Shown here one piece after another: positions 1 through 64,000 of a DNA stretch of 64,000 nt. Under the pieces are notes generated by a model. That model did no database searches. It was not told the origin of the DNA and saw only the letters and a program-made list of their open reading frames with translations. Source of the stretch: a virus. The DNA lies in the IMG/VR virus record IMGVR_UViG_3300009788_000005, positions 21,759 to 85,758 of that record. One strand, given 5' to 3'. Each line of letters starts with the position of its first letter. Positions within the stretch are counted from its first letter, which is position 1. Made by a program: the position numbers and the translations under genes.

Positions 1-977
1 TACTTAATTACTTTGGTAGACTTAGCTACAGCATCCGGTATACCTAATAATAAATAACCAAACTCTACTCCTACCCCCTCAGGTAATCCTCCTGAAATAG
101 TTTCAACATACCAATTGAATAAGTCCAACCTACCCTCCTCTACCGTATCATCAAAATCCTCCTCTACCTGCACCTCATAAGTAGGTCTTTCTTTACGTAT
201 AATATAATTACCTACATCCTCATCCCGTACATCCTCATCCTGATAATAATCAACAAATTCAGGAAACCCTTCATGGGGTATAAACTCAACCTCTTCCCCT
301 ACTATATATATCCCGTTTGGTCCTGACCCTTTATCTGTTCCTTTCTGCTGTAGGAAATTTCCACAGTTATAAAAATTACCGTGCTGACTCTTATTAATTA
401 TATGCCCGTTAAACACATACATAAACTCCCCAAAAATATCATCATCCTCTTTGATAGTTGACCCAGGTACAGAAGATATAGTATCCTGGTGCATCAAAAG
501 TATAGTTGTATCAGGATTAACTTGCATATCCAACATAACTTTTAAAGCATCTTTAAAATGTTCCTCATGCCGATAGAAAGGTAATCCTACTACAATACCT
601 ACAGAGGTATCCACAGTATAACCATCAAGTATATAAAAATTATCACATGCCAAAGCTAAAGCATGTAAAACATGTGAATCCTTTTTAATACTACTAACTA
701 ACCCTCCCTCAGGATCATCATGATTACCCGTAATAGTATTAGTCTCTACAGCCTGACCCTGAAAAAACTTAACCATTCTATTAAATACCTTATAGTTAGG
801 TTTGGAATGCTCAAATATATCCCCCAATAAAAACACCTGCTCTATACCCTGATCCCTAGCTATACCGTAGGCCCATTCTAAAGCCTCTATAGTTACATCA
901 ATAATATTCTTACCAGACTCATAAGCCTTATTTTTGTGATACGTTTGTATATCACCTATTACCATTATTTTCTTCAT
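1..977 (-). CDS. SbcD/Mre11/gp47-like metallophosphoesterase nuclease (runs off the left edge; absent from ORF track)
   Basis: Manual translation from ATG 977: MKKIMVIGDIQ...LLGDIF...ITGNHD...FNGHII, the calcineurin-like phosphoesterase motif order; the frame continues off position 1. Confidence 0.8.
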   Translation of the reverse strand, partial: MKKIMVIGDIQTYHKNKAYESGKNIIDVTIEALEWAYGIARDQGIEQVFLLGDIFEHSKPNYKVFNRMVKFFQGQAVETNTITGNHDDPEGGLVSSIKKDSHVLHALALACDNFYILDGYTVDTSVGIVVGLPFYRHEEHFKDALKVMLDMQVNPDTTILLMHQDTISSVPGSTIKEDDDIFGEFMYVFNGHIINKSQHGNFYNCGNFLQQKGTDKGSGPNGIYIVGEEVEFIPHEGFPEFVDYYQDEDVRDEDVGNYIIRKERPTYEVQVEEDFDDTVEEGRLDLFNWYVETISGGLPEGVGVEFGYLLLGIPDAVAKSTKVIK

Positions 978-1066
978 AATTACACCTGTAAAATTTTTAC
1001 ACCTATAATAAAAAGGGGGAGAGTCCCCAGCAGACAATCCCCCTAAAAACTAACTTGTCATTACTC

Positions 1067-2038
1067 TTATATATCTGCTGTTTTCCTCTTTCTACCTGTA
1101 CTTCTTTTTGTCTCCTTAGGCTCCGGCTTATTTTCCTCATCCTCCTTAGGCTCCTCATCACCAAAATGTACCTTAAGTATATGTAAAGCTTCCTCAGTTT
1201 TTATACCCTTCTTAGCCTCATCCAAGAGCTTAGGTAATTTGTCTTCAGTCCACAACTCAGAATCCTCTATATCTGTCTGAAAATCGCTCCTACGAGTACC
1301 TACAAAATAATCACTAGCAGTAGATTTACCTCCTTTAGGTACTCTCTCTATATAAAAGTCTACTCCTTTGTACTGATTATATAGGGTATAGCCTACTTCA
1401 GTATCCCCTACTAAACCTTTCTTCTTACCTCCCCCAAAAATACCGGACTGACAAGACCAATTTATATTAATAATCTTAGCTCCCGAAGGATCAGGGATAG
1501 ACTTACCATCCTCAACATCTACTATCGGTATTACAGGCAACCACCTCTCATCATTACCCGCTCTATTAGTATGCCGAATCTTACTACCCTTACCATCATC
1601 TCTCTCGTTTTTTGAAAAAATAAACAGATCCCTATATATCTGTATATCGTCTGAATCTCCTCCCTCCTCCTCATACATTCCCGGTAAATCATCCAACTTA
1701 TCTTTCAAATATTCATATACCTGATCTACCGGCTCTCCTAAAGCTTTCTCAGAAACATGATAGCAAAACTTAGGCTTATTCTCATCATTAAGCCTATAAT
1801 CCTTTATACCGTACTTCTTAACAGGTAAAAATTCAATCTTACCATGAAGCTCTTGCGTAGCTGCATCCGGGGGTAACGCCCTAAAGTAATGTTTTACATT
1901 AGGGGCAAGATCTGATACATTCATGAAAATATTCTTACCCCCCCATCCTGATACAGCTCTTGATACAGATTCTTGGGCCTCAATTTCAGGAGTGTAAGTA
2001 ATCCCTTGCGGTTTTGGTGATTTTTTTCTTGTAGCCAT
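1067..2038 (-). CDS. Replication-module protein, possibly ssDNA-binding
   Basis: 323 aa ORF with acidic/charged C-terminus, located between the nuclease and the UvsY-like/PolA genes; function inferred from context only. Confidence 0.4.
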   Translation of the reverse strand: MATRKKSPKPQGITYTPEIEAQESVSRAVSGWGGKNIFMNVSDLAPNVKHYFRALPPDAATQELHGKIEFLPVKKYGIKDYRLNDENKPKFCYHVSEKALGEPVDQVYEYLKDKLDDLPGMYEEEGGDSDDIQIYRDLFIFSKNERDDGKGSKIRHTNRAGNDERWLPVIPIVDVEDGKSIPDPSGAKIININWSCQSGIFGGGKKKGLVGDTEVGYTLYNQYKGVDFYIERVPKGGKSTASDYFVGTRRSDFQTDIEDSELWTEDKLPKLLDEAKKGIKTEEALHILKVHFGDEEPKEDEENKPEPKETKRSTGRKRKTADI

Positions 2039-2151
2039 AAAGCGTTTAAATTTTTAAATTAATGATTAACGTTATTACACAATTAAATTGTATTAAACGT
2101 ATTAAATTATCAATACAAATGTACCCATTAAACTACTATAACCCAACCCCT

Positions 2152-2697
2152 CTAACCCATTCTTTCTATTCTCTCATTAGCATTAATAGACCTAGCAGTA
2201 TTCCAAGCCAAATCTACTATATTATAACTAGACCTTAACCTGTTTAGTGTTTGACTAACATTCAATATATTAGATCTTGAATTCTTTACCTCAGTTAATA
2301 CAGACAACATAGAAATAACTAATTTATCTGTAGGCATTTCGTTAGCCCTAGACTTAGATAAGTCATCTCTCCCTATCATATCCTCCATCCTCATGGTCTT
2401 AAATTGTACATACTGCTCGTTTACTATATCCAACTCCATCCTATTCAATTCATCTACAGCCCTTTCATAGTACAACACTAACCCCGATAAAAAAGACATA
2501 GTAGATAGAAAATCCATCATTCTTTCCTCTGTACCGTAACTCTGCAAATCAGCTAATATAGTATTATCGATAGTAACCGTACCTACTCTACCTCCATATT
2601 CTACAGCTACCTCATATACCTGTAAAAATTTTACATCTACTCCCTCTATATATATCCCTTTCATACAACTATATCTATCTCTTTTAAATCTTTCCAA
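2152..2697 (-). CDS. Putative UvsY-like recombination mediator
   Basis: 181 aa helical protein ending ARSINANERIE, resembling UvsY-like C-termini; adjacent to PolA. Confidence 0.4.
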   Translation of the reverse strand: MERFKRDRYSCMKGIYIEGVDVKFLQVYEVAVEYGGRVGTVTIDNTILADLQSYGTEERMMDFLSTMSFLSGLVLYYERAVDELNRMELDIVNEQYVQFKTMRMEDMIGRDDLSKSRANEMPTDKLVISMLSVLTEVKNSRSNILNVSQTLNRLRSSYNIVDLAWNTARSINANERIERMG

Positions 2698-5600
2698 TTA
2701 GGACCTACCTCTACATCACTTTTCATCTCCACATTATCAAATTCAAAACCAAAGTACTCCATATTAGGGGGATTATTGAAAGCCTTAAGCAACCACCTCA
2801 AATATAAATCCATTTGACTTCTCCTCACATACCCTAACCCCGAATCATGCACCGTATTTAACAAGTCTCCATCATACTGTAGTATACTCATTCTATCTTG
2901 ATGAACTATACAAGAGAATAAAAGCCCCTGACCACTACTACCTTGTACTGGACTATTAACCCCTATACGCTCATCATGACTCCTTAACCCAGGATCATTA
3001 GAATTAATAAAAGGAGTAAATCTTTTACTACCGTAAGCAGTTCTTACCCACCCATAACGATTAGCCTTAGATCTATATAACTCGTGCGCCTTAGGTATAG
3101 CAGGGTGAAGAGTATATAAATAATCTTTATGCTCCTTACGTGCTTGCTCCATGCTCATTTCTATCCCATACTGTATCTTAGAATACTCCCTATAACTTTC
3201 TGCACTCATCACATAAATCAATCCAAAATTCTTAGCCTTACCTTTATGCCTATGTATTTCTGCTGCCCCAATATCCTCCTCCAACATAATACAGTAATCA
3301 TCCAAAGAAACATTAGTACCACTACATGAAGCTAATACATGCAAATCAATATCATCAGCCAAAGCCTCTGCCATTGTATCTACTCTCCATAAATAAGTAC
3401 ACCACCTTAATTCTGATTGAGATAAGTCAGCCTGAAAAAACTCATACGGATCATCCTTATTAGTATCATACAAAGGAGTACAAAACATCCTCTTAATATA
3501 AGATACTGTTTCCTTAACTCTCTCTAAAGAAGTCCTACTAGGTATATTCTGTAAATTAGGATTATTACTAGTAATCCTCTGAGATCTAGCAGTACCGAAA
3601 GTACTATGTACCTTATCCTCATTATCCAAGCAAGATCTTATCCCCTCAAAATAAGTACTCTTAGCCGTAGACAATAATCTATACTCTAATACTCTTTCTA
3701 TCAATTTTGTAGGGTCCGGAAACAAACCTAATATATCCTTATTAGTAGAGGGATAAGGTCCTGTTTCCTTCTTCATCCTCTTAGTTATAGGATCTTTTAT
3801 GGTCCTGGTTACTACAGGTAATTCATAATTCAAACCCGCCTTACTTGTATAAATAAGTTTTCCTAATTGAGTAGGGGAATTAAAATTAATACTCTCAAAA
3901 TTATTAACCTCCCCAGACTTCAACTTATCTATTTTAATCTTCCAAGTTACAATATTTTTATAAGGATAGGAAAGGGAGTAGTAATTTTGATCTAATACCA
4001 ACTGTCTTTTTTCTACTACGTTAGAATAAGATTTAAGTAGTATATACTCATCCGTTTCTTTATCTTTTCTCTTACTATACACCTTATCCTCACTTTCCAT
4101 TTTCTGCTGAGATATGATCAACTCCTTTAACTTGATACCCTCAGCCTTAGATATCTTCTCTGTAAGATCCTGTATCATCTCTTGATCTATTCTATCTTTC
4201 TCATACCGAATAAATCTCTTTACCAAAGACATATTATTCAACTCTTCTGTAACCTCCTGTAATAACTCTGTACATTTACTAAGTCCCTCCTCTAAGACAT
4301 CCGTATCTACCGGCATACCCTTATATTCCATATCCCCCAATAACCGTAACTTAGAAGTTTCATAATTACGATATACCCTATACAACTTAGGATCTTTCAA
4401 TAACTCATACTCAAATAAATATCTAGCTCTTAAAGTTAAATCATTATCATTAGCACAATAATTACCCAATGATCGTAAAGAGTCGTTTGCATAATCCACC
4501 TCATCACCATACCCCTCAAACTCAGGATACAATTGAGGCGCTATTTTTTTAAGTCCATGAGGTACATCCTCCCGTATAGTATGATGCATAATTAAAGTAT
4601 CATCCAACCTACCCTCTACCTCTATATCTAATTGTCTCCCTATACTGAGATCAAACTTAATATTATGGGCAACCTTACGTATATCCTTCTTTTTAAATAT
4701 CTCCTCATTAATTTCAGGCAATAAAAAATCATGTAATAAATCAGGTATATGCTCTCTTTTAACAAACCCCCAATTACTAAACAAGGCATCTATAAATACC
4801 TTATTATCCTCCTCAACCATAACAAGCTCCCCATTATATCTTTCTAAAGGTTCACCATTCTTATACACATACATGTTTACTACCAAAATACCCTCCTCAT
4901 CTTTCTCCTGTACCGAGACATATTCAAGATCATCATCACAACCTATATTCCAAGGGCTTTCACAATGATATATAGGTATTATGTATCCACTTCCAACCTG
5001 AAAACTAATACCCAACATACTAGCCTGAGCCTTATGAGGATCAAGAGAATGATCTTTTATATCCTTAGATTTAGTAAGTCCTTTTAACTTAGGAAAAGTC
5101 TCAAAATCAAAACATATTTCTCCTGTAATATTACAGTAATCTATTAGAGGTTTTATATCTTCAGGAGTATTAATAAATACTGTTTCAGTCATCGTAGATA
5201 CAGACTCAAACCCCAATATAGCATTATAGCATAACCCTATAGCCTTCTCTCCTCTACGTAACTCTACCATTGACTCCGGATCATCCGGATACTGATATAA
5301 CAATTTAATCTTAAAGGATGAGATAAACCCCCAATAAGTTACATGTGTCCCTGGTTTATTTCCTAAAGAAATTACTTTTTTATTTAGCCTGTATAGTAGG
5401 TCTGTATGCCTACCAAACTTTAGGTACTCGGATACCTTAGCCCCAAAACCTACAACAGCATCCCAATCCCCCCATTCAAATCCCTCCCCCACAGAAACCA
5501 CATGCTCAAGAGAAACCACATACATTGAATCCTGTACTACCTGTCTTTGATCAGCCTTCAACAATTTATAATCCGTAACCCCATATATAGCCAATGATAA

Positions 5601-5711
5601 GGATTCAAATACTAACCTAGCAGCAGACATCATATGCTCCTTATCCGGCTTATCAGATATTACTAATACTCCTTTAATTGGTTTCATCTGTATGCTTGTA
5701 TCTCCACTCAT
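2661..5711 (-). CDS. polA: Family A DNA polymerase with 3'-5' exonuclease
   Basis: Exo motifs FDFET, AHNIKFD, YCAND; polymerase motifs PNLQNIP, ADLSQSELR, RHKGKAKNFGLIY, TVHDS. Confidence 0.95.
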   Translation of the reverse strand: MSGDTSIQMKPIKGVLVISDKPDKEHMMSAARLVFESLSLAIYGVTDYKLLKADQRQVVQDSMYVVSLEHVVSVGEGFEWGDWDAVVGFGAKVSEYLKFGRHTDLLYRLNKKVISLGNKPGTHVTYWGFISSFKIKLLYQYPDDPESMVELRRGEKAIGLCYNAILGFESVSTMTETVFINTPEDIKPLIDYCNITGEICFDFETFPKLKGLTKSKDIKDHSLDPHKAQASMLGISFQVGSGYIIPIYHCESPWNIGCDDDLEYVSVQEKDEEGILVVNMYVYKNGEPLERYNGELVMVEEDNKVFIDALFSNWGFVKREHIPDLLHDFLLPEINEEIFKKKDIRKVAHNIKFDLSIGRQLDIEVEGRLDDTLIMHHTIREDVPHGLKKIAPQLYPEFEGYGDEVDYANDSLRSLGNYCANDNDLTLRARYLFEYELLKDPKLYRVYRNYETSKLRLLGDMEYKGMPVDTDVLEEGLSKCTELLQEVTEELNNMSLVKRFIRYEKDRIDQEMIQDLTEKISKAEGIKLKELIISQQKMESEDKVYSKRKDKETDEYILLKSYSNVVEKRQLVLDQNYYSLSYPYKNIVTWKIKIDKLKSGEVNNFESINFNSPTQLGKLIYTSKAGLNYELPVVTRTIKDPITKRMKKETGPYPSTNKDILGLFPDPTKLIERVLEYRLLSTAKSTYFEGIRSCLDNEDKVHSTFGTARSQRITSNNPNLQNIPSRTSLERVKETVSYIKRMFCTPLYDTNKDDPYEFFQADLSQSELRWCTYLWRVDTMAEALADDIDLHVLASCSGTNVSLDDYCIMLEEDIGAAEIHRHKGKAKNFGLIYVMSAESYREYSKIQYGIEMSMEQARKEHKDYLYTLHPAIPKAHELYRSKANRYGWVRTAYGSKRFTPFINSNDPGLRSHDERIGVNSPVQGSSGQGLLFSCIVHQDRMSILQYDGDLLNTVHDSGLGYVRRSQMDLYLRWLLKAFNNPPNMEYFGFEFDNVEMKSDVEVGPNWKDLKEIDIVV

Positions 5712-6201
5712 TCCCTTTATTAATAATATTAGAACTATTACTTATAGCCTCTAACAATACATCTACTAAATCAAAATCTATAGAATTTAATACCTCCTCT
5801 ACATCTCTTCTCAACGCCTTACGTAATCGGTCTGTAGTAATTACGTCCCCCTCTTCTTCCTTAACCTTAATAGTATATACATAAGTATCCACAAGCTCCC
5901 TACCTTTTTCCTTAACCTTATTCTCATCATAAAAAGGTTTTCCCTCAAAATGATCAAATCTCACAACCTCAACTAGCGTATCTAAGTTATTCATTTTTTG
6001 TACTGCCATACATACTAGTGACAAATGACATACTAAACAATTCCTATCTCCAGGATCATAACCTATATCTCCCGGACCTTTACCAAACTCAGGACATATT
6101 TTCCTCCATCTAGGGGTATCATCTACTATACTTTGGTCTTGGAAAGGCTTAACCATATCGTAAGGATTTTCCTTAACTGGATTCTTATTTACTTGTATCA
6201 T
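5674..6201 (-). CDS. Hypothetical protein with 4-Cys cluster
   Basis: CPEFG...YD...CLVC...C; tight packing in the replication module. Confidence 0.6.
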   Translation of the reverse strand: MIQVNKNPVKENPYDMVKPFQDQSIVDDTPRWRKICPEFGKGPGDIGYDPGDRNCLVCHLSLVCMAVQKMNNLDTLVEVVRFDHFEGKPFYDENKVKEKGRELVDTYVYTIKVKEEEGDVITTDRLRKALRRDVEEVLNSIDFDLVDVLLEAISNSSNIINKGNEWRYKHTDETN

Positions 6202-6250
6202 GAATGTAAAATTTTTACACCTCTATACTATTTTATATCCTAGAAAATTA

Positions 6251-6517
6251 TTATTCCTTCACATTATTATACTTCCATTTTTTATCTAAAATATCTAATA
6301 CCGATTTCCATTTATCAATACAATCATACCCACATGTTACATTAGCCCCATCACTCCATGAAAATTGAATATAATATTGCTTTGAATTACTAATCCAACT
6401 CTGAATAATAACCAAATTATGTAGGTTTATACTTAAATGCAAACACCCAGAAAAGTAAATCCTGATATGTTGCCAACTTGTTTTAGAAGTTATATCCATA
6501 TCAAATAAATTATCCAC
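6251..6517 (-). CDS. Hypothetical protein
   Basis: 88 aa ORF overlapping the helicase stop (coupled arrangement). Confidence 0.55.
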   Translation of the reverse strand: MDNLFDMDITSKTSWQHIRIYFSGCLHLSINLHNLVIIQSWISNSKQYYIQFSWSDGANVTCGYDCIDKWKSVLDILDKKWKYNNVKE

Positions 6518-8240
6518 AACCCTCAGGAATACCTTCTATATGCTCATATAGATAATTCATAACTGTACCATGCTCCTCCTTAGATAGCTCATCTATGAGC
6601 CTCTTACTACCCTCCTCCAAGATCTTATGCCCCTGATCAAAAAAAGCTAGTATATCAAATTTATAAGCATCCTTATTTTTCCTGGTACCTCTACCTATAG
6701 ATCCCTGTACTAAGCTTATCTCATTACCCGTAGATTCCCAATTAATCCATACCTCTATGTTAGGTATATTTAATCCTTTCTTTATAACCCTATTAGCAAC
6801 TAATACCCGAATATCTCCCGATCTAAATCTATCTAAAATAGCAGATCTATTTTTTGTCTTACCATCAATATATCCTACCCTATCAAATATAAGACCAAAA
6901 TCTAATATCTTTTCAAATAACCATCTACCGTACCCAATTCTAGCAGCCCCAAAATAAAATATTATTTGCTTATCCAGTAACTTAAGATCTCTAAGCTTTT
7001 CTACTACAATATCAAGCCTATCCATAGATCTATAAATATACCTATCCTTTACATAACCTACATTATTAGACCTAACCCCTCTAATATCATTAAGTAATAC
7101 ATGTACATGAGGCTCTAAGCTTACTCCTTTCTCAACATTATCAGCAGTTGTTACCTCATACCTTTGACTACCAAACAACCCCAATACGGTATACCTATTT
7201 TTACCCTTATCACTTTTTAACGGGGTACCTGAATACCCTATCTGTAATCCTGGACTTGTCTTACCTATAAAATCTAAAGACTGCTTACCCGTAAAAGTTT
7301 CACACTCATCATACATACACAAATTAAACCTAAACAAATCCTCTACTATTATCTTACTTGATCTTATCCTAGCTTCTACAGTTTGCACCATACATATAGT
7401 AAAGTCTGTAAAGGTATCCCATTTGGGTTGCTTAGTTATACCTTGAGACTTTAACTCCGCCCTAATCATAGCCTTATTTGCTGCCACAACCCCCACATCA
7501 AACCCCATACCTAAGTATTCTGCTACAGCTTTAGCACACAATATAGCATCCCTAAAAGGCATCAATACTTTAGCATGTACTACATTCAAAACAAAACACG
7601 CTGCCAAAATAGTCTTCCCAAAATTTACCGCCAAATCAAGCAATACAGAATTAAAATATTGCCCCATCTGTTTTCTGTCTGTAAAAGTATGCCTAACCTT
7701 ATCTATAACAGGTTTTTGATCTTCTCTAAGTTTGTAATCTCCTACTGAGTATACCGGATCTTTTGTTAACCTAATAAAATTTCTCCTTTGGTCTTTAATA
7801 TCATACAATATCTCTCCATACTCTGTAACTATATCAACAGACTGTAGCAACATTAAAACACCTCTCAATAACCCGGATCTAAACTTTAGTCTTCTACCCG
7901 CAAAATACAATCTAAATACCGATGAATATCCGTCCGACATTTGCCAAGCCTTAAACTTTAACCCTAACTTAGTCCTACTATCATCAGTATACTGATACAT
8001 ATTTATATACTTACCAGTAATATGGTAACATAAATAGTTTTGAAAAAATACAGACTCTACATCAGGAGCTAAAGACTTTAAATGATCCTCATTATTATAA
8101 TCGAAACCACACTTATTAACCTTCTCCCAACTCCTCACATAATCGTTATAGGAATAGTAATCTCTTATATCCTCTAACACACTTTTAGGCTCATCATCTC
8201 TTTCAAGTATAACCCACTGATTTGTTAAATATATTACCAT
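6510..8240 (-). CDS. Superfamily 2 (UvsW/DEAD-like) helicase
   Basis: LREDQ Q-motif, AVNFGKT, YDECE, GYSGTP, GLNIP, QGSIGRGTR. Confidence 0.9.
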   Translation of the reverse strand: MVIYLTNQWVILERDDEPKSVLEDIRDYYSYNDYVRSWEKVNKCGFDYNNEDHLKSLAPDVESVFFQNYLCYHITGKYINMYQYTDDSRTKLGLKFKAWQMSDGYSSVFRLYFAGRRLKFRSGLLRGVLMLLQSVDIVTEYGEILYDIKDQRRNFIRLTKDPVYSVGDYKLREDQKPVIDKVRHTFTDRKQMGQYFNSVLLDLAVNFGKTILAACFVLNVVHAKVLMPFRDAILCAKAVAEYLGMGFDVGVVAANKAMIRAELKSQGITKQPKWDTFTDFTICMVQTVEARIRSSKIIVEDLFRFNLCMYDECETFTGKQSLDFIGKTSPGLQIGYSGTPLKSDKGKNRYTVLGLFGSQRYEVTTADNVEKGVSLEPHVHVLLNDIRGVRSNNVGYVKDRYIYRSMDRLDIVVEKLRDLKLLDKQIIFYFGAARIGYGRWLFEKILDFGLIFDRVGYIDGKTKNRSAILDRFRSGDIRVLVANRVIKKGLNIPNIEVWINWESTGNEISLVQGSIGRGTRKNKDAYKFDILAFFDQGHKILEEGSKRLIDELSKEEHGTVMNYLYEHIEGIPEGCG

Positions 8241-9206
8241 TTAGAATTTATTAATTTTAGGTATTGATTTCTTCTTACTCTTTACTTCCTTCTTTACTTT
8301 ATCCCTGTATTCTATGTACCTATCTATAGCACCCGGTCCGCACAAATAACCAAGCTCTATATCAATATTTCTCTGACCCGAAAAATTATTATTGTAAACT
8401 AATAACTGAGATTCTATCCATAAAGGTATATACTTTTCACTAGCTTTAGCTGAGGAGTCTTTAGCCGTAGATCTAGCCTCCATCAACAATTCAAAAGCTA
8501 TTAAAAACTTATACCTATACTTTATATTATTACTAAATATATCCGTAGACCTATCCGTAATTTTCATAAAAACACCGATCATACTTAAAGTATAGTCCTT
8601 ATACTTATCATGAGCTACCTTATAATATTCACTCAATATAGATCCTGCCTCAGATTGTACATTAGCATCTAAATACGCCTTAATAGAAAACTTCCTTTTG
8701 TTACGTAATAACGGAGTAACTATATCAATATATACCTTATAAAACTCTACCCTGTTTTTAGCAGTATTGGTAGGTCCTATATCCTTCCAGATATCCTCTA
8801 CTACTTTCCATAAAGATATTAGATCATTATAAGCAGCCGTACCTACTACAAACCTCTTAATAAAAGATCTATCCTGCTTCAGTATAACTACCCTAGCCTC
8901 ATAAACAATATCATTTAATATCTCCACATAATGCTTAGGAGCTTTAGATACCCTCTTTAATATCTCCGCCTTAGATACTTTACCCTTACCACTAATTTGT
9001 ATAGTAATTAAATCATCAGGTATAGTTGCATAACCTTCAGATTTCTTTGCCAACTCTTTAACAAATCTTTCTACCTGGGTAGGTGTAAAATTTTTACACG
9101 CCTTAATCATTGCAGCCTGTACAGATTTCTCCTGTAGTATCAACTTAATAGTAGCCTCAACAGTCAATATTACTACAGGATTCTTATCTGATTTACTAAC
9201 AGTCAT
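8241..9206 (-). CDS. Hypothetical replication-module protein
   Basis: 321 aa ORF abutting the helicase; carries an internal copy of the 15-bp palindrome. Confidence 0.65.
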   Translation of the reverse strand: MTVSKSDKNPVVILTVEATIKLILQEKSVQAAMIKACKNFTPTQVERFVKELAKKSEGYATIPDDLITIQISGKGKVSKAEILKRVSKAPKHYVEILNDIVYEARVVILKQDRSFIKRFVVGTAAYNDLISLWKVVEDIWKDIGPTNTAKNRVEFYKVYIDIVTPLLRNKRKFSIKAYLDANVQSEAGSILSEYYKVAHDKYKDYTLSMIGVFMKITDRSTDIFSNNIKYRYKFLIAFELLMEARSTAKDSSAKASEKYIPLWIESQLLVYNNNFSGQRNIDIELGYLCGPGAIDRYIEYRDKVKKEVKSKKKSIPKINKF

Positions 9207-9235
9207 TAGTACAAATTAACCTAAATAAATTCAAC

Positions 9236-10297
9236 TTACCATAACAACACACTACCCCCTACTTTACCCCTGTATGTTTTCTGTCCCTGCTTAACAACCC
9301 TACCCAATTCTTCATAGTAAATATTAGGCGTTATACGTATTGCCTCTTTGGATAACTTCATCACATAATCCTTACCCTGCTCATTAGCATCACCCTTATC
9401 CATATCTATAGCATAGATAGGTTTATCTGTTGCTTGGCTTAAGATATAAGCCGCATGTATTGAATCTCTCCAGGCTCCCTCATCAAACAAAAAATAATAA
9501 CTACTACAACTAAAACCTAATAATTTTCTACACTGAATTATAGATAATGTCTTTCCTTGTATTCCTATGGCATTTTCCATAGTAATAACATCAGCTATAC
9601 CTTCACAAACAAAAATACTTTCTGTTTTTACACACGCATTCCATTCATTATAAAGTACCTCCGACTTTCCAAAAGGGGTTTCATGTTCTTTAGGATTTAA
9701 CCACCTGTAGGAATGTTCTTTTTTTGCATACCGTGCCTGAAAATATACTAACTTTCCTACACTATCTTTAAAAGGAAATATTATACGCCTAAAATACCTA
9801 CCTGACTTCTTAACATACCCTACCCCATAACCATTTGAAAGTACCTCTATAGAAAAGTCTCTATTAGATAAATACTCTCTAGCCTCATCAGCTAACTTAC
9901 CTCCTCCCTCATCTATAGGTATAAAGTCACTGGGTAATTTACAATGAATAGGTCTAACTACAACATCATCCTTACGTAAATCAGATCTAGGTATAAATCC
10001 ATTTATAACTTTCCCTACTTGCTGATAACTAACGTCCTCACAGTATTGCACATAGTCTACTATACTTGCCCATCCCTGAGAATATTCACAACTACTCTGA
10101 TAACATTTTATAGTATTAGTATCCGGGTGATAGTGTCCAGATCTACCTAGATCCTCCAAACAAGCAGAACAAGCATAATGATAATACTTGCCTACCTTCT
10201 TTGTATCGTGCGTGGTATATAACCACTCAAGACATTTATCATTAAAAGACATATACGTTTTGTAAATTGGGGTAAGGAAAGAATTGTACAGCCCCAT
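9236..10297 (-). CDS. dnaG: DnaG-type DNA primase (Zn-binding + TOPRIM)
   Basis: CSAC...CYQSSC Zn ligands, RIIFPF, FQAR, LYN, VCEGIAD, FDEGA, GDANE; true start may be the downstream ATG (MSFND). Confidence 0.85.
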   Translation of the reverse strand: MGLYNSFLTPIYKTYMSFNDKCLEWLYTTHDTKKVGKYYHYACSACLEDLGRSGHYHPDTNTIKCYQSSCEYSQGWASIVDYVQYCEDVSYQQVGKVINGFIPRSDLRKDDVVVRPIHCKLPSDFIPIDEGGGKLADEAREYLSNRDFSIEVLSNGYGVGYVKKSGRYFRRIIFPFKDSVGKLVYFQARYAKKEHSYRWLNPKEHETPFGKSEVLYNEWNACVKTESIFVCEGIADVITMENAIGIQGKTLSIIQCRKLLGFSCSSYYFLFDEGAWRDSIHAAYILSQATDKPIYAIDMDKGDANEQGKDYVMKLSKEAIRITPNIYYEELGRVVKQGQKTYRGKVGGSVLLW

Positions 10298-10448
10298 ATG
10301 AAAACTGAGACACTACAAACCCACACTTACTACATATATCCTCAGACTCACATACAATATATCCATGCACTCTATCAAATACCCTAGTTTTTATATCATT
10401 ACTACCACAACAAGTACAATTATCCACAGGATTACCTACTACTACCAT
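10242..10448 (-). CDS. Small Zn-ribbon protein
   Basis: CTCC...CSKC motifs; palindrome 3 nt upstream of ATG. Confidence 0.55.
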   Translation of the reverse strand: MVVVGNPVDNCTCCGSNDIKTRVFDRVHGYIVCESEDICSKCGFVVSQFSYGAVQFFPYPNLQNVYVF

Positions 10449-10595
10449 ATCTGTAAAATTTTTACACCCCCTACCAATACTATTTATTTCTCTTCTAACA
10501 GCCTAAAACTTACCTACCCTTATCTACATACCAAAATTACTATATCCCTTAACACACCTAACCTAGTAACCTACTGGCTATAATACACCTGTATA

Positions 10596-11201
10596 TTAGA
10601 TACTACTAATATCTATAGTTTCTACTAAGGGCTTTTCCAACTTAAGTATATACAAATCCTCAGGACAATCAGTAGCCCCAGGATCATACATTTTACCCGG
10701 ATACTCTATAGCCGTAACTCTTCTAGCTAACCACCTATTAAACCTAATACGGACCTTCTTTACCTTATCCTTAAGGATATACTTAGGAATCACAGTAATT
10801 AATACTCCTCCAGGCTGTAGTAAGTATCTGTAATTATAAACAATATGATGTATAATAAGATCTGTTTCAAAGGGAGGATTTAATATCAAGCAATCAAACA
10901 TATCTATAAAATCTATACTATAATTTACTAAACTAAAACAGTTATGATATATAGAAATATAGCCTCCCGTTAAACTAGCCTCCCTCAAAATCTCAAACAC
11001 ATCAGTATTATACTCTATACCCCATACAATCAAATCTCCATAATCCTTATCTGGATCAAGACTGTCTACGTAAGTCTTTAATAACCTACCATACCCTGCA
11101 CTAGTATCTCCCACACATTTAAACCTACGATCACCCAACATACACACCATCAACTTAGCCACCTCTATAGGAGTTTCTTTAATATTTACTGTCTTTTCCA
11201 T
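10596..11201 (-). CDS. N6-adenine DNA methyltransferase-like protein
   Basis: SAM-binding DTSAGYG, GIE, catalytic LNPPF, LLQPGG; start set at ATG 11201 (MEKTVN) because the longer start overlaps a terminator hairpin. Confidence 0.8.
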   Translation of the reverse strand: MEKTVNIKETPIEVAKLMVCMLGDRRFKCVGDTSAGYGRLLKTYVDSLDPDKDYGDLIVWGIEYNTDVFEILREASLTGGYISIYHNCFSLVNYSIDFIDMFDCLILNPPFETDLIIHHIVYNYRYLLQPGGVLITVIPKYILKDKVKKVRIRFNRWLARRVTAIEYPGKMYDPGATDCPEDLYILKLEKPLVETIDISSI

Positions 11202-11231
11202 AACACAATATAACTGTAACCCCATAAATAA

Positions 11232-11257
11232 CAAAAGCCCCAACATTGGGGCTTTTG
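11232..11257 (-). terminator. Intrinsic terminator downstream of the ParB-like gene
   Basis: CAAAAGCCCCAA-CA-TTGGGGCTTTTG perfect inverted repeat with T/A tracts on both sides. Confidence 0.75.
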
Positions 11258-11289
11258 CAGGAAAAAAATAAACGTGTGAGAAGTATATT

Positions 11290-12441
11290 TTAACTTACTC
11301 CCCCTCCATCAGGATTTTCCTGAAAGTTTGCAGCCATTATAAGGGCATGGGCCATTTCTTCCGCTGAGTGTGACTGCACTTGAGCATCCATCATAACCTG
11401 CACAATATCATCTACAAGTCCCCCTTTAAACCGCTTACCGAAAGGAACATCTTTCTTTTGCCTTTCTACCGTAGATTGTTCATCCTGGATCATATTTACC
11501 AGATTACCGCACTCCTCTGCAAAGCTGTAACGCTTTTTAGTTGTAGGGGTTGCAGCAGCTTCTACATGCTTAGCAGTAACTTTAATTTTACCTTCTCCAG
11601 CAGCTTTTTCCTGAGCAACCTTAGCAATCTCAGCAGCAGATTGTTTTTCTCCTTCTTCCTGAGCAAGTACAGCAGCCTTAGAGGCAGCAGCCAAACTCAA
11701 CCAACCCTCCTCAATACCTTTAAGCAATTTCTTATCCCGTCCTGCACGGAGATAATAATGTACTGCCGTCCTACCCATACCTACCTGCTTAGCAATATCC
11801 ACTACAGACATACCAAGATCATCTTCCAACTTAGCCAAGTTCACACACTTCTGATAATTTGACCACTGCTCATGAGTATTATTACTTACTTGCCGGAGTA
11901 ATAGCATTGCTTCCCCCTCAGGACCTACAGGCTTTTCTACAATCTGTACCGCAATCAAATTCTTATCCGCATCACTTCCAGGCCAAACAGCCATCTTAAG
12001 TATCACACCTGCCTCATCCTTAATAGTCCCCTTCATGATTTCATCAAAGCCATACAGACGACGGAAACCTTCAACAAGCTTAAGCTTAAACTGATTATTA
12101 CCCCTGGCTTTTATATCCGTAACATAAGCCTCTACGGCAGTAGTCTGACCATTAACCCCCAAAGATCGTACCCACTCAGTAGGAGTAGTTTTCTTTACCT
12201 CATTCTTACCTCCTCTTGGATTATCATTATAAGATACGATAATCTGAGCGCGAGGTATCAAAATAATCATACCCGGCTGAGGTTTTTCAGGTAAACCTAC
12301 AGTAAGTAATCCCACAATAGGGGTATCCTTCTTAGCGGGAGATTCTTTGGCAGCTCCATTACCTTTGGAATTCTTAGCAATATTCTTTGCTACACCCTTA
12401 GTAGCGGGTTTTTCTTTTGTAGATGTTTCAACTTTTACCAT
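11290..12441 (-). CDS. parB: ParB/Noc-family CTPase-HTH DNA-binding protein
   Basis: NPR (box I), SLGVNG, LVEGFRRL (GxRR arginine patch), SNN, HTH GMSVVDIAKQVGMGRTAVHYYL; no parA in window. Confidence 0.85.
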   Translation of the reverse strand: MVKVETSTKEKPATKGVAKNIAKNSKGNGAAKESPAKKDTPIVGLLTVGLPEKPQPGMIILIPRAQIIVSYNDNPRGGKNEVKKTTPTEWVRSLGVNGQTTAVEAYVTDIKARGNNQFKLKLVEGFRRLYGFDEIMKGTIKDEAGVILKMAVWPGSDADKNLIAVQIVEKPVGPEGEAMLLLRQVSNNTHEQWSNYQKCVNLAKLEDDLGMSVVDIAKQVGMGRTAVHYYLRAGRDKKLLKGIEEGWLSLAAASKAAVLAQEEGEKQSAAEIAKVAQEKAAGEGKIKVTAKHVEAAATPTTKKRYSFAEECGNLVNMIQDEQSTVERQKKDVPFGKRFKGGLVDDIVQVMMDAQVQSHSAEEMAHALIMAANFQENPDGGGVS

Positions 12442-12486
12442 GTTGGATTATATTTGTTTTTGTTATTTTTAATACAACTTATAATC

Positions 12487-12518
12487 CAAAGGTAAGGATT
12501 ACAGTTTTTATAAACAAG
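12487..12518 (-). promoter_or_regulatory. Bacteroidota sigma70-type promoter for the ParB-like gene
   Basis: Minus-strand TTG...TACCTTTG (-33 and -7 TAnnTTTG elements). Confidence 0.65.
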
Positions 12519-12552
12519 GATTTTTCAAAAAAGCGTAAAATTTTTACACTCT

Positions 12553-14328
12553 CTAAGCATCTTCTAACTGCTCCTCAGAAAACTGATAACCTAAAGAACC
12601 CTTTTTCTTTTTACCTGTAGGGGTATTTTCTCCTGATGACTGCTCCTCCCAAAATTCAGGACAATTATCCATATGTATTTGCCTATCTATAGGACTAGCA
12701 GTCATTATATCATAATCAATATGCAAATATTCTACTACATGATCCCCACCATCTCTATCTCTATCCATCCATAATACTAATCTCCTATACCCCTTTTCTT
12801 TTTCTTCTTCAGTAGCTAAAGATACTACAGCACACTCAACATCATAACCTATATTCCCCGTACCGGCTATCTTTAAATTTCTAAGTCTAAATTTCTCATC
12901 CGTTAGTTTTTCATAATCCTTAGGAGCCTCTATCATTAACATATAGATGTTATGCCTATCCCGTAATTCTTTCAGATCTGCGTAATTTTCTCGTATGGCC
13001 TGCCAATAATTCAGATCCCTATTATCAGATTTTAAATGCTGTCCCCAATCTATAATAACTACTTTGGGTCTACTATCGTCACTGAAAAAATTAGTTGGGT
13101 CTTCCTTCAACTGAACTATCAACTTATCTAGTTTACCGGGAGTACAGGATTTAATATACTCTAACCTAATATCCCCTCCTGATTCTGCCTTAATTTTTTC
13201 TAAAGTATCATTCAACTTATCCAACAAAGACACATATACCTTATCAGGATCAAAATATTTATCTCCCTTGTTACTCAACTCTCTCCAATCATCGTACCCC
13301 TGAGGATTTTTCTTTATAGCTTCATAAATTCTAACTACAGTCTTCCAATTATTTACTTGCTTTTTCTTCCCCTCTATAACTACTTCTTTCTTCCCGTCTT
13401 TATAAGATCTAATCCTATACACTTTCTCCCCCTGCAAATATATTCTATCTTCCTCATACTGCTTAACTGATTTTATTATATGAGAAGTATCTACCCATAC
13501 CCCACTATAAAACCACTCCTTAGGAGCCTGTAACAAAGACTGATAAAACCTCCTCTCCATCTTAAGTTTACCATTCTCCAAATCAGCAAATAAAACATCA
13601 GCCCCCTGCTTAACCAAATCTACTGCTACATTCTGACTTAATCCCGACTTAAAGGACTTAGGCCCCGCTATAACAATCGTAATACCTCTAAAGTAAAGTA
13701 CTATACTTTCATAACAAGTCTTTAACCCTTCTAACTGTTCTAACTCCTCCAGGCTATGTACCTTATCAAATATATAAACCCCCTCCGACTCCTCATTAAG
13801 TATATCAGAATTAAGCTTATCTATAAATAACTTTCTTTCTCTGTAGCTCCACTTTATAACCTCTATAGGATCTACATCATCTAACCTTAATTTCTCTGCC
13901 TCATCCCTAATCAATTTAGATAAAAAACAATGTACAATAAATCCTATTAATTGTGCTATAGTGTAATCCTCATCTTCAGGAGGCTTAAATAAAGCCCTCT
14001 CAAAATTACGTAGATCCTGCTTATCCTCTGAGGAACTTAATTTTAACCATTTTTGAAAAGGATTACTATCTTTTTTTATCTGCCGATATACTTCCTTACT
14101 GGGAAGATCTGTATACTCTCCATAATAAGTACCTAATAACTCTACAATTCTTTGGGCAGCAGATGAACTAAAAGTTTCCTTAAATACCGTAGCATCTACC
14201 TCTTTAAAATACTTAAAAAGACGTAAGCCCAACTGCTGAACTTTGGGCTTAATTTGTCCGTCCGGCAAACGATCTTTCCAGAGTAACCGGGAAATCATTT
14301 TTAGCTGTACCTCAGGGGTATACTTCAT
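12553..14328 (-). CDS. dnaB: DnaB-like replicative helicase with internal insertion
   Basis: Walker A IAGPKSFKS, ADLENG, Walker B VIIDW, IAGTGNIGYD, DRD. Confidence 0.8.
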   Translation of the reverse strand: MKYTPEVQLKMISRLLWKDRLPDGQIKPKVQQLGLRLFKYFKEVDATVFKETFSSSAAQRIVELLGTYYGEYTDLPSKEVYRQIKKDSNPFQKWLKLSSSEDKQDLRNFERALFKPPEDEDYTIAQLIGFIVHCFLSKLIRDEAEKLRLDDVDPIEVIKWSYRERKLFIDKLNSDILNEESEGVYIFDKVHSLEELEQLEGLKTCYESIVLYFRGITIVIAGPKSFKSGLSQNVAVDLVKQGADVLFADLENGKLKMERRFYQSLLQAPKEWFYSGVWVDTSHIIKSVKQYEEDRIYLQGEKVYRIRSYKDGKKEVVIEGKKKQVNNWKTVVRIYEAIKKNPQGYDDWRELSNKGDKYFDPDKVYVSLLDKLNDTLEKIKAESGGDIRLEYIKSCTPGKLDKLIVQLKEDPTNFFSDDSRPKVVIIDWGQHLKSDNRDLNYWQAIRENYADLKELRDRHNIYMLMIEAPKDYEKLTDEKFRLRNLKIAGTGNIGYDVECAVVSLATEEEKEKGYRRLVLWMDRDRDGGDHVVEYLHIDYDIMTASPIDRQIHMDNCPEFWEEQSSGENTPTGKKKKGSLGYQFSEEQLEDA

Positions 14329-14531
14329 TAGCCGTTCAAGCAGTTAGGGTCTAACACACGCTCAATAGCAAGGAATCCTGCTGTATCTCCCTGAGATATC
14401 TTCATAGTCTTAACTTTGTAATCTCTCTCACACTGAGCCAATACAATATACCCTTCCCAAAATCTAACTATAGACGCTTCCCTTTTCATCTCAGCAACAG
14501 CATTTTTTATGTATGCTTTTAAATAAGTCAT
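14328..14531 (-). CDS. Hypothetical protein
   Basis: ATG 14531; stop overlaps the DnaB start. Confidence 0.55.
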   Translation of the reverse strand: MTYLKAYIKNAVAEMKREASIVRFWEGYIVLAQCERDYKVKTMKISQGDTAGFLAIERVLDPNCLNG

Positions 14532-14680
14532 CAACTACCTGAAGCACATCCCTCTTTAATTAACCTTTGTGATTCTTTACACGATATAGGAATTTCCTTA
14601 ACTACCTCTTTACACCCATTAAAAAATAAAATAGAGGGCTTTGAAATACCTCTCCAATTAATATTAATCATAATCTCCAT
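14531..14680 (-). CDS. Small hypothetical protein (49 aa, not in ORF track)
   Basis: MEIMININWRG...CASGS*, TGATG overlap with the next gene. Confidence 0.45.
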   Translation of the reverse strand: MEIMININWRGISKPSILFFNGCKEVVKEIPISCKESQRLIKEGCASGS

Positions 14681-14746
14681 GATGATAAATTATTTAAGAA
14701 TTATAGTAAATTATACACCTAAGGTAAGGATTTGATTTACTCTATC

Positions 14747-15079
14747 CTAATTCCCTACCTCCCTATCCTTACATACTCTCCTAGGAAAAGCACACATACC
14801 CAATTTTTTATCCATCCTATTCCAAAAAGTATCATAATCCTCAATAGATACTTTATCCATCAAAAACCCTAGCTCCGCTAAAGAATAGCATGACCCTCTA
14901 TATACCTGATCACCCTTCCTATCCATAACTATAATACCTGACTTATACACATTCAGAAAATGCTTTACAGGGGCAGATAATACGATATCATAAACCTTAC
15001 ACTGCTCCCCAGATGTACCTATAAAAGTCCATCCTAAAGGTTTAAATAGTTCAGGGTCTAATTCAAATAAATTTTGCAT
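14747..15079 (-). CDS. Hypothetical protein, probably leaderless
   Basis: ATG 15079 lies 3 nt after a TATCTTTG -7 box. Confidence 0.6.
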   Translation of the reverse strand: MQNLFELDPELFKPLGWTFIGTSGEQCKVYDIVLSAPVKHFLNVYKSGIIVMDRKGDQVYRGSCYSLAELGFLMDKVSIEDYDTFWNRMDKKLGMCAFPRRVCKDREVGN

Positions 15080-15144
15080 ACCCAAAGATACCTAACCCCA
15101 GGTAATTAACAAACCTCCAAAACTATCTTCAATGTGTAAAAATT

Positions 15145-15726
15145 TTACAGATGATGAGGGTGATCATCTACATCAAACCTACCTCCAAAATCAGGTTTAA
15201 CTGTACCCCAACTACTGAGAGCAGAGCTATCATTCTCCTTTAATAAACAATCATCTGTAGGCAGACAAGGATACAAACTCTTATTATCTTGTAGCCATAT
15301 CTTAAACATCTCTAAAGACTCTTCCACAGCTATCTTCAAACCAGATACAAAACCCTCAAACTGTCCCTCTTCGAATTTCTGAGGAAACTTTAACCCCTCT
15401 TTTGTAAGTATAGCATATCCTGACTTACGTACATACAAATATTCCGTACCATCAACTATAACCATAGTAGCCATATCTATAAGATCTATCCACCTCTGCT
15501 CTATAGCTACTTGATTATCTTCAAAATCCTTAATAGCATCACATATCTCCTTAAAACAATCCCCTAAAGGCTGCTTCAAATATTTTATCTGGGCACCATC
15601 AAGATGCTTAGTAACTTTATTAGTATCTAAATGAGCATCAAGTAAAGTTGACTGATCAAATAAACACTTCAGGGTTATAAAAAAACACCTGGAAGCACAC
15701 TTAGTACATCCTCTTCCTGTTGACAT
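15145..15726 (-). CDS. Putative head-tail adaptor
   Basis: Directly downstream of portal; AQIKYLKQPLG pattern recalls Bacteroidota phage adaptors. Confidence 0.5.
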   Translation of the reverse strand: MSTGRGCTKCASRCFFITLKCLFDQSTLLDAHLDTNKVTKHLDGAQIKYLKQPLGDCFKEICDAIKDFEDNQVAIEQRWIDLIDMATMVIVDGTEYLYVRKSGYAILTKEGLKFPQKFEEGQFEGFVSGLKIAVEESLEMFKIWLQDNKSLYPCLPTDDCLLKENDSSALSSWGTVKPDFGGRFDVDDHPHHL

Positions 15727-17345
15727 TATTCTGTATCTCCTTCTCCGGTATTACTGTTATTATTTTTATTCCTATCCTTTATCTCCTGCTTAACCTCATC
15801 CGTAGCAGGTCCATCACCATGCATAGCTCTTGTTTCATCTATACCATAAGAAGATTGTAATACCTCCTTAGGGGGAATTCTACTAAACAATCTCTTCCGG
15901 ATAAATAGTACCTCGGTTATAGTAGTCTCTACCCTATTTAACTCACTCATCCATATAGGTAATAATTCCTCAAATATCCATGATACTAAGGGATGTATTA
16001 TTTCTGGATCTATTACATTATCATACCACAAATCCTCAGCCATTGCTAAAGCATCTGCCTGACTACTCATTCCCTTAGCCGTAACCGGAGGAGATCCTAT
16101 TAATCTTTCATCTATTACCCCCCATGCAGTCAGTATAGCTTTAAGTTTTCTAAGCTCCATCTCCTGCTGCATGTCACTAGTATTAGTATGAGGGATTTCA
16201 GCTATAGTTATAACATTTTCCTTAGATCTGGGATCTTTAAATACTACTACTATTTGATCTGCATTATCTACTCCCTGTAATTCATCCCTTATTTTTGTCT
16301 CTATCTGTGATTTCTTTTCTTCATGAGATCTCTTATCCTTACTACTTGTATCTGCTACTTCTACTGTCACTATAAAACCCGCCATCATCCCATTCTGCAT
16401 ACTGCCTATATCCATAGCCCCTAAAGCATCCTCCACCATAATAGCAGCTATAGAACTATTAGTTTCCCAGGCAGGCTCAGGGTAATAGACAGAAAATAAA
16501 TTAGGCTCCCGTATAAGAAAAGAATACCTACCTAAATTATTAATAGCCTTATCCTCCCCCTCAAAAAAACCACTCTTTTTATCCTGCTTAACTATTGTAA
16601 CCTCTGTAGGATTTACTTTATCAAATGACTCATAAACCTTAATACCTTTTAATAACGCTTTTCTAGGGGATTTCTCATTAAAGGAGGGATGCTCCCAATG
16701 AAATAATACCTTACCTATATCCTTCCCTTCTACCTCCCTCTTTCCTATTCGGGTAGAGAAATATTTACGTAAATGTATCTGAGATAAAAATTTAGTAGTA
16801 GATATCGTTTTATCCGTAACCTCTACTTTATCAATATCAATATTTATTTTATCAGAGAATACCTTATGTACGTACGAACCTCCAAAACTTGCTATACTCT
16901 GTAATGACTCCTTAAGAAAGTTATAATTATTTACTCCAATCTTACCTAGCCAATTCAAAAATAAACTACCATCCTCCCCTCCCTCTTCTTCGACTACCGA
17001 CAATCCTTTACCGTAAGCAATATTAACAGCAGTCTTATATGCTCTCTTATGTGTATGGGCTAACTTTAAAAGTCTCAATATAAAAAAAGGATATTTGTTA
17101 TCGTGTCCCGATCTAATATAAGGCTCAGAACTTGTATTAGGTTTTCTATGTCTCTTATTAGGATCAGAAGAATATCTTAAATAGGATGAGGGTATATTAT
17201 AATCAAACTGTAATTGGTTAGCAGAAGCATTATATTTGTAACTATCTATTCTATATACCTTACTTTCCTCGGAGGAATATAAATTATCCATTAGCTCATT
17301 ATAGCTAACATGCTTAACAGATAATTTATCTATACTATCCGGCAT
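15726..17345 (-). CDS. Portal protein
   Basis: 539 aa; AYGKGL, YYPEPAW, QNGMMAGFIV, ILTAWGV, IDETRAMHG patterns typical of portals; head-module context. Confidence 0.8.
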   Translation of the reverse strand: MPDSIDKLSVKHVSYNELMDNLYSSEESKVYRIDSYKYNASANQLQFDYNIPSSYLRYSSDPNKRHRKPNTSSEPYIRSGHDNKYPFFILRLLKLAHTHKRAYKTAVNIAYGKGLSVVEEEGGEDGSLFLNWLGKIGVNNYNFLKESLQSIASFGGSYVHKVFSDKINIDIDKVEVTDKTISTTKFLSQIHLRKYFSTRIGKREVEGKDIGKVLFHWEHPSFNEKSPRKALLKGIKVYESFDKVNPTEVTIVKQDKKSGFFEGEDKAINNLGRYSFLIREPNLFSVYYPEPAWETNSSIAAIMVEDALGAMDIGSMQNGMMAGFIVTVEVADTSSKDKRSHEEKKSQIETKIRDELQGVDNADQIVVVFKDPRSKENVITIAEIPHTNTSDMQQEMELRKLKAILTAWGVIDERLIGSPPVTAKGMSSQADALAMAEDLWYDNVIDPEIIHPLVSWIFEELLPIWMSELNRVETTITEVLFIRKRLFSRIPPKEVLQSSYGIDETRAMHGDGPATDEVKQEIKDRNKNNNSNTGEGDTE

Positions 17346-17366
17346 AATATGAAGTTAAAATCTCCA

Positions 17367-17660
17367 TTAATAAACAAAAAGATCAAACGTAGAATGTACT
17401 ATAGAAGCTATAGATAATTCCGCATAATACCTACCCACATCCAAAGTAAATTTTGAAGAATTACCACACTCATGCTCTAAAGTAATCTTTATAATACTGC
17501 CCCCTATACATCTGTCCCCTTGCACGGTATCTTCGTATACCTGACAGTCTTTACAACTATTCTCCCACACCGTAAGCGTATAAGACTGTAATCCTGTAGG
17601 AGGATCATTGATACCTTCTACTACTAAAACATTTACCTTATCTTGATATGCAGCAATCAT
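17367..17660 (-). CDS. Hypothetical virion-module protein
   Basis: 97 aa beta-rich ORF. Confidence 0.55.
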   Translation of the reverse strand: MIAAYQDKVNVLVVEGINDPPTGLQSYTLTVWENSCKDCQVYEDTVQGDRCIGGSIIKITLEHECGNSSKFTLDVGRYYAELSIASIVHSTFDLFVY

Positions 17661-17743
17661 AACAAAATACCTCTAAAAAGGGTCCACCCCAACCTCCATT
17701 GGAAGCTAGGGCTTTCCCGTCCGCTGAGGTGTAATTGAATTTC

Positions 17744-18127
17744 TTATTTTTCCGCCTTCTCCCTATTAATCTCCCTCTGTAATACAGCTATCTCCTGTAT
17801 AGTCATATTCATTAACCTAGCCTCATCTGCCTTGCTTATAGTAAGGTAATTAAACAGATGAAACTTACGGGCATAATACAAAGGCATCAACATAAACTGA
17901 TTATATGTTACCTCACTATTTTGCTTATTACGATCAAAAGAATTTACTACCTTACCCTCAACTCTGGAAGTATTTACCAGTGATCCAGACCGTATAACCA
18001 TAGTAGGAGTTAGGCTAGAACTAAGAGTAACCTTAGGTCTAAAAGGCTTAGGCAAAGATTCCTTCTTAGTCTTTTTAAGAGTAGGAGCTTTTTCTTCCTT
18101 AGTATTAATAACCTCTGTATCGGACAT
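17744..18127 (-). CDS. Hypothetical protein
   Basis: 127 aa ORF downstream of the putative tail tube gene. Confidence 0.6.
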   Translation of the reverse strand: MSDTEVINTKEEKAPTLKKTKKESLPKPFRPKVTLSSSLTPTMVIRSGSLVNTSRVEGKVVNSFDRNKQNSEVTYNQFMLMPLYYARKFHLFNYLTISKADEARLMNMTIQEIAVLQREINREKAEK

Positions 18128-18163
18128 ATATTTACAGCTTAAAGTTTAACCCTAATTACCCTA

Positions 18164-18751
18164 TTATGCAGTAACAGAATCTACCAGGATATCCGTAGTA
18201 GCCTCATCAGTATCAAATACCTCCAGAAAGATATCGGGTACATCATCACCTGTAGCAATGAATGTAGTAGGGGTAAACTCGGTAGTACCTGTACCTCCCC
18301 TGATCTCCGTAAAATGGATATCACCCTTTCTACCTGTCATATACCAACGATTTGTACCCTTCTCCTTCCACAGAAATACTACTTCCTGACCTACAAAAGT
18401 CTTAACTACACAATAAAATTTTCTATCTTTAACATCAACAGAAAAATTTATTGTTTCTTCAAAAGTAGTAGTACCTGTTTCAGGGTCAAATATCAACCCC
18501 CAAATATGTTCTATACTCTTATCCTTAGTAGTAACCTTAAAGAAAAGGGGAGCAACAGGCAATACACCGTCTTGAGTTACAATATCTGTAATCTTAGCAT
18601 CATTACCTCCCCCGGCTAAGCAATCATCTTCAGTAACAGTTACGAACTTCAAACACGATACCCGTAAATCAAAAGCCCCTGCTTTTTGCGCTCCACAAGA
18701 TGCAGCACTAGTAGCAATCCCATCCCTTATATCACAACATTCCTTATCCAT
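18164..18751 (-). CDS. Putative major tail (tube) protein
   Basis: 195 aa, follows capsid; N-terminal Cys pattern and beta-rich acidic composition like Bacteroidota siphovirus tube proteins. Confidence 0.55.
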   Translation of the reverse strand: MDKECCDIRDGIATSAASCGAQKAGAFDLRVSCLKFVTVTEDDCLAGGGNDAKITDIVTQDGVLPVAPLFFKVTTKDKSIEHIWGLIFDPETGTTTFEETINFSVDVKDRKFYCVVKTFVGQEVVFLWKEKGTNRWYMTGRKGDIHFTEIRGGTGTTEFTPTTFIATGDDVPDIFLEVFDTDEATTDILVDSVTA

Positions 18752-18823
18752 GATTCAAAAATTTTAGGTGTAAAAATTTTACATCCAGGACTATAACCTT
18801 TATAGTCCTGGATGTTTTTAATA

Positions 18824-20329
18824 CTACTGAGGATCAAGAGGCTGAGCAGGCTGAAAGATAAGCCGTGCAGGAGCTGCTTCAGAAAAGGTACCAGCAACCT
18901 GATCAAGCTGACTGATCTGAAATCCCATATTAAACTTATTCTTCCACCATGCCGTCTCACACTGCTCATCAAATCCTGTCTTTATTTCTGCCACATCCTG
19001 TACAAGATCCGTACCTGCATGAAGATCCTCCGGACGCGCTATAAGCATAAAATCGTTAGGCATATAATTCATGCGAGAAATAGGTACTCCCATCCATTCA
19101 GGACACGTAGGGTTAACATCACAAGTACCTAAGAATGCTTTTGTCTCCTCTTTCTCAGCCAAAACTAAAGCATGCCAAATATTTCTCGCCAACATCCAAT
19201 TAGCTCCAAAATCAGGCTCCAATATCTCAGGCTTTTTAGATACAATCTCCTCATACATTGCAGTCATGTAAGCAAATACATTAGCTGAATCAATAGATAA
19301 TATATCTATACTTATAGGAGTATCGGCATCTACAAACTCCTGAGTAACAGCAAGAACTACAGCCACACCCGTAACAGTAATAGGAGTATTGGCTAATAGG
19401 GTCTGATCTATACATATCATAAACCCATCACAGTTAGTAATGACTATACGTACCTGTAAATCAACCCCCTTCTGTCCTTCAATATGTAAAGTATCTCCGC
19501 CTACATTAGTAACAACAGTCCACAGATTAACCCCATTTTGATCTACATAACCATTAGCAGCCGTAGTAAGTTCTGTAACTACATCATCTAACGTATCAGA
19601 CAGAGAAGTATTAAAAGGTATAGATACTTGTTTACCTCCTATCAACAGATCAATACATAGACCGGTAAGGTCCCCGGTAAAAAGCCAATTATATATAGGC
19701 TCCACAGCATCACCCAGAGCAGCATTAGCTATCTTAAAGTAACCGTCCGTATGAGAATAATCCTCATTTGCTGAAGCATAATCTCCCCCAAATGCATGTC
19801 TGTCCCAAGTTATCTTAGACTCCCTCAACATCGCTATCTCTACCTCATCAGAGATTACTATCATATCTCCCTCATCCCTCATTACTCCTCTACCTAATCC
19901 GCTTTGTCTCCAGGTCTTAATAAATTCATTTATACAAAAATCATCATCCTGAAAAACAGTTTGTATGGTTAAGAATCTATCTACCTTAGGACCTTTAGTA
20001 GTAGTACCAGGATCAAAACCGCAATCAGTAGCCCCCTTTGAAGAGTTTACTTTAGACTTAATCTTAGACTTTATGGTTTCTCTGAACAATCTTTGCCGGG
20101 TTTGTACGTCCTCATTAAAGCTCACAAATTGACGACCATTACCTGCAACCTCCCCTGTATCGGGAGCCTCATCCTCAAGAGGAATAGCATTCTGTAGGAT
20201 CTGAGCCTTAGCAAACACCCTACGACGAATAAAAACAGAATCCTCTACCGGGTAGGTCTTTGCTTCAAACTCATACCTATCCCTGATAGTATGAGTGTGC
20301 CTGCAAGTTCCCATATCACATAAGTTCAT
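18824..20329 (-). CDS. Major capsid protein with a large inserted domain
   Basis: Follows protease/scaffold; FGGD...TDGYFK, WMGVPI, LHAGTDL patterns of HK97-fold capsids. Confidence 0.75.
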   Translation of the reverse strand: MNLCDMGTCRHTHTIRDRYEFEAKTYPVEDSVFIRRRVFAKAQILQNAIPLEDEAPDTGEVAGNGRQFVSFNEDVQTRQRLFRETIKSKIKSKVNSSKGATDCGFDPGTTTKGPKVDRFLTIQTVFQDDDFCINEFIKTWRQSGLGRGVMRDEGDMIVISDEVEIAMLRESKITWDRHAFGGDYASANEDYSHTDGYFKIANAALGDAVEPIYNWLFTGDLTGLCIDLLIGGKQVSIPFNTSLSDTLDDVVTELTTAANGYVDQNGVNLWTVVTNVGGDTLHIEGQKGVDLQVRIVITNCDGFMICIDQTLLANTPITVTGVAVVLAVTQEFVDADTPISIDILSIDSANVFAYMTAMYEEIVSKKPEILEPDFGANWMLARNIWHALVLAEKEETKAFLGTCDVNPTCPEWMGVPISRMNYMPNDFMLIARPEDLHAGTDLVQDVAEIKTGFDEQCETAWWKNKFNMGFQISQLDQVAGTFSEAAPARLIFQPAQPLDPQ

Positions 20330-20403
20330 AACTTTATTCTTTAGAGTTAATTAAATCCGTAAAAATTTTACACACCCCAACGGACTCTAATTAACAGGAT
20401 ATA

Positions 20404-21918
20404 TTATACCCTCTCCAGGCTAGACCTCTTTTTACGAGTCTTAGACTTCTTATCATCATCCCCTATTTTTCCAGGATCATCAGACTCAGGATCAATAGGC
20501 TCAGCAGACTCTTCACCCGCCTTAGCAGCCAAAGCATTATATTTACCAACCAAAGCATTATACTTAGAAGCATTAACAGTAGCCTCATCTCCCCAATTTT
20601 CCTTATCAGCCTGTAACGTATCCCGCTCATCAGTCAAAGTTACTACCTGCTCCTCCAACCCCGTAACCTTAGTCTCCTGATCTGTTGCACTAATAGTAGC
20701 TATAGTAACTTCCTCTTCCAATGCGGTTATATTGGTATTGGCTATTTCCAAAGCCGCCTTAGCAGTTCCATTCTCCTCAATCAAGGATTCAATTTGTCCA
20801 GACTGCAACTTATTAGTTGCCTCAAGAGCAATATTATTTTTCTCCTGAGTATCCAAAGTTGACCTAAGACTATTGGCTTGATCGGCAGTTAATTCTACGG
20901 GCTCAGTAGTAGTTGCCGAATTGTTTAAATGCCCATCAAAAATTCCCATGTTATTATTTTTTGAAGTTTTATTACTTGATTTCTTACTAGTCTTCGAATT
21001 ATTATTACGTCTACGTTTTGCAGATCTTACCGCATCATGTAGAGATCCTATCTTATCTACAAGACCTAGTTTTTTAGCCTCCTTAAATAAGAATACTCTA
21101 CCCGAAAATATTCTTTGCTCCTCCCGTAGCTTATCTCCTCTACCTGTCTTAACATCACCCTGAAATATTTTAGCTATAGGATTTAACGACTTATTAATAA
21201 TCTCGTTTTTCTCCTCAACAGTTATAGCCCGGGTAGGGGGAGCAGAAACTTTTTTAGTAGCGTCATCGTTTGTTAGAAATGTTATCTCTAACCCAGCATT
21301 GGCAAAAAACATTTCACCGTTAACATGCTGCATCACAACTCCAATAGATCCTACTTCAGATGTTTCTCCTGATACTATAATCTCATCGGTTTGAGATATA
21401 GCCCAAAAGGCAGCAGATGCCGCCAACCCATCTACAAAACCAATAACTCTTTTTTTAATGTTGGCATCCTTAATAGCAGCTACTAAATCCTCAGTACCGT
21501 CTACCGTACCCCCCGGACTATCAAACACTAATACAATACCAGATACATCATCATTATCTGCCGCTTCCCTAATAAATCTAGTAACTCTTGATACTCCCGC
21601 TGTAGCTGAGACTGCATCCATATCAGCAGCCCTTTTAAACATTGTCCCTATAATAGAGATTACTGCTACATCCCCCTCCTTAACACTAGTCCCCATACGG
21701 AAAGTATCCGACTCATCTAAATGGCTGCTTCTCTTTTTGGTATTATCAAACCTAGCATACTTAACCTGATTCCTTTCCTTGTTACCTGAAAATTCGCTGC
21801 TACGATTACCCCCCATTATACCCTTAATAATAGGATACAATCTTTCCACTGCTTCGGGCCTCATAGCCCAATAGTTCTGATTTAGTAAAGTACCGAAAAA
21901 GGAAACTGATTCAGACAT
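20404..21918 (-). CDS. S49 (SppA/ClpP-like) prohead protease fused to a coiled-coil scaffold
   Basis: DSPGGTVDG, AASAAFW, VGSIGV, GLVDKIG; acidic coiled-coil C-terminal third. Confidence 0.9.
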   Translation of the reverse strand: MSESVSFFGTLLNQNYWAMRPEAVERLYPIIKGIMGGNRSSEFSGNKERNQVKYARFDNTKKRSSHLDESDTFRMGTSVKEGDVAVISIIGTMFKRAADMDAVSATAGVSRVTRFIREAADNDDVSGIVLVFDSPGGTVDGTEDLVAAIKDANIKKRVIGFVDGLAASAAFWAISQTDEIIVSGETSEVGSIGVVMQHVNGEMFFANAGLEITFLTNDDATKKVSAPPTRAITVEEKNEIINKSLNPIAKIFQGDVKTGRGDKLREEQRIFSGRVFLFKEAKKLGLVDKIGSLHDAVRSAKRRRNNNSKTSKKSSNKTSKNNNMGIFDGHLNNSATTTEPVELTADQANSLRSTLDTQEKNNIALEATNKLQSGQIESLIEENGTAKAALEIANTNITALEEEVTIATISATDQETKVTGLEEQVVTLTDERDTLQADKENWGDEATVNASKYNALVGKYNALAAKAGEESAEPIDPESDDPGKIGDDDKKSKTRKKRSSLERV

Positions 21919-21938
21919 AAATATTTTTATAACCGAAT

Positions 21939-21970
21939 CAAAAATATGTAAAATTTTTACACCCTCTAAG
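21939..21970 (-). promoter_or_regulatory. Head-operon promoter with the palindrome in its spacer
   Basis: TTAG ... TGTAAAAATTTTACA-TATTTTTG upstream of ATG 21918. Confidence 0.55.
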
Positions 21971-22025
21971 GATTATCTGTATTTTTTACAAATTTATCCC
22001 AATTGGCTATGATTTGTAAAAAAGA

Positions 22026-22847
22026 TTACCTTATAACCATTTTCCAAACATAATCAAATTTTACCTTAACACTACCTACTGTATCCTCATATAATACATC
22101 ACTACTAACATTAGAATTAAACCAATTTAACCACCCTACAAAAACTCCTAAACAATTTTCCCCCACAATATTCACCCCTTTCTTTTGTACAGACTTAGCC
22201 AAACCCTCTAACTTAATTAGCGTTAATTCTTTTCTACTACCATATAACTTCCTAACGTTATCATAACCCGTATGATACTTAAATATCCATTTTCTTAATA
22301 ATATTCTATTATCAACAGAATTATGTAACCTCCTCATTAACTTACAAAACATATCAAACGTACCCCCTCCCTCAAAAGGTACATAAAATATATCTTTATC
22401 CTCATTTTGTATTTCTACCTCTAATAATATCGTAGGTTCTATTCTGTCATACCTATGTATATGTAAAACACATATTTTAAAATGTAACCCTCCTACTTCT
22501 AATTCTGCTACTGGAGATACTACCGGCTCATCAGGATTACTACCATTCAATTTAGCAAATTTAAAAGCAACCTGCTCCCCGTTTCCCATCTCCTCCATAT
22601 ATACAGGTTTCAAAGGTCTATACTTACTACATAAACCTTTTAATACGTTTCCTGGAGAAGCTACAGGCATTTCTTCAGAAACATTAGAATTTAATATTAC
22701 AATATCTTTACTACCTTTTACTTTAGGTACCTTCAGTATCATCGATCTACCCGTAGAAATATCAGGGTATCCTTCAACAAATAGCTTAGCCTTATGTACA
22801 TCAAACTCAGATATAACTTTTGTAAATTCTTTAGACGTATTTTTCAT
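22026..22847 (-). CDS. Hypothetical protein
   Basis: 273 aa ORF between tape measure and protease. Confidence 0.65.
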   Translation of the reverse strand: MKNTSKEFTKVISEFDVHKAKLFVEGYPDISTGRSMILKVPKVKGSKDIVILNSNVSEEMPVASPGNVLKGLCSKYRPLKPVYMEEMGNGEQVAFKFAKLNGSNPDEPVVSPVAELEVGGLHFKICVLHIHRYDRIEPTILLEVEIQNEDKDIFYVPFEGGGTFDMFCKLMRRLHNSVDNRILLRKWIFKYHTGYDNVRKLYGSRKELTLIKLEGLAKSVQKKGVNIVGENCLGVFVGWLNWFNSNVSSDVLYEDTVGSVKVKFDYVWKMVIR

Positions 22848-22858
22848 ATTACCTCAAC

Positions 22859-25800
22859 TTAAAATTCTGATTTTCTTACTTGCCTGTCTAATTTTAATTG
22901 TTGCTTTTTCTGCTCTATAAGAGAAAGGGTTAGTTCTTGTTCATCTATAGCAGTAATTACTTTCTCTACACTATCCTTAACCCCCTGTATATCTTGACCT
23001 AAATTATCAAATCCTCTACGTAATTCCGCAAAAGCTACAGATGTGGATGCCTCACTTATACCTGTAGGTACTGCTCCTCCCGTTTGAAACTTATACTTAG
23101 GAGCTTTAACTGGTACTCTAGGTATATTGGCTACTACCCCTGATCCTGAAGATTTAACCATACCAAATAAACTAGACATATCCCCATAAGGCTTACCCTG
23201 CTTTCTCCTGATTCCTTGGTGATTCATCCACGATAATAAAGGATAAAATAATTCCGTAGACCACCTATTATTCTCATACTCTCCTCCCTCTACTTCTATA
23301 GGTATTCCTCCCCTACTATGCCTAGGTCCTACGTGCATCCCCCCATATCCTTTTCTTCGTTTAGGTGGTCTAGTAGCACTTCTAGCTGAGGTTCTACCTC
23401 TTATGGGGGTAGGTCCCCCATCAGCAAACAATAAGCCCGTATCTCCCCCCAATTCAAAACTTGTAGCACTAGCTGTTAATGATCTAATACTAGCTATACC
23501 CGCAGCTACCGCCGCTATAATAGAAATAATAGCGGCTATATTTCCTGGGAAAGGTATCTTAGCCCCCTCTGATACAGCCTTAATATTATTACTAAGAGTG
23601 ACAATATTATTTCTAATTATCTGAGCATTATCTATAACAGCTTGTATAGCCTGTATTTTCTTCTCAAAAGCTATAGCTGCTTCTCTTCTTTGCTCTGCCT
23701 TTTTTATAGCTGCTGCTACTCTCTTTTCTTCGTCTGCCCTCCTCTTATTTTCAGCCGCAACTTGAGCATTTCTCTGAGTATTTAAAGATGCTAATAAACT
23801 AGCCTCAGTTTCAGCATCTAATCCCTGCTTTAATATATTACGCTCCCTAGCTGCAAACTCCTGTTCCAACTGAGTTAACTGATTCTCATGCCCCTCTTGT
23901 CTACGGGCATCTCTTTCATTTATTAAAGCAATCTCCTCATCTACCCCAAACTCTAATATCTCTCTAATAGATCCCGCAAAATTAACAAGACTATCTAAAG
24001 CCTGCCTTTGAAATTCTAAAGTTTTTTCAATCTCCTCCCTCTTTCTTTCCTCTTGCTTAGTAACTTCATCTATCTCACCGTCCCGTATATCTAATAATAT
24101 TGCTATTCTTTCCTGCTCCAGTTTTAAAGTTTCCTCAGCACTTAACCCCACTATCTTTAACTGATCCTCTACAAACTGTAACGAAGCATCTAATCTTTTT
24201 TTATCAGCCTCTAACTCTATTTCAAATTTCTCATCCTCAATATCCTCTATCCGATCTACAGTTAATTGCCCAGCAATATCTATAGCATTTAATTCTGCTA
24301 GTCTTGCTGCCTCTATTCCTTTAAGTCTCTCCTGCAATACTAAATCTAATGCTTCTGATTCTGCCTCTATTCTTTTTTGTGCTGCACCCCCTCTAGCTTT
24401 AACTACTCTTTCATCAAACTCAAGATTTAATTTTGAAAAAAGTAAAGCCCTTTCCTCCTCTGTAACTTGTAGTATAGTGGATTCGTCTACTCCCTGCTGT
24501 ATTAAAGCTTGTCTTTCTTTCTCAAACCCTTCTAACTTAATATTAAGTCTACCTAATGCCTGCGCTCTTAATACCTCTAATCCTTCGATAGATTTCCTTC
24601 CCCCTGCCTCCTCAACATCAGATAATTCTCTCTCTTTTGCTATTCTCTTATTAAGAGAATCTAAAGTCTTAGCTAACTGATCTGCCTTTTTACTATCTGC
24701 CTTAGTGTTAGATACTATTCTTTTAGTATTAGTAGTTAGCACCCCAGTCAAACTACCGTAAGTCTGATTAATCTGCTGTAATATTTCCCTACTTTTACCT
24801 ACACTAGTAGTTAATAATCCTAACTCTCGTTGCTGTACTATAGTAGAGTTGGTAGTTACTCTCTGCTGTACTGCTAACTCAAAGGAAGCTTTGCCTGCAC
24901 CCCCAAACTGAGTACTTACATCATCCCACTGAGATCCTAACCTCTCAGCAGTAACTTCAGCATCAAATGCCTCCCTGGATTGTGTAGATAGACTTGTAGC
25001 TAAATTTATAGAAGCTTTCTGAGAATCGCTTAATCCATTTTCAAAATCATCTACAGCACCTACATACGAATTAAGCACTCCCTGGGAAGCTGTAAAATTT
25101 TTACTAAGCTCAACATTAGCATTCTTTAATTCATTAACAGTCTTAATAGATCTATTAAGAGATTGTACAAATATATCTGTTATCTCTGTATCCTGATCTA
25201 TATCACCTAATCTAGCTATCTCAGAGTTAACAGCATCTATGTCAGTTCCTATACCTAATGTTTGAGTCTCTAAAGCATCTCTTAAATCGTTAAAATTTCC
25301 AATAGTATTTTTTACCCCCTGCCCTAAAACATCATCTCCAAAAACTCCACCTAATCCTCTTACGCTAATTGTAGCACCTTTAGCAGCATCAGATACTAAG
25401 TCAGTTCTACCAGATAACTCAGCAAACCTATTTATTAAGGCATCAATAGGATCTCTTAAACCATCTAACTCCTTAGCAGAATTCCTTAGCTGTATTCCAG
25501 ATAACCCAGTAACTTCCTGTAGCTCTTTGGATACTTGGAGTTGATCCTTCAAAACATCTCCCAACTCTTCCTCTATAGCCTGCTTCTTTAACTTGGCTAT
25601 TAAATTAGCTTCTATAGCCAAGTTAACCGCCAATTGGGCAGATTCAATTTCCTTGAGATTACTTGACTCCGTTAAAAGATTAGGAAGATACTCCCCATAC
25701 TGATCATTGATAGCATCAATAAGATTAGATCTCTCAGCAGACCCCTCATTAGCATTCTTTAAAGATTCAAATAATAAATCTACCTGAGCAACTTCCGTAC

Positions 25801-27715
25801 CTATTTGCTTTTCTGCCTCTTCCCTCCTCTTACCCAATCTACCTTCAAGCTTCTCTAATTCCGTTAACTCCTTTACAGCCCCAGACCCAGAAGAAGCTAA
25901 CGCAATAAGACCACCAACTAAAGCCCCTATACCTAAAGCTAATCCCACAGGATTAAATAACTTAGTTGCTGCATTTAAGGCTATCTGGGCTACTGTCTGT
26001 AATTGTATCTTACCCGTCAATAACCCCGTAACTACATTTAAAGCTTTTGTGGCTGTTTCCTGTAATACCAGCAACTTAAACCCTATAGAGTAAGCCGCAT
26101 TATTGGCTATAACAGAAAGTGTATTTAAGTTAAGGTTAAGCCTATTAGCTATTAAGCTGGCAGTATATACCCCTAATGCCGCCGATATAGCGCCAAACAA
26201 AGCAGGGAATTGCTGTATCAAATCTAACCCCCCACTAAGCACCCTAATAAATGCCGTAAACCCCTGTACTACGGTGCGTATAGCAGGCTCTAAAGTATCA
26301 AATATATTTAAAGCAAAAGCCTCTGTAGCTGATGAGGCAGTATCTAAATCTCCTCTTAAATCATCTCTAATAATTGCAGCCATTGCAGCAGCAGATCCGG
26401 CTGCATTTTCAAACTGAACCCCTAAATCTTCTATCTTATCAGCATTATCTATAAAAGTAGAAAAAGCTGCTACGGATCTTGTATCCGTTAATTCTAATAC
26501 CTCTCCCAAACTTGCGCCCTCATCTCTTAGAGTCCTAAGTACACCTATTAATTTCTCAGAGGTATTTATATTAGTACCGAAAGTCTTAGATAACTCACTT
26601 GTAGGATCAGCCAATTTTAATAAAATATTCCGTAAAGAAGTTCCCGCCCTAGAACCTTCTATTCCTACATCAGCTAACCCGGCTAGTAAAGAAGTAACCC
26701 CTTCTAAAGAAAATCCTAAAGTTTTTGCTACAGGTGCTACTGTCTTTATAGACTCCCTGAAAGTCTCAAGATTCAAAGATGACTTAATAAAAGAAACAGC
26801 CAATACATCGGTAACCCTCCTAGTCTGATCAGCATCTAATCCAAAAGCACGTAAAGTCTTAACAGCTACCGTACCTGCCTCAGCCAAATCCTCACCTGTA
26901 GCAGTAGCTAAATCTAACGTAGCCGCTGTAGCCTCTAGTATCTCATCCTGCCTAAATCCTAACTTGGTTAACGATATTTGTAAATTACCTACCTGGGTAG
27001 TAGTAAACTCTGTAGCCGCCCCCAAACTACGAGCATCATTTACAAGATTATCAATATCTCCCCCCTCATTAAGAGCCTTCAATGTTGATTGTATACGGGA
27101 AAAATCAGCCCCTAAATTTATGAGATTTCTAAACCCCCGGGTTACTTTAGATATTACAGCAGTAACCGCAAAAGCAGTTAAAAAGGTTTCTCCTACCTTC
27201 TTAAACGTGCTAATAATACCTTCCCCTATATTGGGGTAATTACCTACATTTCTTTGGAATCTACCACTAGCTGCCTCTGCCTCAACAAGCTCATTATTTA
27301 ATAGGGCTGACTGCTTAGATAATTCCTGAAACTCAGGATTAACCTGACCCTTTACGGTTTGTGCCGTATTATCTAATTCCCTACGTACCCCTACTAGCCT
27401 ATTCCTAAGATCATTAATACTACCAGCAGCAGCAGTACCCTGCCTTAATGACTTATTAAAATCTAATACCCTCTGTCTCCCTTGAGAGAATTGATTATTT
27501 AGATCCTTCTGTACTGAGGCTAATGTTTGAGTACCGTCTGTAGCCTCTCTTACTTCTTTATCTAAAGTATTATAAGCCTCGGTACCCTCAGCCGGTAGAG
27601 ACAGTAGAAGTCGCTGTAGCTCCTTCTGATGAAACACTAATTCCTGTACGGATAAACTTGCTGTATCCGTACCAAGAACTTTTATAGTATATGTTAACGT
27701 CTGAGTCTTACCCAC
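22859..27715 (-). CDS. Tail tape measure protein (TP901-family core)
   Basis: 1618 aa Ala-rich helical; RNVGNY, LGAATEFT, GIEGSRAGTSLRNI, HSRGGIPIEVEGGE. Confidence 0.95.
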   Translation of the reverse strand: MGKTQTLTYTIKVLGTDTASLSVQELVFHQKELQRLLLSLPAEGTEAYNTLDKEVREATDGTQTLASVQKDLNNQFSQGRQRVLDFNKSLRQGTAAAGSINDLRNRLVGVRRELDNTAQTVKGQVNPEFQELSKQSALLNNELVEAEAASGRFQRNVGNYPNIGEGIISTFKKVGETFLTAFAVTAVISKVTRGFRNLINLGADFSRIQSTLKALNEGGDIDNLVNDARSLGAATEFTTTQVGNLQISLTKLGFRQDEILEATAATLDLATATGEDLAEAGTVAVKTLRAFGLDADQTRRVTDVLAVSFIKSSLNLETFRESIKTVAPVAKTLGFSLEGVTSLLAGLADVGIEGSRAGTSLRNILLKLADPTSELSKTFGTNINTSEKLIGVLRTLRDEGASLGEVLELTDTRSVAAFSTFIDNADKIEDLGVQFENAAGSAAAMAAIIRDDLRGDLDTASSATEAFALNIFDTLEPAIRTVVQGFTAFIRVLSGGLDLIQQFPALFGAISAALGVYTASLIANRLNLNLNTLSVIANNAAYSIGFKLLVLQETATKALNVVTGLLTGKIQLQTVAQIALNAATKLFNPVGLALGIGALVGGLIALASSGSGAVKELTELEKLEGRLGKRREEAEKQIGTEVAQVDLLFESLKNANEGSAERSNLIDAINDQYGEYLPNLLTESSNLKEIESAQLAVNLAIEANLIAKLKKQAIEEELGDVLKDQLQVSKELQEVTGLSGIQLRNSAKELDGLRDPIDALINRFAELSGRTDLVSDAAKGATISVRGLGGVFGDDVLGQGVKNTIGNFNDLRDALETQTLGIGTDIDAVNSEIARLGDIDQDTEITDIFVQSLNRSIKTVNELKNANVELSKNFTASQGVLNSYVGAVDDFENGLSDSQKASINLATSLSTQSREAFDAEVTAERLGSQWDDVSTQFGGAGKASFELAVQQRVTTNSTIVQQRELGLLTTSVGKSREILQQINQTYGSLTGVLTTNTKRIVSNTKADSKKADQLAKTLDSLNKRIAKERELSDVEEAGGRKSIEGLEVLRAQALGRLNIKLEGFEKERQALIQQGVDESTILQVTEEERALLFSKLNLEFDERVVKARGGAAQKRIEAESEALDLVLQERLKGIEAARLAELNAIDIAGQLTVDRIEDIEDEKFEIELEADKKRLDASLQFVEDQLKIVGLSAEETLKLEQERIAILLDIRDGEIDEVTKQEERKREEIEKTLEFQRQALDSLVNFAGSIREILEFGVDEEIALINERDARRQEGHENQLTQLEQEFAARERNILKQGLDAETEASLLASLNTQRNAQVAAENKRRADEEKRVAAAIKKAEQRREAAIAFEKKIQAIQAVIDNAQIIRNNIVTLSNNIKAVSEGAKIPFPGNIAAIISIIAAVAAGIASIRSLTASATSFELGGDTGLLFADGGPTPIRGRTSARSATRPPKRRKGYGGMHVGPRHSRGGIPIEVEGGEYENNRWSTELFYPLLSWMNHQGIRRKQGKPYGDMSSLFGMVKSSGSGVVANIPRVPVKAPKYKFQTGGAVPTGISEASTSVAFAELRRGFDNLGQDIQGVKDSVEKVITAIDEQELTLSLIEQKKQQLKLDRQVRKSEF

Positions 27716-27790
27716 TATATGCCTGTAAAAATTTTACACACCCCAACAGACATAAAAAGTACTAACTCTACTACTTCATATATATAAAAT

Positions 27791-27839
27791 AATTGTCTCC
27801 CTAAATTTACAAAAAAAATTCAAATTTAGGGAGACAATT
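27791..27839 (-). terminator. Long inverted repeat/terminator after the T9SS-cargo gene
   Basis: AATTGTCTCCCTAAATTT ... AAATTTAGGGAGACAATT, 18-bp perfect arms. Confidence 0.7.
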
Positions 27840-27851
27840 TTAAACAGCTAT

Positions 27852-28913
27852 TTAATCAGTTATAACCACTATACTATTATACCTGTGACTATCACTAGTA
27901 ACCATAAGTATATACATACCAGGATCTATATTATCAATAGGTATAGAAGTACAGTTATGGCATCTATACTTAACTAAATTATCTGCGATACCATACAAAG
28001 TTACCTCATATATATTTAAACTAGTATCCGATATATTAAGATTAGATCCCTGCCTGACCGGGTTAGGATATACTACTAAAGGATCAATAACTATTTCCTT
28101 CTCTGATCCCACAGTTATAGTAGTAACCATACCACATACCCCTTTTCTATCAGATATGCAAACATTATCTAAATAGTAATAGCTAATGTTCTTAGAACAG
28201 TAACTAGTAATACTATCCCCTGCCTCTATACTAAGTATAGCACAAGTATCCACTAACATCTTAACACTAAAAGTATCATTCAAAAAATTACCTACAGAGA
28301 ACCCTCTGAAGTCTTGATTTGTTATAAAACTATCTGACCACATAACCCAGGTAGTATCTACTATAGGCTGCATGTAAGCTACGGTAAATAAATTATCAGT
28401 TAATGCAGGATTTATGAATTTATCCACATCATCCACTGATAACTTTAATCCTAATCCTGTAGCATATCTTGAGGAGTCCGCAATAGCTACTCGTATACTA
28501 AAATAATACTTTACCCCGCTGTGTACATAAGCAGCAGTATCATTTAAAAAGTCACCTGTTAGATGAGTCCGGGAATTTAAAGTAGTATCTCCATAAGCAA
28601 TTATACCCGCATAAGATTCTACTACAGCAGCAGCCCAACTAAATTGCATACTATCCGGGTACTGGAACCCAAAACTATTATAAGGTACTCCGGCTACAAA
28701 CCCATCACACTGATGAAAATACTCAGGCCAAATATACATAAGATCGGTGTTAGCCGCATCCCAATTAAATGACTTAATTATTTCATCATGATTGAAAGGA
28801 CATAAACTCATTTGCTCAAAACTTGGATTCTTAACCAAATTTGTAGTTAATGATTGAGATACAGAAAAAAGGGGGATTGAAATTAGTAAAATTACCAGTA
28901 GTTTTTTTAACAT
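27852..28913 (-). CDS. Secreted protein with signal peptide and T9SS type A C-terminal sorting domain
   Basis: N-terminal MLKKLLVILLISIPLFSVSQ; NLVKNPSFE...YYYLDNV domain; C-terminal VYPNPV...PGMYILMV...IVVI. Confidence 0.85.
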   Translation of the reverse strand: MLKKLLVILLISIPLFSVSQSLTTNLVKNPSFEQMSLCPFNHDEIIKSFNWDAANTDLMYIWPEYFHQCDGFVAGVPYNSFGFQYPDSMQFSWAAAVVESYAGIIAYGDTTLNSRTHLTGDFLNDTAAYVHSGVKYYFSIRVAIADSSRYATGLGLKLSVDDVDKFINPALTDNLFTVAYMQPIVDTTWVMWSDSFITNQDFRGFSVGNFLNDTFSVKMLVDTCAILSIEAGDSITSYCSKNISYYYLDNVCISDRKGVCGMVTTITVGSEKEIVIDPLVVYPNPVRQGSNLNISDTSLNIYEVTLYGIADNLVKYRCHNCTSIPIDNIDPGMYILMVTSDSHRYNSIVVITD

Positions 28914-28946
28914 AATATAAATTTGAGTTTGAATTATTTACACCGT

Positions 28947-31127
28947 TTATACTCCATCCCTCACTAAATAAAATTCACATAACGCTAATAAATCTTCAGG
29001 TTGCCAATCCTTAACCTCATTTAACAAATAAATACCCTCAGCTATTAGAGCAGTCCTAATAATCTTGAACGTAGTGAAATCTAAATTATGTATTTGAGAC
29101 TCCGTTAGCGTACACCATATTTCTACCGACCTTCCTCTATCTAAAATACCTAACAAAAAAGCATAAGTATTACTTATTATGCCTGGAAAAACTGTTATTA
29201 CTCCTAACTGTAAAGTGGGTCCTATCCTCCTATCTACTACATCCCCATACGATACAGCAAACTCAGTATTATAATTATAATAATCTACCATATACGCATG
29301 AGGATAAAGATCCTCTACCCCAACTATCCCCGTACCAGGATCATACTCCCACTTTAAAGGGGCAAAATATCCCGCATCAACCTCATCTATTAATCCCTCA
29401 TAATAACATATTCTGGGAGCAAAATCATGAGATATTAACTCCTCTGGATTAGTAGTAGGAAAAGGGGGTTCTGGTACCGTTTTCCACATAGCTAGCCATT
29501 GAATTTGTGCAGGAGGTACACTTGTTTGATTAAGGTTGTGCCTATTTATATTCCATGTAGGAGAATATGTAGGATTAATACTTTCCTCCCTACATATATC
29601 TGACGGATCAAATATAGCCTCCCCCGAATATAACCCTTTACCTCCTAAATTCTCTTCTTCTATTATTTTTACAAAAGCATCACTACTATCCTTTTTAAAA
29701 GAGAAAACAAAATTTCTACACTTACCTTTATCTATTTCCTGTACTATATCCCTACCACAATCTACCCTATCACTCCACTCCTCTTGTACTTGTGGTCTAT
29801 AAAATTCTGTTGCCGTAGATACCGTAACTTCCTTAGAACTTTCATTAGTCTCCCAATATAAATTCTCCAGATGAGTAACCCCATCTAATATATTTTTAAC
29901 AGTTAATTTAGGGTCCATAGTCTCACACAATTCTATAGTAGATCCTATACCTTTAACCTTAGGATTTGTAGGTCTGAAATCCCAAATAGCTTTAAGTATA
30001 CCTATTGTTATTTGATCACACGGAGGAGGACCTATTAAACATTGATCATTAACCCACCTAAGTTTAACTATATCATCCTTAAACAATATAAGAGTAATAC
30101 ACAAATTTATACCCGAAATAGGTATATAAGGCGCTAATGTTACTGAAATCGCATTTACTTCTATATGCAAAGATAAACATCCCGCTACTATTCCCTGTCC
30201 TGGGTCAACAGTAACACATATCTCCATCTCCGCATCTATAGGCTGTTCCCACTCTCTTATATTAATAAAGAATCCTCCATTATTTATATCAAATCTCATA
30301 AACTGCCCCTCACCCAAAACATCACACGAGTCATATAAATAAGGCCCTTGATGTACTGCCTGAGCAGTTAACTCAGTTTCCTGATCAAAAGTAAGATCCC
30401 AAGCACCACGAGTAAACATATGCATTAAACCCTTATACCTATTAGAGTTTATATAATCTCCTTTAAGAGTATATCCTATTTCAGCAAAAGCAACCTGAAA
30501 TATATGAGCTATATATACATGAGGACGTAAATCCTGTATGTTTACATTTATAGACCCATCTACAAACCACCCATAATGTACAGGGAAATATGCAGCCCCT
30601 ATAAAAGTGTGATCAAAAACCACCCCCAATTTACCCTTTCTATCCCAACTATTTCTAGTAGTGGTATCATCAAAAATATGAGATCCTAAAGGTAAATCGC
30701 AAGCAAATAATTTATCTAATAAAGATACCCACCTAAATCTACCCCCGGTAAGATCACATTCATAAAATATAGTTCCTAGAGTTTCATTAGTTCTCATTTC
30801 TGTTACCTGCAATACTCCTACACTATAAAGTATATCTACCCCATTAACCAATAACTGAGCATCTATATCTATATCAAGAATATTATTAGTAATAACATCT
30901 ACCCTAAATACATACTGTAAAGCCTTATTAGTTCTAGGGGTACCTGAAAGCTCTACATTTTTTGAAAAGTGATTTTTAGGTTTAGATATATCCGTAATAT
31001 CATTTACAGAATATGATGAAGCTATATCAAGGGCTTTAAATAAATCAACCTCAAACCAATTTAACCCCCCACTAGGTCTTATCAACAAACATATAGTAGT
31101 TAGGGTAGCTGATCCTCCTTTACTCAT
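28947..31127 (-). CDS. Tail tip/hub-type structural protein
   Basis: 726 aa near tape measure; DITDISKPKNHFSKNVELSGTPRTN N-terminal pattern recalls Bacteroidota phage tail proteins. Confidence 0.65.
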   Translation of the reverse strand: MSKGGSATLTTICLLIRPSGGLNWFEVDLFKALDIASSYSVNDITDISKPKNHFSKNVELSGTPRTNKALQYVFRVDVITNNILDIDIDAQLLVNGVDILYSVGVLQVTEMRTNETLGTIFYECDLTGGRFRWVSLLDKLFACDLPLGSHIFDDTTTRNSWDRKGKLGVVFDHTFIGAAYFPVHYGWFVDGSINVNIQDLRPHVYIAHIFQVAFAEIGYTLKGDYINSNRYKGLMHMFTRGAWDLTFDQETELTAQAVHQGPYLYDSCDVLGEGQFMRFDINNGGFFINIREWEQPIDAEMEICVTVDPGQGIVAGCLSLHIEVNAISVTLAPYIPISGINLCITLILFKDDIVKLRWVNDQCLIGPPPCDQITIGILKAIWDFRPTNPKVKGIGSTIELCETMDPKLTVKNILDGVTHLENLYWETNESSKEVTVSTATEFYRPQVQEEWSDRVDCGRDIVQEIDKGKCRNFVFSFKKDSSDAFVKIIEEENLGGKGLYSGEAIFDPSDICREESINPTYSPTWNINRHNLNQTSVPPAQIQWLAMWKTVPEPPFPTTNPEELISHDFAPRICYYEGLIDEVDAGYFAPLKWEYDPGTGIVGVEDLYPHAYMVDYYNYNTEFAVSYGDVVDRRIGPTLQLGVITVFPGIISNTYAFLLGILDRGRSVEIWCTLTESQIHNLDFTTFKIIRTALIAEGIYLLNEVKDWQPEDLLALCEFYLVRDGV

Positions 31128-31148
31128 GACTGTAAAAATTTTACACCT

Positions 31149-31583
31149 CTATCTTATAGTGGTTTTACGTTTCTTTTCTTCTACTGTAACACTAACATTA
31201 CCTATAGGCTTAATCCCTATTTGTTTTATACTAACATACACATCATACACAATAGTAACCACTGCACACAAATAAAGCGAATAGAGCGTAGATACTATTA
31301 AAGCTATAGCTATGTACCACCCAGAGAAAGATAGCATCACACAAGCCACGATACACCCCCCTAAAGCAGGAATACCTCCCCATATAGATACCATACATTT
31401 ATAGCAGGTTAAAAAGGGCTTAGCCCAATAGGTACCCAACCTACTCTCAAACCATAACCTAACCCCACTTAAAATAAACATCCTCCCCCTATCATCTTTA
31501 TGATTAGCGGCAATAAAAGCCCCTATAATAATAAAGGCATTAATAAACGATATCAAAATAAAACACAAAATATACTCAACCAT
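31149..31583 (-). CDS. Multi-TM membrane protein with CxxC
   Basis: Three hydrophobic segments, KPFLTCYKCMVSIW. Confidence 0.65.
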   Translation of the reverse strand: MVEYILCFILISFINAFIIIGAFIAANHKDDRGRMFILSGVRLWFESRLGTYWAKPFLTCYKCMVSIWGGIPALGGCIVACVMLSFSGWYIAIALIVSTLYSLYLCAVVTIVYDVYVSIKQIGIKPIGNVSVTVEEKKRKTTIR

Positions 31584-31593
31584 AATACACCTC

Positions 31594-33171
31594 TCACAAA
31601 TTAGTTATTGATTTCTTTATAGAAACAGGTTTATATCTGATAGGTATCTGTACTACCTTATTTGATGCACTTGATACCAATACTTGCTCATCACCCAACA
31701 CCACTACGGGAATGAGATCGTTATCATCACCTTTAACCATATACACCTCTGGGCTAGAAAAGAAATCAACTAATCTTTCCCTGGTATAATCAGTATTTGG
31801 TAACCTATGAGTATATATTCTAAACTCTTCCTCATAAGTCTTATTATATATTAATGTTCCTCCAGGAGGACTAAAACAAGACTCACACCCATAAAAATCC
31901 TGAGCTGTTATATCCATCTTAAAAAAAGATTCACAGGTACCCTCCAATATATCCCACCTACCAAACTTATTTAAGTAATAAAATACGGATCTACAATCAC
32001 AACACTCTCTCTCTTTCCTGCTTCTATAGTTAATTATGATAATCTGAAAATTTCTCCCCATATCATCACCAAAATTAACAGAAGCTATACCTTCATAGTG
32101 ATCTAATATAGTTTCTGACTGATCGGCTATACCAGTTATATTCATACACAATATACCGTCCCTGGTTAGTACAATATTCTCAACATAAATAGAAGCTCCT
32201 CCACCCTGAGAAGGAAAAGTAGTAACCTGTAAAGTCCATGTTACCGGAGTAACCGTATCTCCTGCAACATGTGCATACAATAAAAACTCTGTACCCGCAC
32301 AAAAAGTAAGCTGATCAGTATCTATTACATGTAAAAATTTTGCATCTACATTATTAAAATATGAGTGATCAAATAAAGCTACTCCAGGTGCATCCTTATC
32401 AGCACACAAAGCATTAGTAAATGAGTACGAATCATCTGATACCTCAAATATACCCACACCATTTGTATCCTCTACTGCAAACCTAAAAAACATTAAGGCT
32501 AATGTTTGATACTGTATTTCCAAAAAAGGAGGTACCAGCGTACCCAGTACAGGAATAGGACTTTTTATTACGTCCCGTATAAACTGATCTACCGGTATAC
32601 ATACCTCTAATTCAGGATCACCCGTAAATTTATCAGTAGTAAGTTTAGGTATAGCAATAATATTATCTATCAAACAAAACTCGAACCCTGATAAACTAAT
32701 ATTAATATGCAACTGTACTAATATCTTATAAGGAGATTTAACCTCAATATCTACCCCAGGAGTTAAAGACATTACAAATAAAGGCGAAGTTTCCTGAGCA
32801 TAAACTATATCAAATTCTGATCCGGGTCTATTGGCAAATATAAATATTACAGATATTATAGGAAGTATTAAATAATTAGCCGGAGTAGCAAACTGTAATG
32901 AAGATATTGCAGCAGCCGTATTATTTAAGGTAGCAGTTACACTTCCTCCTATTAAAATATCAAATACTCCTACAGGAACAGTCCTATACGTAAATTGGAC
33001 TCCATCTATAGAAAAAGTGTCTCCGTCTAAAGGTTGTACTACTAAAGCTAATTGTATTGCCCATCTTCCTCCAGGATTAACAATATAATCCGTATCCTCA
33101 AAGCATATACAAAACTTACAATGGGCAGGATATAAAGTATCCTCCTCTATAGGCAAATGTGTTAAGGACAT
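31594..33171 (-). CDS. Tail structural protein (distal-tail-like)
   Basis: 525 aa; C-terminal YLNKFGRWD...FFSSPEVY pattern; tail-module context. Confidence 0.6.
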   Translation of the reverse strand: MSLTHLPIEEDTLYPAHCKFCICFEDTDYIVNPGGRWAIQLALVVQPLDGDTFSIDGVQFTYRTVPVGVFDILIGGSVTATLNNTAAAISSLQFATPANYLILPIISVIFIFANRPGSEFDIVYAQETSPLFVMSLTPGVDIEVKSPYKILVQLHINISLSGFEFCLIDNIIAIPKLTTDKFTGDPELEVCIPVDQFIRDVIKSPIPVLGTLVPPFLEIQYQTLALMFFRFAVEDTNGVGIFEVSDDSYSFTNALCADKDAPGVALFDHSYFNNVDAKFLHVIDTDQLTFCAGTEFLLYAHVAGDTVTPVTWTLQVTTFPSQGGGASIYVENIVLTRDGILCMNITGIADQSETILDHYEGIASVNFGDDMGRNFQIIIINYRSRKERECCDCRSVFYYLNKFGRWDILEGTCESFFKMDITAQDFYGCESCFSPPGGTLIYNKTYEEEFRIYTHRLPNTDYTRERLVDFFSSPEVYMVKGDDNDLIPVVVLGDEQVLVSSASNKVVQIPIRYKPVSIKKSITNL

Positions 33172-33374
33172 ACTCCCTCAATAAATTCCTGGGTAAAAGT
33201 GAAAGTGCTATCTGCTAATAACGTTTGATCCCCCCCACCACAAGTTACTATTATATCTATCTTTAACGTAACCTCACTACCCTCTACTACTATACCATTT
33301 TGATTAACTACCCTAGCACCATTAAAAACAGTCTCAAAATCTTCAGGAGATAACGTCAATTCTTCTACAGCCAT
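33162..33374 (-). CDS. Small virion-module protein
   Basis: 70 aa ORF; TATATTTG box upstream. Confidence 0.55.
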   Translation of the reverse strand: MAVEELTLSPEDFETVFNGARVVNQNGIVVEGSEVTLKIDIIVTCGGGDQTLLADSTFTFTQEFIEGVCP

Positions 33375-33401
33375 AGCAACACAAATATAGATAATTTTTA
33401 C

Positions 33402-33860
33402 CTAATTGCCCTCAATACTTGTAAGCATCCTTAGTACCTCATCTCCTATCCCTAACCTGTCTACCTCTACATCTAATATCCGGGTTATAATTACCTCTGA
33501 TTCCCTAATTAAATTTATAGGGCGTCTCGGATTTATAGCTATAGATCGTGCTAACAAAAAATCAGGAATAGACAAACCTTTAGCTCTCTTCCACTCAGCC
33601 AAAGGCTTAACCAACTTAAACCTACCTCCCACTCTTCTTACAGGGAACTTAGTATTAGCTCTCTTGCCTCGTTGAATAAACAAATAACCCCCACCCGTAA
33701 ATACATCAAAAGTTATAATGTTTGAAGATACGGTAGTAACTACCTGTATAGAATTGAAAGTAGTTTTGGTAACTACCTTCCTATGCCTTACTAAAGGAGC
33801 CTGGAAAGCCTTCTTTATAAGTCCTGCCAAACGTATTACCCTACCTTGATCTACTGCCAT
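33402..33860 (-). CDS. Putative neck/tail-completion protein
   Basis: Basic 152 aa; RGKRA...WKRAKG...FLLARSI pattern. Confidence 0.5.
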   Translation of the reverse strand: MAVDQGRVIRLAGLIKKAFQAPLVRHRKVVTKTTFNSIQVVTTVSSNIITFDVFTGGGYLFIQRGKRANTKFPVRRVGGRFKLVKPLAEWKRAKGLSIPDFLLARSIAINPRRPINLIRESEVIITRILDVEVDRLGIGDEVLRMLTSIEGN

Positions 33861-33882
33861 AAGGTGTAAAAATTTTACAGGT

Positions 33883-34053
33883 CTATTTACTATCTCCCAA
33901 ATTTACCTTTTCAAGATACTTACTGCAAGTAACCTTAGATAAATTAGTAGTAGCTACAACTACCTCCTCCTTACCGCAAGCTACAAACCAAGTCCCCTCA
34001 CCATCTGACTCATTAGGTGAGGTATCTATTATTTTATAATGTTTAACAAACAT
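33883..34053 (-). CDS. Small hypothetical protein (56 aa, not in ORF track)
   Basis: MFVKHYK...ACG...VTCSKY...*; fills the gap between neighbours. Confidence 0.45.
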   Translation of the reverse strand: MFVKHYKIIDTSPNESDGEGTWFVACGKEEVVVATTNLSKVTCSKYLEKVNLGDSK

Positions 34054-34056
34054 ACT

Positions 34057-34650
34057 TTAATTTTTAGGTTGATTAACTGCATCCCAACTAGACCCAGGAT
34101 CTGCCGGATCAAACCTACTACAACATAACTCTGAATGTGTACCTACAAATACTATAGTCATTATCACATTTACAAGCCTATATATTCTCTTCCTATTTGT
34201 ATCATCAGAATCCTCATTAGTATCAGGATCATACTCTACTATTATAGTAGCTTCTCCCTCCTGGTTAAAATCATATATTCCTATAGGATCTCCTGGTTTC
34301 TTTTTCTTTCCCGTCAACCACTGAGCTATCTCTAGCAAGTCTATCTGAAACCCTCGGGCAGATCGTAACGCCTTCAAATAAAACTCCCCCTCAGTATTAC
34401 AATTATCCAGCTCGGGCTCAGGAAAAGCTATAGCTACTATAAGCTCAACCCGTAATATATCCTCCTCAAACCCTAGAACTGAACTTATAGCAGTTATGAC
34501 AGGAAACTTAACATCCTCATCAAAAGCTATTTTATCTATGGATTTTATAGGTATAAATTGTAACTCATTGTTTTGCAAATGACTGCTATCTATTATATCC
34601 CTAACAGCATACTCTAAAGGATCTTGTATTAACTCTATAGATTCTGTCAT
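34057..34650 (-). CDS. Putative tail terminator-like protein
   Basis: Acidic 197 aa in tail module; context only. Confidence 0.4.
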   Translation of the reverse strand: MTESIELIQDPLEYAVRDIIDSSHLQNNELQFIPIKSIDKIAFDEDVKFPVITAISSVLGFEEDILRVELIVAIAFPEPELDNCNTEGEFYLKALRSARGFQIDLLEIAQWLTGKKKKPGDPIGIYDFNQEGEATIIVEYDPDTNEDSDDTNRKRIYRLVNVIMTIVFVGTHSELCCSRFDPADPGSSWDAVNQPKN

Positions 34651-35863
34651 TACTTTTTAGTTTTGGTCCTAGCCTCTTCCTCTGCTTCTTTTCTCATTCT
34701 AATATGTTCCTTATTTACCATAGTACCGTGCTGATTCATATACCTAAGATAATTAAAAACTTTATAAGTAGGTAATGCCATTATCTTCTCTTCCGTATCT
34801 GGCGTATAACTGGCAGGTATAAGACTTTCTCTGAGTACTCCCATCCAATCCCAAACTTTATAAAAGGCTAATCTTTCGGGGCTTACCGGCTTGCCTATAT
34901 CCTCTTGTGACTCAAATACATCTAAGTATTTAGTGTCAAGAGCTTCCGTGCCTGTATAAAAAAATTTATTATAGCCTTAGCCTTATCAAGGGATAACGTC
35001 TTAAAATACTTAGCTCTAAGTCCTGCCAAGTTCTCATTATACTTTTCACCCTGAGGTACACAAATATGAGATATTAATTTATGAGCATTACCAAATATAT
35101 TCTTCTTAAACTCAGCAGCATAACCTGCAATAAGTTTAGCCCTCTCATTCTTCTCTTTCATATCAGTCATACTATCCCAATCCATCTTCTCCACCCACTC
35201 CATATACTTATCCTCGTCTATATCTTCTGCCGCCATTTTATCTTTTAAAGCCTGAGGTATAGAGGGAGATTGTTTCCTGATAAAATCAGTATTCATCCTA
35301 CTTGCGAAATCTACCTCTGCTACCGGCACCAATACAAAAAATCCTTTTTCTAATTTATTAATCTTAGACCTTATCCTCCTCCGTTTAATAATCTCCCACA
35401 CCTTAACCTTAGCTAACTCATTCTTCAATATCTCTATGTCTGGAGCCATTGATTCTGAATGATAGAAATGTATTATAGGATCTACAGCCTGAACAGAGAC
35501 TATAGAAATAGATTCCTTTAATACAAATAGATTAGGTACCGGTACTCTTCCTAAGACATCATGCTCAGATTGAGGTAAGACAAACCTTAGTTGGTTAGAT
35601 ACAATATCTATAAGCTGTAAATTCAACTCAGCTATATCTAACTCTATATTTGAACTCATTACACTCATCCCTGCACCGTCCTCAGTAACCATACTTAATT
35701 GTAACTCCAAATCATCAAACCTGGATTTAACTTCTACCTCATCAGGTAGCAAAGATGTAAACCCCTGGAAACCTCCTAAAGTTAAATCGCAATCTTCTGT
35801 AGGTATATTAAGATACTCAGACCCGGCAGATGTTTCTATAGTTAATTTCTCCATATCACTCAT
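34650..35863 (-). CDS. Tail assembly chaperone pair G/GT joined by a -1 frameshift (short form 34922-35863)
   Basis: A-AAT-TTT-TTT at 34958-34967; the -1 frame is open and in frame with ORF 34650-34844. Confidence 0.7.
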
Positions 35864-36749
35864 TTACTAATTTTGCCTTCAACTTAAGTTCCAACCCTAT
35901 TAGTCTCTTTGCCTCATCTAATGTAAACCTCCTATTTTCTCCTAAATACTTTAGAGATTGTAAAGCCTCATCTATCTCACAAATATTTAACCAAATTTCC
36001 TCCCCCCTATCCTCCAAATATTCTAAGGCATCGTTAACCGTAAGATGTGATAGACTATGTTCCTCAGGTTTCCTCTTCCACTCTTCTATAACCTTTAATA
36101 ACTCCTCCCCTACATTCTCATGATAATCTACAGGTATTTTAGATACAGCCCTCAATAAGGTGTAAGTACCTATACAATTATTTAACATTACCTTCTCATC
36201 ATTTTTCGTATGAGATAATTTATCTAGTAACTTATTTATCTGTAGGTATGTATTTTTTATAGGGTTACGTATACCTTTATACTGAAGGTTATCAGTAAGT
36301 ATACCCTCTATTGTCTCATACCCTCCCTGAAACAATAATAACCCAGATATCATATTTTCCATAGCTAATAAATATCCTTTAGTCCTTTGATCCGGCATAG
36401 TAATAGATGCCCTACCATACTTAAGTAAATGATTATTCAAAATCTCAAATAAGAATAATTGCATATAACCATATACCTGACACTTATTAGTTAGATTAAA
36501 AAAATTAAAGCCCATAGACATAACATACTGTATACTATTCAAACTACTAGTACCTTTATCAGATATAATTTTAGTAATAGTTATTTCCCAATCCCACCCC
36601 TCTTTCTTACCCTCAACATTTCTAACCTCAACATTCTTAAGCCCATCGGCTACATAATGATGTAATTCAAATGTTGTACTAGTTATTTTACTAATAAGTT
36701 TACTTTTATCTACTGTCCTATTACCTGTCTTTATAAGTTTCTTACTCAT
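35856..36749 (-). CDS. Hypothetical protein
   Basis: 297 aa ORF. Confidence 0.65.
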   Translation of the reverse strand: MSKKLIKTGNRTVDKSKLISKITSTTFELHHYVADGLKNVEVRNVEGKKEGWDWEITITKIISDKGTSSLNSIQYVMSMGFNFFNLTNKCQVYGYMQLFLFEILNNHLLKYGRASITMPDQRTKGYLLAMENMISGLLLFQGGYETIEGILTDNLQYKGIRNPIKNTYLQINKLLDKLSHTKNDEKVMLNNCIGTYTLLRAVSKIPVDYHENVGEELLKVIEEWKRKPEEHSLSHLTVNDALEYLEDRGEEIWLNICEIDEALQSLKYLGENRRFTLDEAKRLIGLELKLKAKLVNE

Positions 36750-36762
36750 ATCTGTAAAATTT

Positions 36763-37413
36763 TTACACCTTATTAATACGCTTATCCCTATAAACTCTCA
36801 TAGTACCTATAGCTAATTCATGTACTGCATTATTTCTTAAATCCGAGCTATGCCCTGGTACGTGACATACATTTATCAAATAATGCTTATCTGTTTTTTT
36901 AATCTCCCATACCTTATTCCACAGCTCTTTATGCTCTATCACCCCCCCATCAGATTTCTCCCAATCCTTAAAATACCATGACACCAAATAAGAATTATAG
37001 GCATTAACTACATATAAAGAATCACACATTATTCTTAGCATAGTATTAGGCTTATACCTTTTATGCCAACATAATACCCTATATAATCCTAATGCTTCTG
37101 TCTTACCTGTTTTCCACCCCTCCAAAGCCTCAGCCTCCTCATATATACATTCCCTTCCTTGACCTATATAAACCCTAAGCCCATAAGCCCCAAATATTCT
37201 TCCTTCATGCTCCTCATAATTACTATTTAATATGTGGCTACTACCATCTGTATAAGCAACACATATTACAGGAGTAGCCGGTTTCTCCTTAAACCTAATT
37301 GCCGGATGTACTATCCTTTTAGGTAAGGGTATATCCCCAGGAAAATCTACATCCTCTTCTCTCCTGGGTCTATCAGGATCTACCCACAACTTTTTAGTAT
37401 CTCCTTCATTCAT
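36763..37413 (-). CDS. rnhA: Ribonuclease HI
   Basis: YTDGS, E, CDSLYV, HKELW, HVPGH..NNAVHELA. Confidence 0.85.
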   Translation of the reverse strand: MNEGDTKKLWVDPDRPRREEDVDFPGDIPLPKRIVHPAIRFKEKPATPVICVAYTDGSSHILNSNYEEHEGRIFGAYGLRVYIGQGRECIYEEAEALEGWKTGKTEALGLYRVLCWHKRYKPNTMLRIMCDSLYVVNAYNSYLVSWYFKDWEKSDGGVIEHKELWNKVWEIKKTDKHYLINVCHVPGHSSDLRNNAVHELAIGTMRVYRDKRINKV

Positions 37414-37684
37414 TAGATTCTGAATTTTTTAGTACTTCCTGTAATGTAGGATTTATAAATTCAGTAGATAATTTAGTAGGGTATATAGATTCCCCGTATG
37501 TTATGGTAGCTACATATATCTTCCCCGTAAACAAAAACTTAATCCTCTTCCAAAGCCCCATACTCCAACATATAACTACCCCTTTTTCTATTGTAGCGAT
37601 ATCTTTAAAAGCGGGTACAGGTTTCATACCTACTTTACCCGCACCATATACCGTATTTTGCTGCTTAAATTTTATCGGTTTCAT
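37406..37684 (-). CDS. Conserved-looking small phage protein
   Basis: MKPIKF...VICW...FLFTGKIY. Confidence 0.65.
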   Translation of the reverse strand: MKPIKFKQQNTVYGAGKVGMKPVPAFKDIATIEKGVVICWSMGLWKRIKFLFTGKIYVATITYGESIYPTKLSTEFINPTLQEVLKNSESNE

Positions 37685-37758
37685 GTTAATAATTTTACAC
37701 CCTAAAAATACAAAAAATGTACCGAGCTACAATATCACCATAACCGATAAATAAAATA

Positions 37759-38436
37759 CTAACCATTAACAAATATCTTTCCTACACTACTTACATAAAC
37801 CTCCTTAAATACAGGAATAGAATATATCAAATTAAAATATAACTTCTTCCTAAAACACTGCTCATAAGTATCTGACATTATACGTCCTATATCCCCGTAT
37901 TCTTTTTGTCGTATCCCTACCCATATAGCAGCCTGTATATCCCTTGGATAAGCATCTATGCATATACAATAATTACGTATGCTGTATTCTATCTCAGAGT
38001 ATTGTTTATCTGACACCGAAAAATATTCTTTACCCTTATAAATTCGAGGTTTTAATCCAAAAGCTTTAGCAATCCACATATCTACTACTACAGCCTGCTC
38101 ATCTCCAAACATAGCCCTCCTAAAAGATTCTATTTTTCTACCTCCTAACTCTTCAAAATTAACCGCTCTTACTACCTGAGGTACCATAGCAGGTAAGAAA
38201 TCAGGATCATCATTTTCCCCTAAAATATTTACCCCCTCCTGAATCCTCCTTAGTACTTTCAAAGTTAATGTTACATTGCTTTGTATAGTTGATCTCTGAC
38301 TAGTAGCGGCTAACAACCAAATAACTATTACCCAATCATCCCCAAATAATTTCTTAATAAATTTCAAATTAGATTCATACCAACTTTTATGGTTAGACCC
38401 TAATTTAATATACTCCTTTATATCTCGCGTAATCAT
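37759..38436 (-). CDS. Putative HhH-glycosylase-fold protein
   Basis: WY, AATSQR, GGRKIESF, VVVDMW, QAAIW motif series. Confidence 0.45.
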   Translation of the reverse strand: MITRDIKEYIKLGSNHKSWYESNLKFIKKLFGDDWVIVIWLLAATSQRSTIQSNVTLTLKVLRRIQEGVNILGENDDPDFLPAMVPQVVRAVNFEELGGRKIESFRRAMFGDEQAVVVDMWIAKAFGLKPRIYKGKEYFSVSDKQYSEIEYSIRNYCICIDAYPRDIQAAIWVGIRQKEYGDIGRIMSDTYEQCFRKKLYFNLIYSIPVFKEVYVSSVGKIFVNG

Positions 38437-38447
38437 TTGTAAAAATT

Positions 38448-39141
38448 TTACACATAGTAAGTAAATAATTTCTCTAGCCTATGATCATAATTTTCACCTT
38501 TTTTATTTATAGTGGTTTGATGATTTATTTCTCTAACACACTCAAAATCTTCAGGAGCATTATACTCAGATACATAAACTCTATGCCCTTCCTTAGCTCT
38601 TTCCCTACACCATACCCAAAAAGATTTATGATCAAAAGGATATGCATAACCTAAAACACCCTCATAGGGTTTATCACAATAAATAATACTATTAGAGGGT
38701 ATGACCAACCCTCTATAATCTCCCGCATAAAATTGTACTCCTTCTAAATTGTTTGCTTGTCTTAATAAATTATCTCTACCCTCCCTGGAATAATTTCTAC
38801 GATCATCCTTAGCATAACCTCCCCACCACTTACCCCCGAAGGAGCATAAAAAAACCTACAAATCCTACTAGATGATTAAGGTAATTACCCTTATTACTTT
38901 TAATAGAGTAGTACTCCCCTCTAGAAACATCTGTAGGGGGTACCCAACCATCTCTAACAGCTATAAGTAAAGCTATAAGGTACATATGATTATCATTACC
39001 TATCCTATTCCCCGTAACCTTATCGATCATATTAGCACCTCCTACAAAAGGCTCTACATAATATTGATTGTGTCTACGACCTAATAAAATTATCCGTAAT
39101 AACTCTTTAGCTAATCTGTTCTTACTCCCTACGTACTTCAT
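38448..39141 (-). pseudogene. Dam-like (D12 class) adenine methyltransferase split by one extra T in a T7 run
   Basis: MKYVGSK...YVEPFVGGAN in 38830-39141; removing one T at 38848-38854 gives GFLCSFGGKWWGGY...IIYCDKPY continuous to stop 38448. Confidence 0.8.
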
Positions 39142-39368
39142 ATATCTGTAAAATTTTTACACATCTCTTCAATTTCTCCCCACTCTCTCAACTCTTCCGA
39201 AAATATTTCCCCTGCCTGTTGTAGGGTTATTAACCCCTCATCAAAAGCCCTCTTAAAATCCTCCTCACTCAATTCATCATCCTCTTTACGTGCATAGTAA
39301 CAGCACTCCTTAGCAGCATCTTTAATAGATGCTATAACTAATTCTAATAAATCATAATCAGATCTCAT
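39138..39368 (-). CDS. Small acidic hypothetical protein
   Basis: 76 aa; one palindrome upstream and one in its last codons. Confidence 0.55.
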   Translation of the reverse strand: MRSDYDLLELVIASIKDAAKECCYYARKEDDELSEEDFKRAFDEGLITLQQAGEIFSEELREWGEIEEMCKNFTDI

Positions 39369-39484
39369 ACCTACTTGTAAAATTTTTACACATCCTTATT
39401 AATCTCAATGTACACATAAACAACCCCTCCAACAAGACTAATGCCGGCCCAGGCATGTTACCAGAATAAGAAGTTACAAAGTAT

Positions 39485-40363
39485 TTACCGTAATGGTTTA
39501 GATCTAACCCCTACTAGATAAGACTCTACTAACTGTAACTCATTACATTCCTGGTAAGCATAGCAATCTCTATCATGATGCCAAATAAGATTTACACCTT
39601 CTTTAATAGATTTTATATACTTAACCTCTGAATCAGTATACCTAGTTAAAGTAAATACCTGATTCATTTTAATAAATCCATACTGTAGTAACAGGGTCCT
39701 GAAGTAACTACCAGACATAATACTAAGTCCAAACCACTCTCCTACTTTTCGGGCTGATAAAGGTCTTTGCTTGATTGCTCCAGTTTTAGCAGTCTTTCCC
39801 TTTATCCTATCCTTATAGGATTGTACTTTATAACTATAGATTAGTCTAGCATATACACAACCCGCTTTAAGAGTCGTTACAGAAGTTAATAAGCATGGAT
39901 TTAGTTTAGCCGTTTGTATCCTGGTTCTATCTTTACCTCCGCATAACTTACTTATCTTCTTCCATCCTCTTACAAACCCCTCAGTAATCCACCCCATCCT
40001 AATCAACTTTTTTAAATGACTATTAGCAGTTTGCCTGGTATATGATAAACTATCTGATAACTCTGTAGTAGTTACTTCATACCTCCCATCCCCCGCTACA
40101 GTACAGTAGTATTTTAAATACAGAAAGGTCCTCAGTAGTGATACCTGCCCTGATCCTATTATATAGGTAATAACCGGCAGAGGGATATTAATAGTATGAC
40201 TTAACCCGAACTTATTAGACTTAGTAATAGCCTCCTTTACGGGTAAAGGGATACACTCAGTAACTACAGTTTCAAAGTTAGATATCATACTCTCAAGGGA
40301 CCTAGCAAAGGTATCATACAGAGTATGAATTACAAACACTCCAAAACCAGTAAGGAGAGACAA
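39485..40363 (-). CDS. Winged-HTH DNA-binding protein (replication-initiator-like); start probably ATG 40288
   Basis: TTTELSDSLSYTRQTANSHLKKLIRMGWI and a second HTH-like LSARKVGEWFGLS. Confidence 0.6.
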   Translation of the reverse strand: MSLLTGFGVFVIHTLYDTFARSLESMISNFETVVTECIPLPVKEAITKSNKFGLSHTINIPLPVITYIIGSGQVSLLRTFLYLKYYCTVAGDGRYEVTTTELSDSLSYTRQTANSHLKKLIRMGWITEGFVRGWKKISKLCGGKDRTRIQTAKLNPCLLTSVTTLKAGCVYARLIYSYKVQSYKDRIKGKTAKTGAIKQRPLSARKVGEWFGLSIMSGSYFRTLLLQYGFIKMNQVFTLTRYTDSEVKYIKSIKEGVNLIWHHDRDCYAYQECNELQLVESYLVGVRSKPLR

Positions 40364-40475
40364 CTAAGAGTATGGCTATTAAGCTCTCTTGTGTCTCTCC
40401 TTACATTATCTAAGAGTAAACGATACCTACATATCACCCCACCTTTTCAGGCTCTTAGACGATACAAAAATAATA

Positions 40476-41135
40476 TTACTCCTCCTCTTCCTGTACTACT
40501 TGTATTGATCCGTTATCTTCTTTAACCTTTACCTCAAATCTGCCTGCTTCAGGATGTAGTATCTTGGAGTATATAGGTATTCTTTCGTCCCCGGTAACCA
40601 AATTATAAATAAACATATCATCCCTAGTATTAGGATTTTTTAATATAAGATCTCTCAAAATCTTATCTACGTTAACTTTAGTATAAGACATAACATGATC
40701 AAAGGCCATAGTTTGCTTAGGAAAGAATCCTATTTTCTGGCCTGGAGGGGTAGATATAAAATATATCTGAGTAGGATTATTAGCCTGCCCCCTACATATC
40801 GCCCATTGAGCCGTTATATCTAAATCCTTAGTATTGGTCTTAATTCCGAACATAGCCTGGGTAAAACTATTCCCTTGATTCATTAAAGATATAGACCTAG
40901 AGAACTGATTACACATCTGAGTTAACTGACCTTTTTCAGTATTAAACTTAGCCCATACATTCACAAACTCTTTCCCTAACCCTCCTTCCTCTATAGACAT
41001 ATTTTTATTTTTAAGATCCTTCTCCCTCTCCTCATATTTCTTATATACCTTAGTTACATTATCAGATAGCTCTACAAGTATCTGTAGTCTATCCTTATGA
41101 TTGTCTGGCTTTAATTTGTACTCAAGTGTTACCAT
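40476..41135 (-). CDS. Hypothetical protein
   Basis: 219 aa ORF. Confidence 0.65.
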   Translation of the reverse strand: MVTLEYKLKPDNHKDRLQILVELSDNVTKVYKKYEEREKDLKNKNMSIEEGGLGKEFVNVWAKFNTEKGQLTQMCNQFSRSISLMNQGNSFTQAMFGIKTNTKDLDITAQWAICRGQANNPTQIYFISTPPGQKIGFFPKQTMAFDHVMSYTKVNVDKILRDLILKNPNTRDDMFIYNLVTGDERIPIYSKILHPEAGRFEVKVKEDNGSIQVVQEEEE

Positions 41136-41146
41136 GTTTTTATCAA

Positions 41147-41752
41147 TTAAAAATTATTTTTAATAAGTTGTGAATCGTCTAAGTTAGTTTTTTCTTTTAT
41201 AATCCTCAACAGTATAACTTCTGTTGCAGTTTGTGCTACTTCAACTACCTCAACAGGTAACACAAAATTATCCCTATCATCATACCCCTCAACAAGTCTA
41301 TAATTTTGCTGTCTTTTTATATTGAATTTCTTAGTACTTATCATGAGATTGTCCAATCTATAGGACTTGTTAGGGTCTATTCTATCTATCTCATAATCAC
41401 ACGTCCTATTACCTATTTTATTATTAGACCCACTTAATACATTCTTCTTCTTCAATTCCCACTTATCAGGATATAGTACTGACCAAAAATATACAAATTG
41501 TAAAAAAGTTAATTCGTAAGATATTCCTCTTCTCTTAGCATTCTGTTTATGGTATCTATAACAGTATTTGAGAGGATATCTACATTTATAATTACGACTC
41601 TTACATTTTGAACATAACCCAGCTTTACCATAATAAGGCTTACCTGTACAATACAAAGCAATACAAATCCCTTTCTTAGGATTCTTCTTTAAAGGGATTG
41701 CATACACCATGATTACGCTTATATACTGTATCCTTATCTCCCTGCCCCCCAT
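41147..41752 (-). CDS. HNH-like endonuclease-family protein with Cys cluster
   Basis: CIALYC...CSKC, NAKRRGI, EIDRIDPNKSYRLDN; start probably downstream (MVYAIP). Confidence 0.6.
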   Translation of the reverse strand: MGGREIRIQYISVIMVYAIPLKKNPKKGICIALYCTGKPYYGKAGLCSKCKSRNYKCRYPLKYCYRYHKQNAKRRGISYELTFLQFVYFWSVLYPDKWELKKKNVLSGSNNKIGNRTCDYEIDRIDPNKSYRLDNLMISTKKFNIKRQQNYRLVEGYDDRDNFVLPVEVVEVAQTATEVILLRIIKEKTNLDDSQLIKNNF

Positions 41753-42008
41753 AACGTACTACCAACTTCTCCTTAACCATCCAACTTACCAGCCCTTTAA
41801 GATATGTATTCATACTAGGTATCTTACCCTCTTCCAAATATAACTCCAATATAAGACTATCCAGCATATCCTTAAAAGTCATATACGTCTGATACTTATA
41901 AAAAGGTCTATCGAACGAGGCTAATATTATAGCAGTGCGTTTGGCCCTCTTACTTGAATGCTTAAGTGTTACCGGTATTTTTATATTTCCGTTTATATCC
42001 TTATTCAT
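41676..42008 (-). CDS. Hypothetical protein
   Basis: 110 aa ORF coupled to upstream gene. Confidence 0.55.
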   Translation of the reverse strand: MNKDINGNIKIPVTLKHSSKRAKRTAIILASFDRPFYKYQTYMTFKDMLDSLILELYLEEGKIPSMNTYLKGLVSWMVKEKLVVRYGGQGDKDTVYKRNHGVCNPFKEES

Positions 42009-42385
42009 GATCCCTCAATATACAAAATCTTATCAAAATATTCCCAATCAAATTTACGCCACTCATCTATAGTATGATCATAAAAACTCTGGATCCCGAC
42101 TATACCTTTCATGGGTACAGTATAATTAGGGTCTTTTGACAACGCATCACGCTCTACAAGTATCTCCTGCTTAGTTGATCCTATAGCGAACCTAGGTAAC
42201 CCAGTACTCTTTTTTATAAATACAAAAGCAACCTTACCTGCATACCTAAGAAGTCTTTTAAAAAGCTTACGCTTATATATTGCCCAGGAAGTAAACATAG
42301 CCGAATTCCACGTTATATCACTTGCCTTAAATAACTTCCAAGCATTACGAGTAACCTGAGATCTGTTATAGATGATTGCTTTCAT
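42005..42385 (-). CDS. WYL_2/SH3-like beta-barrel protein
   Basis: FVFIKKSTG..RFAIGST ... FYD....EWRKF. Confidence 0.6.
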   Translation of the reverse strand: MKAIIYNRSQVTRNAWKLFKASDITWNSAMFTSWAIYKRKLFKRLLRYAGKVAFVFIKKSTGLPRFAIGSTKQEILVERDALSKDPNYTVPMKGIVGIQSFYDHTIDEWRKFDWEYFDKILYIEGS

Positions 42386-42457
42386 AGTGAGGTAAAGGTA
42401 ATGTTTTTAAATGGATTATCCAAGACTGTAAAAATTTTACACCCTATACCCAAATAA

Positions 42458-42489
42458 TTAGGATTTCTAATAACCTTACCTTATCTTTG
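42458..42489 (+). promoter_or_regulatory. Extended strong promoter (32 bp)
   Basis: TTAGGATTTCTAATAACCTTACCTTATCTTTG; 31/32 identical to the minus-strand copy at 50525-50556. Confidence 0.75.
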
Positions 42490-42511
42490 AGTATATCCAA
42501 ACGGAAGTAAG

Positions 42512-42790
42512 ATGAAAAATATAGATAATCATATTCAACTAAGTTTTACCCAAGGAAGTACTACATTTGATATAGCAGTATTTTTAGTAGGTAGGCTGTA
42601 TGATGTTTATATAAGACAAACTACTAATTTATCTGAATTAGGGGAGGATTTTGAAGATGTTACGGTTACTCATAAAATTGTATGCCCATATGCCAAGACA
42701 GAACATGCAGCGATACATGAGGCAGGACGTAAGATAATTAAGGGATGGAATAGAGAAGCTAGGTTAGGTAAAGATCATCCTATTAGTTAG
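42512..42790 (+). CDS. Hypothetical protein; the only convincing plus-strand gene
   Basis: 92 aa, own promoter, local G/C skew flips, flanked by palindromes at 42427 and 42796. Confidence 0.75.
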   Translation: MKNIDNHIQLSFTQGSTTFDIAVFLVGRLYDVYIRQTTNLSELGEDFEDVTVTHKIVCPYAKTEHAAIHEAGRKIIKGWNREARLGKDHPIS

Positions 42791-42812
42791 TAACCTGTAA
42801 AATTTTTACACA

Positions 42813-44420
42813 TTAGAAATCTATACCTCCCTTACCCCTCAATACATCCCTATCCTTTCTTACCCAATTCCACATCCAAGCCGCATCAAATAGATTAGGA
42901 GATTTTCCCCCTAATCTATCTTTAGTTTTTCCCTTATCCTCTATTTTTATTTTGCCTATTCCTGGAGCCTTTCTATGCGCCAAACATTCCTTTTTAAATT
43001 CCCTTTTTATTTCTGCTGTCTGATACACAATACCAAATTCCCCCCTATTAAGCTCCTTAAAAAATGTCCATATACCTTGAGATCTAAAAGATACAAAATC
43101 TATAACAGGCTTTTTATTCTCATCTACAGGTATAGCATCCCTATCGGGTCCTCCTATCATAGACCTACACATATACCCCTCTTCCTCTAATGTCTCCACA
43201 GTACTAAACCCTACCCCTCCTGCATCAACTCCTATCTGCTCATCGTATATATCATAATCACCCACAGTAGGTAAATGATATACATTGTATCCTCTATCCT
43301 CACACTCCTCTGAATTAAATATTAGGTTATAGGCTAAATGACTTGCATTAGGACATTGAAAATCCTTCATTAATTCTAACCTATTCTTCTTTCCAAATAC
43401 TACAGCCGCCTTATCTCCTGCTGTAGATCTAGCTACATCCACCCCCACAGCATTATAACTATCATCATCCCAAGGAAACTCATCATCGTCTAACCTACCC
43501 AAATCATAAGCCTTATCTAAAGCCCCCGATTTCATTAATGAAAACTCTCCCTCTTTAGGAGATATTCCCTGTACCCTAGATAAAAATAAAGAACTTTCTA
43601 TATTCTCATTATTTTTTCCTGCTTTACTTTTAATACTTTTTATTGTTGCTGCCCCTGGATACCTTTCCTCATTTAATATTATATTAGGATGATCAAAAGC
43701 AGAAATACGTATATGATTTACATCAAATCTTTCACAAAATTCATGCAAAGCATCTGTTTCATTATCTGGATTACCTAACATCAATATTATATTATTCTCT
43801 GATATACATGTTTGTATTATTGATTCTAATATAGAATGGGCTATACCAGCAGCCTCATCTATAACATACAACATATGCTTACCATGCCCCCCCTGTAACT
43901 TTATATTTGTTTTTTCCCCTGCCCGTACTCTTGCCCCTAATCCTATAGCCTGATGCTTACTATTTTCTAAATCCCCCTCATCGCACGCTATCCTCATACT
44001 ATCAAATAACTTAGCCTGAGGCTGTAGTCTTTGAAACTTATTAAAAGCTTCTTTCATCTCTACCCATAAAGTTGTTTTAAGGTGACCTGCTGTAGGTGCA
44101 ATGAATCTAACTGTAGAATTTTCAAATACATCTAAAAACCAGTATATAACTCTAACAGCAGAATAAGTCTTACCTACGCCTATAGCAGCCTCTACCCCCG
44201 TCCACACACCCATAGCTACAGATTCCCATATCTTAAACAAAGGATCTACCGTACCATCCCAATCGTATCCATCATACTCCTCCATCTCACTCCACTTAAA
44301 ATCCTTTGGATCTTCTCCCCACCTCTCCCCTAACCATAACATAGGATCTAGCTGGTATAGCTCCCGTTTACCGGGATATACTTCATAAAAATTTTCGGAA
44401 GTTACATTTATCTGACTCAC
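42813..44420 (-). CDS. terL: Terminase large subunit
   Basis: AAIGVGKT, IAPT, VIDEA, LGNP, GVDVARSTAGD, VDAGGVG, SPNLFDA. Confidence 0.9.
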   Translation of the reverse strand: MSQINVTSENFYEVYPGKRELYQLDPMLWLGERWGEDPKDFKWSEMEEYDGYDWDGTVDPLFKIWESVAMGVWTGVEAAIGVGKTYSAVRVIYWFLDVFENSTVRFIAPTAGHLKTTLWVEMKEAFNKFQRLQPQAKLFDSMRIACDEGDLENSKHQAIGLGARVRAGEKTNIKLQGGHGKHMLYVIDEAAGIAHSILESIIQTCISENNIILMLGNPDNETDALHEFCERFDVNHIRISAFDHPNIILNEERYPGAATIKSIKSKAGKNNENIESSLFLSRVQGISPKEGEFSLMKSGALDKAYDLGRLDDDEFPWDDDSYNAVGVDVARSTAGDKAAVVFGKKNRLELMKDFQCPNASHLAYNLIFNSEECEDRGYNVYHLPTVGDYDIYDEQIGVDAGGVGFSTVETLEEEGYMCRSMIGGPDRDAIPVDENKKPVIDFVSFRSQGIWTFFKELNRGEFGIVYQTAEIKREFKKECLAHRKAPGIGKIKIEDKGKTKDRLGGKSPNLFDAAWMWNWVRKDRDVLRGKGGIDF

Positions 44421-44541
44421 TACTAAAGATACTAAAATCTATTTTAAGCCGTATAAGAGCAGATAAAATATTTTTGATAGTGGGGTAAGCTAAAGAGGTA
44501 TATAAACTATAGAGTATATGTAATAGACTCTCCTAGTACCT

Positions 44542-44940
44542 TTAAGACAGTACCTTACCTACAGCTATAATAGTATCATCCTCTAACCTAAATCCCCAGA
44601 ATACATTAATATGATTATCTTGGTTAGTACGAATTCTAAGAGGCATCCCTATTAACTGACCAAATATAGAAATTTTTATATCATGCATGTAAGCCCCCGC
44701 AAGATCACTATCCTCAAAATATACATAATCTAACCAAGGCTTACCTACCACCTCTTTAGGATCAAACCCTGTAGATGATTCCCAATCACTATTTACATAC
44801 AGAAAATTATTAGACTCAAAATCAATAACACACTGTATAACAGTATCAGTAGATAGTACATCTATGCAAGTACTTTTCAAATTAAGTTTCCACGATTTTA
44901 AACTTAATTTGAAACCTAAATTATTATCCGGAGCTATCAT
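44542..44940 (-). CDS. Stand-alone PAS-domain protein
   Basis: FLYVNSDWESSTGFDPKEVVGKPWLDYVYFED, a canonical PAS signature. Confidence 0.75.
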   Translation of the reverse strand: MIAPDNNLGFKLSLKSWKLNLKSTCIDVLSTDTVIQCVIDFESNNFLYVNSDWESSTGFDPKEVVGKPWLDYVYFEDSDLAGAYMHDIKISIFGQLIGMPLRIRTNQDNHINVFWGFRLEDDTIIAVGKVLS

Positions 44941-45343
44941 TAGATTGTTTGCATGATTTTAGTACCTCAAGAATTTTAGAATCCAGGTGTAATTTTATAA
45001 CCTCCGTTTGAGTTTGCATACTCTCTAATATCTTATCTCTAACTTCATTACCTCCCTCTTTGGCTAACCGTAATTGACCCTGCACTTTAGTTACTAACTC
45101 CACCATCTCTTTTGCCTCAGCTAACCTATCGTCATTCAACCCCCCTATTACCTCATCTTTACTAATTATTATTACTTCTAGTTTTTTAACTACTCCTTTA
45201 AAATACTTAACAACAAACCATAATAAAACTAATAACCCCACTACTAAAGGGATTTGCGTTAAAACAAAATCTACCCAATCAGTAGGTATCTTTACCGGCT
45301 CACTAGTTTGCAAAAGAAGATAAAAAAATAGGGTAACTGACAC
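44924..45343 (-). CDS. Holin-like membrane protein (TM + coiled coil)
   Basis: IPLVVGLLVLLWFVVKYFK TM followed by heptad-rich region. Confidence 0.5.
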   Translation of the reverse strand: MSVTLFFYLLLQTSEPVKIPTDWVDFVLTQIPLVVGLLVLLWFVVKYFKGVVKKLEVIIISKDEVIGGLNDDRLAEAKEMVELVTKVQGQLRLAKEGGNEVRDKILESMQTQTEVIKLHLDSKILEVLKSCKQSNDSSG

Positions 45344-45349
45344 CTCTAT

Positions 45350-45880
45350 TTATACATTTAATATGTCATCTAAGCTTGTTTTCCTGGCAGCGGTTATATA
45401 GGTACGGGTACTATCAGATATGGCATCCAATAAATTATCCTTCTTACCCATAGAGTATAAATTGATGTGTTTTCCAATATCCCCTAAAAACTCTAAAGCA
45501 TTTGCCATACCTGTAGCCTGTCCAAACTCATCTATAAGATCCTTAATTATCCATATAGTAGCCTTGTTAGTAAGATTCTTCTTATATCTTTTACTGAGTA
45601 AAAATCCTTCCTCAGATAAATAATGTCTTACCAATACTTTAGTATTAACAATTTCACTATGGGAATACCAATCTATAGTAGTTGTCTTTTTAATTATGAT
45701 ATCAGAGATATCCTTAACAAACACTCTTGTTTCTTTTACCTGCAATTCTGAGTATAATTCTTCAGCTTCATCATATTCAGAATAAAACTCTACTGTAACC
45801 ACATCACCGGCAATATTTAAACTTGCTTTCTTATGATATCCCAGTAAATTATAATTTCTATCCCTATTAAATGTCCCCAT
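45350..45880 (-). CDS. Hypothetical protein (fibre-associated?)
   Basis: 176 aa ORF downstream of fibre-like genes. Confidence 0.6.
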   Translation of the reverse strand: MGTFNRDRNYNLLGYHKKASLNIAGDVVTVEFYSEYDEAEELYSELQVKETRVFVKDISDIIIKKTTTIDWYSHSEIVNTKVLVRHYLSEEGFLLSKRYKKNLTNKATIWIIKDLIDEFGQATGMANALEFLGDIGKHINLYSMGKKDNLLDAISDSTRTYITAARKTSLDDILNV

Positions 45881-45897
45881 TATACCTATAATTTATA

Positions 45898-47415
45898 TTA
45901 CACAACTTGAAGCTTAACCCTATACAAATCTACATCTCCAGGATAAGTATCTGAACCTCCCCCCTGGGACACTCTACGAATTCTAAAATGTAACACCTCT
46001 GCACTAGTTAAGCCCGATATAGTACCTATCTGCACTAAGTAAAGCTGATCTACATTTTGAGCATCTACTACTATAGTATTAGGATTAGATGTAACAGGAG
46101 CATTATCAGCGTTTCCCCCTATAGCAATTAAGGCCATACCGCAATTAATCTGTATATCATCTCCTCCTATGGGAGCCACCCCACTAAGTTGATACTGAAT
46201 AAATACCCCTATATCACTACCATCATATATATTATCTGGCGTTGACAACCCGGATACTAGAATTGCAGCATCATTCATATTACCTCTAAATACTAACTTA
46301 GCCCCTACGGCATTAGTAGTTTGAGCAGGAGCAGCCCCATCATCGAATACAGCCGCCAAGCTTACTCTAGGAGGTATCCAATCAGGTAAAACTATGAGCT
46401 TCCATACAGCAGCCTCCTCTTGTACGTCTAAACATACATATTCAGTATTTAGAGCAGTATTTAACCACATACTACCCACAAAAAAACCTAGTTTTATATC
46501 ATCTCTGACTGTAGGGTTTGTTTTACGTTTTATAGGGGAGGTAACTGTAGTACGTAGGGGAGGATCAAACATCCCTTCTACAAACTTAATATCATCAATA
46601 AAAAACCCGGATAAAGTACCATCACTTACCTTAATAATCTGTATAGAAGTTATTACAGATCCGGTATCTATACCTAGTATACTTATAGGTATTACTATTA
46701 ACTGATGATCGTCCAAATTAGTTACATCCAACCCAAAAAAATCCGGTCTAACATATACAGGATTTCCTAACCTAGTAGAAGCATTATACAAAGTAATCTC
46801 TATAGCTTGTCTGCCCCATGATCTTTCTTTTGTTTTTAATCTGAATTGTAAAGTAGTAGCAGGGTCTATAGTATAACCTGCTCCAGGCTCAGTAAGAGTT
46901 ATACTGGTACCTTCGGATACATCCGTACCCTCAACAGATACCGTACCTGTATGAGGATCATCAGTAGAAGCTAAATCTATTTCCCCTGCATCGTTTGTAC
47001 TACTAGTCCATTCTACATCCTCATCATATACAAGCTCTGTAGGAAAGGTGAGGGTAGCAGCTCCAGAAGGTACCAATACCTCATACAATACTAATGTTTC
47101 TAATACATTAAGATCCGGACGTACCGGAATAGGCGCGGCAATACCTTCTATAATACTAACAGATGATCCACTAGGATCACTAATAACCACACATAAATCT
47201 ATCCTATCATTAGTAACATCCCCAGCAGAATGTGTAACAGAATCAGGAGGCAACGTAATATCCTGCTTATCTATAATACACCTAATGGCCGTATAATCTA
47301 TAGTTAATCCTCCGGTATCGTGTGCAAAACCTCCAGATAATAAAATAGGCATTTCCCCTATAGTAAAATCTAATAACCTATTATTCCTTGCTGTAGATTG
47401 ATTCGTACCACTCAT
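45898..47415 (-). CDS. Tail fibre/receptor-binding-like protein with carbohydrate-binding-like domain
   Basis: NDRIDL, LVYDED...FFIDDIKF jelly-roll-like segment, NPTVRDD..GFFVGSMWLN motif. Confidence 0.6.
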   Translation of the reverse strand: MSGTNQSTARNNRLLDFTIGEMPILLSGGFAHDTGGLTIDYTAIRCIIDKQDITLPPDSVTHSAGDVTNDRIDLCVVISDPSGSSVSIIEGIAAPIPVRPDLNVLETLVLYEVLVPSGAATLTFPTELVYDEDVEWTSSTNDAGEIDLASTDDPHTGTVSVEGTDVSEGTSITLTEPGAGYTIDPATTLQFRLKTKERSWGRQAIEITLYNASTRLGNPVYVRPDFFGLDVTNLDDHQLIVIPISILGIDTGSVITSIQIIKVSDGTLSGFFIDDIKFVEGMFDPPLRTTVTSPIKRKTNPTVRDDIKLGFFVGSMWLNTALNTEYVCLDVQEEAAVWKLIVLPDWIPPRVSLAAVFDDGAAPAQTTNAVGAKLVFRGNMNDAAILVSGLSTPDNIYDGSDIGVFIQYQLSGVAPIGGDDIQINCGMALIAIGGNADNAPVTSNPNTIVVDAQNVDQLYLVQIGTISGLTSAEVLHFRIRRVSQGGGSDTYPGDVDLYRVKLQVV

Positions 47416-47439
47416 GCCTGTAAAAATTTTACACCCCTA

Positions 47440-47640
47440 CTATTCTCTTTCTCTCTGGAAAAAAATACGGGTTAGTACAGTAGAATTACGTATAGAATTT
47501 AAGTTATCTTGAGCATCCCTAAGGGCATCTACATTAGCCTGAGTATCAGGATCAGCTAAGTAATTAACTATAGCTGCATTTACTGCTGCTATGTCTGTCT
47601 GTATACTTGCCAAAGTAGCATTAATATCTATTTGTCCCAT
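47440..47640 (-). CDS. Small helical virion-associated protein
   Basis: 66 aa ORF in fibre cluster. Confidence 0.55.
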   Translation of the reverse strand: MGQIDINATLASIQTDIAAVNAAIVNYLADPDTQANVDALRDAQDNLNSIRNSTVLTRIFFQRERE

Positions 47641-47642
47641 AG

Positions 47643-49091
47643 TTATGAATATCTAACTGCTGCCTTTTGTGATAACGAACCAAAAGAAGTTTTCTCAAAT
47701 TGTACCCTATCCGGATCTATAGATGTATTATATCCCGTAGATAAAAAATCAGCAGGCATATAAAAGAACCCTACCAAAGGAGCCTCAAAAGGATCACTAC
47801 GTAAAAACTTGATATACTCAGGATCACCCGCATTATCTGCTGTAATCCATATTTCCCTCCCCAAAGGGATAAACCCCATATTAGTAAAATGGTCTATCTC
47901 AGTAGGCTCTAAAGAATCTGTACTAGCCCCCTCAATTACCATAGTACCTACACAATCATCAAAAACATCAAGAGCTATCAATGAACCACTACCTGGATAA
48001 GTCTTAGTTCTTATCACCCCACTTTCATTATGAGATATAAACTTAGAATTTATATTCTGAGTTAGCCCATCAGGCTCAACAGTACATGAAGCTCCCGAAA
48101 TATTAGTACCACTTTTTATAGCTGTATTGGCGTCTAAGAAATATGTAGATGAGTTATTTAATTGTATACTCTCAATGGTAGATACATTGCTAGTAGATAT
48201 ATTTAAAAAACTACCATTGTAAATATTCATAGAGGCTATCAGAGCATTGTTACCCGTTATCCCTATACGGGAATCACCTAATACGATCATCCTTTGCAAT
48301 CTACCGCTAATACCGCTAGTACTTACTGTACCTAAGGAATTCTCAGCTACAGTAAGATTCTCTATACGACTTCCCAATATATTCCCGGTTACGGTTAGTA
48401 CAGATACCTGAGATATTTTAAGTCCATCCACAAAACAAGCATCAGCAGAAGATAAGAATAATTGAGAATTATTGTCTATAGTTGAATTTGATAATGATGT
48501 AGTAATAATAGTACCCAGTATAAAACTGCCCTTATCTACTACTACATTCTCAAACACCCCTACAGTATGGGTAATCAAAGTAACCCCCGCACCATTTACA
48601 AATAAATTAGTATAAGTACCATTACAGGTTATAAAAGATACTGTAGCCTCATTAATAAAGGTACAGTTTATTATCTTCATAGCTGCACCTATAGCAGTAA
48701 TACTTAGTGAGCTATCCCGTACTATTGTTCCCTGAATTTTATCATTCCCCCATAGAAACGTATCTATAGGATTTGAGTTAGAAGCTAAATACTCCGGAGT
48801 AGCAGATACCCTATTACCTCTTATAGGGTCATACTGCTCGTGGATCTCATCATTAACTAAATCGTAGCTTATATCGTGAATCTCATCTATTGTACCAGGA
48901 TCAAAGTGTATTCTTCCAGTAGTAGAAAAATGCCCTGTAGTTATTCCCCTAAGAAAAACAGGATCATTTGCCCCTCTAGTGATTCTATATAATACATTAC
49001 GTCTTACTGTAGTAGCTAAATCTATAGCCTGAGCAGTAGCTAAGTCTATCTCTACGTATACCTCTCCTATAAATCCTTGATCGACAGACAT
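47643..49091 (-). CDS. Beta-helix-like fibre/spike protein
   Basis: Repeating I/N/S/G-rich units (IDNNSQL, ISQVSVL, VAENSLG, VLGDSRI, IYNGSFL, LNNSSTY). Confidence 0.6.
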   Translation of the reverse strand: MSVDQGFIGEVYVEIDLATAQAIDLATTVRRNVLYRITRGANDPVFLRGITTGHFSTTGRIHFDPGTIDEIHDISYDLVNDEIHEQYDPIRGNRVSATPEYLASNSNPIDTFLWGNDKIQGTIVRDSSLSITAIGAAMKIINCTFINEATVSFITCNGTYTNLFVNGAGVTLITHTVGVFENVVVDKGSFILGTIITTSLSNSTIDNNSQLFLSSADACFVDGLKISQVSVLTVTGNILGSRIENLTVAENSLGTVSTSGISGRLQRMIVLGDSRIGITGNNALIASMNIYNGSFLNISTSNVSTIESIQLNNSSTYFLDANTAIKSGTNISGASCTVEPDGLTQNINSKFISHNESGVIRTKTYPGSGSLIALDVFDDCVGTMVIEGASTDSLEPTEIDHFTNMGFIPLGREIWITADNAGDPEYIKFLRSDPFEAPLVGFFYMPADFLSTGYNTSIDPDRVQFEKTSFGSLSQKAAVRYS

Positions 49092-49096
49092 AACAA

Positions 49097-49702
49097 TTAT
49101 CTAATTTCATGTATCTCAAAAATAGTACCTGCTCCGGGAGTAGGATCATATGCTATAGCTCCTAATAAATCTGCCCCTTCTGCTGCAAAAGATCTACTTA
49201 TTCGAGGAGGTAAGTCTATACCTAGTACAGTTCCGGTACTTACAAACCCCGCATTAAATATAAATATACTCTGGGCACCTGAAACTATAGTACCCGGAAC
49301 AACAGTAGAAGATGCGCTAACACTTCTTACAACACCCCCCAACAAAGCCCCTATAGATAATAGTGTTGCCTCTGTTGCAAACCCAGGACCTAATACCCCC
49401 CCGGCAGGAAAAGACTGAAGTAAGTCTTGTAATTGACCTATCAATATATCTATATCTCCATTATGATCAGGTAAACCTACTATATTATTTGTCTTAGTAG
49501 GATCAACAGTATACTTGGGAGCAATTGAATTCCAATTATTAGGGTTTAACGTTATTACGGGTTTTTTAGTACCGCTTAATATCTTCTCTGTTTTAGCAAT
49601 CTCAAAAGTATTAAGAGGCAAAAAAACAAACTCCTGTTCGGGATGATCAGGGTGAATCATTTTTACCCCAGATAGATTAGGGGCTAATGAGAATTCAATC
49701 AT
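49097..49702 (-). CDS. Putative virion structural protein
   Basis: 201 aa, FATEATL motif, first gene of the fibre cluster. Confidence 0.55.
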   Translation of the reverse strand: MIEFSLAPNLSGVKMIHPDHPEQEFVFLPLNTFEIAKTEKILSGTKKPVITLNPNNWNSIAPKYTVDPTKTNNIVGLPDHNGDIDILIGQLQDLLQSFPAGGVLGPGFATEATLLSIGALLGGVVRSVSASSTVVPGTIVSGAQSIFIFNAGFVSTGTVLGIDLPPRISRSFAAEGADLLGAIAYDPTPGAGTIFEIHEIR

Positions 49703-49780
49703 AATAACATAAGATTAATAATCATTTAAACAAATATCGGTAATAAACCTAATATTTGCAATGAATATTCTGTAAAATTT

Positions 49781-50152
49781 TTACACCTTCCTATATACCT
49801 GTATTCCGAATAATCTTAAAAATCTCAGTACCGATATCTTTATTCTTCTTCTTACCGATCTACCTAATAAGTAGATACGGGTATTTCTTCTTTTCTTCAG
49901 GGACTTTCTCAGCAGTCCCCCCCTATTTCTACCCCGGTATGATCTCAGCCTGTGTAATACCTGTAGATCAATTAGCACCCCGGCTAATGCCCGTATCTCG
50001 TCATCATCTTTAGAAACATTATACCCCTGGTAGTAAGATACATCCCTATCCTTCTTCCTACTATCTATCATATCCTCTATGATCTCTAATCTTCCTCTAA
50101 GACTATCAGGCATATCTTTAATAGTAGCAATATTGTATTTACCATACTTCAT
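49781..50152 (-). CDS. Basic hypothetical protein
   Basis: Arg-rich C-terminus; stop supplied by the palindrome. Confidence 0.55.
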   Translation of the reverse strand: MKYGKYNIATIKDMPDSLRGRLEIIEDMIDSRKKDRDVSYYQGYNVSKDDDEIRALAGVLIDLQVLHRLRSYRGRNRGGLLRKSLKKRRNTRIYLLGRSVRRRIKISVLRFLRLFGIQVYRKV

Positions 50153-50174
50153 GTACAAATATTTCTATGTTTAT

Positions 50175-50501
50175 CTAATTAAACCTAGAATAGACTACCT
50201 TTACCTGCTCACCGTACAACTTACTATATACATCCCACTCTTCTTCATCTCCCGTTAACTGATACTTAATATAAGCATTTGTAACACATTCTTTAAGCCT
50301 GTTCATTTCTGTATGATCCCTAAGGAAATCAATAAGACTATCAGGAAATAAACATGCATCTAAACCTCTTAGGGTACAGAACTGCCAAAAACAAACAGCC
50401 TCTTTATATAACTCTGTATCTAATATATTCTTATTAGTAATAACCGAAACAAATTTTTCAGCTATCTGTAAAGAAGTAAAAACCGTAATTGAATTTTTCA
50501 T
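50175..50501 (-). CDS. Hypothetical protein
   Basis: 108 aa downstream of promoter 50525-50556. Confidence 0.65.
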   Translation of the reverse strand: MKNSITVFTSLQIAEKFVSVITNKNILDTELYKEAVCFWQFCTLRGLDACLFPDSLIDFLRDHTEMNRLKECVTNAYIKYQLTGDEEEWDVYSKLYGEQVKVVYSRFN

Positions 50502-50524
50502 AATCTTTTCCGCTTGAATATATC

Positions 50525-50556
50525 CAAATATAAGGTAAGGTTATTAGAAATCCTAA
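50525..50556 (-). promoter_or_regulatory. Extended strong promoter (32 bp)
   Basis: TTAGGATTTCTAATAACCTTACCTTATATTTG. Confidence 0.75.
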
Positions 50557-50594
50557 TAAGGTTGTAAAATTTTTACACCTCCCTCAATCAAATA

Positions 50595-53165
50595 TCAAAT
50601 AAGCCCGTTTCTTTTCCCGTAAGGTATACGCCACTTATCAACCCTGGAGGTAATCATACGTACCGCCTTACTAACATCTTCTGTTAAAGGACGTTTCCAT
50701 ATTACTTTCGTTTTCCACCAACTCACAGCATCCCATACCTGCATATGTAGTCTACGTAAGTGAGCATCATGAAACCCTATACTAAGATGATCTATTATAG
50801 CATGTTGTACAAACTTCCTTTCCTCTACTAACTCTTTCTTCCGGGTATCCTTAAGCTCCCATAGATGCTTAATCACCCACATATAATCCTTACGCTCATA
50901 TCTATTATTAATATAGTATTCTATATCATCTAAGGACATTTGATCATAGTTCAATACGTATTTGTCATCCCGATAAATCTTAAATGATAATCTATTCTTT
51001 CTTTCATGCCCGGCATCCCGCCAATCCCAATTATTTCTAACTTCATCCTTAGGATTATATTTAATAAATAATTGCTCTTTCTTATACTTTAATACTAACT
51101 GCTTAGTATAGATAGTTTTACTGGTATAGTAAGTTCTATTAGTATTATCATCATATAACTGATAAGACTTATCAACCCACTCTACTACATGATCTTTCTG
51201 CCCCCTAATACCTTTATTAATATTATTGTATATCTGTTTCTTAGCACTATCTATAACAGCCTGATCTTTACATATCCACACCTCATGTGTATGCTGTTTC
51301 TTACCTGAATAACTATTACGCACAACTACCTCACCCCTACTATAATTACCATAATAATCCTCCCAGTCTTTTTTATATACATATACTATATCCCGCATAT
51401 CTACCCATTTGCTATATACGATATACATACCTGTATTAGGAGGTTTAGGTAAATTATGCCCGTTATCACCGTAAGTATTAAATCTATCATCTAACCTAGG
51501 TCCTACATCATCAAACCCATCAATAAGTATAACCCTAGATCCTCTCTCTATCCTATCATTACTCTGCTCCTTAAAGTCACTAAATGATAGTTTACCATCG
51601 GGCAATACATACTCATCATCTTGTACAAATTGTAATACCCCCTCGTGTGTTTCAGGCTCCATAAACTTAAACTCTACTGGCATAGGTTTAAATATATCAG
51701 TACGGTCTAGTAACCCCTGTAGTAATAGAGATTTCTTCATGTATGGAAATTGCTTATCATACATTTCCTCGGATACTTTATCCTCCTTCTCATAATCATT
51801 CAATTTAACCCACTCTCCATCTAATTTTTTAGTTTCTCTTTCAACCTTTTTCCTGATCTCATCATAATACTCTTGCATCTCTGATCTATGCGGAAACATT
51901 CTAGGCTGAAAATCAATATTACTACATACCCTATAGATATTCTCCCCGTTACGGATAAGAATGTATGTAGCTCTATCTTTTGCATTACGTGCAGAGTTCA
52001 TTAAAGATACCCAAAAACTAGCTTGCCCTCCGTCATGCCTACCGTAATAATCCCTTATCTGCCTGGATATCTGCAAAGCTACTACTCCCCTATCAGTAGA
52101 TATTAACCGTTCATAGTTCTTTCCCTCTATCCCATCATTTCTAGGATCACATAACCAACTATCGAATTCTTCTATATTACCTGAGTGTATCCCTGGTACT
52201 TCTTCTGATATTTCCCTAGGATCTCCTACCTCTTCATCCATATATAGAAGCATTTGAAACAAGTATATAATCTCCTTACTAGAGGCTGCATTACCCCCTT
52301 GTATCTGTACTACCTCCTCATGTACTCCCAGGTATAACTCAATAACAGCTATCACCTCATTCATCTTTTTAATCTTCTTTTCGAAGTCGGCTACTATCTC
52401 ATACATCTCATCCATTACTACCTGTATCTCACTCTTTTTCTTCTCTATTAGTTCCTTCTCTTTATTGATACGATCCGTTAACTCCCTCTCCATAAGCATA
52501 AATTTACGAGTCATAGATGCCGTAACTATGGCTACGTGCTTACCTTTATCCTCTAACTCACTCTTAACCCCTTCTAATACTTCCTTATTAACTTTCCCAA
52601 TTAGGGCCGTCTCTGATGAGAAGTTAACTGACTCATCCCAATACTTATCTGTACCATCTATACCTTCCTCTCTCAATCCCATAGCCTCAGCTTGATATTG
52701 TGCTAAAGGTTTCTCTAATCTCATCCACTCATCATCAAAAAAATCGGTAACCTCTTTAGGCTTACTATCGTCTAACCATAGTTCAGGATCATCATACTTT
52801 AACCAGGAAAACCAAACGTTAACCGACTTAATCCATAACATATCATCATCAGTTAGCTCCCCCGCATCATAAGCAGTATTAACGATGCTCTTACCATGTT
52901 CCGGCTTAGTCTGAAACTCATGCCCATTATAATATTTACGGGTAGCATCCCAATCAATCGTAGGCTCTAATACTTCTATCTTGACTACCTTATATATCTC
53001 CCCCTCTTTATTAATGTATATTGATCCTGCACGAATATTGCCCTCTACCCCCAATTGATATAGACGGATATCAAGATACTCTACATCCTGTAGACTAATG
53101 ATATCTCTTGATCCTTGCTCAACAGTTAACTTATTCTTTGTCTGAATAGATTTATTTTTATCCAT
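50595..53165 (-). CDS. Large hypothetical protein with coiled coil
   Basis: 856 aa; IELYLG...YMDEE...YILIRNGENIY...LLQGLLDRT. Confidence 0.75.
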   Translation of the reverse strand: MDKNKSIQTKNKLTVEQGSRDIISLQDVEYLDIRLYQLGVEGNIRAGSIYINKEGEIYKVVKIEVLEPTIDWDATRKYYNGHEFQTKPEHGKSIVNTAYDAGELTDDDMLWIKSVNVWFSWLKYDDPELWLDDSKPKEVTDFFDDEWMRLEKPLAQYQAEAMGLREEGIDGTDKYWDESVNFSSETALIGKVNKEVLEGVKSELEDKGKHVAIVTASMTRKFMLMERELTDRINKEKELIEKKKSEIQVVMDEMYEIVADFEKKIKKMNEVIAVIELYLGVHEEVVQIQGGNAASSKEIIYLFQMLLYMDEEVGDPREISEEVPGIHSGNIEEFDSWLCDPRNDGIEGKNYERLISTDRGVVALQISRQIRDYYGRHDGGQASFWVSLMNSARNAKDRATYILIRNGENIYRVCSNIDFQPRMFPHRSEMQEYYDEIRKKVERETKKLDGEWVKLNDYEKEDKVSEEMYDKQFPYMKKSLLLQGLLDRTDIFKPMPVEFKFMEPETHEGVLQFVQDDEYVLPDGKLSFSDFKEQSNDRIERGSRVILIDGFDDVGPRLDDRFNTYGDNGHNLPKPPNTGMYIVYSKWVDMRDIVYVYKKDWEDYYGNYSRGEVVVRNSYSGKKQHTHEVWICKDQAVIDSAKKQIYNNINKGIRGQKDHVVEWVDKSYQLYDDNTNRTYYTSKTIYTKQLVLKYKKEQLFIKYNPKDEVRNNWDWRDAGHERKNRLSFKIYRDDKYVLNYDQMSLDDIEYYINNRYERKDYMWVIKHLWELKDTRKKELVEERKFVQHAIIDHLSIGFHDAHLRRLHMQVWDAVSWWKTKVIWKRPLTEDVSKAVRMITSRVDKWRIPYGKRNGLI

Positions 53166-53208
53166 AACTGTAAAATTTTTACAGGTTAATAATTGTTATA
53201 ATGCTATT

Positions 53209-53240
53209 CAAAGGTAATGTTTTTATATTACCCACACAAA
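53209..53240 (-). promoter_or_regulatory. Bacteroidota-type promoter
   Basis: TTTG-N20-TACCTTTG. Confidence 0.7.
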
Positions 53241-53491
53241 TAAAAAAACGGTTAACTCTGTAAAGAATCAACCGCTAACCTTAATTTTACAACAATACTA
53301 AGCTCCATGAAGAAGCACTATAAAGATACTACATTATATCTTACAAACAAGACCTCTAACCCTCATTAATATTTTTCTTCTTTCCTGATATCCTATCCCT
53401 CAAATACATAAGTCTATGAGCCTGCAATGATTCCGTATCTTTGTCATTAAACCTGCCCTGGATAGCATCCCTATAGGTACTATATGTTTTT

Positions 53492-53743
53492 CTAGCTTGT
53501 CCCATTATCTACTTCAGTCTGTACTTCTTCCCTCTTAATAAACCAAGGAAATATACTATTATCTACTATTAAGTTATTATCAACATCATAACTCTTTTTC
53601 CCCCTTCTCTTAGTTGTCCATCTAGACTTTATATATCCTGTATCATAATCATTACCTAAAAAAATCTCATCCTTTGCTTGTTCTGGATGTAGGTTTGTAG
53701 GTTTGTCAAGCATTGCCTTATAAACTATTAGTGTATCGCTCAT
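53492..53743 (-). CDS. Hypothetical protein
   Basis: 83 aa ORF. Confidence 0.55.
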   Translation of the reverse strand: MSDTLIVYKAMLDKPTNLHPEQAKDEIFLGNDYDTGYIKSRWTTKRRGKKSYDVDNNLIVDNSIFPWFIKREEVQTEVDNGTS

Positions 53744-53794
53744 AATTTCTCTGTCTTATAAATAAAGTTTATTTTAGGGTGTAAAAATTTTACA

Positions 53795-54328
53795 CTACCT
53801 CCGACCATATTTCAAAGTATTCCTTAATACCTCTTGAGTCTCCTGCCTGCTCAAAACAAACCCTCTAGGCTCCTTACCCTTACTAATACCCCATCTCCAT
53901 AAATCTAATTGGTCCTGGGTAGGCTTATTTAATACTACATACAATACATCATCTACCGTACCCCCACTAACCCAGTACTCTTCTCCACTATCCAATATAT
54001 TTCCTACACAACAATAATAGCACGGCATACAAAAATATCCCCCCAAAGATATGTATACTATCTTTTTAGCAAAAATCTCCACCCATATCTTATTAGTGCC
54101 TTTATAGATCTTATCGACTATAAAGAAACATCTCCCTAATACCGCAGCTATCTTATCAATATCTCCCGGATTACTTGCCCTCAGCATAAACCTCTTGCAC
54201 CCCTTATATGTCTGTAGCTCTATATTCATTAAGGCACTATATACCCCACCACCTTTTAAAGCAGTCCTGATATCAATTACCCCTACCTTACGCATGGTGA
54301 TAGGATCAAATATAATCTTCTCAGCCAT
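53795..54328 (-). CDS. Hypothetical protein
   Basis: 177 aa ORF. Confidence 0.6.
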   Translation of the reverse strand: MAEKIIFDPITMRKVGVIDIRTALKGGGVYSALMNIELQTYKGCKRFMLRASNPGDIDKIAAVLGRCFFIVDKIYKGTNKIWVEIFAKKIVYISLGGYFCMPCYYCCVGNILDSGEEYWVSGGTVDDVLYVVLNKPTQDQLDLWRWGISKGKEPRGFVLSRQETQEVLRNTLKYGRR

Positions 54329-54872
54329 TAGTACTCTCCCTAATAGGGTCTACAAATATAGTAAATGGGTATTCTTCCCAGGTTAACCCTATTCTTTGTA
54401 ACAATCTCAATATAGGGATAGGATCACCTATAATATCGTATGTGATTTTTATATGCTTATCATGTCCTCTACGACACCACTCTATTCCAATAAATTCTAC
54501 ATCACCCATAATCAAAGCCCTCTTAATATCCATCACCCCATACTTATCCTTTAAAGTTACCACAGGAATATTATCAGTTTCATATTCATCTTCTTTCCAG
54601 GATGCATAAGATGAGGGCTGTAGTAACTTTAACATCCCCCCCCAAAAATCTACAATAACAACCATACTTAAAGGGTTATCACATAATCTTATCATATCAG
54701 TATCAAAGGATTTATATAGCGATTTGAATAAGACTGCATCCTTCAATACCTCCTTACATTCCTGCCCCCTGCATAGTCTTACGATGACTTTAACAGGCTT
54801 ATTAAACCTATTACGTTCAAACCTAATCCCCATACCTGTACCTGCAATAGACTGAAAATTGGATTGTATCAT
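54321..54872 (-). CDS. Hypothetical protein
   Basis: 183 aa ORF. Confidence 0.6.
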   Translation of the reverse strand: MIQSNFQSIAGTGMGIRFERNRFNKPVKVIVRLCRGQECKEVLKDAVLFKSLYKSFDTDMIRLCDNPLSMVVIVDFWGGMLKLLQPSSYASWKEDEYETDNIPVVTLKDKYGVMDIKRALIMGDVEFIGIEWCRRGHDKHIKITYDIIGDPIPILRLLQRIGLTWEEYPFTIFVDPIRESTNG

Positions 54873-55060
54873 TGTTGTAAATTTTTGTTTAAATAAGGTA
54901 CTACAAAACTATGACTTTCTTACCTATGATCCTAATATATCTCTTATTAAAGTTATCCACAATAGTATACACTTGTATGTATACTAATAAATACGATCTA
55001 GTATACAGTTAAGATCCTATCTATTAATCATCAATAGGTTACATGTGTAAAATTTTTACA

Positions 55061-55095
55061 AAAAGTTAAGCCTGCTACATTAGTAACAGGCTTAA
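55061..55095 (-). terminator. Intrinsic terminator
   Basis: TTAAGCCTGTTAC-TAAT-GTAGCAGGCTTAA followed by CTTTTT on minus strand. Confidence 0.65.
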
Positions 55096-55221
55096 TGAAG
55101 GTAGGGCGCTGCTGCCCAGTAATGATCCAACATTCAAATTAAATATACGAATTAATTAAGAATATATCAAATTCCTAAAATCCTCAAATAGATAATCAAA
55201 GTTTGACATTATTTTTATTCT

Positions 55222-55494
55222 CTATTTTAGACTGTTAAAGTGACTTTCACACACTGTCATTAAATCAGTTTCAATTTCGTCAGCCAGTTCGTGAAGCTTT
55301 TCTTCATATTCCTCCCAATCCCTATCGTCGTCAGATGTAGGTGGTCGGCAACACCTTCCATATTCACGGCTTGCTATCCTCAAATCATCATGAAAAGCGA
55401 TTGAAACTCCAATATTAGGACTATGTTCAACAACGACCTGATAATAAAACCCTGCATTGTTGGTAATCTTTATTGATCTTTTTAACTGTGCCAT
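55222..55494 (-). CDS. Hypothetical protein (atypical composition)
   Basis: 90 aa ORF. Confidence 0.55.
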   Translation of the reverse strand: MAQLKRSIKITNNAGFYYQVVVEHSPNIGVSIAFHDDLRIASREYGRCCRPPTSDDDRDWEEYEEKLHELADEIETDLMTVCESHFNSLK

Positions 55495-55670
55495 AACTTT
55501 TTATTCAGATAAAATCGTGCCAAACTAAGAGAAATTATTCGCAGATTTTAGGAAATTGGTTTTATCTCAATGTATGTAACAGCTTTTATACGGACCTAAC
55601 TACTGATATCAATACAGCATACCTACAGCAATAGATAAGCTCACACGCAAGCCCTAAGGTACCTCCACCG

Positions 55671-56366
55671 CTAATCTTTACCGTACTCAGGGTCTACTAA
55701 TATAGATCTATGCTGCATCAGGTTGAAATCTCTATTTACACTTCTATTCCTATCATCCTTTTCTAATAAACAATGATAAGATATATTCCACATATCCGAA
55801 TCTGACTCACATATGACAGGATTAGGATCTTTACCCCTCTCATAATAATCTATTGTATGCACATCATTTATATCTATGTGAAACTCTGATAATGCGTTAT
55901 ATATATCACACTTATATTTCTTATCAATAATAATTAATCTCTCCTGAAATATATCTACTAATAAAAAATAAGGATCTATATCATCCATTACCGGATACTC
56001 TCCAGGCTTATCATCTACCCAGACCAAATCAAGCGTACTAAACTCTATACCACAATGATCCTTACCACACTTAATAATCTTAGGTACTATACGTTCAAGT
56101 ATACTTTTACTCACTCCCCGAATCATTAAATAATCTCCCGACATCCGGGATCTTACAAGAAACTCAAATACATCAGCAAACTCTATATCATGTTCATCAC
56201 ATATATGTTTTAAAGTATACAGTGAATCATGTAATACTTGTACTCTTTGATAAGCTTCTGCATCATACTCATGTATAGGTATTTTATAATGAGTACAAGT
56301 CCACTCAGCTAAAGCCATTATATACCTATACTTATCTAACCCTGAATACCTATTAAAAAAATCCAT
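55671..56366 (-). CDS. Hypothetical protein, probably leaderless
   Basis: ATG 56366 lies 3 nt after TATATTTG. Confidence 0.6.
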   Translation of the reverse strand: MDFFNRYSGLDKYRYIMALAEWTCTHYKIPIHEYDAEAYQRVQVLHDSLYTLKHICDEHDIEFADVFEFLVRSRMSGDYLMIRGVSKSILERIVPKIIKCGKDHCGIEFSTLDLVWVDDKPGEYPVMDDIDPYFLLVDIFQERLIIIDKKYKCDIYNALSEFHIDINDVHTIDYYERGKDPNPVICESDSDMWNISYHCLLEKDDRNRSVNRDFNLMQHRSILVDPEYGKD

Positions 56367-56486
56367 ACACAAATATAATTAGTCTTGCTGATAAAGCCTA
56401 TAACAAAAACCTCCCACCCCATTAAGGGCAGGAGGAACGAAAAAAATAAGTATAGAAATATACTCTCTATTTATCCTAATGCATAG

Positions 56487-56795
56487 TTATAACTTTTCTA
56501 CTTTAAAAATATCGAAGGGAAATAATATTAACAAACCGTATAAGCAAAACCACCAATAACTTAAACCAAGATCTACCGTAAGATAGACCGGTATAAGTAT
56601 TATGGTTAATATAATAATCCTATTTATTAATGCTAACCTATATACTCTCTTACCCATCTTCTCTCTACTAGGTCCATGAGTATTCCTTATCTTCTTAACA
56701 GCCCCCACAATACCTAGCTTTGATCTCCTGATATCCCTAAGAGTACCTATAGATAATCCTATCAAAAATGTTATGCCTAAAGCTAATGTAACCAT
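56487..56795 (-). CDS. Small multi-TM membrane protein
   Basis: Three hydrophobic segments. Confidence 0.6.
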   Translation of the reverse strand: MVTLALGITFLIGLSIGTLRDIRRSKLGIVGAVKKIRNTHGPSREKMGKRVYRLALINRIIILTIILIPVYLTVDLGLSYWWFCLYGLLILFPFDIFKVEKL

Positions 56796-56824
56796 ACTTA
56801 TCTACCTGTAAAATTTTTACAGTC

Positions 56825-57061
56825 CTAGTCTATCACCCTACTTCTGAATCTTGGACTACCCGTAGTATCTTCCTCTTCCAATACCCACTGCTGACATATA
56901 ACAGGGGTACCTGTATCTACCGTATTGGAGGGATCAAGTTTTTTACCGTCACTTAATAAGGGAGATGATGTAGGCTCAAATCCTTGATTCTCTGCCTCAT
57001 TACACTTAGTATCAAACTCTGATAAACTAGAAGCTGAAATCATTTTATAAGTACAACCCAT
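56825..57061 (-). CDS. Small hypothetical protein (DUF1737-like)
   Basis: YKMIS...CNEAENQGFEPTSSP...CQQW. Confidence 0.55.
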   Translation of the reverse strand: MGCTYKMISASSLSEFDTKCNEAENQGFEPTSSPLLSDGKKLDPSNTVDTGTPVICQQWVLEEEDTTGSPRFRSRVID

Positions 57062-57156
57062 TGCAGTAGTTTATTTAAAGATTAATGATAAACAAATATA
57101 CATAAAGCCTCAGGATCTTACAACCCCAGAACTTCACTATAAGACAACCTAAAGTA

Positions 57157-57381
57157 CTATTTCTTAGGAGGAATATAATACCATGATACTACACAAAATT
57201 TCTTACTACCAAAACCGTAAATTGTCCATCCCGTAGATATAGAATAATTAGCAAGATTGTCCGGTATATACTCATCTGTCTTAGTACCCTTATGTCTTAT
57301 TCTAACTAAGGATACTACAAACACTCCCCCCTCCTCTCTCTGTTCTTTTGTAGGTAATTGTTTTTCAGCGTCTATCCACAT
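57157..57381 (-). CDS. DUF551-like small phage protein
   Basis: MWIDAEKQLP...VVSWYYIPPK. Confidence 0.6.
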   Translation of the reverse strand: MWIDAEKQLPTKEQREEGGVFVVSLVRIRHKGTKTDEYIPDNLANYSISTGWTIYGFGSKKFCVVSWYYIPPKK

Positions 57382-57392
57382 AACTTTATAAT

Positions 57393-57743
57393 TTATTGTG
57401 ATACTATTTCTAAAGCTCTCTCACTTTTTAGCTCAGGATACTCATCCTGAAAATCATGCCAATCTCTATATATAAATCCTTCTATGGTTAACTCATCCCA
57501 ATCTTCTCCAAAGGAATTCCATACCTCCTCTGTATGACTATGGGCAATTTCAAAAGATCCTTCATCCCCACAATCTACCCGGTATCTTACCCACTCAAAC
57601 TCTGTCTCTTGTATCTGATAGATATGAAAACCATTCCCCTTATAGTCTGCCTGATCATCTTTAGTATCCTTCCGGGCTTTCTTAATTAAGGCATCCACTG
57701 CCCAAAACAATCTATAATCAAAAGGCATTTGTAACGGCTCCAT
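57393..57743 (-). CDS. Hypothetical protein
   Basis: 116 aa acidic ORF. Confidence 0.6.
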   Translation of the reverse strand: MEPLQMPFDYRLFWAVDALIKKARKDTKDDQADYKGNGFHIYQIQETEFEWVRYRVDCGDEGSFEIAHSHTEEVWNSFGEDWDELTIEGFIYRDWHDFQDEYPELKSERALEIVSQ

Positions 57744-57747
57744 AATC

Positions 57748-57987
57748 TTAAAGTTTAGGGGTATCTGATTTATTTATATTTAAGTAGGAATCATTGGATA
57801 TTATCACGTTACTGATTTTTCCTAACTTAGTAACCGCCGACTTAATATAAATAGCAGTCCTTTTACCCTCAGTTTTAAATATCATAACCCCCTCCTCACT
57901 TACTTTAATCACAGACTTACGGGGTTTATATCCTAACTTACGCCATATCCAACTATGCTTAGAAACAACTTCTATATCAAATTTCAT
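57748..57987 (-). CDS. Hypothetical protein
   Basis: 79 aa ORF. Confidence 0.55.
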   Translation of the reverse strand: MKFDIEVVSKHSWIWRKLGYKPRKSVIKVSEEGVMIFKTEGKRTAIYIKSAVTKLGKISNVIISNDSYLNINKSDTPKL

Positions 57988-58005
57988 GATCTTATTTATT
58001 ATTGC

Positions 58006-58329
58006 TTAACTAAATTCTATCCAACTTACATTATCTGTACCCCCACAACTAACTACCCCCCTAATAACCCTACAACCAAATACAAATAATGTAGCCAGAT
58101 TTTCTTCTGCCTCCCTATTCATATCTACCCAAATAATATAAGGTATTCTTAATTCTAAGGTAATCCTTTTTGTATCGTCCTGGTTAACATAAATAGCTAC
58201 CTCATGCTTTATATCCCCGTAACATTCAAGCCACACCTTATAAACTTGTGTAGTTGCATCCTGTAACCTATTAATTCTAGTTCTTTCGTCAATAAAAAAC
58301 TGAGCTACTAATTCTTTTGGAGTTTTCAT
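58006..58329 (-). CDS. Hypothetical protein
   Basis: Start moved to ATG 58329 because the track's TTG lies within the -7 box. Confidence 0.6.
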   Translation of the reverse strand: MKTPKELVAQFFIDERTRINRLQDATTQVYKVWLECYGDIKHEVAIYVNQDDTKRITLELRIPYIIWVDMNREAEENLATLFVFGCRVIRGVVSCGGTDNVSWIEFS

Positions 58330-58350
58330 AATTTCCTTTTTGGTTATACC

Positions 58351-58382
58351 CAAAGATAAGGTAAGGTTTTGATATATCCTAA
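58351..58382 (-). promoter_or_regulatory. Extended strong promoter (32 bp)
   Basis: TTAGGATATATCAAAACCTTACCTTATCTTTG. Confidence 0.75.
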
Positions 58383-58415
58383 TAGTGGTGTAAAAATTTT
58401 ACACCTAGTTACCCA

Positions 58416-58450
58416 CAAAAACGAAGGTCCAGTATTGCTACCAGACCTTC
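58416..58450 (-). terminator. Terminator ending the tRNA transcript
   Basis: GAAGGTCTGGTAGCAATACTGGACCTTC hairpin + GTTTTTG. Confidence 0.7.
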
Positions 58451-58479
58451 TAACCAATCGATAATTATGAAAGCTAAAG

Positions 58480-58551
58480 TGGATCTTATAGGATTTGAAC
58501 CTATGGCCGTCGGCTTATGAGGCCGATGCTCTACCCCTGAGCTAAAGGTCC
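58480..58551 (-). tRNA. tRNA with CAU anticodon (Ile2-like, or Met)
   Basis: GGACCTT-TA-GCTC AGGGGTA GAGC-A-TCGGC CTCATAA GCCGA-...-ATAGG TTCAAAT CCTAT-AAGATCC-A; one C4.A69 mismatch; CCA not encoded. Confidence 0.85.
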
Positions 58552-58727
58552 ATTAATAATTTTATCTGCTGTAGCTCCTGCACCACGTTTATTAATAACC
58601 CTGCTATACATACCAACTCTAAAAATATAGCCGTTAATAATAACTTGTGACTATAGGGCTTAGGTAAATTCACTCCTACTAACCATGCTATTGTTCCCAT
58701 TATACCTAATACTATTGAATATACCAT
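58542..58727 (-). CDS. Small two-TM membrane protein
   Basis: 61 aa hydrophobic; last codons overlap the tRNA 5' end. Confidence 0.55.
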   Translation of the reverse strand: MVYSIVLGIMGTIAWLVGVNLPKPYSHKLLLTAIFLELVCIAGLLINVVQELQQIKLLMDL

Positions 58728-58759
58728 AACTTCTATTTTGAGGGTTAACTTAAAATTTG

Positions 58760-58948
58760 AGGAGATGAGGGGATTCTAACCCCTATTTATTCCGGTCACA
58801 TTCCCGGCATATTACGCTACCTAATCCTCTTACTTACTATTCAGTAGGTTAGGCCGTAGTCACACCTAAGAGGTTAAACACTTCTCTTAGAGGTCGCATT
58901 GCTGCTATCTGCTATCTTATCAAATAGCCTGAATTATGCTACATCTCC
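58760..58948 (-). ncRNA. 189-nt tRNA-like RNA with about 115 extra nt
   Basis: Perfect acceptor GGAGATG/CATCTCC, TA-GCAT D-stem start, T-arm AGGGG-TTAGAAT-CCCCT, several internal hairpins, promoter about 30 nt upstream. Confidence 0.65.
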
Positions 58949-58978
58949 TATCAAAGATCGTCATCGTCTACAACAATT

Positions 58979-59010
58979 CAAAGGTAAGGTAATGTTTTAT
59001 AAGATCCTAA
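58979..59010 (-). promoter_or_regulatory. Extended strong promoter driving the tRNA-like RNA
   Basis: TTAGGATCTTATAAAACATTACCTTACCTTTG. Confidence 0.75.
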
Positions 59011-59045
59011 TGCCCGTGTAAAATTTTTACACATTATCCCAAAAT

Positions 59046-59071
59046 AAAAAAGCCAACCTTACAGGGTTAGC
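59046..59071 (-). terminator. Intrinsic terminator
   Basis: GCTAACCCTGTAAGGTTGGC-TTTTTT. Confidence 0.7.
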
Positions 59072-59502
59072 CTCAATTATCCGTACCGTCAATAAGAATC
59101 TCAACCTAATTTTAATAATGCAACCGCATATAAAGAACGTTTATAAAATCAGATAAGGTACAAATAACATTTCCTAAAATATTGGATCAGGGGAATGAGT
59201 AATCATACCAACTCTTACTACTATGCATCCCCTTCTCCAAATCTACTACATCCTTAGCACGGAGTTACTAATATCCGCTACCCCCTTTAAGAACGCTAAA
59301 CACTTCACCGTTATAGGTTCATCGTGCTAGTTAATGGTATCCCAATGTACACCAAACGTAGGGTATTCAAATTCTTATAGGATACTCTATATTGTTACTA
59401 GGTCTTATGAGAGTTCAATCCCACAACAGAGAATTCTATTACTTACTCATAATAATTATCTACCATCTCACCTGGGATAAACCTACTAACAATTACTTAA
59501 AT

Positions 59503-59682
59503 CTAACCATGAAAATCTTTAGGTCTTTCTTCCTCCTGGGCTGCTTTAATAGCCCATCCTACCTTTTCTAAATCCGTAGCTGCTATGCTAAGGATTCTAC
59601 CTAACTCAGACCTTCCAGCTTCGTCTCGCTTTACTCTTACATCCTGGGCAAAAGGGTAAAGCTGTTTTAATAAAGTATCCAT
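59503..59682 (-). CDS. 59-aa helical protein (not in ORF track)
   Basis: MDTLLKQLYPFAQDVRVKRDEAGRSELGRILSIAATDLEKVGWAIKAAQEEERPKDFHG*. Confidence 0.55.
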   Translation of the reverse strand: MDTLLKQLYPFAQDVRVKRDEAGRSELGRILSIAATDLEKVGWAIKAAQEEERPKDFHG

Positions 59683-59683
59683 A

Positions 59684-59785
59684 GAGATAGGACAGGATTC
59701 GAACCTGCATGATATGCGTTGTTAACCTCCCTGTGCATACCTGAAAGGGCAACCACTTCAGCGTCTAACATTCCGCCACCTATCT
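59684..59785 (-). ncRNA. Leu-scaffold tRNA-like RNA with non-canonical anticodon arm
   Basis: AGATAGG/CCTATCT acceptor, TGGCGGAATGTTAGACGC D-arm, GCAGG-TTCGAAT-CCTGT T-arm, 9-nt anticodon loop, long variable arm. Confidence 0.7.
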
Positions 59786-59801
59786 ACCAATATACTTTTA
59801 A

Positions 59802-59969
59802 TATCAACCTAATGAAGTGGGAGATAAACAGTCTCCGTCCTTACCCGTGCCTTGCGTATATTTTAGGGATATAATTATGATGCATGTAGACCCCGAAAGA
59901 TCTTCTTTAGCATATGAGCCTTGGCTGAGGTTTTTCACCTGCCCTAACAGCACTCCTATTAGATTGATA
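59802..59969 (-). ncRNA. Candidate 168-nt multibranch structured RNA
   Basis: About 18-bp closing helix with G.U pairs only on the minus strand, enclosing 3-4 hairpins including a TTCG loop. Confidence 0.5.
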
Positions 59970-60115
59970 CTCTAACAATCAACATTTCAAAGATCAAAAA
60001 GTTACCGGTACTTTCCCCGGCAGTCAGACAATGGATATCATTTCTACTATTTTTAGCACCTGCTTATTCCTCATATTCACCTTATCCATCGGGCTAAGCC
60101 CATCATCTCTTTACC

Positions 60116-60277
60116 TCAGGGTTGCTCAGCACCCCTATTAATTGGTCGTTCAACGTCCTTTTTATTTCCTAATGATAAAGACTTTGCTAAAGATTCTACT
60201 ACATCCCTCATACTAGTCTTTACAGTATTTGTGTAGGGTCTTCTAACCTCACAGCTTTGCTTCCTAATCTTATCCAT
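60116..60277 (-). CDS. 53-aa putative leaderless ORF (not in ORF track)
   Basis: TATATTTG-GGT-ATG; MDKIRKQSCEV...RGAEQP*. Confidence 0.4.
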   Translation of the reverse strand: MDKIRKQSCEVRRPYTNTVKTSMRDVVESLAKSLSLGNKKDVERPINRGAEQP

Positions 60278-60324
60278 ACCCAAATATACCTATTCATAAT
60301 GACAATGCAAACACTGTAAAAATT

Positions 60325-60558
60325 TTACAGATCTGGTATGTAGCAACATCCCGGAGTACCTATCTCAAAAGGTATACTGTAATAAATCATAACTCCTACT
60401 GCGGGTACTTTACTAATAGCCAAAAATGCTTCCTTTACCGTATTAAAATCTTCATCTGAAACTATCAGTTTTATAGGATCTTTATTATACTTAACCTTAT
60501 AAATTTCTATAGTACTAGTCAGTATATCACATACCTTAAATGCCTCTTCTTTTGTCAT
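60325..60558 (-). CDS. Hypothetical protein
   Basis: 77 aa; stop supplied by the palindrome. Confidence 0.55.
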   Translation of the reverse strand: MTKEEAFKVCDILTSTIEIYKVKYNKDPIKLIVSDEDFNTVKEAFLAISKVPAVGVMIYYSIPFEIGTPGCCYIPDL

Positions 60559-60959
60559 AAGTCATATAATTTCTTTTTCTTCTTATACCTTCTACGTTTC
60601 TTAGTACTCTTACCTGGAGAATTATCATACCCCCTCTTATCCCAATATAGCGTTACTGTTTTCCTAACCCTAACCGCCAATACTACACACTCTAACTCAT
60701 TAGCGGAGTAGTATTGTCTCCATACCTTACCATCTAATTCTCTGTACCCCTTATCAATATCAGTACGAACATTAAATAAGTAACCTAAGTGCTTACGTCC
60801 CGGATGATCAGCTATACGTATACTGCCTAACCTAGCATCCTTAAACCGTATGTATTGACTACCGTTAACATGCCTAGTTCTATGCCATAAGTAAGGCTCA
60901 TACCCGCATTCCTTCAACTCTTTTGTAAGCCACTTCCTTATATTATTAATCGATCTCAC
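60555..60959 (-). CDS. Hypothetical protein with SxY...IRIADH motif
   Basis: GSQYIRF...SIRIADHPG. Confidence 0.6.
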   Translation of the reverse strand: MRSINNIRKWLTKELKECGYEPYLWHRTRHVNGSQYIRFKDARLGSIRIADHPGRKHLGYLFNVRTDIDKGYRELDGKVWRQYYSANELECVVLAVRVRKTVTLYWDKRGYDNSPGKSTKKRRRYKKKKKLYDL

Positions 60960-61171
60960 ACCTTACCCTCTAACCTGTTATATGAGTCTATGATGTAATC
61001 TATGTCATCCTGGTTTTTACATTTCTTCAATCTTCTATCAACTACATCAACAGTAGACCGTATCCAAAAATATATATAATCCCTTCTTCCCCCTTCTCTA
61101 TATATAGTTAATACGAAGGGAGGCTTACCCTCCTGTATATTTCTAGGGGATGCATCTACGGTCGTTCTCAT
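60956..61171 (-). CDS. Hypothetical protein
   Basis: 71 aa, coupled to neighbours. Confidence 0.55.
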   Translation of the reverse strand: MRTTVDASPRNIQEGKPPFVLTIYREGGRRDYIYFWIRSTVDVVDRRLKKCKNQDDIDYIIDSYNRLEGKV

Positions 61172-61172
61172 A

Positions 61173-61475
61173 TTAAGTACAATTTAAATTATTTCTTATC
61201 CATGAGGCATAAGAATCTGCTTTAGTATCTATAGCAGTATCTAATAAGTCATCAGCTATATGATTAGGGTTTACATTACCTGGAAATTCTTTAGCTATTC
61301 TCTTCCATTTTTGATCTATAGATAAGGCCATATCAGGGAATTTATCCGCGTCCTGCTTTACTACCTTAGATAACTCACTTAAAAATATATCCTTTATAGT
61401 AGTTAAGACCAAAGTAAATAATTCAGACTCAGGGGAAAATTTCTTTAGTAATTCTATTGCTTCGTAACTCAACAT
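61173..61475 (-). CDS. Hypothetical protein
   Basis: 100 aa; palindrome 3 nt before ATG. Confidence 0.6.
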   Translation of the reverse strand: MLSYEAIELLKKFSPESELFTLVLTTIKDIFLSELSKVVKQDADKFPDMALSIDQKWKRIAKEFPGNVNPNHIADDLLDTAIDTKADSYASWIRNNLNCT

Positions 61476-61498
61476 ATCTGTAAAATTTTTACACGTTA

Positions 61499-61726
61499 TT
61501 ACCCAAACGATTTCCTAGCATCTATCTCATTATCAAATAATCTACATCCCCAGGTTCTAGGATTTTCTATCTGATAATCCTCAGTATCTAATGTTACCCT
61601 AGGATGTAATACACATGCATCATAAAATGACGTTGCTACCTGCTCACCTATCTTGAAAGCCTTACCTCTAGCTCCCTGTACTACATACCCCTCTGACCAT
61701 ATCTCATATAACTGTATAGTTCTCAT
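61499..61726 (-). CDS. Conserved-looking small phage protein
   Basis: EIWSEGY...WGCRLFDNEIDARKSFG. Confidence 0.65.
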   Translation of the reverse strand: MRTIQLYEIWSEGYVVQGARGKAFKIGEQVATSFYDACVLHPRVTLDTEDYQIENPRTWGCRLFDNEIDARKSFG

Positions 61727-61739
61727 ACCTGTAAAATTT

Positions 61740-62039
61740 TTACACCCTACCCATCAAAAGACTAACCGTTTTTGCTGCTATCTTTATACACTGCTCAAGG
61801 TCCACAGACCCGGTAGTAAATATATCAAGTTCATAATCCTTTATATCAAAACCATCAGTATTACCTACCCAGGCCAAATATAAGTCTGATACAATATCTA
61901 CCGAATATCCATTAAATGTAACCATACCTATACCTTCCTCTAAAGTTGATTTGATTGTTATCACAGCCTTACCGTGAGTCCAATTCTTAACCAGTCTGTA
62001 GCAATCTCCTTCGAATGATAATGTAGTAAATAGATCCAT
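61740..62039 (-). CDS. Hypothetical protein (paralog of 62478-62783)
   Basis: Shared Y.L.K.W, NG, DI.DY, AKTVSL. Confidence 0.65.
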   Translation of the reverse strand: MDLFTTLSFEGDCYRLVKNWTHGKAVITIKSTLEEGIGMVTFNGYSVDIVSDLYLAWVGNTDGFDIKDYELDIFTTGSVDLEQCIKIAAKTVSLLMGRV

Positions 62040-62046
62040 GATTATT

Positions 62047-62235
62047 TTATATGGGATTCTTAAAATTTACTTCAACAATCAAATATCTAGTTTCGCTGTA
62101 ACCCCATACCTCCTTTACGTGATTGCCTTGCCTGTCTATTATAGGATTATTTTCACCGTGGTCTGAATAAATTTGTATTCCAAATTCCAATTTTGAATTT
62201 TCTTTTCTGCGAAATTTTACCGTATTAACATTCAT
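62047..62235 (-). CDS. Hypothetical protein
   Basis: 62 aa ORF. Confidence 0.5.
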   Translation of the reverse strand: MNVNTVKFRRKENSKLEFGIQIYSDHGENNPIIDRQGNHVKEVWGYSETRYLIVEVNFKNPI

Positions 62236-62263
62236 GATCTTTATATAATTAAGGTTAAAATAA

Positions 62264-62473
62264 TTATTGTGTTTCTTTAATTCTTCTCACCATCTGATCT
62301 CTATCAGCACCTAACCCCGGCTGATTTATATCTGTAGATGAAATATATTCTACCTTTAAACCTCTAGCACTCATTATACTAACCAGATTACATCTACGAA
62401 GTATCCTAAGTTCCTCATCGGTAAAAACTAAACTTGAATCAGTCTCTAACTGTAATTGGGTAAATCTTCTCAT
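62264..62473 (-). CDS. Hypothetical protein
   Basis: 69 aa ORF. Confidence 0.5.
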   Translation of the reverse strand: MRRFTQLQLETDSSLVFTDEELRILRRCNLVSIMSARGLKVEYISSTDINQPGLGADRDQMVRRIKETQ

Positions 62474-62477
62474 AATA

Positions 62478-62783
62478 TTAAGCTACTATCAAACTAACCG
62501 TCTTAGCTACAATCCTAACTATAGTCTCATCTATAATAGATCCCTTAACATTCGACGTAATATTATAATCATAAATATCTGTACCACATGTGTTATTATC
62601 ATCCCAAATACCTTGTATATCTTTATCATGTGTAAAAGAAACACCACTACCATTAACTATAAACTCACCACTACCAGAATCTATAGCTTCAATAGTTATA
62701 GTTAAATTATCCCCGTTATCCCATTTCTTTATTAAGGTGTATACTCCCGTGGAGCTTCTATTTAAGTACGTCAAGATATTCAT
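62478..62783 (-). CDS. Hypothetical protein (paralog of 61740-62039)
   Basis: Shares motifs with 61740-62039; promoter-like TACCTTTA upstream. Confidence 0.65.
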   Translation of the reverse strand: MNILTYLNRSSTGVYTLIKKWDNGDNLTITIEAIDSGSGEFIVNGSGVSFTHDKDIQGIWDDNNTCGTDIYDYNITSNVKGSIIDETIVRIVAKTVSLIVA

Positions 62784-62847
62784 AACAATTTAATTAAGGT
62801 TAATAATAATTACTATTAAAGGTAAGGTTTATTATCTTAATATCAAA

Positions 62848-63174
62848 TTACCTCCCGCACTGCTTTAAGCTATCCTGCAATGCACCTATCCTACCCCTAA
62901 GTTGATCCTCCATATAATCCCTATTCTCATTAGCCGTAACAACCCTCTTACCACATGCCTCAATCTCTGCCTCAAGATTTCTAATCTTCCTTAAAGCATC
63001 CTGCAAATCCTGATAGGTATTAGGAGGATTTGCATGTTGATGGGACTCCATCTCCTGACACATCATCACATGATGTACAGCCGACTTAGCTATAGATTCC
63101 CTGTCCTCTTCAGAGATATAAGGATAGTCCTCTAACAGTTCCCTTATTCCTTCTTCATATATATCTTCACTCAT
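62848..63174 (-). CDS. Coiled-coil hypothetical protein
   Basis: 108 aa ORF. Confidence 0.6.
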   Translation of the reverse strand: MSEDIYEEGIRELLEDYPYISEEDRESIAKSAVHHVMMCQEMESHQHANPPNTYQDLQDALRKIRNLEAEIEACGKRVVTANENRDYMEDQLRGRIGALQDSLKQCGR

Positions 63175-63201
63175 AATCTTGTAAAGTTAATTATTTATAT
63201 A

Positions 63202-63528
63202 TTACACCCCTCTATAAACTTTATCATACTTCACTCTACTTTCATCATACCAATCCCGTAACCTATCCCTATCATAAGCTACTATAAAAGAATTAACTAA
63301 ATCTACTACCTCCCTCTTACTCCTAACAAAAAATTTAGGGGTGAGATGATTACCTAACATACCTATATTTAATACAGGTAAACTAACCTTATAACCTTTA
63401 TGATCGCCCCTAGAATAGGGTGTTTGATTTACATCTATACGCCCCTCCTCAAACTGAAATACCTGCCAGCAATCATAATTTAATCTAGTAGCATTAAGAC
63501 GATTGATATTTAATCCGGGTAAGTTCAT
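63202..63528 (-). CDS. Hypothetical protein
   Basis: 108 aa ORF. Confidence 0.6.
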   Translation of the reverse strand: MNLPGLNINRLNATRLNYDCWQVFQFEEGRIDVNQTPYSRGDHKGYKVSLPVLNIGMLGNHLTPKFFVRSKREVVDLVNSFIVAYDRDRLRDWYDESRVKYDKVYRGV

Positions 63529-63530
63529 TA

Positions 63531-63770
63531 CTAATATTCTCCTCTTATAATCCTGATTATATCTTTAGATGATACTATTACCGATCTCTCCCTAACTATC
63601 TTCTGTAAGTACCTGGGTACATCATAATGGGGAAGTCTGGGCTTATAGTGATAATGACAGTACTTAATTCCCAACAGTCTAGATACCTTATGTAGACCCT
63701 CTATAGAGAAAGAGTGGCATACTAGATGCACTCCATCATAGTAGGGCTGAGGGAGGATATTTACTACCAC
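63531..63770 (-). CDS. DUF4031-like protein
   Basis: HLV...LH...LGI...PHYDV. Confidence 0.65.
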   Translation of the reverse strand: MVVNILPQPYYDGVHLVCHSFSIEGLHKVSRLLGIKYCHYHYKPRLPHYDVPRYLQKIVRERSVIVSSKDIIRIIRGEY

Positions 63771-64000
63771 CCTCCCGAATCTAGATAGGCTCCATGATCA
63801 TTAACCTGTCCTGCATCTTTATTATCAAGATCACTAACATTTTTTATTAAGGATTCCGAATCTGTATCCCCAGTAGTATAGTATATACTATCATCCATGC
63901 CTACCAAAGATAACCCCGTATCTTATTCTCAATCTCTTGTTGTGTTCTTTCGTATTTCATAACCTTAATTATTTACAATCTCCTTCAAATTTACATGCAA

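Follow-up and report, generated by a model that had tools for sequence, protein, structure and literature searches.

Some fifty evenly spaced copies of a palindrome at gene boundaries and promoters of an uncultured phage of Bacteroidota-type bacteria

The genome of an uncultured phage of Bacteroidota-type bacteria carries about 50 evenly spaced copies of a 15-bp palindrome, TGTAAAAWTTTTACA, at its gene boundaries and promoters; what are they for, and what reads them? The whole record, an IMG/VR virus, is 85,758 bp long and has end repeats, and "the window" below means the stretch of 64,000 nt of it that was analysed. The window contains 29 exact matches from position 987 to 61744; allowing up to two mismatches gives 33 (29 exact, four with one mismatch and none with two), which reproduces the numbers and coordinates reported in an earlier note on this DNA (Table 1). 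Its estimate that chance would yield far fewer than one exact match per window is borne out, as none of 100 dinucleotide shuffles of the window had any; at up to two mismatches the shuffles gave 0.55 matches on average and 3 at most, so that composition does not explain the counts. The whole genome has 44 exact copies, against 0 for a reversed-pattern control, and 49 copies at up to one mismatch. This number of exact copies next to five with one mismatch, and no two-mismatch copy in the window, implies strong selection on the sequence. Other details of the note also stand: 19 copies have T and 14 have A as the plus-strand central base, the largest gap in the window (42796 to 47419) is 4,623 bp, and nearly all genes are on the minus strand, with a strong GC skew too.

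The mean density in the whole genome is one site per about 1.75 kb. The CV of the spacing is 0.60. Uniform placement gives 0.97 and random gene junctions give 1.07, and with neither model did any of 5000 simulations reach a value so low; when only junctions with gaps of 10 nt or more are used, the evenness has P = 0.011. The spacing is significantly more regular than chance, which justifies the term "lattice" used in the note. As to placement, 43 of the 49 copies are intergenic and 4-6 are inside ORFs. A start codon follows 23 of the 49 at a distance of 1-11 nt, most commonly 3 nt (11 copies exactly so); on the other side, stop-to-site gaps of -5 to 6 nt are common, 3 nt again being the commonest. 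Five terminators have a copy within the next 4-20 nt, and two copies (58389 and 59017) have a terminator on one side and a promoter on the other. Both genes on the opposite (plus) strand are bracketed, with one copy upstream of the promoter and another 5 or 15 nt past the stop.

Table 1. Palindrome copies and associated features (window coordinates; nt, nucleotides)
Feature	Position	Strand	Context
Palindrome, exact	987..1001	.	13 nt past intrinsic-terminator T-run; 9 nt before ATG of 1045-aa SMC/SbcC-like gene, host-type promoter absent between
Palindrome, exact	2621..2635	.	25 nt past DNA polymerase stop; ATG 5 nt downstream; alternatively in-ORF, if a longer start is real
Palindrome, exact	6205..6219	.	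3 nt before ATG at 6201
Palindrome, exact	9084..9098	.	Within ORF 8241-9206
Palindrome, exact	10452..10466	.	3 nt before ATG at 10448
Candidate reader, probable ParB/KorB family, 383 aa	11290..12441	-	NPR, GFRR patch, HTH
One-mismatch copy	12534..12548	.	4 nt past DnaB-like stop; 16 bp upstream of promoter-like site for ParB-like gene
Palindrome, exact	15135..15149	.	TAA is stop of 15145-15726; promoter-like site 22 nt downstream
Palindrome, exact	18769..18783	.	Immediately past hairpin; 17 nt before ATG at 18751
One-mismatch copy	20358..20372	.	Intergenic; 28 nt before ATG at 20329
Palindrome, exact	21947..21961	.	In spacer of promoter-like site (TTAG...TATTTTTG); 28 nt before ATG of S49 peptidase gene
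One-mismatch copy	25091..25105	.	Within tape-measure ORF
Palindrome, exact	27724..27738	.	8 nt before tape-measure GTG start
Palindrome, exact	31131..31145	.	3 nt past stop; 3 nt before ATG at 31127
One-mismatch copy	32330..32344	.	Within ORF 31594-33171
Palindrome, exact	33865..33879	.	3 nt past stop; 4 nt before ATG
Palindrome, exact	36753..36767	.	TAA is upstream gene's stop; 3 nt before ATG
Palindrome, exact	38438..38452	.	1 nt before ATG at 38436
Palindrome, exact	39147..39161	.	5 nt before ATG at 39141; overlaps upstream ORF end
Palindrome, exact	39376..39390	.	7 nt before ATG at 39368
Palindrome, exact	42427..42441	.	Divergent region; strong plus-strand promoter 16 bp downstream; 48 bp between own end and end of its TTTG
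Strong Bacteroidota-type promoter cassette	42458..42489	+	Drives plus-strand 92-aa gene 42512-42790
Palindrome, exact	42796..42810	.	Convergent junction; 2 nt past TerL stop; 5 nt past stop of plus-strand gene
Palindrome, exact	47419..47433	.	6 nt past stop; 3 nt before ATG
Palindrome, exact	49771..49785	.	TAA is upstream stop; next ATG 68 nt on
Palindrome, exact	50563..50577	.	Promoter cassette 50525-50556 6 bp downstream; 38 bp to TTTG end
Palindrome, exact	53169..53183	.	3 nt before ATG of 856-aa gene; terminator and promoter-like site both upstream of palindrome
Palindrome, exact	53780..53794	.	Adjoins upstream stop; next ATG 36 nt on
Palindrome, exact	55046..55060	.	4 nt past strong terminator's T-run
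Palindrome, exact	56807..56821	.	3 nt past stop; 11 nt before ATG
Palindrome, exact	58389..58403	.	Terminator 18 nt upstream; promoter cassette 58351-58382 6 bp downstream
Palindrome, exact	59017..59031	.	Terminator 20 nt upstream; promoter cassette 58979-59010 6 bp downstream
Palindrome, exact	60315..60329	.	TAA is upstream stop; promoter-like site 4 nt downstream
Palindrome, exact	61479..61493	.	5 nt past stop; 3 nt before ATG
Palindrome, exact	61730..61744	.	TAA is upstream stop; 3 nt before ATG

The earlier note knew of no described phage system with this motif. This holds for the sequence but not for the kind: among published cases the unexplained array of a 17-bp palindrome in Cluster O mycobacteriophages comes nearest, and one gene insertion flanked by a 17-bp direct repeat is also reported for these phages (PMC4351075). 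Such an insertion, the eleven pairs of copies less than 720 bp apart (each enclosing one or two small genes) and the repetition of promoter, leader and first codons as cassettes would all suit repeats that serve mainly as boundaries of gene-cassette exchange, i.e., as recombination hot spots, with binding secondary. We believe this to be very improbable: a perfect dyad, a W-only centre, symmetric flanks and even spacing are not required by exchange alone, and 15 bp is short for homologous exchange.

Related phages were checked for a co-varying motif. Two genomes of a distant lineage (G001 and G002), which have only 7 proteins in common with the present phage (blastp), contain a lattice arranged in the same way but made of another odd palindrome, TAAAGTWACTTTA, with 36 copies in G001 and 27 in G002; the site positions differ between the two. 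By the gene calls a start codon adjoins 17 of the 36 copies in G001, the ATG being 2 nt past the 13-mer core at 16. The distance in G002 is loose (2 to >30 nt), with A-rich stretches of 10-30 nt between copies and ATG; 9-11 of the 27 copies are in ORFs, and several are in the -33/-7 spacer or at a predicted transcription start. On the coding strand, A is the central base at 27 of 36 and 20 of 27 sites, respectively, a mild strand asymmetry.

A difference of motif between lineages with possibly different hosts could mean that the phage exploits a host transcription factor as reader of the site, and TGT-N9-ACA is indeed like the half-sites of several bacterial regulators. However, in the Bacteroidota genomes sampled the motif is at chance level: 22 of 401 have an exact TGTAAAAWTTTTACA, at most 3 each and about as many as for the reversed-pattern control, in a scan that took exact matches only and is a weak test, since host sites are usually degenerate. 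Five MAGs holding related TerL genes gave 1 copy. The sister motif was seen in phage contigs binned with both a Flavobacterium and a Cyclobacteriaceae MAG, and 30 of the 36 copies of its core in the latter are on two phage-like contigs; the published SOS boxes of Bacteroidetes are given as GGA-N5-TCC and CTAA-N5-TTAG (PMC8565304). We can give a host factor hardly any credence.

Seven strong Bacteroidota-type promoter cassettes have the palindrome upstream. Measured from the end of the palindrome to that of the -7 TTTG, the offset is 38 bp in four cases (each with a different spacer sequence), 48 bp in two (with the same spacer) and 58 bp in one, i.e., it changes in 10-bp steps. Weaker promoter-like matches have offsets of 8, 34, 34, 47 and 52 bp, out of phase, and some copies are upstream of, within or just downstream of promoters. 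Four palindromes are 6 bp upstream of the extended promoter, and in this they resemble KorB operators, for which one published account gives distances of 4-10 bp, or of 45 to >1000 bp, to the target promoters downstream (PMC11790492). The earlier note considered that an ordinary operator fits less well than a chromosome organiser; we cannot agree, since the sites are tied to expression units, as seen from the 23 copies adjoining starts, the promoter-linked copies and the pairs that bracket both antisense genes. The same pattern is seen with KorB operators and with stoperators, whereas parS, NBS, SBS and matS sites are not known for such placement.

Nevertheless, an array of the latter type, purely for partition, compaction, membrane tethering, packaging or protection and without a role in gene expression, has points in its favour. 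The spacing is even, a ParB/Noc/KorB-family protein is present, and the positions are unconserved between G001 and G002; gene boundaries may merely be where a 21-bp site fits, and the sites pack symmetrically against stops and starts, so that a link to the start codon is not needed. We regard it as quite unlikely, because it leaves unexplained the 38, 48 and 58 bp offsets with different spacer sequences, the copies in promoter spacers or at transcription starts (in the present phage and in G002) and the fencing of both antisense genes.

The flanks bear on whether the element works as DNA or as RNA. Position -3 is a purine in 44 of the 49 copies and +3 a pyrimidine in 45, while G or C occupies -1 in 40 and +1 in 41. 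The flanks thus extend the dyad symmetry to about 21 bp, R-n-S-TGTAAAAWTTTTACA-S-n-Y, without lengthening the stem: pairing equals the expectation under independence (12 observed vs 13.9 at the first position, 20 vs 21.0 at the third). An RNA hairpin would be weak, with a stem of only 6 A-U-rich pairs and -2.8 to -6.4 kcal/mol in 41-nt contexts; four of five contexts folded have z-scores of -1.7 to -2.8, and one is no better than shuffles.

Those four z-scores do favour an element that works in RNA as a hairpin or protein site at the translation start region, be it a RegA-like translational operator, a start-associated enhancer without Shine-Dalgarno pairing or a processing site. Before 23 genes the palindrome stands where a ribosome-binding site would be, like the start-associated sequences reported for Cluster K mycobacteriophages, which are 3-7 bp before starts and sometimes contain the upstream stop codon (PMC3203893); A or T at 13 of 15 bases suits an unstructured leader, and the central base in the two relatives is biased to A on the coding strand. 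Apart from the weak stem and the flanks, which show no covariation to extend it, this reading is opposed by copies upstream of transcription starts (of plus-strand promoters too) and between terminators and promoters, by the copy at a point where genes converge and no start codon is near, and by the loose start distances and in-ORF copies of G002; 10-bp promoter steps would be meaningless in RNA. We therefore find it quite improbable. A double-stranded DNA site for a dimeric protein, as the earlier note proposed, fits the symmetric flanks without pairing covariation, the 10-bp offsets and the terminator-promoter copies, where little RNA should carry the element.

Conceivably, too, the phage has middle or late promoters of its own with the palindrome as their core, which either an unrecognised phage polymerase or the host RNA polymerase together with a phage factor would use. 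Transcripts would then be leaderless or have very short leaders, translatable by a Bacteroidota host independently of Shine-Dalgarno pairing, which agrees with the 23 copies just before start codons (11 at exactly 3 nt), the fixed ATG at 16 of 36 copies in G001 and the A-rich stretches in G002. One copy per about 2-3 genes is similar to the density of T4 late promoters. The order terminator or hairpin, palindrome, start codon without a host-type promoter (at 987, genome 4392 and 18769) is explained less well by a repressor model than by a promoter. Proteins of 856 and 726 aa without a family match could conceal a polymerase, although the former has no DxDGD motif, and no polymerase or sigma family was found among the 40 proteins scanned. 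A perfect palindrome with symmetric flanks is directionless, yet the genes run nearly all one way; transcription from the copy 2 nt past the TerL stop would enter the plus-strand gene in antisense; the copies within ORFs are unaccounted for; and tandem promoters need neither a site 6 bp upstream of a strong promoter nor phased offsets. On balance we think a promoter unlikely.

The protein at 11290-12441 probably belongs to the ParB/KorB family, judging from sequence comparisons. HTH_ParB matches occur in all three lattice genomes, at 17.4 (below the cut-off), 25.3 and 33.9 bits; the family profile finds the solved structures of ParB (E 5e-9), Noc (1e-8) and KorB (3e-8), and the Atlas feature score to ParB/KorB clusters is 0.96. 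The 383-aa protein itself gave no Pfam match at E 0.01 and, as a single-sequence query, no PDB match; its predicted fold model is poor. Among 21 TerL relatives in which no lattice was seen in about 20 kb around TerL, 8 have an HTH_ParB gene as well, so lattice phages are not alone in having one. Three phages with the sister motif in common have similar recognition helices, and that of the present phage is different; we rejected this as helix-motif covariation, since the three are closer to one another overall and the residues conserved are those typical of the family at large. We infer a link to the motif and consider the protein the prime candidate reader. The chromosome-coating reading of the earlier note is thus upheld in the even spacing and in a ParB/KorB/Noc-family protein in the three lattice genomes examined, but not in the connection of that protein with the motif.

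We presume, at about even chances, that the palindrome is a binding or loading site on double-stranded DNA for a phage-encoded dimeric regulator acting on transcription in a KorB-like or stoperator-like way. Stoperator-like silencing of a prophage has no support, since no integrase was found among the scanned proteins of at least 290 aa. A dimeric phage protein would bind the 21-bp dyad. The genome is tightly packed and leaves DNA free only where one expression unit borders on the next, and the sites are squeezed in there. Near strong host-type promoters the protein would stand on one helix face just upstream, in the spacer or just downstream; between cistrons it may form a symmetric, orientation-independent roadblock or insulator, and it would fence off the two antisense genes. 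The effect may be silencing, insulation or activation. By analogy with KorB, the ParB/KorB-family protein could form a sliding clamp that is loaded at every site; with 49 loading sites, such clamps would cover the entire phage genome.

The genome-wide array of the 15-bp palindrome TGTAAAA-W-TTTTACA was confirmed and is statistically extreme. It spans the whole genome and has a counterpart in a second phage lineage. The motif TGTAAAAWTTTTACA has 29 exact matches in the window and none in 100 dinucleotide-preserving shuffles; allowing up to two mismatches raises the count to 33, as four further copies deviate at one base and no copy at two, against a shuffle mean of 0.55. The earlier note had counted the same 33 copies (29 exact) and estimated far less than one chance match per window, with T as the plus-strand central base in 19 copies and A in 14 and with the largest gap between 42796 and 47419 (4,623 bp); all of this was reproduced. 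The virus record as a whole (85,758 bp, of which the window is 21759-85758; with end repeats present and rated complete by CheckV) holds 44 exact palindromes, compared with none for a reversed-pattern control, and 49 copies with at most one mismatch.

The ORFs lie nearly all on the minus strand, which has 24% G and 12% C. The GC skew of the plus strand is very strong and uniform (-0.26 to -0.44 in each 4-kb bin of the window, without a switch); it fits one-directional transcription and perhaps also one-directional replication. Family searches found a tape-measure protein, a family-A DNA polymerase, DnaB-like and other helicases, a portal, a large terminase, a primase, an SMC/SbcC-like ATPase, a RecD/Pif1-like helicase and an S49 prohead-type peptidase. 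No integrase, sigma factor or RNA polymerase family was found among the 40 proteins scanned, which include all those of at least 290 aa except a 591-aa DnaB-like helicase and a 539-aa portal-like protein (PHROGs only for both); most of the small proteins lie outside this set. A hidden polymerase in the 856-aa protein was considered and rejected, there being no DxDGD motif in it. ARAGORN calls a tRNA-Met (CAT) in the window, and a 168-aa protein encoded outside it matches the circularly permuted YpsA SLOG family (E 3e-37).

A 353-aa protein encoded between tail genes matches a type IX secretion C-terminal sorting domain (E 1e-5; 26.1 bits, just below the 27-bit cut-off), which agrees with a Bacteroidota host. 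The nearest TerL proteins in species genomes, at 38-43% identity, belong to Raineyaceae, Crocinitomicaceae, Flavobacterium and Cyclobacteriaceae MAGs; from these neighbours and about ten Bacteroidota-type promoters we infer that the phage infects a member of the Bacteroidota. Among GenBank phages, 12 kb of the window had no megablast match and TerL had no tblastn match at E 1e-20; a single-protein TerL scan of IMG/VR found no relative, and the best TerL homologue is 44% identical. It could be supposed that the palindrome is the site of a host factor. Exact matching, a weak test for degenerate host sites, found a copy in 22 of 401 sampled Bacteroidota genomes, with at most three in each and similar numbers for the reversed-pattern control, and five MAGs with related TerL genes hold one copy altogether. 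The abundance in host genomes that would have spoken for a host factor was not seen among the genomes searched, and we regard this explanation as very improbable. The Bacteroidetes SOS boxes in print, which were compared as well, do not match the palindrome.

With a crude gene call (longest ATG ORFs, four starts adjusted), 43 of the 49 copies are intergenic, despite a genome that is about 88% coding. As many as 23 of the 49 lie 1-11 nt upstream of a start codon, and 20 are intergenic without adjoining a start. The site-to-start spacing is 1 nt in two cases, 3 nt in 11, 4, 7 and 8 nt in two each, 9 nt in three and 11 nt in one. The upstream stop codon is equally near to the palindrome: the commonest stop-to-site gap is 3 nt, and in six cases the stop of the upstream gene is the palindrome's own TAA. 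A copy is present in 41 of the 126 junctions, and 53 of the 85 junctions without one have gaps shorter than 15 nt. The palindrome occurs in all gene modules and also upstream of promoters. A pair of copies brackets each of the two credible plus-strand genes: one precedes the promoter, and the other stands 5 or 15 nt past the stop; the copy past the stop of the 92-aa plus-strand gene also stands 2 nt after the TerL stop. That the palindrome is a recombination boundary seems to us highly improbable.

Bacteroidota promoters have the consensus -33 TTTG and -7 TAnnTTTG, and Shine-Dalgarno sequences are not known to be used in this phylum. The genome has about ten strong promoters (TTG...TAnnTTTG). 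Seven such cassettes have a palindrome. Measured from the palindrome's end to the last base of the -7 TTTG, the distance is 38 bp in four cassettes (with a different spacer sequence in each), 48 bp in two (both on the plus strand, with a common spacer) and 58 bp in one. In other words, four copies stand 6 bp upstream of the extended promoter and the others 10 and 20 bp further away; most copies are far from host-type promoters. The offsets at weaker promoter-like matches (8, 34, 34, 47 and 52 bp, as summed gaps) are out of phase; copy 21947 sits within the spacer of a promoter-like site, and copy 53169 lies downstream of another, directly before a start codon. Five intrinsic terminators are followed by a palindrome after 4-20 nt. 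That the palindrome is itself a phage-specific promoter is, in our opinion, unlikely: the many copies next to a start codon and far from a host-type promoter would suit it, and the copies fixed in front of strong host-type promoters or placed past a stop would not.

A TTTG ends 6-14 nt upstream of start-adjacent copies in 8 cases, compared with 3.3 expected. The host-type -7 as a general partner of these copies was rejected, the full TAnnTTTG being observed once against 0.7 expected. As a separate observation, the genome carries several copies of an expression cassette, about 80 bp in length (see the table), made up of an extended promoter (TTAGGAT-N8-AACMTTACCTTAYCTTTG), a conserved leader and the first codons ATGAAAA. 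Copies are present on either strand; the cassette resembles a mobile or duplicated regulatory module and brings to mind the promoter-stem-loop cassettes of T4-type phages.

Coordinates of the features referred to in the text (numbered by the window, by the whole record for "genome", or by the record or locus of the relative)
Feature	Sequence	Coordinates	Strand
Repeated expression cassette	window	58351-58382	
Repeated expression cassette	window	58979-59010	
Repeated expression cassette	window	50525-50556	
Repeated expression cassette	window	42458-42489	+
Repeated expression cassette	genome	443-474	
Repeated expression cassette	genome	8230-8260	
Repeated expression cassette	genome	18440-18471	+
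ParB-like protein, 383 aa	window	11290-12441	-
Protein with type IX sorting-domain match, 353 aa	window	27852-28913	-
Winged-helix protein, 292 aa	window	39485-40363	
tRNA-Met (CAT)	window	58479-58551	-
YpsA SLOG-family match, 168 aa	genome	1841-2347	-
Cys-rich protein of this phage	genome (outside the window)	18494-18943	+
Cys-rich protein of the relative	G002	78846-79340	-
Tandem 24-bp repeats	L132	12540-12800	-

The flanks prolong the dyad symmetry of the palindrome: a purine is found at -3 in 44 of the 49 copies and a pyrimidine at +3 in 45, and G or C at -1 in 40 and at +1 in 41. Within single copies, pairing of the two flanks is no commoner than independent choice predicts, so there is no selection for a longer stem. 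A possible RNA hairpin would consist of six pairs, most of them A-U. For five 41-nt contexts the folding energies range from -2.8 to -6.4 kcal/mol, and one of the five does no better than its own shuffles. A stable stem with compensatory changes, as in a terminator, a processing site or an operator hairpin, was not found; since the arms of the palindrome never vary, they are uninformative on compensatory change either way. Exact copies also stand in front of plus-strand promoters, or after a terminator and ahead of the next transcription start, positions that transcripts would rarely include, and 10-bp steps in the promoter distance are meaningful on the double helix alone. We therefore favour a DNA-level site. 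Three observations are at odds with it: the tight coupling to start codons, the succession of terminator or hairpin, copy and start codon without a host-type promoter (copies 987 and 18769 of the window and 4392 of the genome), and the central base biased by coding strand in relatives. We consider an RNA-level signal improbable. The core idea of the earlier note, a double-stranded DNA site for a dimeric protein, is the best-supported reading, in view of the flanks, which are symmetric and unpaired, and the 10-bp promoter steps.

The copies are spaced more regularly than chance: the coefficient of variation is 0.60, whereas uniform placement gives 0.97 and a random choice of junctions 1.07, and neither model reached so low a value in 5000 simulations. 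When the comparison is limited to junctions whose gaps measure 10 nt or more, P is 0.011. At its widest the spacing is 4.6 kb, where 7.9 kb is expected. Such evenness might be thought to suit a pure chromosome organiser, which the earlier note had preferred over an operator. This preference is unsupported, because the placement is bound to promoters, cistron boundaries and antisense genes, and we regard a pure organiser as unlikely.

Of the 72 IMG/VR loci of relatives retrieved with a TerL alignment, 48 have a length of 9 kb or more. Only three of these 48 show a recurrent odd palindrome with 6-nt arms, namely TAAAGT-W-ACTTTA with 11 copies in L127, 6 in L142 and 7 in L158, within 10-17 kb; four other loci have three copies each of some even palindrome. 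The whole records of the relatives with this sister palindrome hold 36 copies (G001, 62.8 kb), 27 (G002, 80.5 kb) and 6 (G003, 10.5 kb), with none for the control. In G001 the palindrome is usually 15 bp long (31 of 36) and reaches 17 bp in 16 of 36, and about 17 copies adjoin a start codon. In G002 the copies are less strictly placed relative to the start codon (from 2 nt to over 30 nt away), and 9-11 of them are inside ORFs. At host-type promoters, several occupy the -33/-7 spacer or coincide with the predicted transcription start, both of them classical repressor positions. The earlier note had asked whether related phages have the same motif or a co-varying one; what the second lineage has is a different palindrome in the same arrangement.

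The sister-palindrome phages have only seven proteins in common with this phage by blastp, and in a quick TerL tree it is not sister to the L127 clade. The four rows with a lattice (i.e., a genome-wide array) need four changes on this tree, no better than shuffled labels, and 20.9 kb of L143, inside the L127 clade, are without a lattice. Phage contigs binned with a Flavobacterium MAG and a Cyclobacteriaceae MAG contain the sister-motif core as well; in the latter, 30 of the 36 core copies are on two phage-like contigs. The array is thus a recurring, lineage-specific trait of the phage group, which tracks the phage and not the host. An exact-motif scan of IMG/VR gave, among the matches listed, contigs with one site each. 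A scan of metagenome contigs for the motif with the promoter start gave one 1.1-kb AT-rich contig, which was judged a chance match. IMG/VR classes two of the relatives as proviruses.

Other repeats were noted in the relatives. Just downstream of TerL, L132 has eleven tandem 24-bp repeats (ACTTCCGAATTG followed by 12 variable bases), an iteron-like array unrelated to the palindrome. L156 and L160, which are without a lattice, have a different palindrome, ACAAAAATTTTGT, just upstream of conserved host-type promoters; its AAAAWTTTT centre is in common with the palindrome of this phage. Cys-rich (CxCxxCGK) proteins of about 150 aa are encoded on the minority strand both here and in G002. The similarity of these two zinc-ribbon proteins is weak (33% over 81 aa for the 149-aa protein of this phage, pairwise E 4e-4), each of the genes, or its operon, has a palindrome in front, and the Atlas neighbours of the protein are phage clusters without an assigned function.

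As for the protein that reads the palindrome, the main candidate is the 383-aa ParB-like protein. Members of the ParB family combine a CTP-binding domain at the N terminus, which bears a GxRR patch, with an HTH. It has no Pfam match at E 0.01, ParB_N was not found in it, and as a single sequence it has no PDB match; HTH_ParB reaches 17.4 bits in a six-frame search, below the 22.6-bit cut-off, and the fold model from a five-sequence alignment is poor (pLDDT 41.7, pTM 0.34). HTH_ParB proteins of similar length are present in G001 (25.3 bits, with ParB_N at 34.9 bits) and G002 (33.9 bits). Identity to the homologues that pass the cut-offs is 19-21%, with the NPR and GxRR motifs and the helix-turn-helix in common, and a five-member family profile has matches to the solved structures of ParB, Noc and KorB, with E 5e-9 to 3e-8. 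The Atlas groups the protein with ParB/KorB HTH clusters (features 0.96; all ten best named matches in one clan, an outcome also reached by a third of shuffled proteins). Taken together, the Atlas, HTH_ParB, alignment and profile evidence makes membership in the ParB/KorB family probable.

The link between this protein and the palindrome is circumstantial. The gene is present in all three lattice genomes and in the Flavobacterium-binned contig; it is also present in 8 of 21 relatives without a lattice seen near TerL, most of the ORFs there being longer (285-561 aa). Among the three sister-motif phages the recognition helix is similar, and in this phage it differs, a pattern that overall kinship would predict anyway. 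The only homologue of the ParB-like protein of this phage is P0122 (55% identity, on a 94.8-kb contig), and scans of viral and metagenome contigs with P0122 found no relative. The 292-aa winged-helix protein and the 149-aa opposite-strand zinc-ribbon protein are the other candidates.

The closest published case is that of the Cluster O mycobacteriophage repeats. According to PMC4351075, these phages have 34 invariant copies of TGTTCGG-NNN-CCGAACA (17 bp) genome-wide, whose role is unexplained, as well as 8-9 strong SigA promoters and a ParB-like domain protein, without an integrase; its authors predict a dimeric DNA-binding protein for the repeats and describe them as symmetric, unlike stoperators, and not closely tied to start codons, unlike the Cluster K SAS. 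Cluster O (Corndog) and this phage are alike in having more than 30 invariant 7-bp inverted repeats throughout a siphophage genome of 70-86 kb, mostly intergenic and with a centre of no meaningful orientation, alongside strong host-type promoters (8-9 there, about ten here), a ParB-like domain protein and no integrase (here, among the scanned proteins). They differ in sequence, host phylum and spacer (3 bp there, 1 bp here). About one third of the Cluster O copies are in coding regions, whereas here 43 of 49 are intergenic and 23 adjoin start codons; the density is higher at one genome end in Cluster O and even here. With its invariant copies and orientation-free centre the array is of the Cluster O type, a class defined by description and not by homology, since neither the sequences nor the hosts are related.

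For promoter-near and promoter-far copies with a ParB-like reader, the best mechanistic analogy is KorB of plasmid RK2; PMC11790492 describes it as a ParB-family CTP clamp that has palindromic operators 4-10 bp or 45 to more than 1000 bp before promoters and silences at a distance through sliding. Both systems have dispersed palindromes, some directly in front of promoters, at 4-10 bp in RK2 and 6 bp in this phage, and others distal, and in both the element encodes a ParB-family HTH protein (here, a probable member). RK2 has far fewer KorB sites (twelve), KorA acts there as a partner that locks the clamp, and we know of no KorB sites that adjoin start codons. A parS centromere consists of few clustered sites with a ParA partner; here, 49 sites are spread evenly over 85.8 kb. 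A placement bound to expression units is not a known property of parS, Noc, SlmA or matS sites. The density of the palindrome, about one copy per 2-3 genes, is like that of T4 late promoters.

Cluster A stoperators, the sites of the L5 gp71 repressor, resemble the palindrome as dozens of identical sites in short intergenic gaps; the bound repressor halts elongating polymerase (PMC9283540). Stoperators are 13 bp long, asymmetric, transcription-oriented and read by a monomer in a temperate phage. The palindrome is perfect, with symmetric flanks and a coding-strand centre that is A in 26 copies and T in 22, and no integrase or repressor was identified among the scanned proteins of this phage. The Cluster K SAS/ESAS are likewise found 3-7 bp before starts and sometimes enclose the upstream stop (PMC3203893), a proximity seen here in 23 of 49 copies; they are asymmetric, in one orientation, with a Shine-Dalgarno core and at non-structural genes only, whereas the palindrome is symmetric and without the AGGAG core. 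The array combines Cluster O-like symmetry with SAS-like start-codon proximity. A literature search found the motif strings in no phage paper and nothing relevant on conserved palindromes in Flavobacterium phages.

We place about even trust in the reading of the palindrome as the site of a phage-encoded transcription regulator, with the ParB/KorB-like protein as the prime candidate reader. By analogy, and more doubtfully, a viral CTP clamp of the ParB/KorB type may serve as a genome-scale switch with about 50 evenly placed loading sites at cistron boundaries. One protein would then coat all the transcription units of the phage together, silencing or insulating them regardless of direction, and site and protein would co-evolve, yielding lineage-specific palindromes. 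If true, this could also account for the Cluster O repeats, a puzzle of 20 years' standing, because a ParB-like protein is encoded by the Cluster O phages too.

Genome-wide arrays of one perfect palindrome were known before, unexplained, in Cluster O mycobacteriophages. The present data add a second, unrelated host phylum, a sister lineage with another palindrome in the same arrangement, statistical support for an even distribution, a geometry that is fixed with respect to promoters and start codons, and a concrete candidate reader of the ParB/KorB family. These additions turn an oddity into a hypothesis, i.e., that phages can control or insulate all their transcription units via one dispersed operator. 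The outcome would bear on the organisation of gene expression in Bacteroidota, which lack Shine-Dalgarno pairing, and the palindrome is a potential compact, orientation-free regulatory part for Bacteroidota genetics.

Follow-up and report, generated by a model that had tools for sequence, protein, structure and literature searches.

The 383-aa ParB-like protein of an uncultured, lytic-looking phage is the best candidate for the reader of a 15-bp palindrome, TGTAAAA-W-TTTTACA, that recurs across the phage genome; we put the probability of this reading at roughly 45%. By profile and fold comparison, the protein belongs to the ParB/Noc/KorB superfamily, from whose other members it has diverged strongly; it has an HTH and is encoded in a complete genome without a partition partner. 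The palindrome forms an evenly spaced lattice whose copies lie almost exclusively at gene boundaries, and a copy precedes each of the strongest promoter modules.

An Apparently Monocistronic ParB-Like Gene in a Lytic-Looking Phage

The phage, whose host belongs to Bacteroidota-type bacteria, has a genome of 85,758 bp that was rated 100% complete and bears direct terminal repeats, and 129 of its 137 ORFs are carried on one strand. No integrase or repressor was found in it. Among sequencing runs, the stretch was listed for one DNA run, which may be the source sample, and for no RNA run. The window analyzed here is a 64,000-nt stretch of this genome (positions 21,759 to 85,758), and the coordinates given below are those of the window. 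The ParB-like gene is a real gene at 11290..12441 on the minus strand with an ATG start; the ORF, the profiles, and the fold agree on this orphan ParB/KorB/Noc-superfamily protein. An intrinsic terminator lies directly past its stop codon (11231..11258, minus strand), where RNA folding gave a 12-pair stem with 6 G-C followed by a T-run, as the earlier sequence-only reading had proposed when it assigned the gene its own terminator. The promoter that it had also assigned stood in part: no sigma-70-type promoter was found before the gene, but a putative Bacteroidota-type promoter, TTG-N20-TACCTTTG, can be read at 12487..12517 on the minus strand, and we infer that the gene is transcribed from this host-type site.

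The −7 box (TAnnTTTG) of the putative promoter lies 40 nt past a palindrome copy at 12534..12548, which is exact as a 13-mer (12535–12547) and has one mismatch as a 15-mer. This copy, correctly recognized before as a variant palindrome upstream of the promoter, is separated by 93 nt from the ATG and by 17 nt from the promoter TTG. It is part of a hairpin that resembles a terminator for the helicase gene upstream and is followed by a U-run (folding energy −9.2 kcal/mol, z −4.05). These data support a monocistronic unit with a palindrome copy upstream. A putative N6-adenine methyltransferase gene (NPPF motif) lies directly downstream of the ParB-like gene. No other palindrome cluster that could represent a private parS was found near the gene.

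The 383-aa Protein Is Assigned to the ParB/Noc/KorB Superfamily by Profile and Fold

In the profile searches, PHROG 1033 ("ParB-like partition protein") matched residues 60–314 with an E value of 5e-12. Pfam gave HTH_ParB only, at residues 202–274 and with 14.8 bits against a cut-off of 22.6, and TIGR00180 (parB_part) scored 13.5 bits, below its cut-off of 58.45 bits. ParB_N (PF02195) matched nothing in the protein at E≤1 or in the six-frame translated genome at E≤10, and neither Pfam KorB nor TIGR04285 (Noc) matched the protein. When the single protein was compared with the PDB by phmmer, only a chance match was obtained. Profile A2 matched Spo0J (1vz0, 4e-18) and KorB (8qa8, 3e-9), and profile A3 matched the same structures with 9e-42 and 1e-16, respectively; Myxococcus ParB and Noc were also matched by both profiles.

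The AF2 model of the protein had a pLDDT of 74.3, and a single-sequence model had a pLDDT of 39.7; the A3 alignment, which was used for the model and the profiles, includes more canonical ParB-like sequences, and the model may therefore be drawn toward the ParB fold. Foldseek matched the model to ParB, Noc, and KorB at a probability of 1.00. The VIA comparison of the whole model gave KorB 8qa9_A with Z 12.5 (198 residues aligned, 4.4 Å), ParB 6t1f_D with Z 12.1, and Noc 7nfu_B with Z 11.1. The profile and fold comparisons thus agree with the earlier proposal of a ParB-family protein with an HTH. The claim of a complete ParB architecture holds for both domains at the level of the fold and for PHROG 1033, but not for the ParB_N, HTH_ParB, and TIGR00180 cut-offs, all of which were missed.

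Domain Organization and the Putative Nucleotide Site

The protein begins with a tail (residues 1–45; 12307..12441, minus strand) predicted to be disordered, with a pLDDT below 50 at residues 1–44. Its first 45 residues contain 10 Lys and 6 Ala, in keeping with the Lys/Ala-rich tail described from the sequence, and it is unlike the tail of the nearest relative, P0002, which is acidic. The motif (L/F/I)G(K/R)G(L/F/I), an N-terminal ParA-binding motif (PMC12704722), was absent from the protein and 10 relatives in a regular-expression search.

The N-terminal domain (residues ~57–192; 11866..12273, minus strand) adopts a ParB/Srx-type, NTP-binding-type fold in the model and carries the motifs NPRGGK (in the context YNDNPRGGK), EGFRRLYG, and SNNTHEQW. 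All the motifs named in the sequence-only reading were found: N74-P75-R76, G125-F126-R127-R128, S186-N187-N188, and the HTH at about 205–236. With the N-domain alone, VIA gave PadC 6ryk_B (Z 9.8; model residues 53–195, 99 aligned, 3.2 Å), ParB 7bm8_A (Z 9.2; 57–192), and sulfiredoxin 6ky4 (Z 7.7). An insertion of ~25 aa follows the GxxR helix. In the GxxR phosphate motif, which reads EGFRRLYG here, G125 and R128 were invariant in 15 of 15 aligned sequences, and R127 was variable, being Cys in P0002 (GFCR vs GFRR). In the alignment with Myxococcus ParB, G77 and F126 stand where that protein has its catalytic residues Q52 and E93 (mutants 7bnr and 7o0n), and the Glu of GERRxR is replaced by Phe. 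KorB, whose motif is GARRYR, hydrolyzes CTP despite having Ala in place of this Glu (PMC11790492). By analogy, CTP binding and hydrolysis and clamp formation by the 383-aa protein are possible.

The DNA-binding domain (residues ~193–304; 11530..11865, minus strand) is predicted to be of the ParB HTH type. On its own, it matched the Noc DNA-binding domain bound to NBS (6y93_A, Z 9.2; residues 192–303), the KorB DNA-binding domain bound to its operator (1r71_C, Z 8.0; 178–301), and SopB (3mkz, Z 6.8). The recognition helix is GRTAVHYYLRAG in the 383-aa protein and TRELVYYYLKAG in P0002. The C-terminal region (residues ~305–383; 11293..11529, minus strand) was modeled as helical (helices 307–325, 342–356, and 360–371; pLDDT ~35–77); it had no Pfam match and is conserved in P0002. 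A role in dimerization is assumed for this region, and a complex prediction with two copies of residues 296–383 scored 0.01, which is neutral for dimerization.

The Complete Genome Lacks a Partition Partner

The sequence-only reading had noted the lack of ParA in the window and had called for a search of the rest of the genome for ParA or TubZ. ParA (PF13614 and PF01656) gave 0 matches each at E≤1 in the complete 85,758-bp genome, and the controls for this search were positive in 14 of 14 genomes. ParM (PF06406) and tubulin (PF00091) likewise gave 0 matches in the complete genome. The ParB-like protein is therefore without a partition partner in the complete genome, and three marks of a canonical ParABS ParB are absent, namely a score above the TIGR00180 cut-off, a ParA on the same replicon, and the ParA-binding motif.

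A Lattice of Exact Palindromes at Gene Boundaries

The palindrome, whose site word is TGTAAAAATTTTACA, occurs in the genome as 47 exact 13-mers, 44 of which are exact 15-mers, and the reversed control word occurs 0 times. In the window, 32 exact copies of GTAAAAWTTTTAC form the candidate binding-site lattice (988..61743), where the sequence-only reading had counted about 30 sites; allowing one mismatch, 35 matches were found against 0.42 expected. Near copies are rare (only 5 in the genome), and half-sites are not enriched, with 23 outside the full palindromes and ~37 expected in all. All 15 positions are conserved, the spacer included, and the sequence is invariant, without co-variation. On the plus strand, 21 copies have A as the central base and 26 have T. 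No other 12-mer family is highly repeated in the genome, except for the promoter module described below.

The copies are evenly spaced. The coefficient of variation of the spacing was 0.59, compared with a mean of 0.98 for uniform placement; among 20,000 simulated uniform placements, a fraction of 0.0001 gave a value this low. When gene boundaries were instead drawn at random, no draw among 20,000 was as even. The largest gap between copies is 4.6 kb. Gene boundaries hold 45 of the 47 copies, and the remaining two are located far within long genes, of 3.2 and 4.9 kb. An ATG follows 2–12 nt downstream of 23 copies (at exactly 4 nt in 10), and in several cases the preceding gene takes its stop codon from the palindrome. 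Such a placement could also be accounted for by an ordinary transcription or translation factor.

With exact full sites only and no fixed orientation, the palindrome is supported as a DNA site of the dimer-binding type. A promoter read by a sigma factor was rejected in view of the perfect symmetry of the site and its indifference to orientation. A restriction or methylation target was set aside, since over-representation of a 15-mer is untypical of such targets, and so was a pac/cos site or an origin, given 47 dispersed copies.

Palindromes Upstream of the Strongest Promoter Modules

The strongest promoter module consists of TTAGGAT-N9-CCTTACC followed by a TAnnTTTG box, and seven such modules are present in the genome. 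All seven have a palindrome upstream, at a distance of 5–7 nt in five and 17 nt in two, and two of these seven palindromes serve the opposite strand. The combined palindrome and module was located at 50525..50576 on the minus strand; the other modules in the window are at 58351–58402, 58979–59030, and 42428–42489 (plus strand). With 47 sites, the phage DNA thus shows the arrangement of KorB-type operators, which are dispersed and in some cases just upstream of promoters.

Relatives of the Protein and of the Lattice

A phmmer search of 1.84 billion representative proteins returned 11 proteins at E≤1e-3, only one of them a close relative. This nearest relative, P0002, is 55% identical and is encoded on a 94.8-kb contig. 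HTH_ParB scored above the Pfam cut-off in five of the eight matches scanned; the three left out of the scan matched in short repeated stretches. No fused form of the ParB-like protein was seen among longer proteins, which is a weak test. No related locus was obtained from viral contigs searched with the protein, A1, P0003, and the terminase, and A1 yielded no relative in metagenome contigs or genome contigs. Among cultured phages, tblastn with the 383-aa protein gave no match at E≤1e-5 or E≤1, P0005 gave no match, and megablast with 20 kb of the window gave none. The promoter-module pattern matched five metagenome contigs; these were rejected as relatives, as blastn and tblastx gave a 28-nt chance match or nothing and none contained the palindrome.

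In IMG/VR, the 15-mer was present in a single copy per contig among the matches listed. The 17-mer GTGTAAAAWTTTTACAG was found there in 24 stretches on 24 different contigs, and each of the 19 records of these 24 that were searched whole contained exactly one copy. With one copy per record, no second lattice of the palindrome word was found in the IMG/VR collections searched, which may leave out the window's own record. P0012 detected ParB-like genes in 228 cultured phages. The one looked at, the lytic Agrobacterium phage 7-7-1, has a ParB-like gene and five copies of TACAAAT-N-ATTTGTA, all within 27–39 kb and forming no lattice. An orphan ParB therefore need not imply a lattice, as phage 7-7-1 has five clustered palindromes only.

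Alternative Readers and Functions

There is an appreciable probability that the palindrome is read by another protein, such as a winged-HTH protein, an unrecognized small protein of the phage, or an HTH regulator of the host, exploited or titrated by the phage, and that the ParB-like protein acts otherwise, at a few other sites, in replication or recombination, as a methyltransferase partner, or in counter-defense. The palindromes lie at promoters and before start codons, as ordinary operators do, although their even spacing and the copies inside two long genes are unexpected of ordinary operators, and a spacer conserved to the point that all 15 positions are fixed speaks against such a reader. 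Pfam scans of 119 further ORFs revealed one clear DNA-binding protein, a 292-aa winged-HTH protein (39485..40363, minus strand), and ~110 ORFs have no family assignment. The winged-HTH protein exceeded the Pfam cut-off for HTH_24 (23.8 bits vs 21.9), with MarR_2, HTH_Crp_2, and HTH_36 below theirs, and its Atlas neighbors are widespread HTH_36/HTH_24 proteins of phages and Bacteroidota. However, its gene has no palindrome near its start, the nearest copies being at 39377 and 42428, and HTH_36-type proteins are often replication organizers. The layout of the site also recalls Bacteroidetes LexA-like repressors, which bind CTAA-N5-TTAG and TTAC-AAATT-GTAA, a 4-5-4 arrangement like GTAA-AAWTT-TTAC (PMC8565304). 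In the phage genome itself, a six-frame search for XRE-type HTH (HTH_3) was negative, and the ORFs scanned included neither an XRE-type HTH nor an S24 peptidase or a sigma factor, which speaks against another reader. For the ParB-like protein itself, a different role would fit the adjoining methyltransferase gene, as phage ParB-fold proteins are often fused to methyltransferases (PMC12704722).

It is improbable that the palindrome acts in RNA, where it would direct processing, help to initiate translation, or serve as a translational operator, with the ParB-like protein unrelated to it. Such a role would suit the closeness of the copies to start codons, the stop codons that they supply, and the location of nearly all copies in spacers that are transcribed, in a genome read from a single strand. 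However, the palindrome forms a weak RNA hairpin (−1.8 and −2.8 kcal/mol, z −0.6), no more stable than shuffled sequence: it was equaled or bettered by 49 and 47 of 200 shuffles, respectively. The site is invariant rather than co-varying, its central base on the coding strand is A or T about equally, and seven copies lie upstream of promoters, two of them serving the opposite strand, and two lie deep in long genes.

Least probable of all is that the protein is an enzyme or a nonspecific DNA binder of the ParB/Srx fold (a nuclease, kinase, or NTPase) that has no defined operator and uses its HTH for general DNA contact: the ParB-CTPase fold binds CTP, ATP, or GTP in many nonpartition contexts in phages (PMC12704722), the family cut-offs were missed, and the structural matches include sulfiredoxin and PadC, but the top matches KorB, ParB, and Noc span the N-domain and the sequence-specific HTH domain jointly, and complexes with operator DNA (6y93 and 1r71) are matched by the DNA-binding domain on its own.

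A Model in Which the ParB-Like Protein Reads the Palindrome

If the ParB-like protein is the reader, it would be a dimeric, site-specific DNA-binding protein whose likeliest target is TGTAAAA-W-TTTTACA. By analogy with KorB, we infer that it would dock at the palindromes, bind a nucleotide, and possibly close into an NTP-dependent clamp, which might slide and spread over the 1–2 kb that separate the sites. The outcome would be a genome-wide regulator or coat, which could control the seven strong early-type promoters with a site upstream as well as the promoter of its own gene.

A further-reaching version of the model is doubtful. A ParA-less switch of the ParB family with ~47 evenly spaced loading sites would coat or patrol the chromosome of a lytic-type phage, and KorB-like genome-wide control of the plasmid style would have moved into a virulent phage. 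The shut-off of early promoters would then be timed, and replicating DNA might be shielded or organized. The sites would have been worked into gene spacers, where they would double as AT-rich leaders.

Known roles of ParB-family clamps are the segregation of chromosomes and plasmids by ParB, nucleoid occlusion by Noc, and the silencing of plasmid genes by KorB. Orphan ParB-fold proteins are widespread in phages according to a recent survey, which gives no function for them (PMC12704722), and genome-wide phage palindrome arrays are described without a known reader (PMC4351075). No phage orphan ParB shown on a genome-wide site array was found in a limited literature search. If true, the model would join orphan phage ParBs and reader-less palindrome arrays into one system, provide the first model for the role of orphan ParBs in virulent phages, and make it testable whether a sliding clamp regulates or coats an entire genome.

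Comparison with Known Systems

The best structural match is the KorB/OB system of the IncP-1 plasmid RK2 (8qa8, 8qa9, and 1r71; Z 12.5). RK2 carries 12 KorB operators, whereas the 86-kb phage genome has 47 sites, which for the most part lie within operons beside start codons. KorB binds dispersed palindromic operators, some 4–10 bp upstream of promoters and others far away (PMC11790492), and the phage palindromes at 5–7 nt from five modules and 17 nt from two are placed like the proximal operators. Unlike KorB, which has IncC, the phage protein is without a ParA partner and without an identified KorA-like clamp-locking partner. It shares ~14% sequence identity with KorB, and it is encoded by a lytic-looking phage rather than a plasmid.

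Noc of Bacillus subtilis (7ol9, 7nfu, and 6y93) is, like the phage protein, an orphan of the ParB family without ParA, and it has many dispersed palindromic NBS sites across the whole chromosome. Unlike the NBS, the phage sites are almost all intergenic, and the membrane-targeting N-terminal helix and the cell-cycle role of Noc have no counterpart shown for the phage protein.

The stoperators of Cluster A mycobacteriophages are many sites at gene junctions through which transcription is silenced (PMC9283540), and the phage sites are similarly distributed across the genome at gene junctions. Stoperators, however, are asymmetric and transcription-oriented and belong to a monomeric immunity repressor of temperate phages, whereas the site described here is a perfect palindrome with A at the center in 21 copies and T in 26.

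In Cluster O mycobacteriophages (Corndog), a 17-bp palindrome, TGTTCGG-N3-CCGAACA, recurs without variation in more than 30 copies across the genome, mostly intergenic or near 5′ ends and without orientation preference, and a dimeric protein was predicted to bind it (PMC4351075). A ParB-like domain protein is present in these phages without parAB, and the authors of that report do not connect this protein with the repeat (PMC4351075). The host phylum and the word differ from those of the present phage, and no sequence relation was detected by tblastn at E≤1. Like the Cluster O phages, the phage studied here looks nontemperate and combines a palindrome array with a ParB-like protein in a genome without parAB.

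The ParB-like protein almost certainly belongs to the ParB superfamily

The ParB-like gene (11290-12441, - strand) encodes a protein of 383 aa. The motifs claimed in the sequence-only reading were all found, namely NPR at residues 74-76, GFRR at 125-128, SNN at 186-188, an HTH at about 205-236, and a Lys/Ala-rich tail. The claim of a complete ParB architecture held for these motifs, whereas curated family models mostly gave no match at their cut-offs. HTH_ParB was the sole Pfam match, scoring 14.8 bits against a cut-off of 22.6 bits; TIGR00180 failed (13.5 bits; cut-off, 58.45), and ParB_N hit nothing in the genome with the threshold relaxed to E ≤ 10. PHROG 1033, annotated as "ParB-like partition protein", matched residues 60-314 (E = 5e-12). 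phmmer, run exhaustively against 1.84 billion representatives, returned just 11 proteins at E ≤ 1e-3; the nearest relative, P0002, is 55% identical. The Pfam scan took eight of the 11 and left out three with short repeated-stretch matches; HTH_ParB was above its cut-off in five of the eight, and a weak ParB_N match was seen in two. Furthermore, profiles built from these sequences matched structures of Spo0J, ParB, Noc, and KorB (1vz0, 4e-18 and 9e-42; KorB 8qa8, 3e-9 and 1e-16). Judged from sequence, the kinship with the ParB family is solid despite the missed curated models, and the protein is almost certainly a member of the superfamily. It is not a canonical partition ParB, because some defining features were looked for and not found.

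Structure prediction gave a model with a pLDDT of 74.3, using a 15-sequence alignment that holds more canonical sequences and may bias the model towards a ParB fold. ParB, Noc, and KorB occupied the top Foldseek ranks with a probability of 1.00. In VIA-align comparisons, the predicted model matched KorB (8qa9_A, Z 12.5 over 198 residues at 4.4 Å), Caulobacter ParB (6t1f_D, Z 12.1), and Noc (7nfu_B, Z 11.1). The N-domain alone matched PadC (Z 9.8), ParB (7bm8, Z 9.2), and sulfiredoxin (Z 7.7), and the DNA-binding domain alone matched Noc-NBS (6y93, Z 9.2) and KorB-operator (1r71, Z 8.0). The closest viral models were phage "Spo0J/ParB HTH" proteins, such as that of Vibrio phage VpV262. The C-terminal 80 residues were predicted to be helical, with an uncertain fold.

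The motifs were compared using a family alignment and alignments with Myxococcus ParB (wild type and the Q52A and E93A mutants). G98, G125, R128, and L231 were invariant over 15 aligned sequences. The ParB-like protein has NPRGGK, EGFRRLYG, and SNNTHEQW where ParB has NPxQPR, GERRWRA, and ENLQRxDL, respectively, and P0002 has GFCR at the GFRR position. Q52 and E93 of Myxococcus ParB are needed for CTP hydrolysis; both are substituted in the ParB-like protein, and the phosphate-motif Gly and Arg are retained. KorB hydrolyzes CTP even with the motif GARRYR (PMC11790492), and ParB-fold proteins are able to bind CTP, ATP, or GTP (PMC12704722); thus, on these motifs, the protein may or may not use a nucleotide. 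The N-terminal tail contains no ParA-binding motif and is not conserved in P0002.

The genome points to a tailed phage of a Bacteroidota-type host

The record is 85,758 bp long, with direct terminal repeats and a completeness rating of 100%. The window, bases 21759-85758 of the record, is AT-rich (G+C, 33-39%), and its G/C skew was very strong and stayed uniform throughout, with values from -0.18 to -0.45 in each 2-kb interval, which fits a genome transcribed almost wholly from one strand; 129 of the 137 ORFs in a crude map lie on the - strand. PHROG matches to DNA polymerase, two helicases, primase, portal, head protease, tape measure, and large terminase show, at the level of homology, a tailed phage. 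A type IX secretion C-terminal sorting domain (Por_Secre_tail, E = 1e-5), tentatively assigned to 27852-28913 (-) between tail genes, together with TAnnTTTG promoter boxes, points to a Bacteroidota-type host. The Pfam scan of the 119 smaller ORFs gave no integrase, XRE repressor, S24 peptidase, or sigma factor, and a six-frame search of the genome gave no HTH_3 match. Small ORFs of the left arm (genome 1-17541) include a circularly permuted YpsA SLOG-family protein (E = 3.6e-37), DUF7352, and an HNH endonuclease, and those of the right arm (42512-63907) include a PAS-domain protein (E = 1.4e-5).

The ParB gene is a lone, separate transcription unit

The reported lack of ParA now extends to the complete genome, where AAA_31 and CbiA had no matches; the wider partner search proposed earlier likewise gave none for StbA/ParM or tubulin. 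A weak search among longer proteins found no fused forms of the ParB-like protein. The gene is a separate transcription unit, with a 12-pair terminator directly 3' of its stop codon, as had been claimed. Its own promoter is putative: a Bacteroidota-type TTG-N20-TACCTTTG was read by eye upstream of the gene. The palindrome copy described before this promoter was located 17 nt further upstream. Its flanks extend it to a hairpin of 12 pairs (12525-12557, - strand; -9.2 kcal/mol, z -4) that runs into UUUUUU, and at this locus the palindrome also acts as a terminator-like structure of the DnaB-like helicase gene. Overall, the earlier observations on this gene were confirmed.

Directly downstream, past the terminator, lies a small putative N6-adenine DNA methyltransferase (10596-11246, - strand) with the SAM motif DTSAGYG, the catalytic motif NPPF, and weak matches to N6_Mtase and PHROG methyltransferase families; its true start is probably an internal ATG (MEKTV...). 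A second, D12-class methyltransferase match was also present among the scanned ORFs. Phage ParB-fold proteins are often fused to methyltransferases (PMC12704722).

The palindrome forms an evenly spaced lattice

The lattice proved real: the genome holds 47 copies of the 13-mer core GTAAAAWTTTTAC, compared with 0 for the reversed control word, and 35 matches with at most one mismatch lie in the window, compared with 0.42 expected. The exact 15-mer TGTAAAAWTTTTACA accounts for 44 of the 47 copies. Only five near copies were found, isolated half-sites were not enriched, the central base was balanced (+ strand: A, 21/47; T, 26/47), and an RNA hairpin was no better than that of shuffled sequence. 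A symmetric dimer that recognizes duplex DNA fits these features, and an RNA structure fits them poorly.

The copies were spaced much more evenly than chance (CV 0.59). Uniform placement gave a mean CV of 0.98, with a fraction of 0.0001 of 20,000 simulations as low, and draws from gene boundaries gave a mean of 1.12, with 0 of 20,000 reaching the observed value. The largest gap was 4.6 kb. Most copies (37/47) lie between crude ORF calls and eight at extreme ORF ends; the two deep within genes, in the 4.9-kb tape-measure gene and a 3.2-kb gene (25092-25104 and genome 20785-20797), break up stretches that would otherwise be the longest ones lacking a site.

The only other highly repeated word was a strong and highly conserved promoter module, in which TTAGGAW-N9-CMTTACC precedes TTATCTTTGG (TAnnTTTG -7 box) and a conserved leader. 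It occurs at 50525-50556, 58351-58382, 58979-59010, and 42458-42489 (+) in the window and at genome 474, 1159, and 18440 (+) outside it. A palindrome lies upstream of all seven, at 5-7 nt in five and 17 nt in two, on either strand. Most modules precede a leader of about 20 nt that is nearly identical among them and ends in GATTATG. The modules drive a tRNA-like RNA as well as small genes at the two ends of the genome, and they look like an early promoter set. Besides this context, palindromes recur just 3' of a TTTG-type box, hence within a short leader, and in promoter-less operon spacers.

The ParB-like protein is a candidate reader of the palindrome

ParB-family dimers read palindromes of 13-16 bp. 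The best single explanation of the lattice would be that the ParB-like protein works on it like KorB or Noc, to which we give a probability of about 45%. The even spacing and the copies in the longest genes are in keeping with a protein that spreads after loading at sites, the ParB gene has a palindrome at its own promoter, and the genome holds only one other Pfam-recognizable DNA-binding protein, a winged HTH (39485-40363, - strand). The pairing is a candidate only. The main rival, that another protein reads the palindrome, is rather less than an even bet. That reader could be the winged HTH or the product of one of the roughly 110 unassigned ORFs, and Bacteroidetes LexA-like repressors bind 4-5-4 palindromes, the layout seen here (PMC8565304). 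An ATG lies 2-12 nt downstream of 23 of the 47 copies (exactly 4 nt in 10), and this nearness to start codons suits an ordinary expression signal.

Scans of public collections found no relative. Of the cultured phages that have ParB-like genes, the one examined, Agrobacterium phage 7-7-1 (NC_019519.1), has no lattice, which speaks against the pairing. It encodes the ParB-like gp089 and the XRE regulator gp049 and carries five copies of a 15-bp TACAAAT-N-ATTTGTA (27273, 32660, 35651, 37798, and 39108), each within a short gap between early-region genes and one overlapping an annotated promoter. These form a local operator set, in contrast to the genome-wide lattice of the present phage. In favor of a KorB- or Noc-like role of the ParB-like protein, KorB has its promoter-proximal operators 4-10 bp from the promoter (PMC11790492), a distance matched by the phage palindromes. 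Cluster O mycobacteriophages likewise combine an array of palindromes with a ParB-like protein and lack parAB; their authors drew no link between array and protein (PMC4351075).

What the first reader, a model, noticed from the sequence alone, without database searches (positions are those of the whole stretch)
58760..58948. 189-nt giant tRNA-like RNA with its own strong promoter
Seen (minus strand): perfect acceptor stem GGAGATG/CATCTCC, extendable to 8 bp by A-1:T73; TA-GCAT D-stem start; perfect T-arm AGGGG-TTAGAAT-CCCCT. About 115 extra nt fold into hairpins (CTAAGAG/CTCTTAG; TACG-GCCTAA-CCT...AGG-ATTAGGT-..CGTA). A CCGG-GAATGTGA-CCGG hairpin (8-nt loop containing T-GTG-A, His-like) lies in the anticodon position. 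It lacks the G3.U70 pair and size of tmRNA. Inference: a tRNA mimic (for example a decoy for anticodon nucleases or other tRNA-targeting defences), a tRNA with an unusual D-loop intervening sequence, or a new ncRNA class using tRNA ends for RNase P/Z maturation.
Basis: partly seen in the sequence, partly recalled or inferred. Interest (0 to 1): 0.76.

Follow-up and report, generated by a model that had tools for sequence, protein, structure and literature searches.

The report
Orphan tRNA-shaped RNA gene in phage
An uncultured phage of Bacteroidota carries a 189-base gene for a folded RNA that keeps the two ends and the elbow of a transfer RNA but cannot read codons; phages hold such RNAs repeatedly, yet their job is unknown and this one has no detectable relatives.

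Summary
On the minus strand at 58948..58760 lies a 189-nt RNA with a perfect 7-bp acceptor stem, a perfect T-arm (loop UUAGAAU) and tRNA core residues (U8, A14, A15/U48, GG, G53:C61). About 120 nt of hairpins sit between them. It folds far better than shuffles (z -3.65). A strict tRNA-frame pattern hits only this site in the genome and 0 of 200 shuffled genomes. ARAGORN and Rfam do not call it. It follows a terminator and one of four copies of a phage promoter module holding the Bacteroidota TAnnTTTG box. It precedes a tRNA-Met and a terminator, inside a 2-kb non-coding island.

It is not a decoding tRNA, tmRNA, YrlA Y RNA or intron-bearing tRNA; defining features of each were tested and not met. 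Its closest described analogue is phage T4 RNAC.

No homologue was found in any collection I could reach, so covariation could not be tested, and no RNA data exist.

This scan has noted similar giant tRNA-shaped RNAs on other phage DNA. A neighbour in the same island (59785..59685) belongs to one such family.

Best reading: a stable, RNase P-processed, non-decoding tRNA mimic. Its target is unknown.

The parts
59049..59074 (-). Intrinsic-terminator-like hairpin plus T-run that closes the upstream unit
59017..59031 (.). 15-bp palindrome TGTAAAAATTTTACA, 6 bp upstream of the promoter module
58979..59010 (-). 32-bp promoter module TTAGGAT-N17-TAccTTTG, one of four near-identical copies in the genome. 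The other three precede protein genes, 21-23 nt before the ATG.
   Evidence: TAnnTTTG -7 consensus from PMC7366714 (passage)
58949..58978 (-). 30-nt stretch between the TTTG box and G1 (inferred 5' leader of about 21-25 nt). It holds GATCTTTGA, and UUUG could pair with the trailer CAAA.
   Evidence: sequence reading
58760..58948 (-). The 189-nt tRNA-shaped RNA (called RNA-C in the report)
58942..58948 (-). Acceptor stem 5' strand GGAGAUG (RNA 1-7)
58928..58941 (-). U8 A9, D-stem 5' strand GCAU (10-13), and the D-loop start A14 A15 U16 U17 C A G G
   Evidence: sequence reading
58904..58928 (-). Hairpin H1 (21-38, or 21-45 using the second copy of the direct repeat AGAUAGC)
58896..58899 (-). AUGC (50-53), the favoured 3' partner of the D-stem (pair probability 0.38)
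58862..58894 (-). Hairpin H2 (55-87): 10-12 bp with a 5-nt tip. Under the favoured fold it sits where the anticodon arm would be.
58813..58858 (-). Hairpin H3 (91-136)
58792..58811 (-). UAUGC (138-142, the alternative D-stem partner, pair probability 0.03) and hairpin H4, CCGG-GAAUGUGA-CCGG (142-157)
58768..58784 (-). T-arm AGGGG-UUAGAAU-CCCCU (165-181)
58760..58767 (-). Acceptor 3' strand CAUCUCC (182-188) and discriminator U (189). No CCA is encoded.
58542..58727 (-). ORF of 61 aa (hydrophobic, no relatives) between the RNA and tRNA-Met. Its last 10 nt overlap the tRNA.
58479..58551 (-). tRNA-Met (CAU), 71.9 bits, no encoded CCA
58423..58450 (-). Terminator-like hairpin (12 pairs) plus T-run that closes the unit

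Best explanation
The 189-nt element is a real phage gene for a stable, non-decoding, tRNA-shaped RNA.

Inferred life cycle:
1. Host RNA polymerase starts at the phage promoter module (TAccTTTG box) about 21-25 nt upstream.
2. It transcribes the RNA, a 61-codon ORF and tRNA-Met, and stops at the terminator at 58450-58423.
3. The RNA keeps a 12-bp acceptor/T-arm stack and the elbow residues of a tRNA. Host RNase P therefore cuts its 5' leader, a 3' processing enzyme cuts after U189, and the host CCA-adding enzyme tails it. The same must happen to the co-transcribed tRNA-Met, which also lacks an encoded CCA.
4. The product is a long-lived RNA. Four hairpins (H1-H4, about 120 nt) take the place of a normal D-loop, anticodon arm and variable loop, so it cannot read codons.
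5. It acts in trans, off the ribosome, as a tRNA look-alike. It shows a tRNA acceptor end and elbow to a host tRNA-binding factor, while the extra arms give specificity. The factor may be a tRNA-targeting defence nuclease, or a processing or surveillance protein.

Shown: the sequence, the fold statistics, the tRNA invariants, the promoter/terminator layout, and the failure of all decoding and known-family tests.

Inferred: transcription, processing, stability, and action in trans. My odds:
- About 0.8 that it is a real structured RNA gene.
- About 0.6 that it is processed at the tRNA-like ends.
- About 0.2 for the specific decoy role.
For: Structure
- MFE -59.6 kcal/mol, z -3.65, 0 of 200 shuffles fold as well.
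- The minus strand is 6.4 kcal/mol more stable than the plus strand.
- Read from the sequence: 7 of 7 Watson-Crick acceptor pairs; 5 of 5 T-stem pairs with G53:C61; T-loop U54 U55 R57 A58 Y60; U8, A14, A15 with U48 (Levitt pair), and a GG four bases after A15.
- The strict tRNA-frame pattern hits this site only in 171.5 kb searched, and 0 of 200 shuffled genomes.
- GC is 42.9% against 35.6% for the genome.

Context
- An upstream terminator, then the palindrome and the 32-bp promoter module shared with three protein genes.
- A downstream tRNA-Met and terminator.
- The element lies in the only roughly 2-kb stretch of the 85.8-kb genome without a long ORF.
- That stretch also holds a Leu-frame tRNA-shaped RNA. 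Its 19-nt D-arm recurs exactly in 7 other phage contigs, with compensatory acceptor changes.

Non-decoding
- No arm has a 5-bp stem with a 7-nt loop and U33. H4 is 4 bp with an 8-nt loop; H2 is 10-12 bp with a 5-nt loop.
- ARAGORN does not call it. The Rfam tRNA model matches only the 3' 46 nt, at 21.7 bits against a cut-off of 29.

Precedent
- T4 RNAC lies in the T4 tRNA cluster. It has a canonical T-arm next to its 3' end, paired ends, long internal hairpins and z -4.57.
- Its role is still unknown (PMC3014915, passage).
- YrlA shows that tRNA-like domains of non-tRNAs are substrates for RNase P and CCA addition (PMC4201824, outline heading and abstract).
Against: - No homologue was found anywhere, so no covariation or conservation supports any helix.
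- There is no RNA evidence. The only run holding the sequence is the DNA sample it probably came from, and that run shows no variants.
- The loose acceptor+T-arm architecture alone is expected 1.4 times per genome by chance.
- The plus strand also folds well (z -3.41).
- T-loop position 56 is A, not C, so the G19:C56 elbow pair cannot form.
- The D-stem partner is ambiguous: 50-53 or 138-142.
- The phage has no recognisable partner. TROVE, SmpB, CCA-adding enzyme and RtcB were each absent in six-frame searches of the whole genome. The 45 of 133 ORFs that I scanned showed nothing RNA-related.
- Nothing ties the RNA to any defence system.
Confidence: 0.5

Rival explanations
1. It is a cis-acting processing or stability module. 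On this view the tRNA-like ends serve only as RNase P and 3'-processing 'punctuation' that cuts and stabilises the downstream ORF61 / tRNA-Met transcript. The hairpins are a structured 5' leader, and no trans-acting RNA matters.
For: - It lies between the promoter and the only other products of the unit, with no terminator in between.
- The leader UUUG and the trailer CAAA could lengthen the closing helix (sequence reading).
- The neighbouring 168-nt RNA is closed by a helix of about 18-20 bp that includes its leader.
Against: - About 120 nt of extra stable hairpins and intact elbow residues (U8, A14, A15/U48, GG) are not needed for punctuation.
- ORF61 has no relative among 5.8 billion proteins. 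It runs 10 nt into the tRNA, so RNase P cleavage would remove its stop codon, which makes it a doubtful gene to protect.
Confidence: 0.15
2. It is a decayed or expanded tRNA gene with no function: a tRNA pseudogene that picked up insertions and is carried along in the tRNA region.
For: - It has no homologue and no expression data.
- A56 in the T-loop and the absence of an anticodon loop are what decay would give.
- Partial tRNA genes occur in related phages, for example the 54-nt fragment in G009.
Against: - All 12 pairs of the acceptor/T stack are Watson-Crick.
- The inserted 120 nt fold into long perfect helices, well beyond shuffles.
- A full copy of the phage's promoter module is devoted to it, directly after a terminator.
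- The genome is otherwise tightly packed.
Confidence: 0.12
3. It is a Y-RNA-like partner of a Ro60 (Rsr) ring protein supplied by the host, as proposed for other tRNA-shaped phage RNAs.
For: - Bacterial and phage Y RNAs carry tRNA-like domains (PMC4201824, sections 5 and 6).
- 2 of 7 phage records holding the neighbour RNA's family carry a TROVE gene. In one of them the gene lies about 1 kb away on the same strand.
- Bacteroides thetaiotaomicron has a TROVE gene (control row).
Against: - The 100%-complete phage genome has no TROVE gene, and neither does the incomplete Bacteroidales MAG G013.
- The RNA has no GNCGAA(N)G or GGNCCGA motif.
- No Rfam YrlA hit appears even at E up to 10.
- The TROVE link concerns the neighbour's family, not this RNA.
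Confidence: 0.08
4. It is a miniature tmRNA-like molecule. The tRNA-like ends would enter stalled ribosomes and an internal frame (GCA...UAA, 12 codons, with the stop in the H2 loop) would serve as a tag template.
For: - Reading RNA positions 37-75 gives an open frame that starts with GCA and ends with UAA in a hairpin loop (sequence reading).
- A distant relative of this phage group encodes a true tmRNA (L027:2280-2654, 54.4 bits).
Against: - Pair 3:70 is A:U, not the G.U needed for alanine charging, and the discriminator is U, not A.
- The only Rfam tmRNA-type match on this RNA, with E up to 10 allowed, is a 9.1-bit partial match to tmRNA_permuted at E 6. The same library found the relative's tmRNA.
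- ARAGORN is negative.
- The phage has no SmpB.
- The tag would end in KRSV, unlike the hydrophobic ends I recall for known tags (recalled, not from a call).
Confidence: 0.03
5. It is a working tRNA after all: either spliced of a D-loop intervening sequence, or a frameshift/quadruplet reader that uses the 8-nt loop GAAUGUGA (His-like).
For: - D-stem-like GCAUA/UAUGC pairing brackets the insert.
- GUG lies in the loop.
- A-1:U73 recalls the extra pair of tRNA-His (sequence reading).
Against: - That D-stem has pair probability 0.03, against 0.38 for the alternative.
- Excision would leave no D-loop.
- The second loop base is A, not U33.
- The stem is 4 bp with no position 26.
- There is no intron family hit.
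- As I recall, bacterial tRNA introns are group I introns of about 200 nt or more in the anticodon loop (recalled, not from a call).
- The phage's long ORFs are intact under code 11.
Confidence: 0.03

Closest known systems
Bacteriophage T4 RNAC (species 1 RNA, rnaC, 139 nt) of the T4 tRNA gene cluster
   Same: - It is a phage-encoded small stable RNA in the same transcription region as tRNA genes.
- It has a canonical T-arm (CCGGG-UUCGAAU-CCCGG) next to the 3' end, paired 5' and 3' ends, and long internal hairpins instead of a decoding arm.
- It has strong fold statistics (z -4.57).
- Its function is unknown (PMC3014915).
- It was the top match of my model in the 5-kb T4 region (13.6 bits).
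   Different: - There is no sequence homology; 13.6 bits reflects shared architecture only.
- T4 RNAC has an imperfect acceptor helix and no D-stem/U8/A14 frame in the fold.
- RNA-C is 50 nt longer, has four inserted hairpins, its own promoter and A56 in the T-loop.
Leu-frame tRNA-shaped RNAs of uncultured phages (uncatalogued; seen here in L095-L101, and as the neighbour at 59785..59685)
   Same: - The design is the same: an intact acceptor and T-arm around variable folded modules.
- ARAGORN does not call them.
- They are found in tRNA regions, sometimes in tandem arrays.
- One member (L101:460-593) shares the unusual T-loop UUAGAAU.
   Different: - RNA-C lacks the family's defining D-arm GUGGCGGAAUGUUAGACGC and its AGUCAGG acceptor.
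- It has a 4-bp class-I-type D-stem.
- My model of RNA-C finds nothing in those 7 records.
tmRNA (SsrA), tRNA-like domain
   Same: An acceptor stem and T-arm enclose a large structured insert. Standard tRNA finders miss it.
   Different: - There is no G3.U70 and no A73.
- Only a 9.1-bit partial tmRNA_permuted match (E 6) appeared in Rfam, far below its 47-bit cut-off.
- It is about half the usual size.
- The phage has no SmpB.
YrlA-type bacterial and phage Y RNAs (Rfam RF02553; Chen et al. 2014, PMC4201824)
   Same: Both are non-coding RNAs that mimic tRNA (T- and D-arm-like parts). YrlA is a substrate of RNase P and CCA addition.
   Different: - In YrlA the ends form the Ro60-binding stem and the tRNA-like part is internal.
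- RNA-C has true tRNA ends, no GNCGAA motif, no Rfam hit and no Ro60 gene nearby.
Class II tRNAs and allo-tRNAs (Mukai et al. 2017, PMC5389517; abstract start only)
   Same: They are tRNA frames with enlarged extra arms or unusual cloverleaves, found in metagenomes and phages.
   Different: Those still have a 7-nt anticodon loop and decode. RNA-C has none, and its extra material is 5-10 times larger.

Membership tests
tRNA (Rfam RF00005) | Whole-molecule match at or above the gathering score (29 bits), or a call by ARAGORN | tested here: not met
   There is only a 46-nt 3' partial match at 21.7 bits. ARAGORN calls only tRNA-Met in the window.
tRNA (Rfam RF00005) | 7-bp acceptor stem stacked on a 5-bp T-stem with a T-loop, plus core residues U8, A14, R15:Y48, GG and G53:C61 | tested here: met
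   The exception is A instead of C at position 56.
tRNA (Rfam RF00005) | Anticodon arm of 5 bp with a 7-nt loop and U33 | tested here: not met
   H4 is 4 bp with the 8-nt loop GAAUGUGA. H2 is 10-12 bp with a 5-nt loop.
tmRNA (RF00023 and related Rfam families) | G3.U70 pair and A73 for alanine charging | tested here: not met
   A3:U70 and U73
tmRNA (RF00023 and related Rfam families) | Match to a tmRNA covariance model | tested here: not met
   There is only a 9.1-bit partial match to tmRNA_permuted against a 47-bit cut-off. Positive control: the same library found a phage tmRNA in L027 at 54.4 bits.
YrlA / bacterial Y RNA (RF02553) | Ro60-binding motif GNCGAA(N)G near the 5' end | tested here: not met
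   The regex scan of the island found none inside the RNA. The motif is taken from PMC4201824 section 6.
YrlA / bacterial Y RNA (RF02553) | Encoded within about 4 kb of a Ro60 (TROVE) gene on the same strand | tested here: not met
   The complete 85.8-kb genome has no TROVE match.
YrlA / bacterial Y RNA (RF02553) | Match to the Rfam model | tested here: not met
   It is not listed at E up to 10.
Intron-containing bacterial tRNA (group I intron, RF00028) | A group I intron fold inserted in the anticodon loop, leaving a normal tRNA after removal | tested here: not met
   There is no intron hit. The insert lies in the D region, and the remainder would lack a D-loop.
Phage tRNA-ended stable RNAs (T4 RNAC type; a kind, not a curated family) | Encoded in a phage tRNA transcription unit, with a T-arm at the 3' end, paired ends and a non-decoding interior | tested here: met
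   for this RNA; for T4 RNAC
Phage tRNA-ended stable RNAs (T4 RNAC type; a kind, not a curated family) | Discrete stable transcript processed by RNase P | not testable with these tools
   No RNA run holds the sequence.
Leu-frame tRNA-shaped RNAs of phages (uncatalogued) | D-arm GUGGCGGAAUGUUAGACGC with an AGUCAGG-type acceptor | tested here: not met
   RNA-C has UAGCAUAAUUCAGG instead. The neighbour at 59785..59685 does meet it.

The most novel reading that the evidence does not exclude
RNA-C is the first seen member of a separate lineage of phage tRNA mimics. Its intact acceptor/elbow frame is CCA-tailed, and perhaps charged. Its four added arms make it a dedicated bait or inhibitor for a Bacteroidota tRNA-directed immune nuclease or tRNA-surveillance complex. 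On this view the three odd RNAs of the 2-kb island form an RNA-based counter-defence cassette expressed from the phage's own promoter modules.
Probability: 0.15. Interest if true: 0.75.

Novelty: new variant of a known kind. Interest (0 to 1): 0.48.

Why it matters
Phage tRNA genes are now understood partly as counter-measures to bacterial tRNA-cutting defences. I saw this only in the abstract starts of PMC10264068, PMC11464382 and PMC11555353 in the listing.

Non-decoding tRNA-shaped RNAs, by contrast, have had no assigned role since T4 RNAC and RNAD were described (PMC3014915). They are missed by ARAGORN and Rfam.

This element adds a clean, promoter-equipped example in a Bacteroidota phage, next to a member of a widespread family of such RNAs. 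If these RNAs prove to be baits or cofactors, they would be a large unannotated layer of phage-host conflict.

The weakness of this particular case is that it stands alone. With no relatives and no RNA data, it is a lead and not a demonstration.

Tried and rejected
**Homologue searches, all negative for RNA-C**
- blastn 'distant' of 58400-59200 against 50,697 phage records: 27 records matched, all on the tRNA-Met part (query 645-729) and none on RNA-C.
- Exact 24-mer in IMG/VR: 0.
- Loop pattern in IMG/VR: 7 stretches, none confirmed by model R1, best 8 bits.
- 27-base pattern in 185,579 species genomes: 0.
- D-loop plus T-arm pattern in IMG/VR: 0.
- Neighbour proteins of 115 aa and 134 aa in IMG/VR: 0 relatives each.
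- Relatives of the 856-aa protein: 8 + 5 loci in IMG/VR (one locus in both lists) and 3 in metagenomes, all at or below 32% identity. None carries a tRNA-like giant RNA in the flanks of the 8 loci then held.
- Single-sequence covariance model R1:
  - 1 of 13 virus records matched, the phage's own.
  - 0 of 7 records holding the neighbour's family (loci with filters off, best 10.9 bits).
  - 0 of 151 Bacteroidota genomes.
  - 1 of 4 genomes gave a 19.5-bit match, in a Cryomorpha MAG. It has no T-arm and no Rfam family, and I read it as chance.

**RNA and population data**
- No RNA holder is listed. The single holder is the probable source DNA sample.
- Its contigs show no variant over the island.

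**Other dead ends**
- No host-like tRNA is a clear ancestor among 92 distinct tRNAs. The best were tRNA-Ser and tRNA-Thr, at 29 of 39 compared positions.
- No antisense target of 12 nt or more exists in the phage's sense transcripts.
- blastn-short against all 669 kb of loci then held gave only the 13-nt T-loop match to L101.
- PHROGs and Pfam gave nothing for the 17 small neighbours tested.
- ORF61 has no relative.
- MAFFT alignment of RNA-C with the 168-nt RNA region showed no convincing paralogy.
- The 287-nt candidate in relative G009 is an ORF plus a truncated tRNA (z -0.61).

**Not consulted**
Supplementary files were not consulted. The supplementary tables of PMC4201824 (phage YrlA lists) and PMC10690425 (10,006 candidate viral RNAs) may bear on whether this RNA or its kind is already listed. 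None returned a description of a 189-nt tRNA-framed RNA of Bacteroidota phages, but they were few and keyword-bound.
Full report
**Where it lies**

The window is bases 21759-85758 of an 85,758-bp IMG/VR virus record with direct terminal repeats, rated 100% complete. Nearly all of its 133 ORFs of 50 aa or more lie on the minus strand.

The host is probably a member of Bacteroidota.
- The phage's type IX secretion cargo-like protein finds its best relative in a Bacteroidales MAG, and others in Cryomorpha, Chryseobacterium and Saprospiraceae MAGs.
- The promoters carry the TAnnTTTG box of the phylum (consensus from PMC7366714, passage).

The only sequencing run that holds the region is a subsurface metagenome, which is probably the source sample.

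**The observation**

Read on the minus strand from 58948 to 58760, the element is 189 nt.
- Positions 1-7 (GGAGAUG) pair perfectly with 182-188 (CAUCUCC).
- Positions 165-181 form AGGGG-UUAGAAU-CCCCU directly 5' of the acceptor 3' strand, as in a tRNA.
- Position 189 is U and no CCA follows.

- U8, A9 and G10.
- A14, and A15 with U164 in the position of base 48 (a permitted Levitt pair).
- GG four bases after A15.
- G53:C61, U54, U55, R57, A58 and Y60.

The one departure is A at position 56, so the G19:C56 elbow pair cannot form.

The interior folds into four hairpins: H1 (21-38), H2 (55-87), H3 (91-136) and H4 (142-157). The MFE is -59.6 kcal/mol, z -3.65, and 0 of 200 shuffles fold as well. 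The plus strand folds 6.4 kcal/mol less well.

**Is it more than chance?**

My first scan asked for a 7-bp acceptor with at most one G.U, a 5-bp T-stem and a loop TTNNA, over 60-400 nt. It gave two hits on both strands of the genome: this RNA and a 101-nt element at 59785..59685. Twenty shuffled genomes gave 1.4 hits on average, so that architecture alone proves nothing. With any loop allowed there are 13 hits.

A stricter pattern built from canonical tRNA invariants found only this RNA in the real genome and nothing in 200 shuffled genomes. I chose that pattern after seeing the RNA, but its terms are the textbook invariants, not peculiarities of this sequence.

Further points in favour:
- Both loose hits fall on the coding strand, inside the one roughly 2-kb stretch without a long ORF (58353-60325), next to the phage's only called tRNA.
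- GC is 42.9% against a genome value of 35.6%.

**Transcription unit**
- A terminator-like hairpin with a T-run ends the upstream unit at 59074-59049.
- Next come the phage's 15-bp palindrome (59031-59017) and, 6 bp further on, a 32-bp module (59010-58979) ending in TAccTTTG.
- Three other near-identical copies of this module stand 21-23 nt before the ATG of protein genes.
- G1 of the RNA lies 31 nt after the last G of the box. A leader of roughly 21-25 nt is therefore expected and must be removed.
- Downstream follow a 32-nt spacer, a 61-codon hydrophobic ORF with no relative, and tRNA-Met(CAU) (71.9 bits). The ORF overlaps the tRNA by 10 nt.
- A 12-pair terminator at 58450-58423 closes the unit.

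'Own promoter' is thus supported. 'Strong' cannot be judged.

**What it is not**
- *A decoding tRNA.* ARAGORN does not call it. Rfam matches only its 3' 46 nt at 21.7 bits against a cut-off of 29. No arm has a 5-bp stem with a 7-nt loop and U33.
- *A tmRNA.* Pair 3:70 is A:U and the discriminator is U. The only Rfam tmRNA-type match is a 9.1-bit partial one to tmRNA_permuted. The same library recognised a 375-nt tmRNA in a distant relative of this phage group (L027, 54.4 bits), which ARAGORN missed.
- *A YrlA-type Y RNA.* There is no Rfam hit and no GNCGAA(N)G motif (motif from PMC4201824 section 6). The complete genome has no TROVE gene.
- *An intron-bearing tRNA.* There is no intron family hit. 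The insert is in the D region. Removing it would leave a 66-nt RNA without a D-loop.

The phage also lacks SmpB, a CCA-adding enzyme and RtcB. Of the 133 ORFs, I scanned 45 against Pfam or PHROGs and found nothing RNA-related.

**Two folds**

The D-stem 5' strand GCAU(A) has two possible partners.
- Pairing with 50-53 (AUGC) costs 0.2 kcal/mol relative to the MFE and has pair probability 0.38.

Under the favoured fold:
- The D-loop carries a hairpin inserted after the GG.
- G54 is base 26.
- H2 stands where the anticodon arm would be, at about twice its length and with a 5-nt tip.
- H3 and H4 fill a 77-nt variable region.

Under the other fold the whole of 15-137 replaces the D-loop and H4 is the 'anticodon' arm. 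Either way the RNA cannot decode. Only relatives or probing can settle the choice.

**Relatives**

I found none. The details are under Tried and rejected. In short:
- blastn of the phage collection found nothing on RNA-C.
- Four pattern scans of IMG/VR and one of the species genomes were negative.
- Model R1 found nothing in 12 whole records of distant relatives, 7 records holding the neighbour's family, or 151 Bacteroidota genomes.

Closer relatives of the phage do exist. Proteins 59%, 44% and 42% identical to its 856-aa protein were found. The absence of homologues in what I searched is not evidence of absence.

**Company it keeps**

The 101-nt element at 59785..59685 has the D-arm of a leucine tRNA, a 9-nt loop where the anticodon loop should be, and a swollen variable arm.
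- Its 19-nt D-arm occurs exactly in 7 IMG/VR contigs.
- In each it lies within an uncalled tRNA-shaped RNA of about 80-135 nt with acceptor AGUCAGG/CCUGACU. One contig has a tandem array of four.
- Against these, the window's copy (AGAUAGG/CCUAUCU) shows double compensatory changes at pairs 3:70 and 4:69. One array member shows such a change at 7:66.
- That neighbour is therefore a member of a conserved phage RNA family.
- Two of the 7 records carry a TROVE (Ro60-like) gene. In one it lies about 1 kb from the RNA on the same strand.
- One array member shares RNA-C's odd T-loop UUAGAAU.

Earlier notes of this scan describe many such giant tRNA-shaped RNAs on other phage DNA. I used them as leads only.

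Upstream, at about 59969-59802, lies a third structured RNA candidate of 168 nt. It is closed by a helix of about 18-20 bp, with z -2.2. Its upstream sequence resembles RNA-C's leader (CTTTGAAWTGTTG ... ATAGGAG).

**Closest described thing**

T4 RNAC (139 nt) and RNAD lie in the T4 tRNA cluster.
- RNAC has a canonical T-arm beside its 3' end, paired ends and long internal hairpins (z -4.57).
- It was the top match of my model in a 5-kb T4 region, at a mere 13.6 bits. That reflects likeness of build, not homology.
- Their roles are still unknown (PMC3014915).

**How it most likely works**

The steps and their status are given under Best explanation.
- Shown: the frame, the fold, the signals, and the exclusion of decoding and of the known families.
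- Inferred: transcription from the module, RNase P and 3' processing with CCA addition by host enzymes, stability, and action as a tRNA look-alike on a host tRNA-binding factor.

I put 0.5 on the whole statement, about 0.8 on 'real structured RNA gene', and about 0.2 on the decoy role. The rivals are a cis-acting processing module (0.15), a decayed tRNA (0.12), a Ro60 partner (0.08), a mini-tmRNA (0.03) and a working odd tRNA (0.03).

**Verdict**

This is a real and curious element of a kind that is known but unexplained. It is a new variant and not a new class. It is weakened by standing alone, without relatives or RNA data. Interest 0.48.

Noticed in passing
window 59684-59785 (minus strand): A 101-nt Leu-frame tRNA-shaped RNA with a 9-nt 'anticodon' loop and a roughly 30-nt variable arm. 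Neither ARAGORN nor Rfam calls it. Its 19-nt D-arm recurs exactly in 7 IMG/VR contigs inside similar uncalled RNAs. Compensatory changes are seen at acceptor pairs 3:70 and 4:69.
   Followed up: partly
window ~59802-59969 (minus strand): A 168-nt multibranch RNA candidate closed by a helix of about 18-20 bp (z -2.2), with no Rfam match. Its upstream sequence resembles the leader of the 189-nt RNA.
   Followed up: partly
L101:51-775 (IMGVR_UViG_3300032050_015761): A tandem array of four tRNA-shaped RNAs (125, 98, 134 and 112 nt) with AGUCAGG-type acceptors, none called by ARAGORN. The third has the T-loop UUAGAAU.
   Followed up: partly
L095/L103 (G167:C1:1-6998) and G170:C1:70756-71520: 2 of 7 phage records with the Leu-frame RNA carry a TROVE (Ro60-like) gene. 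In G167 the RNA (3159-3283, minus strand) and two tRNAs lie about 1 kb upstream of the gene on the same strand. In G170 the two are about 14.6 kb apart.
   Followed up: partly
window 58542-58727 (minus strand): An orphan 61-codon hydrophobic ORF runs 10 nt into tRNA-Met. RNase P cleavage of the tRNA would remove its stop codon, so the ORF is either spurious or translated only from unprocessed RNA.
   Followed up: partly
L027:2280-2654 (G006, 172-kb phage with terminal repeats): A distant relative of this phage group encodes a 375-nt tmRNA inside a 26-tRNA array. Rfam finds it (54.4 bits) but ARAGORN does not.
   Followed up: no
L063:1501-1680 (Cryomorpha sp. MAG, contig end): An intergenic, structured 180-nt stretch (z -2.19) with no Rfam family. 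It weakly matches model R1 (19.5 bits) through an H4-like hairpin CUGG-GGCCGUGA-CCAG. I read the match as probably chance.
   Followed up: partly
window 25349-25363 and 58819-58833: A 15-nt stretch of the RNA (positions 116-130) is repeated exactly, in the same orientation, inside the tape-measure gene. About 0.03 such matches are expected by chance.
   Followed up: no
genome 1841-2368 (L047, minus strand; outside the window): The phage encodes a circularly permuted YpsA SLOG-family protein (Pfam PF12694, E 3.6e-37), a nucleotide-binding fold of unclear role in phages.
   Followed up: no
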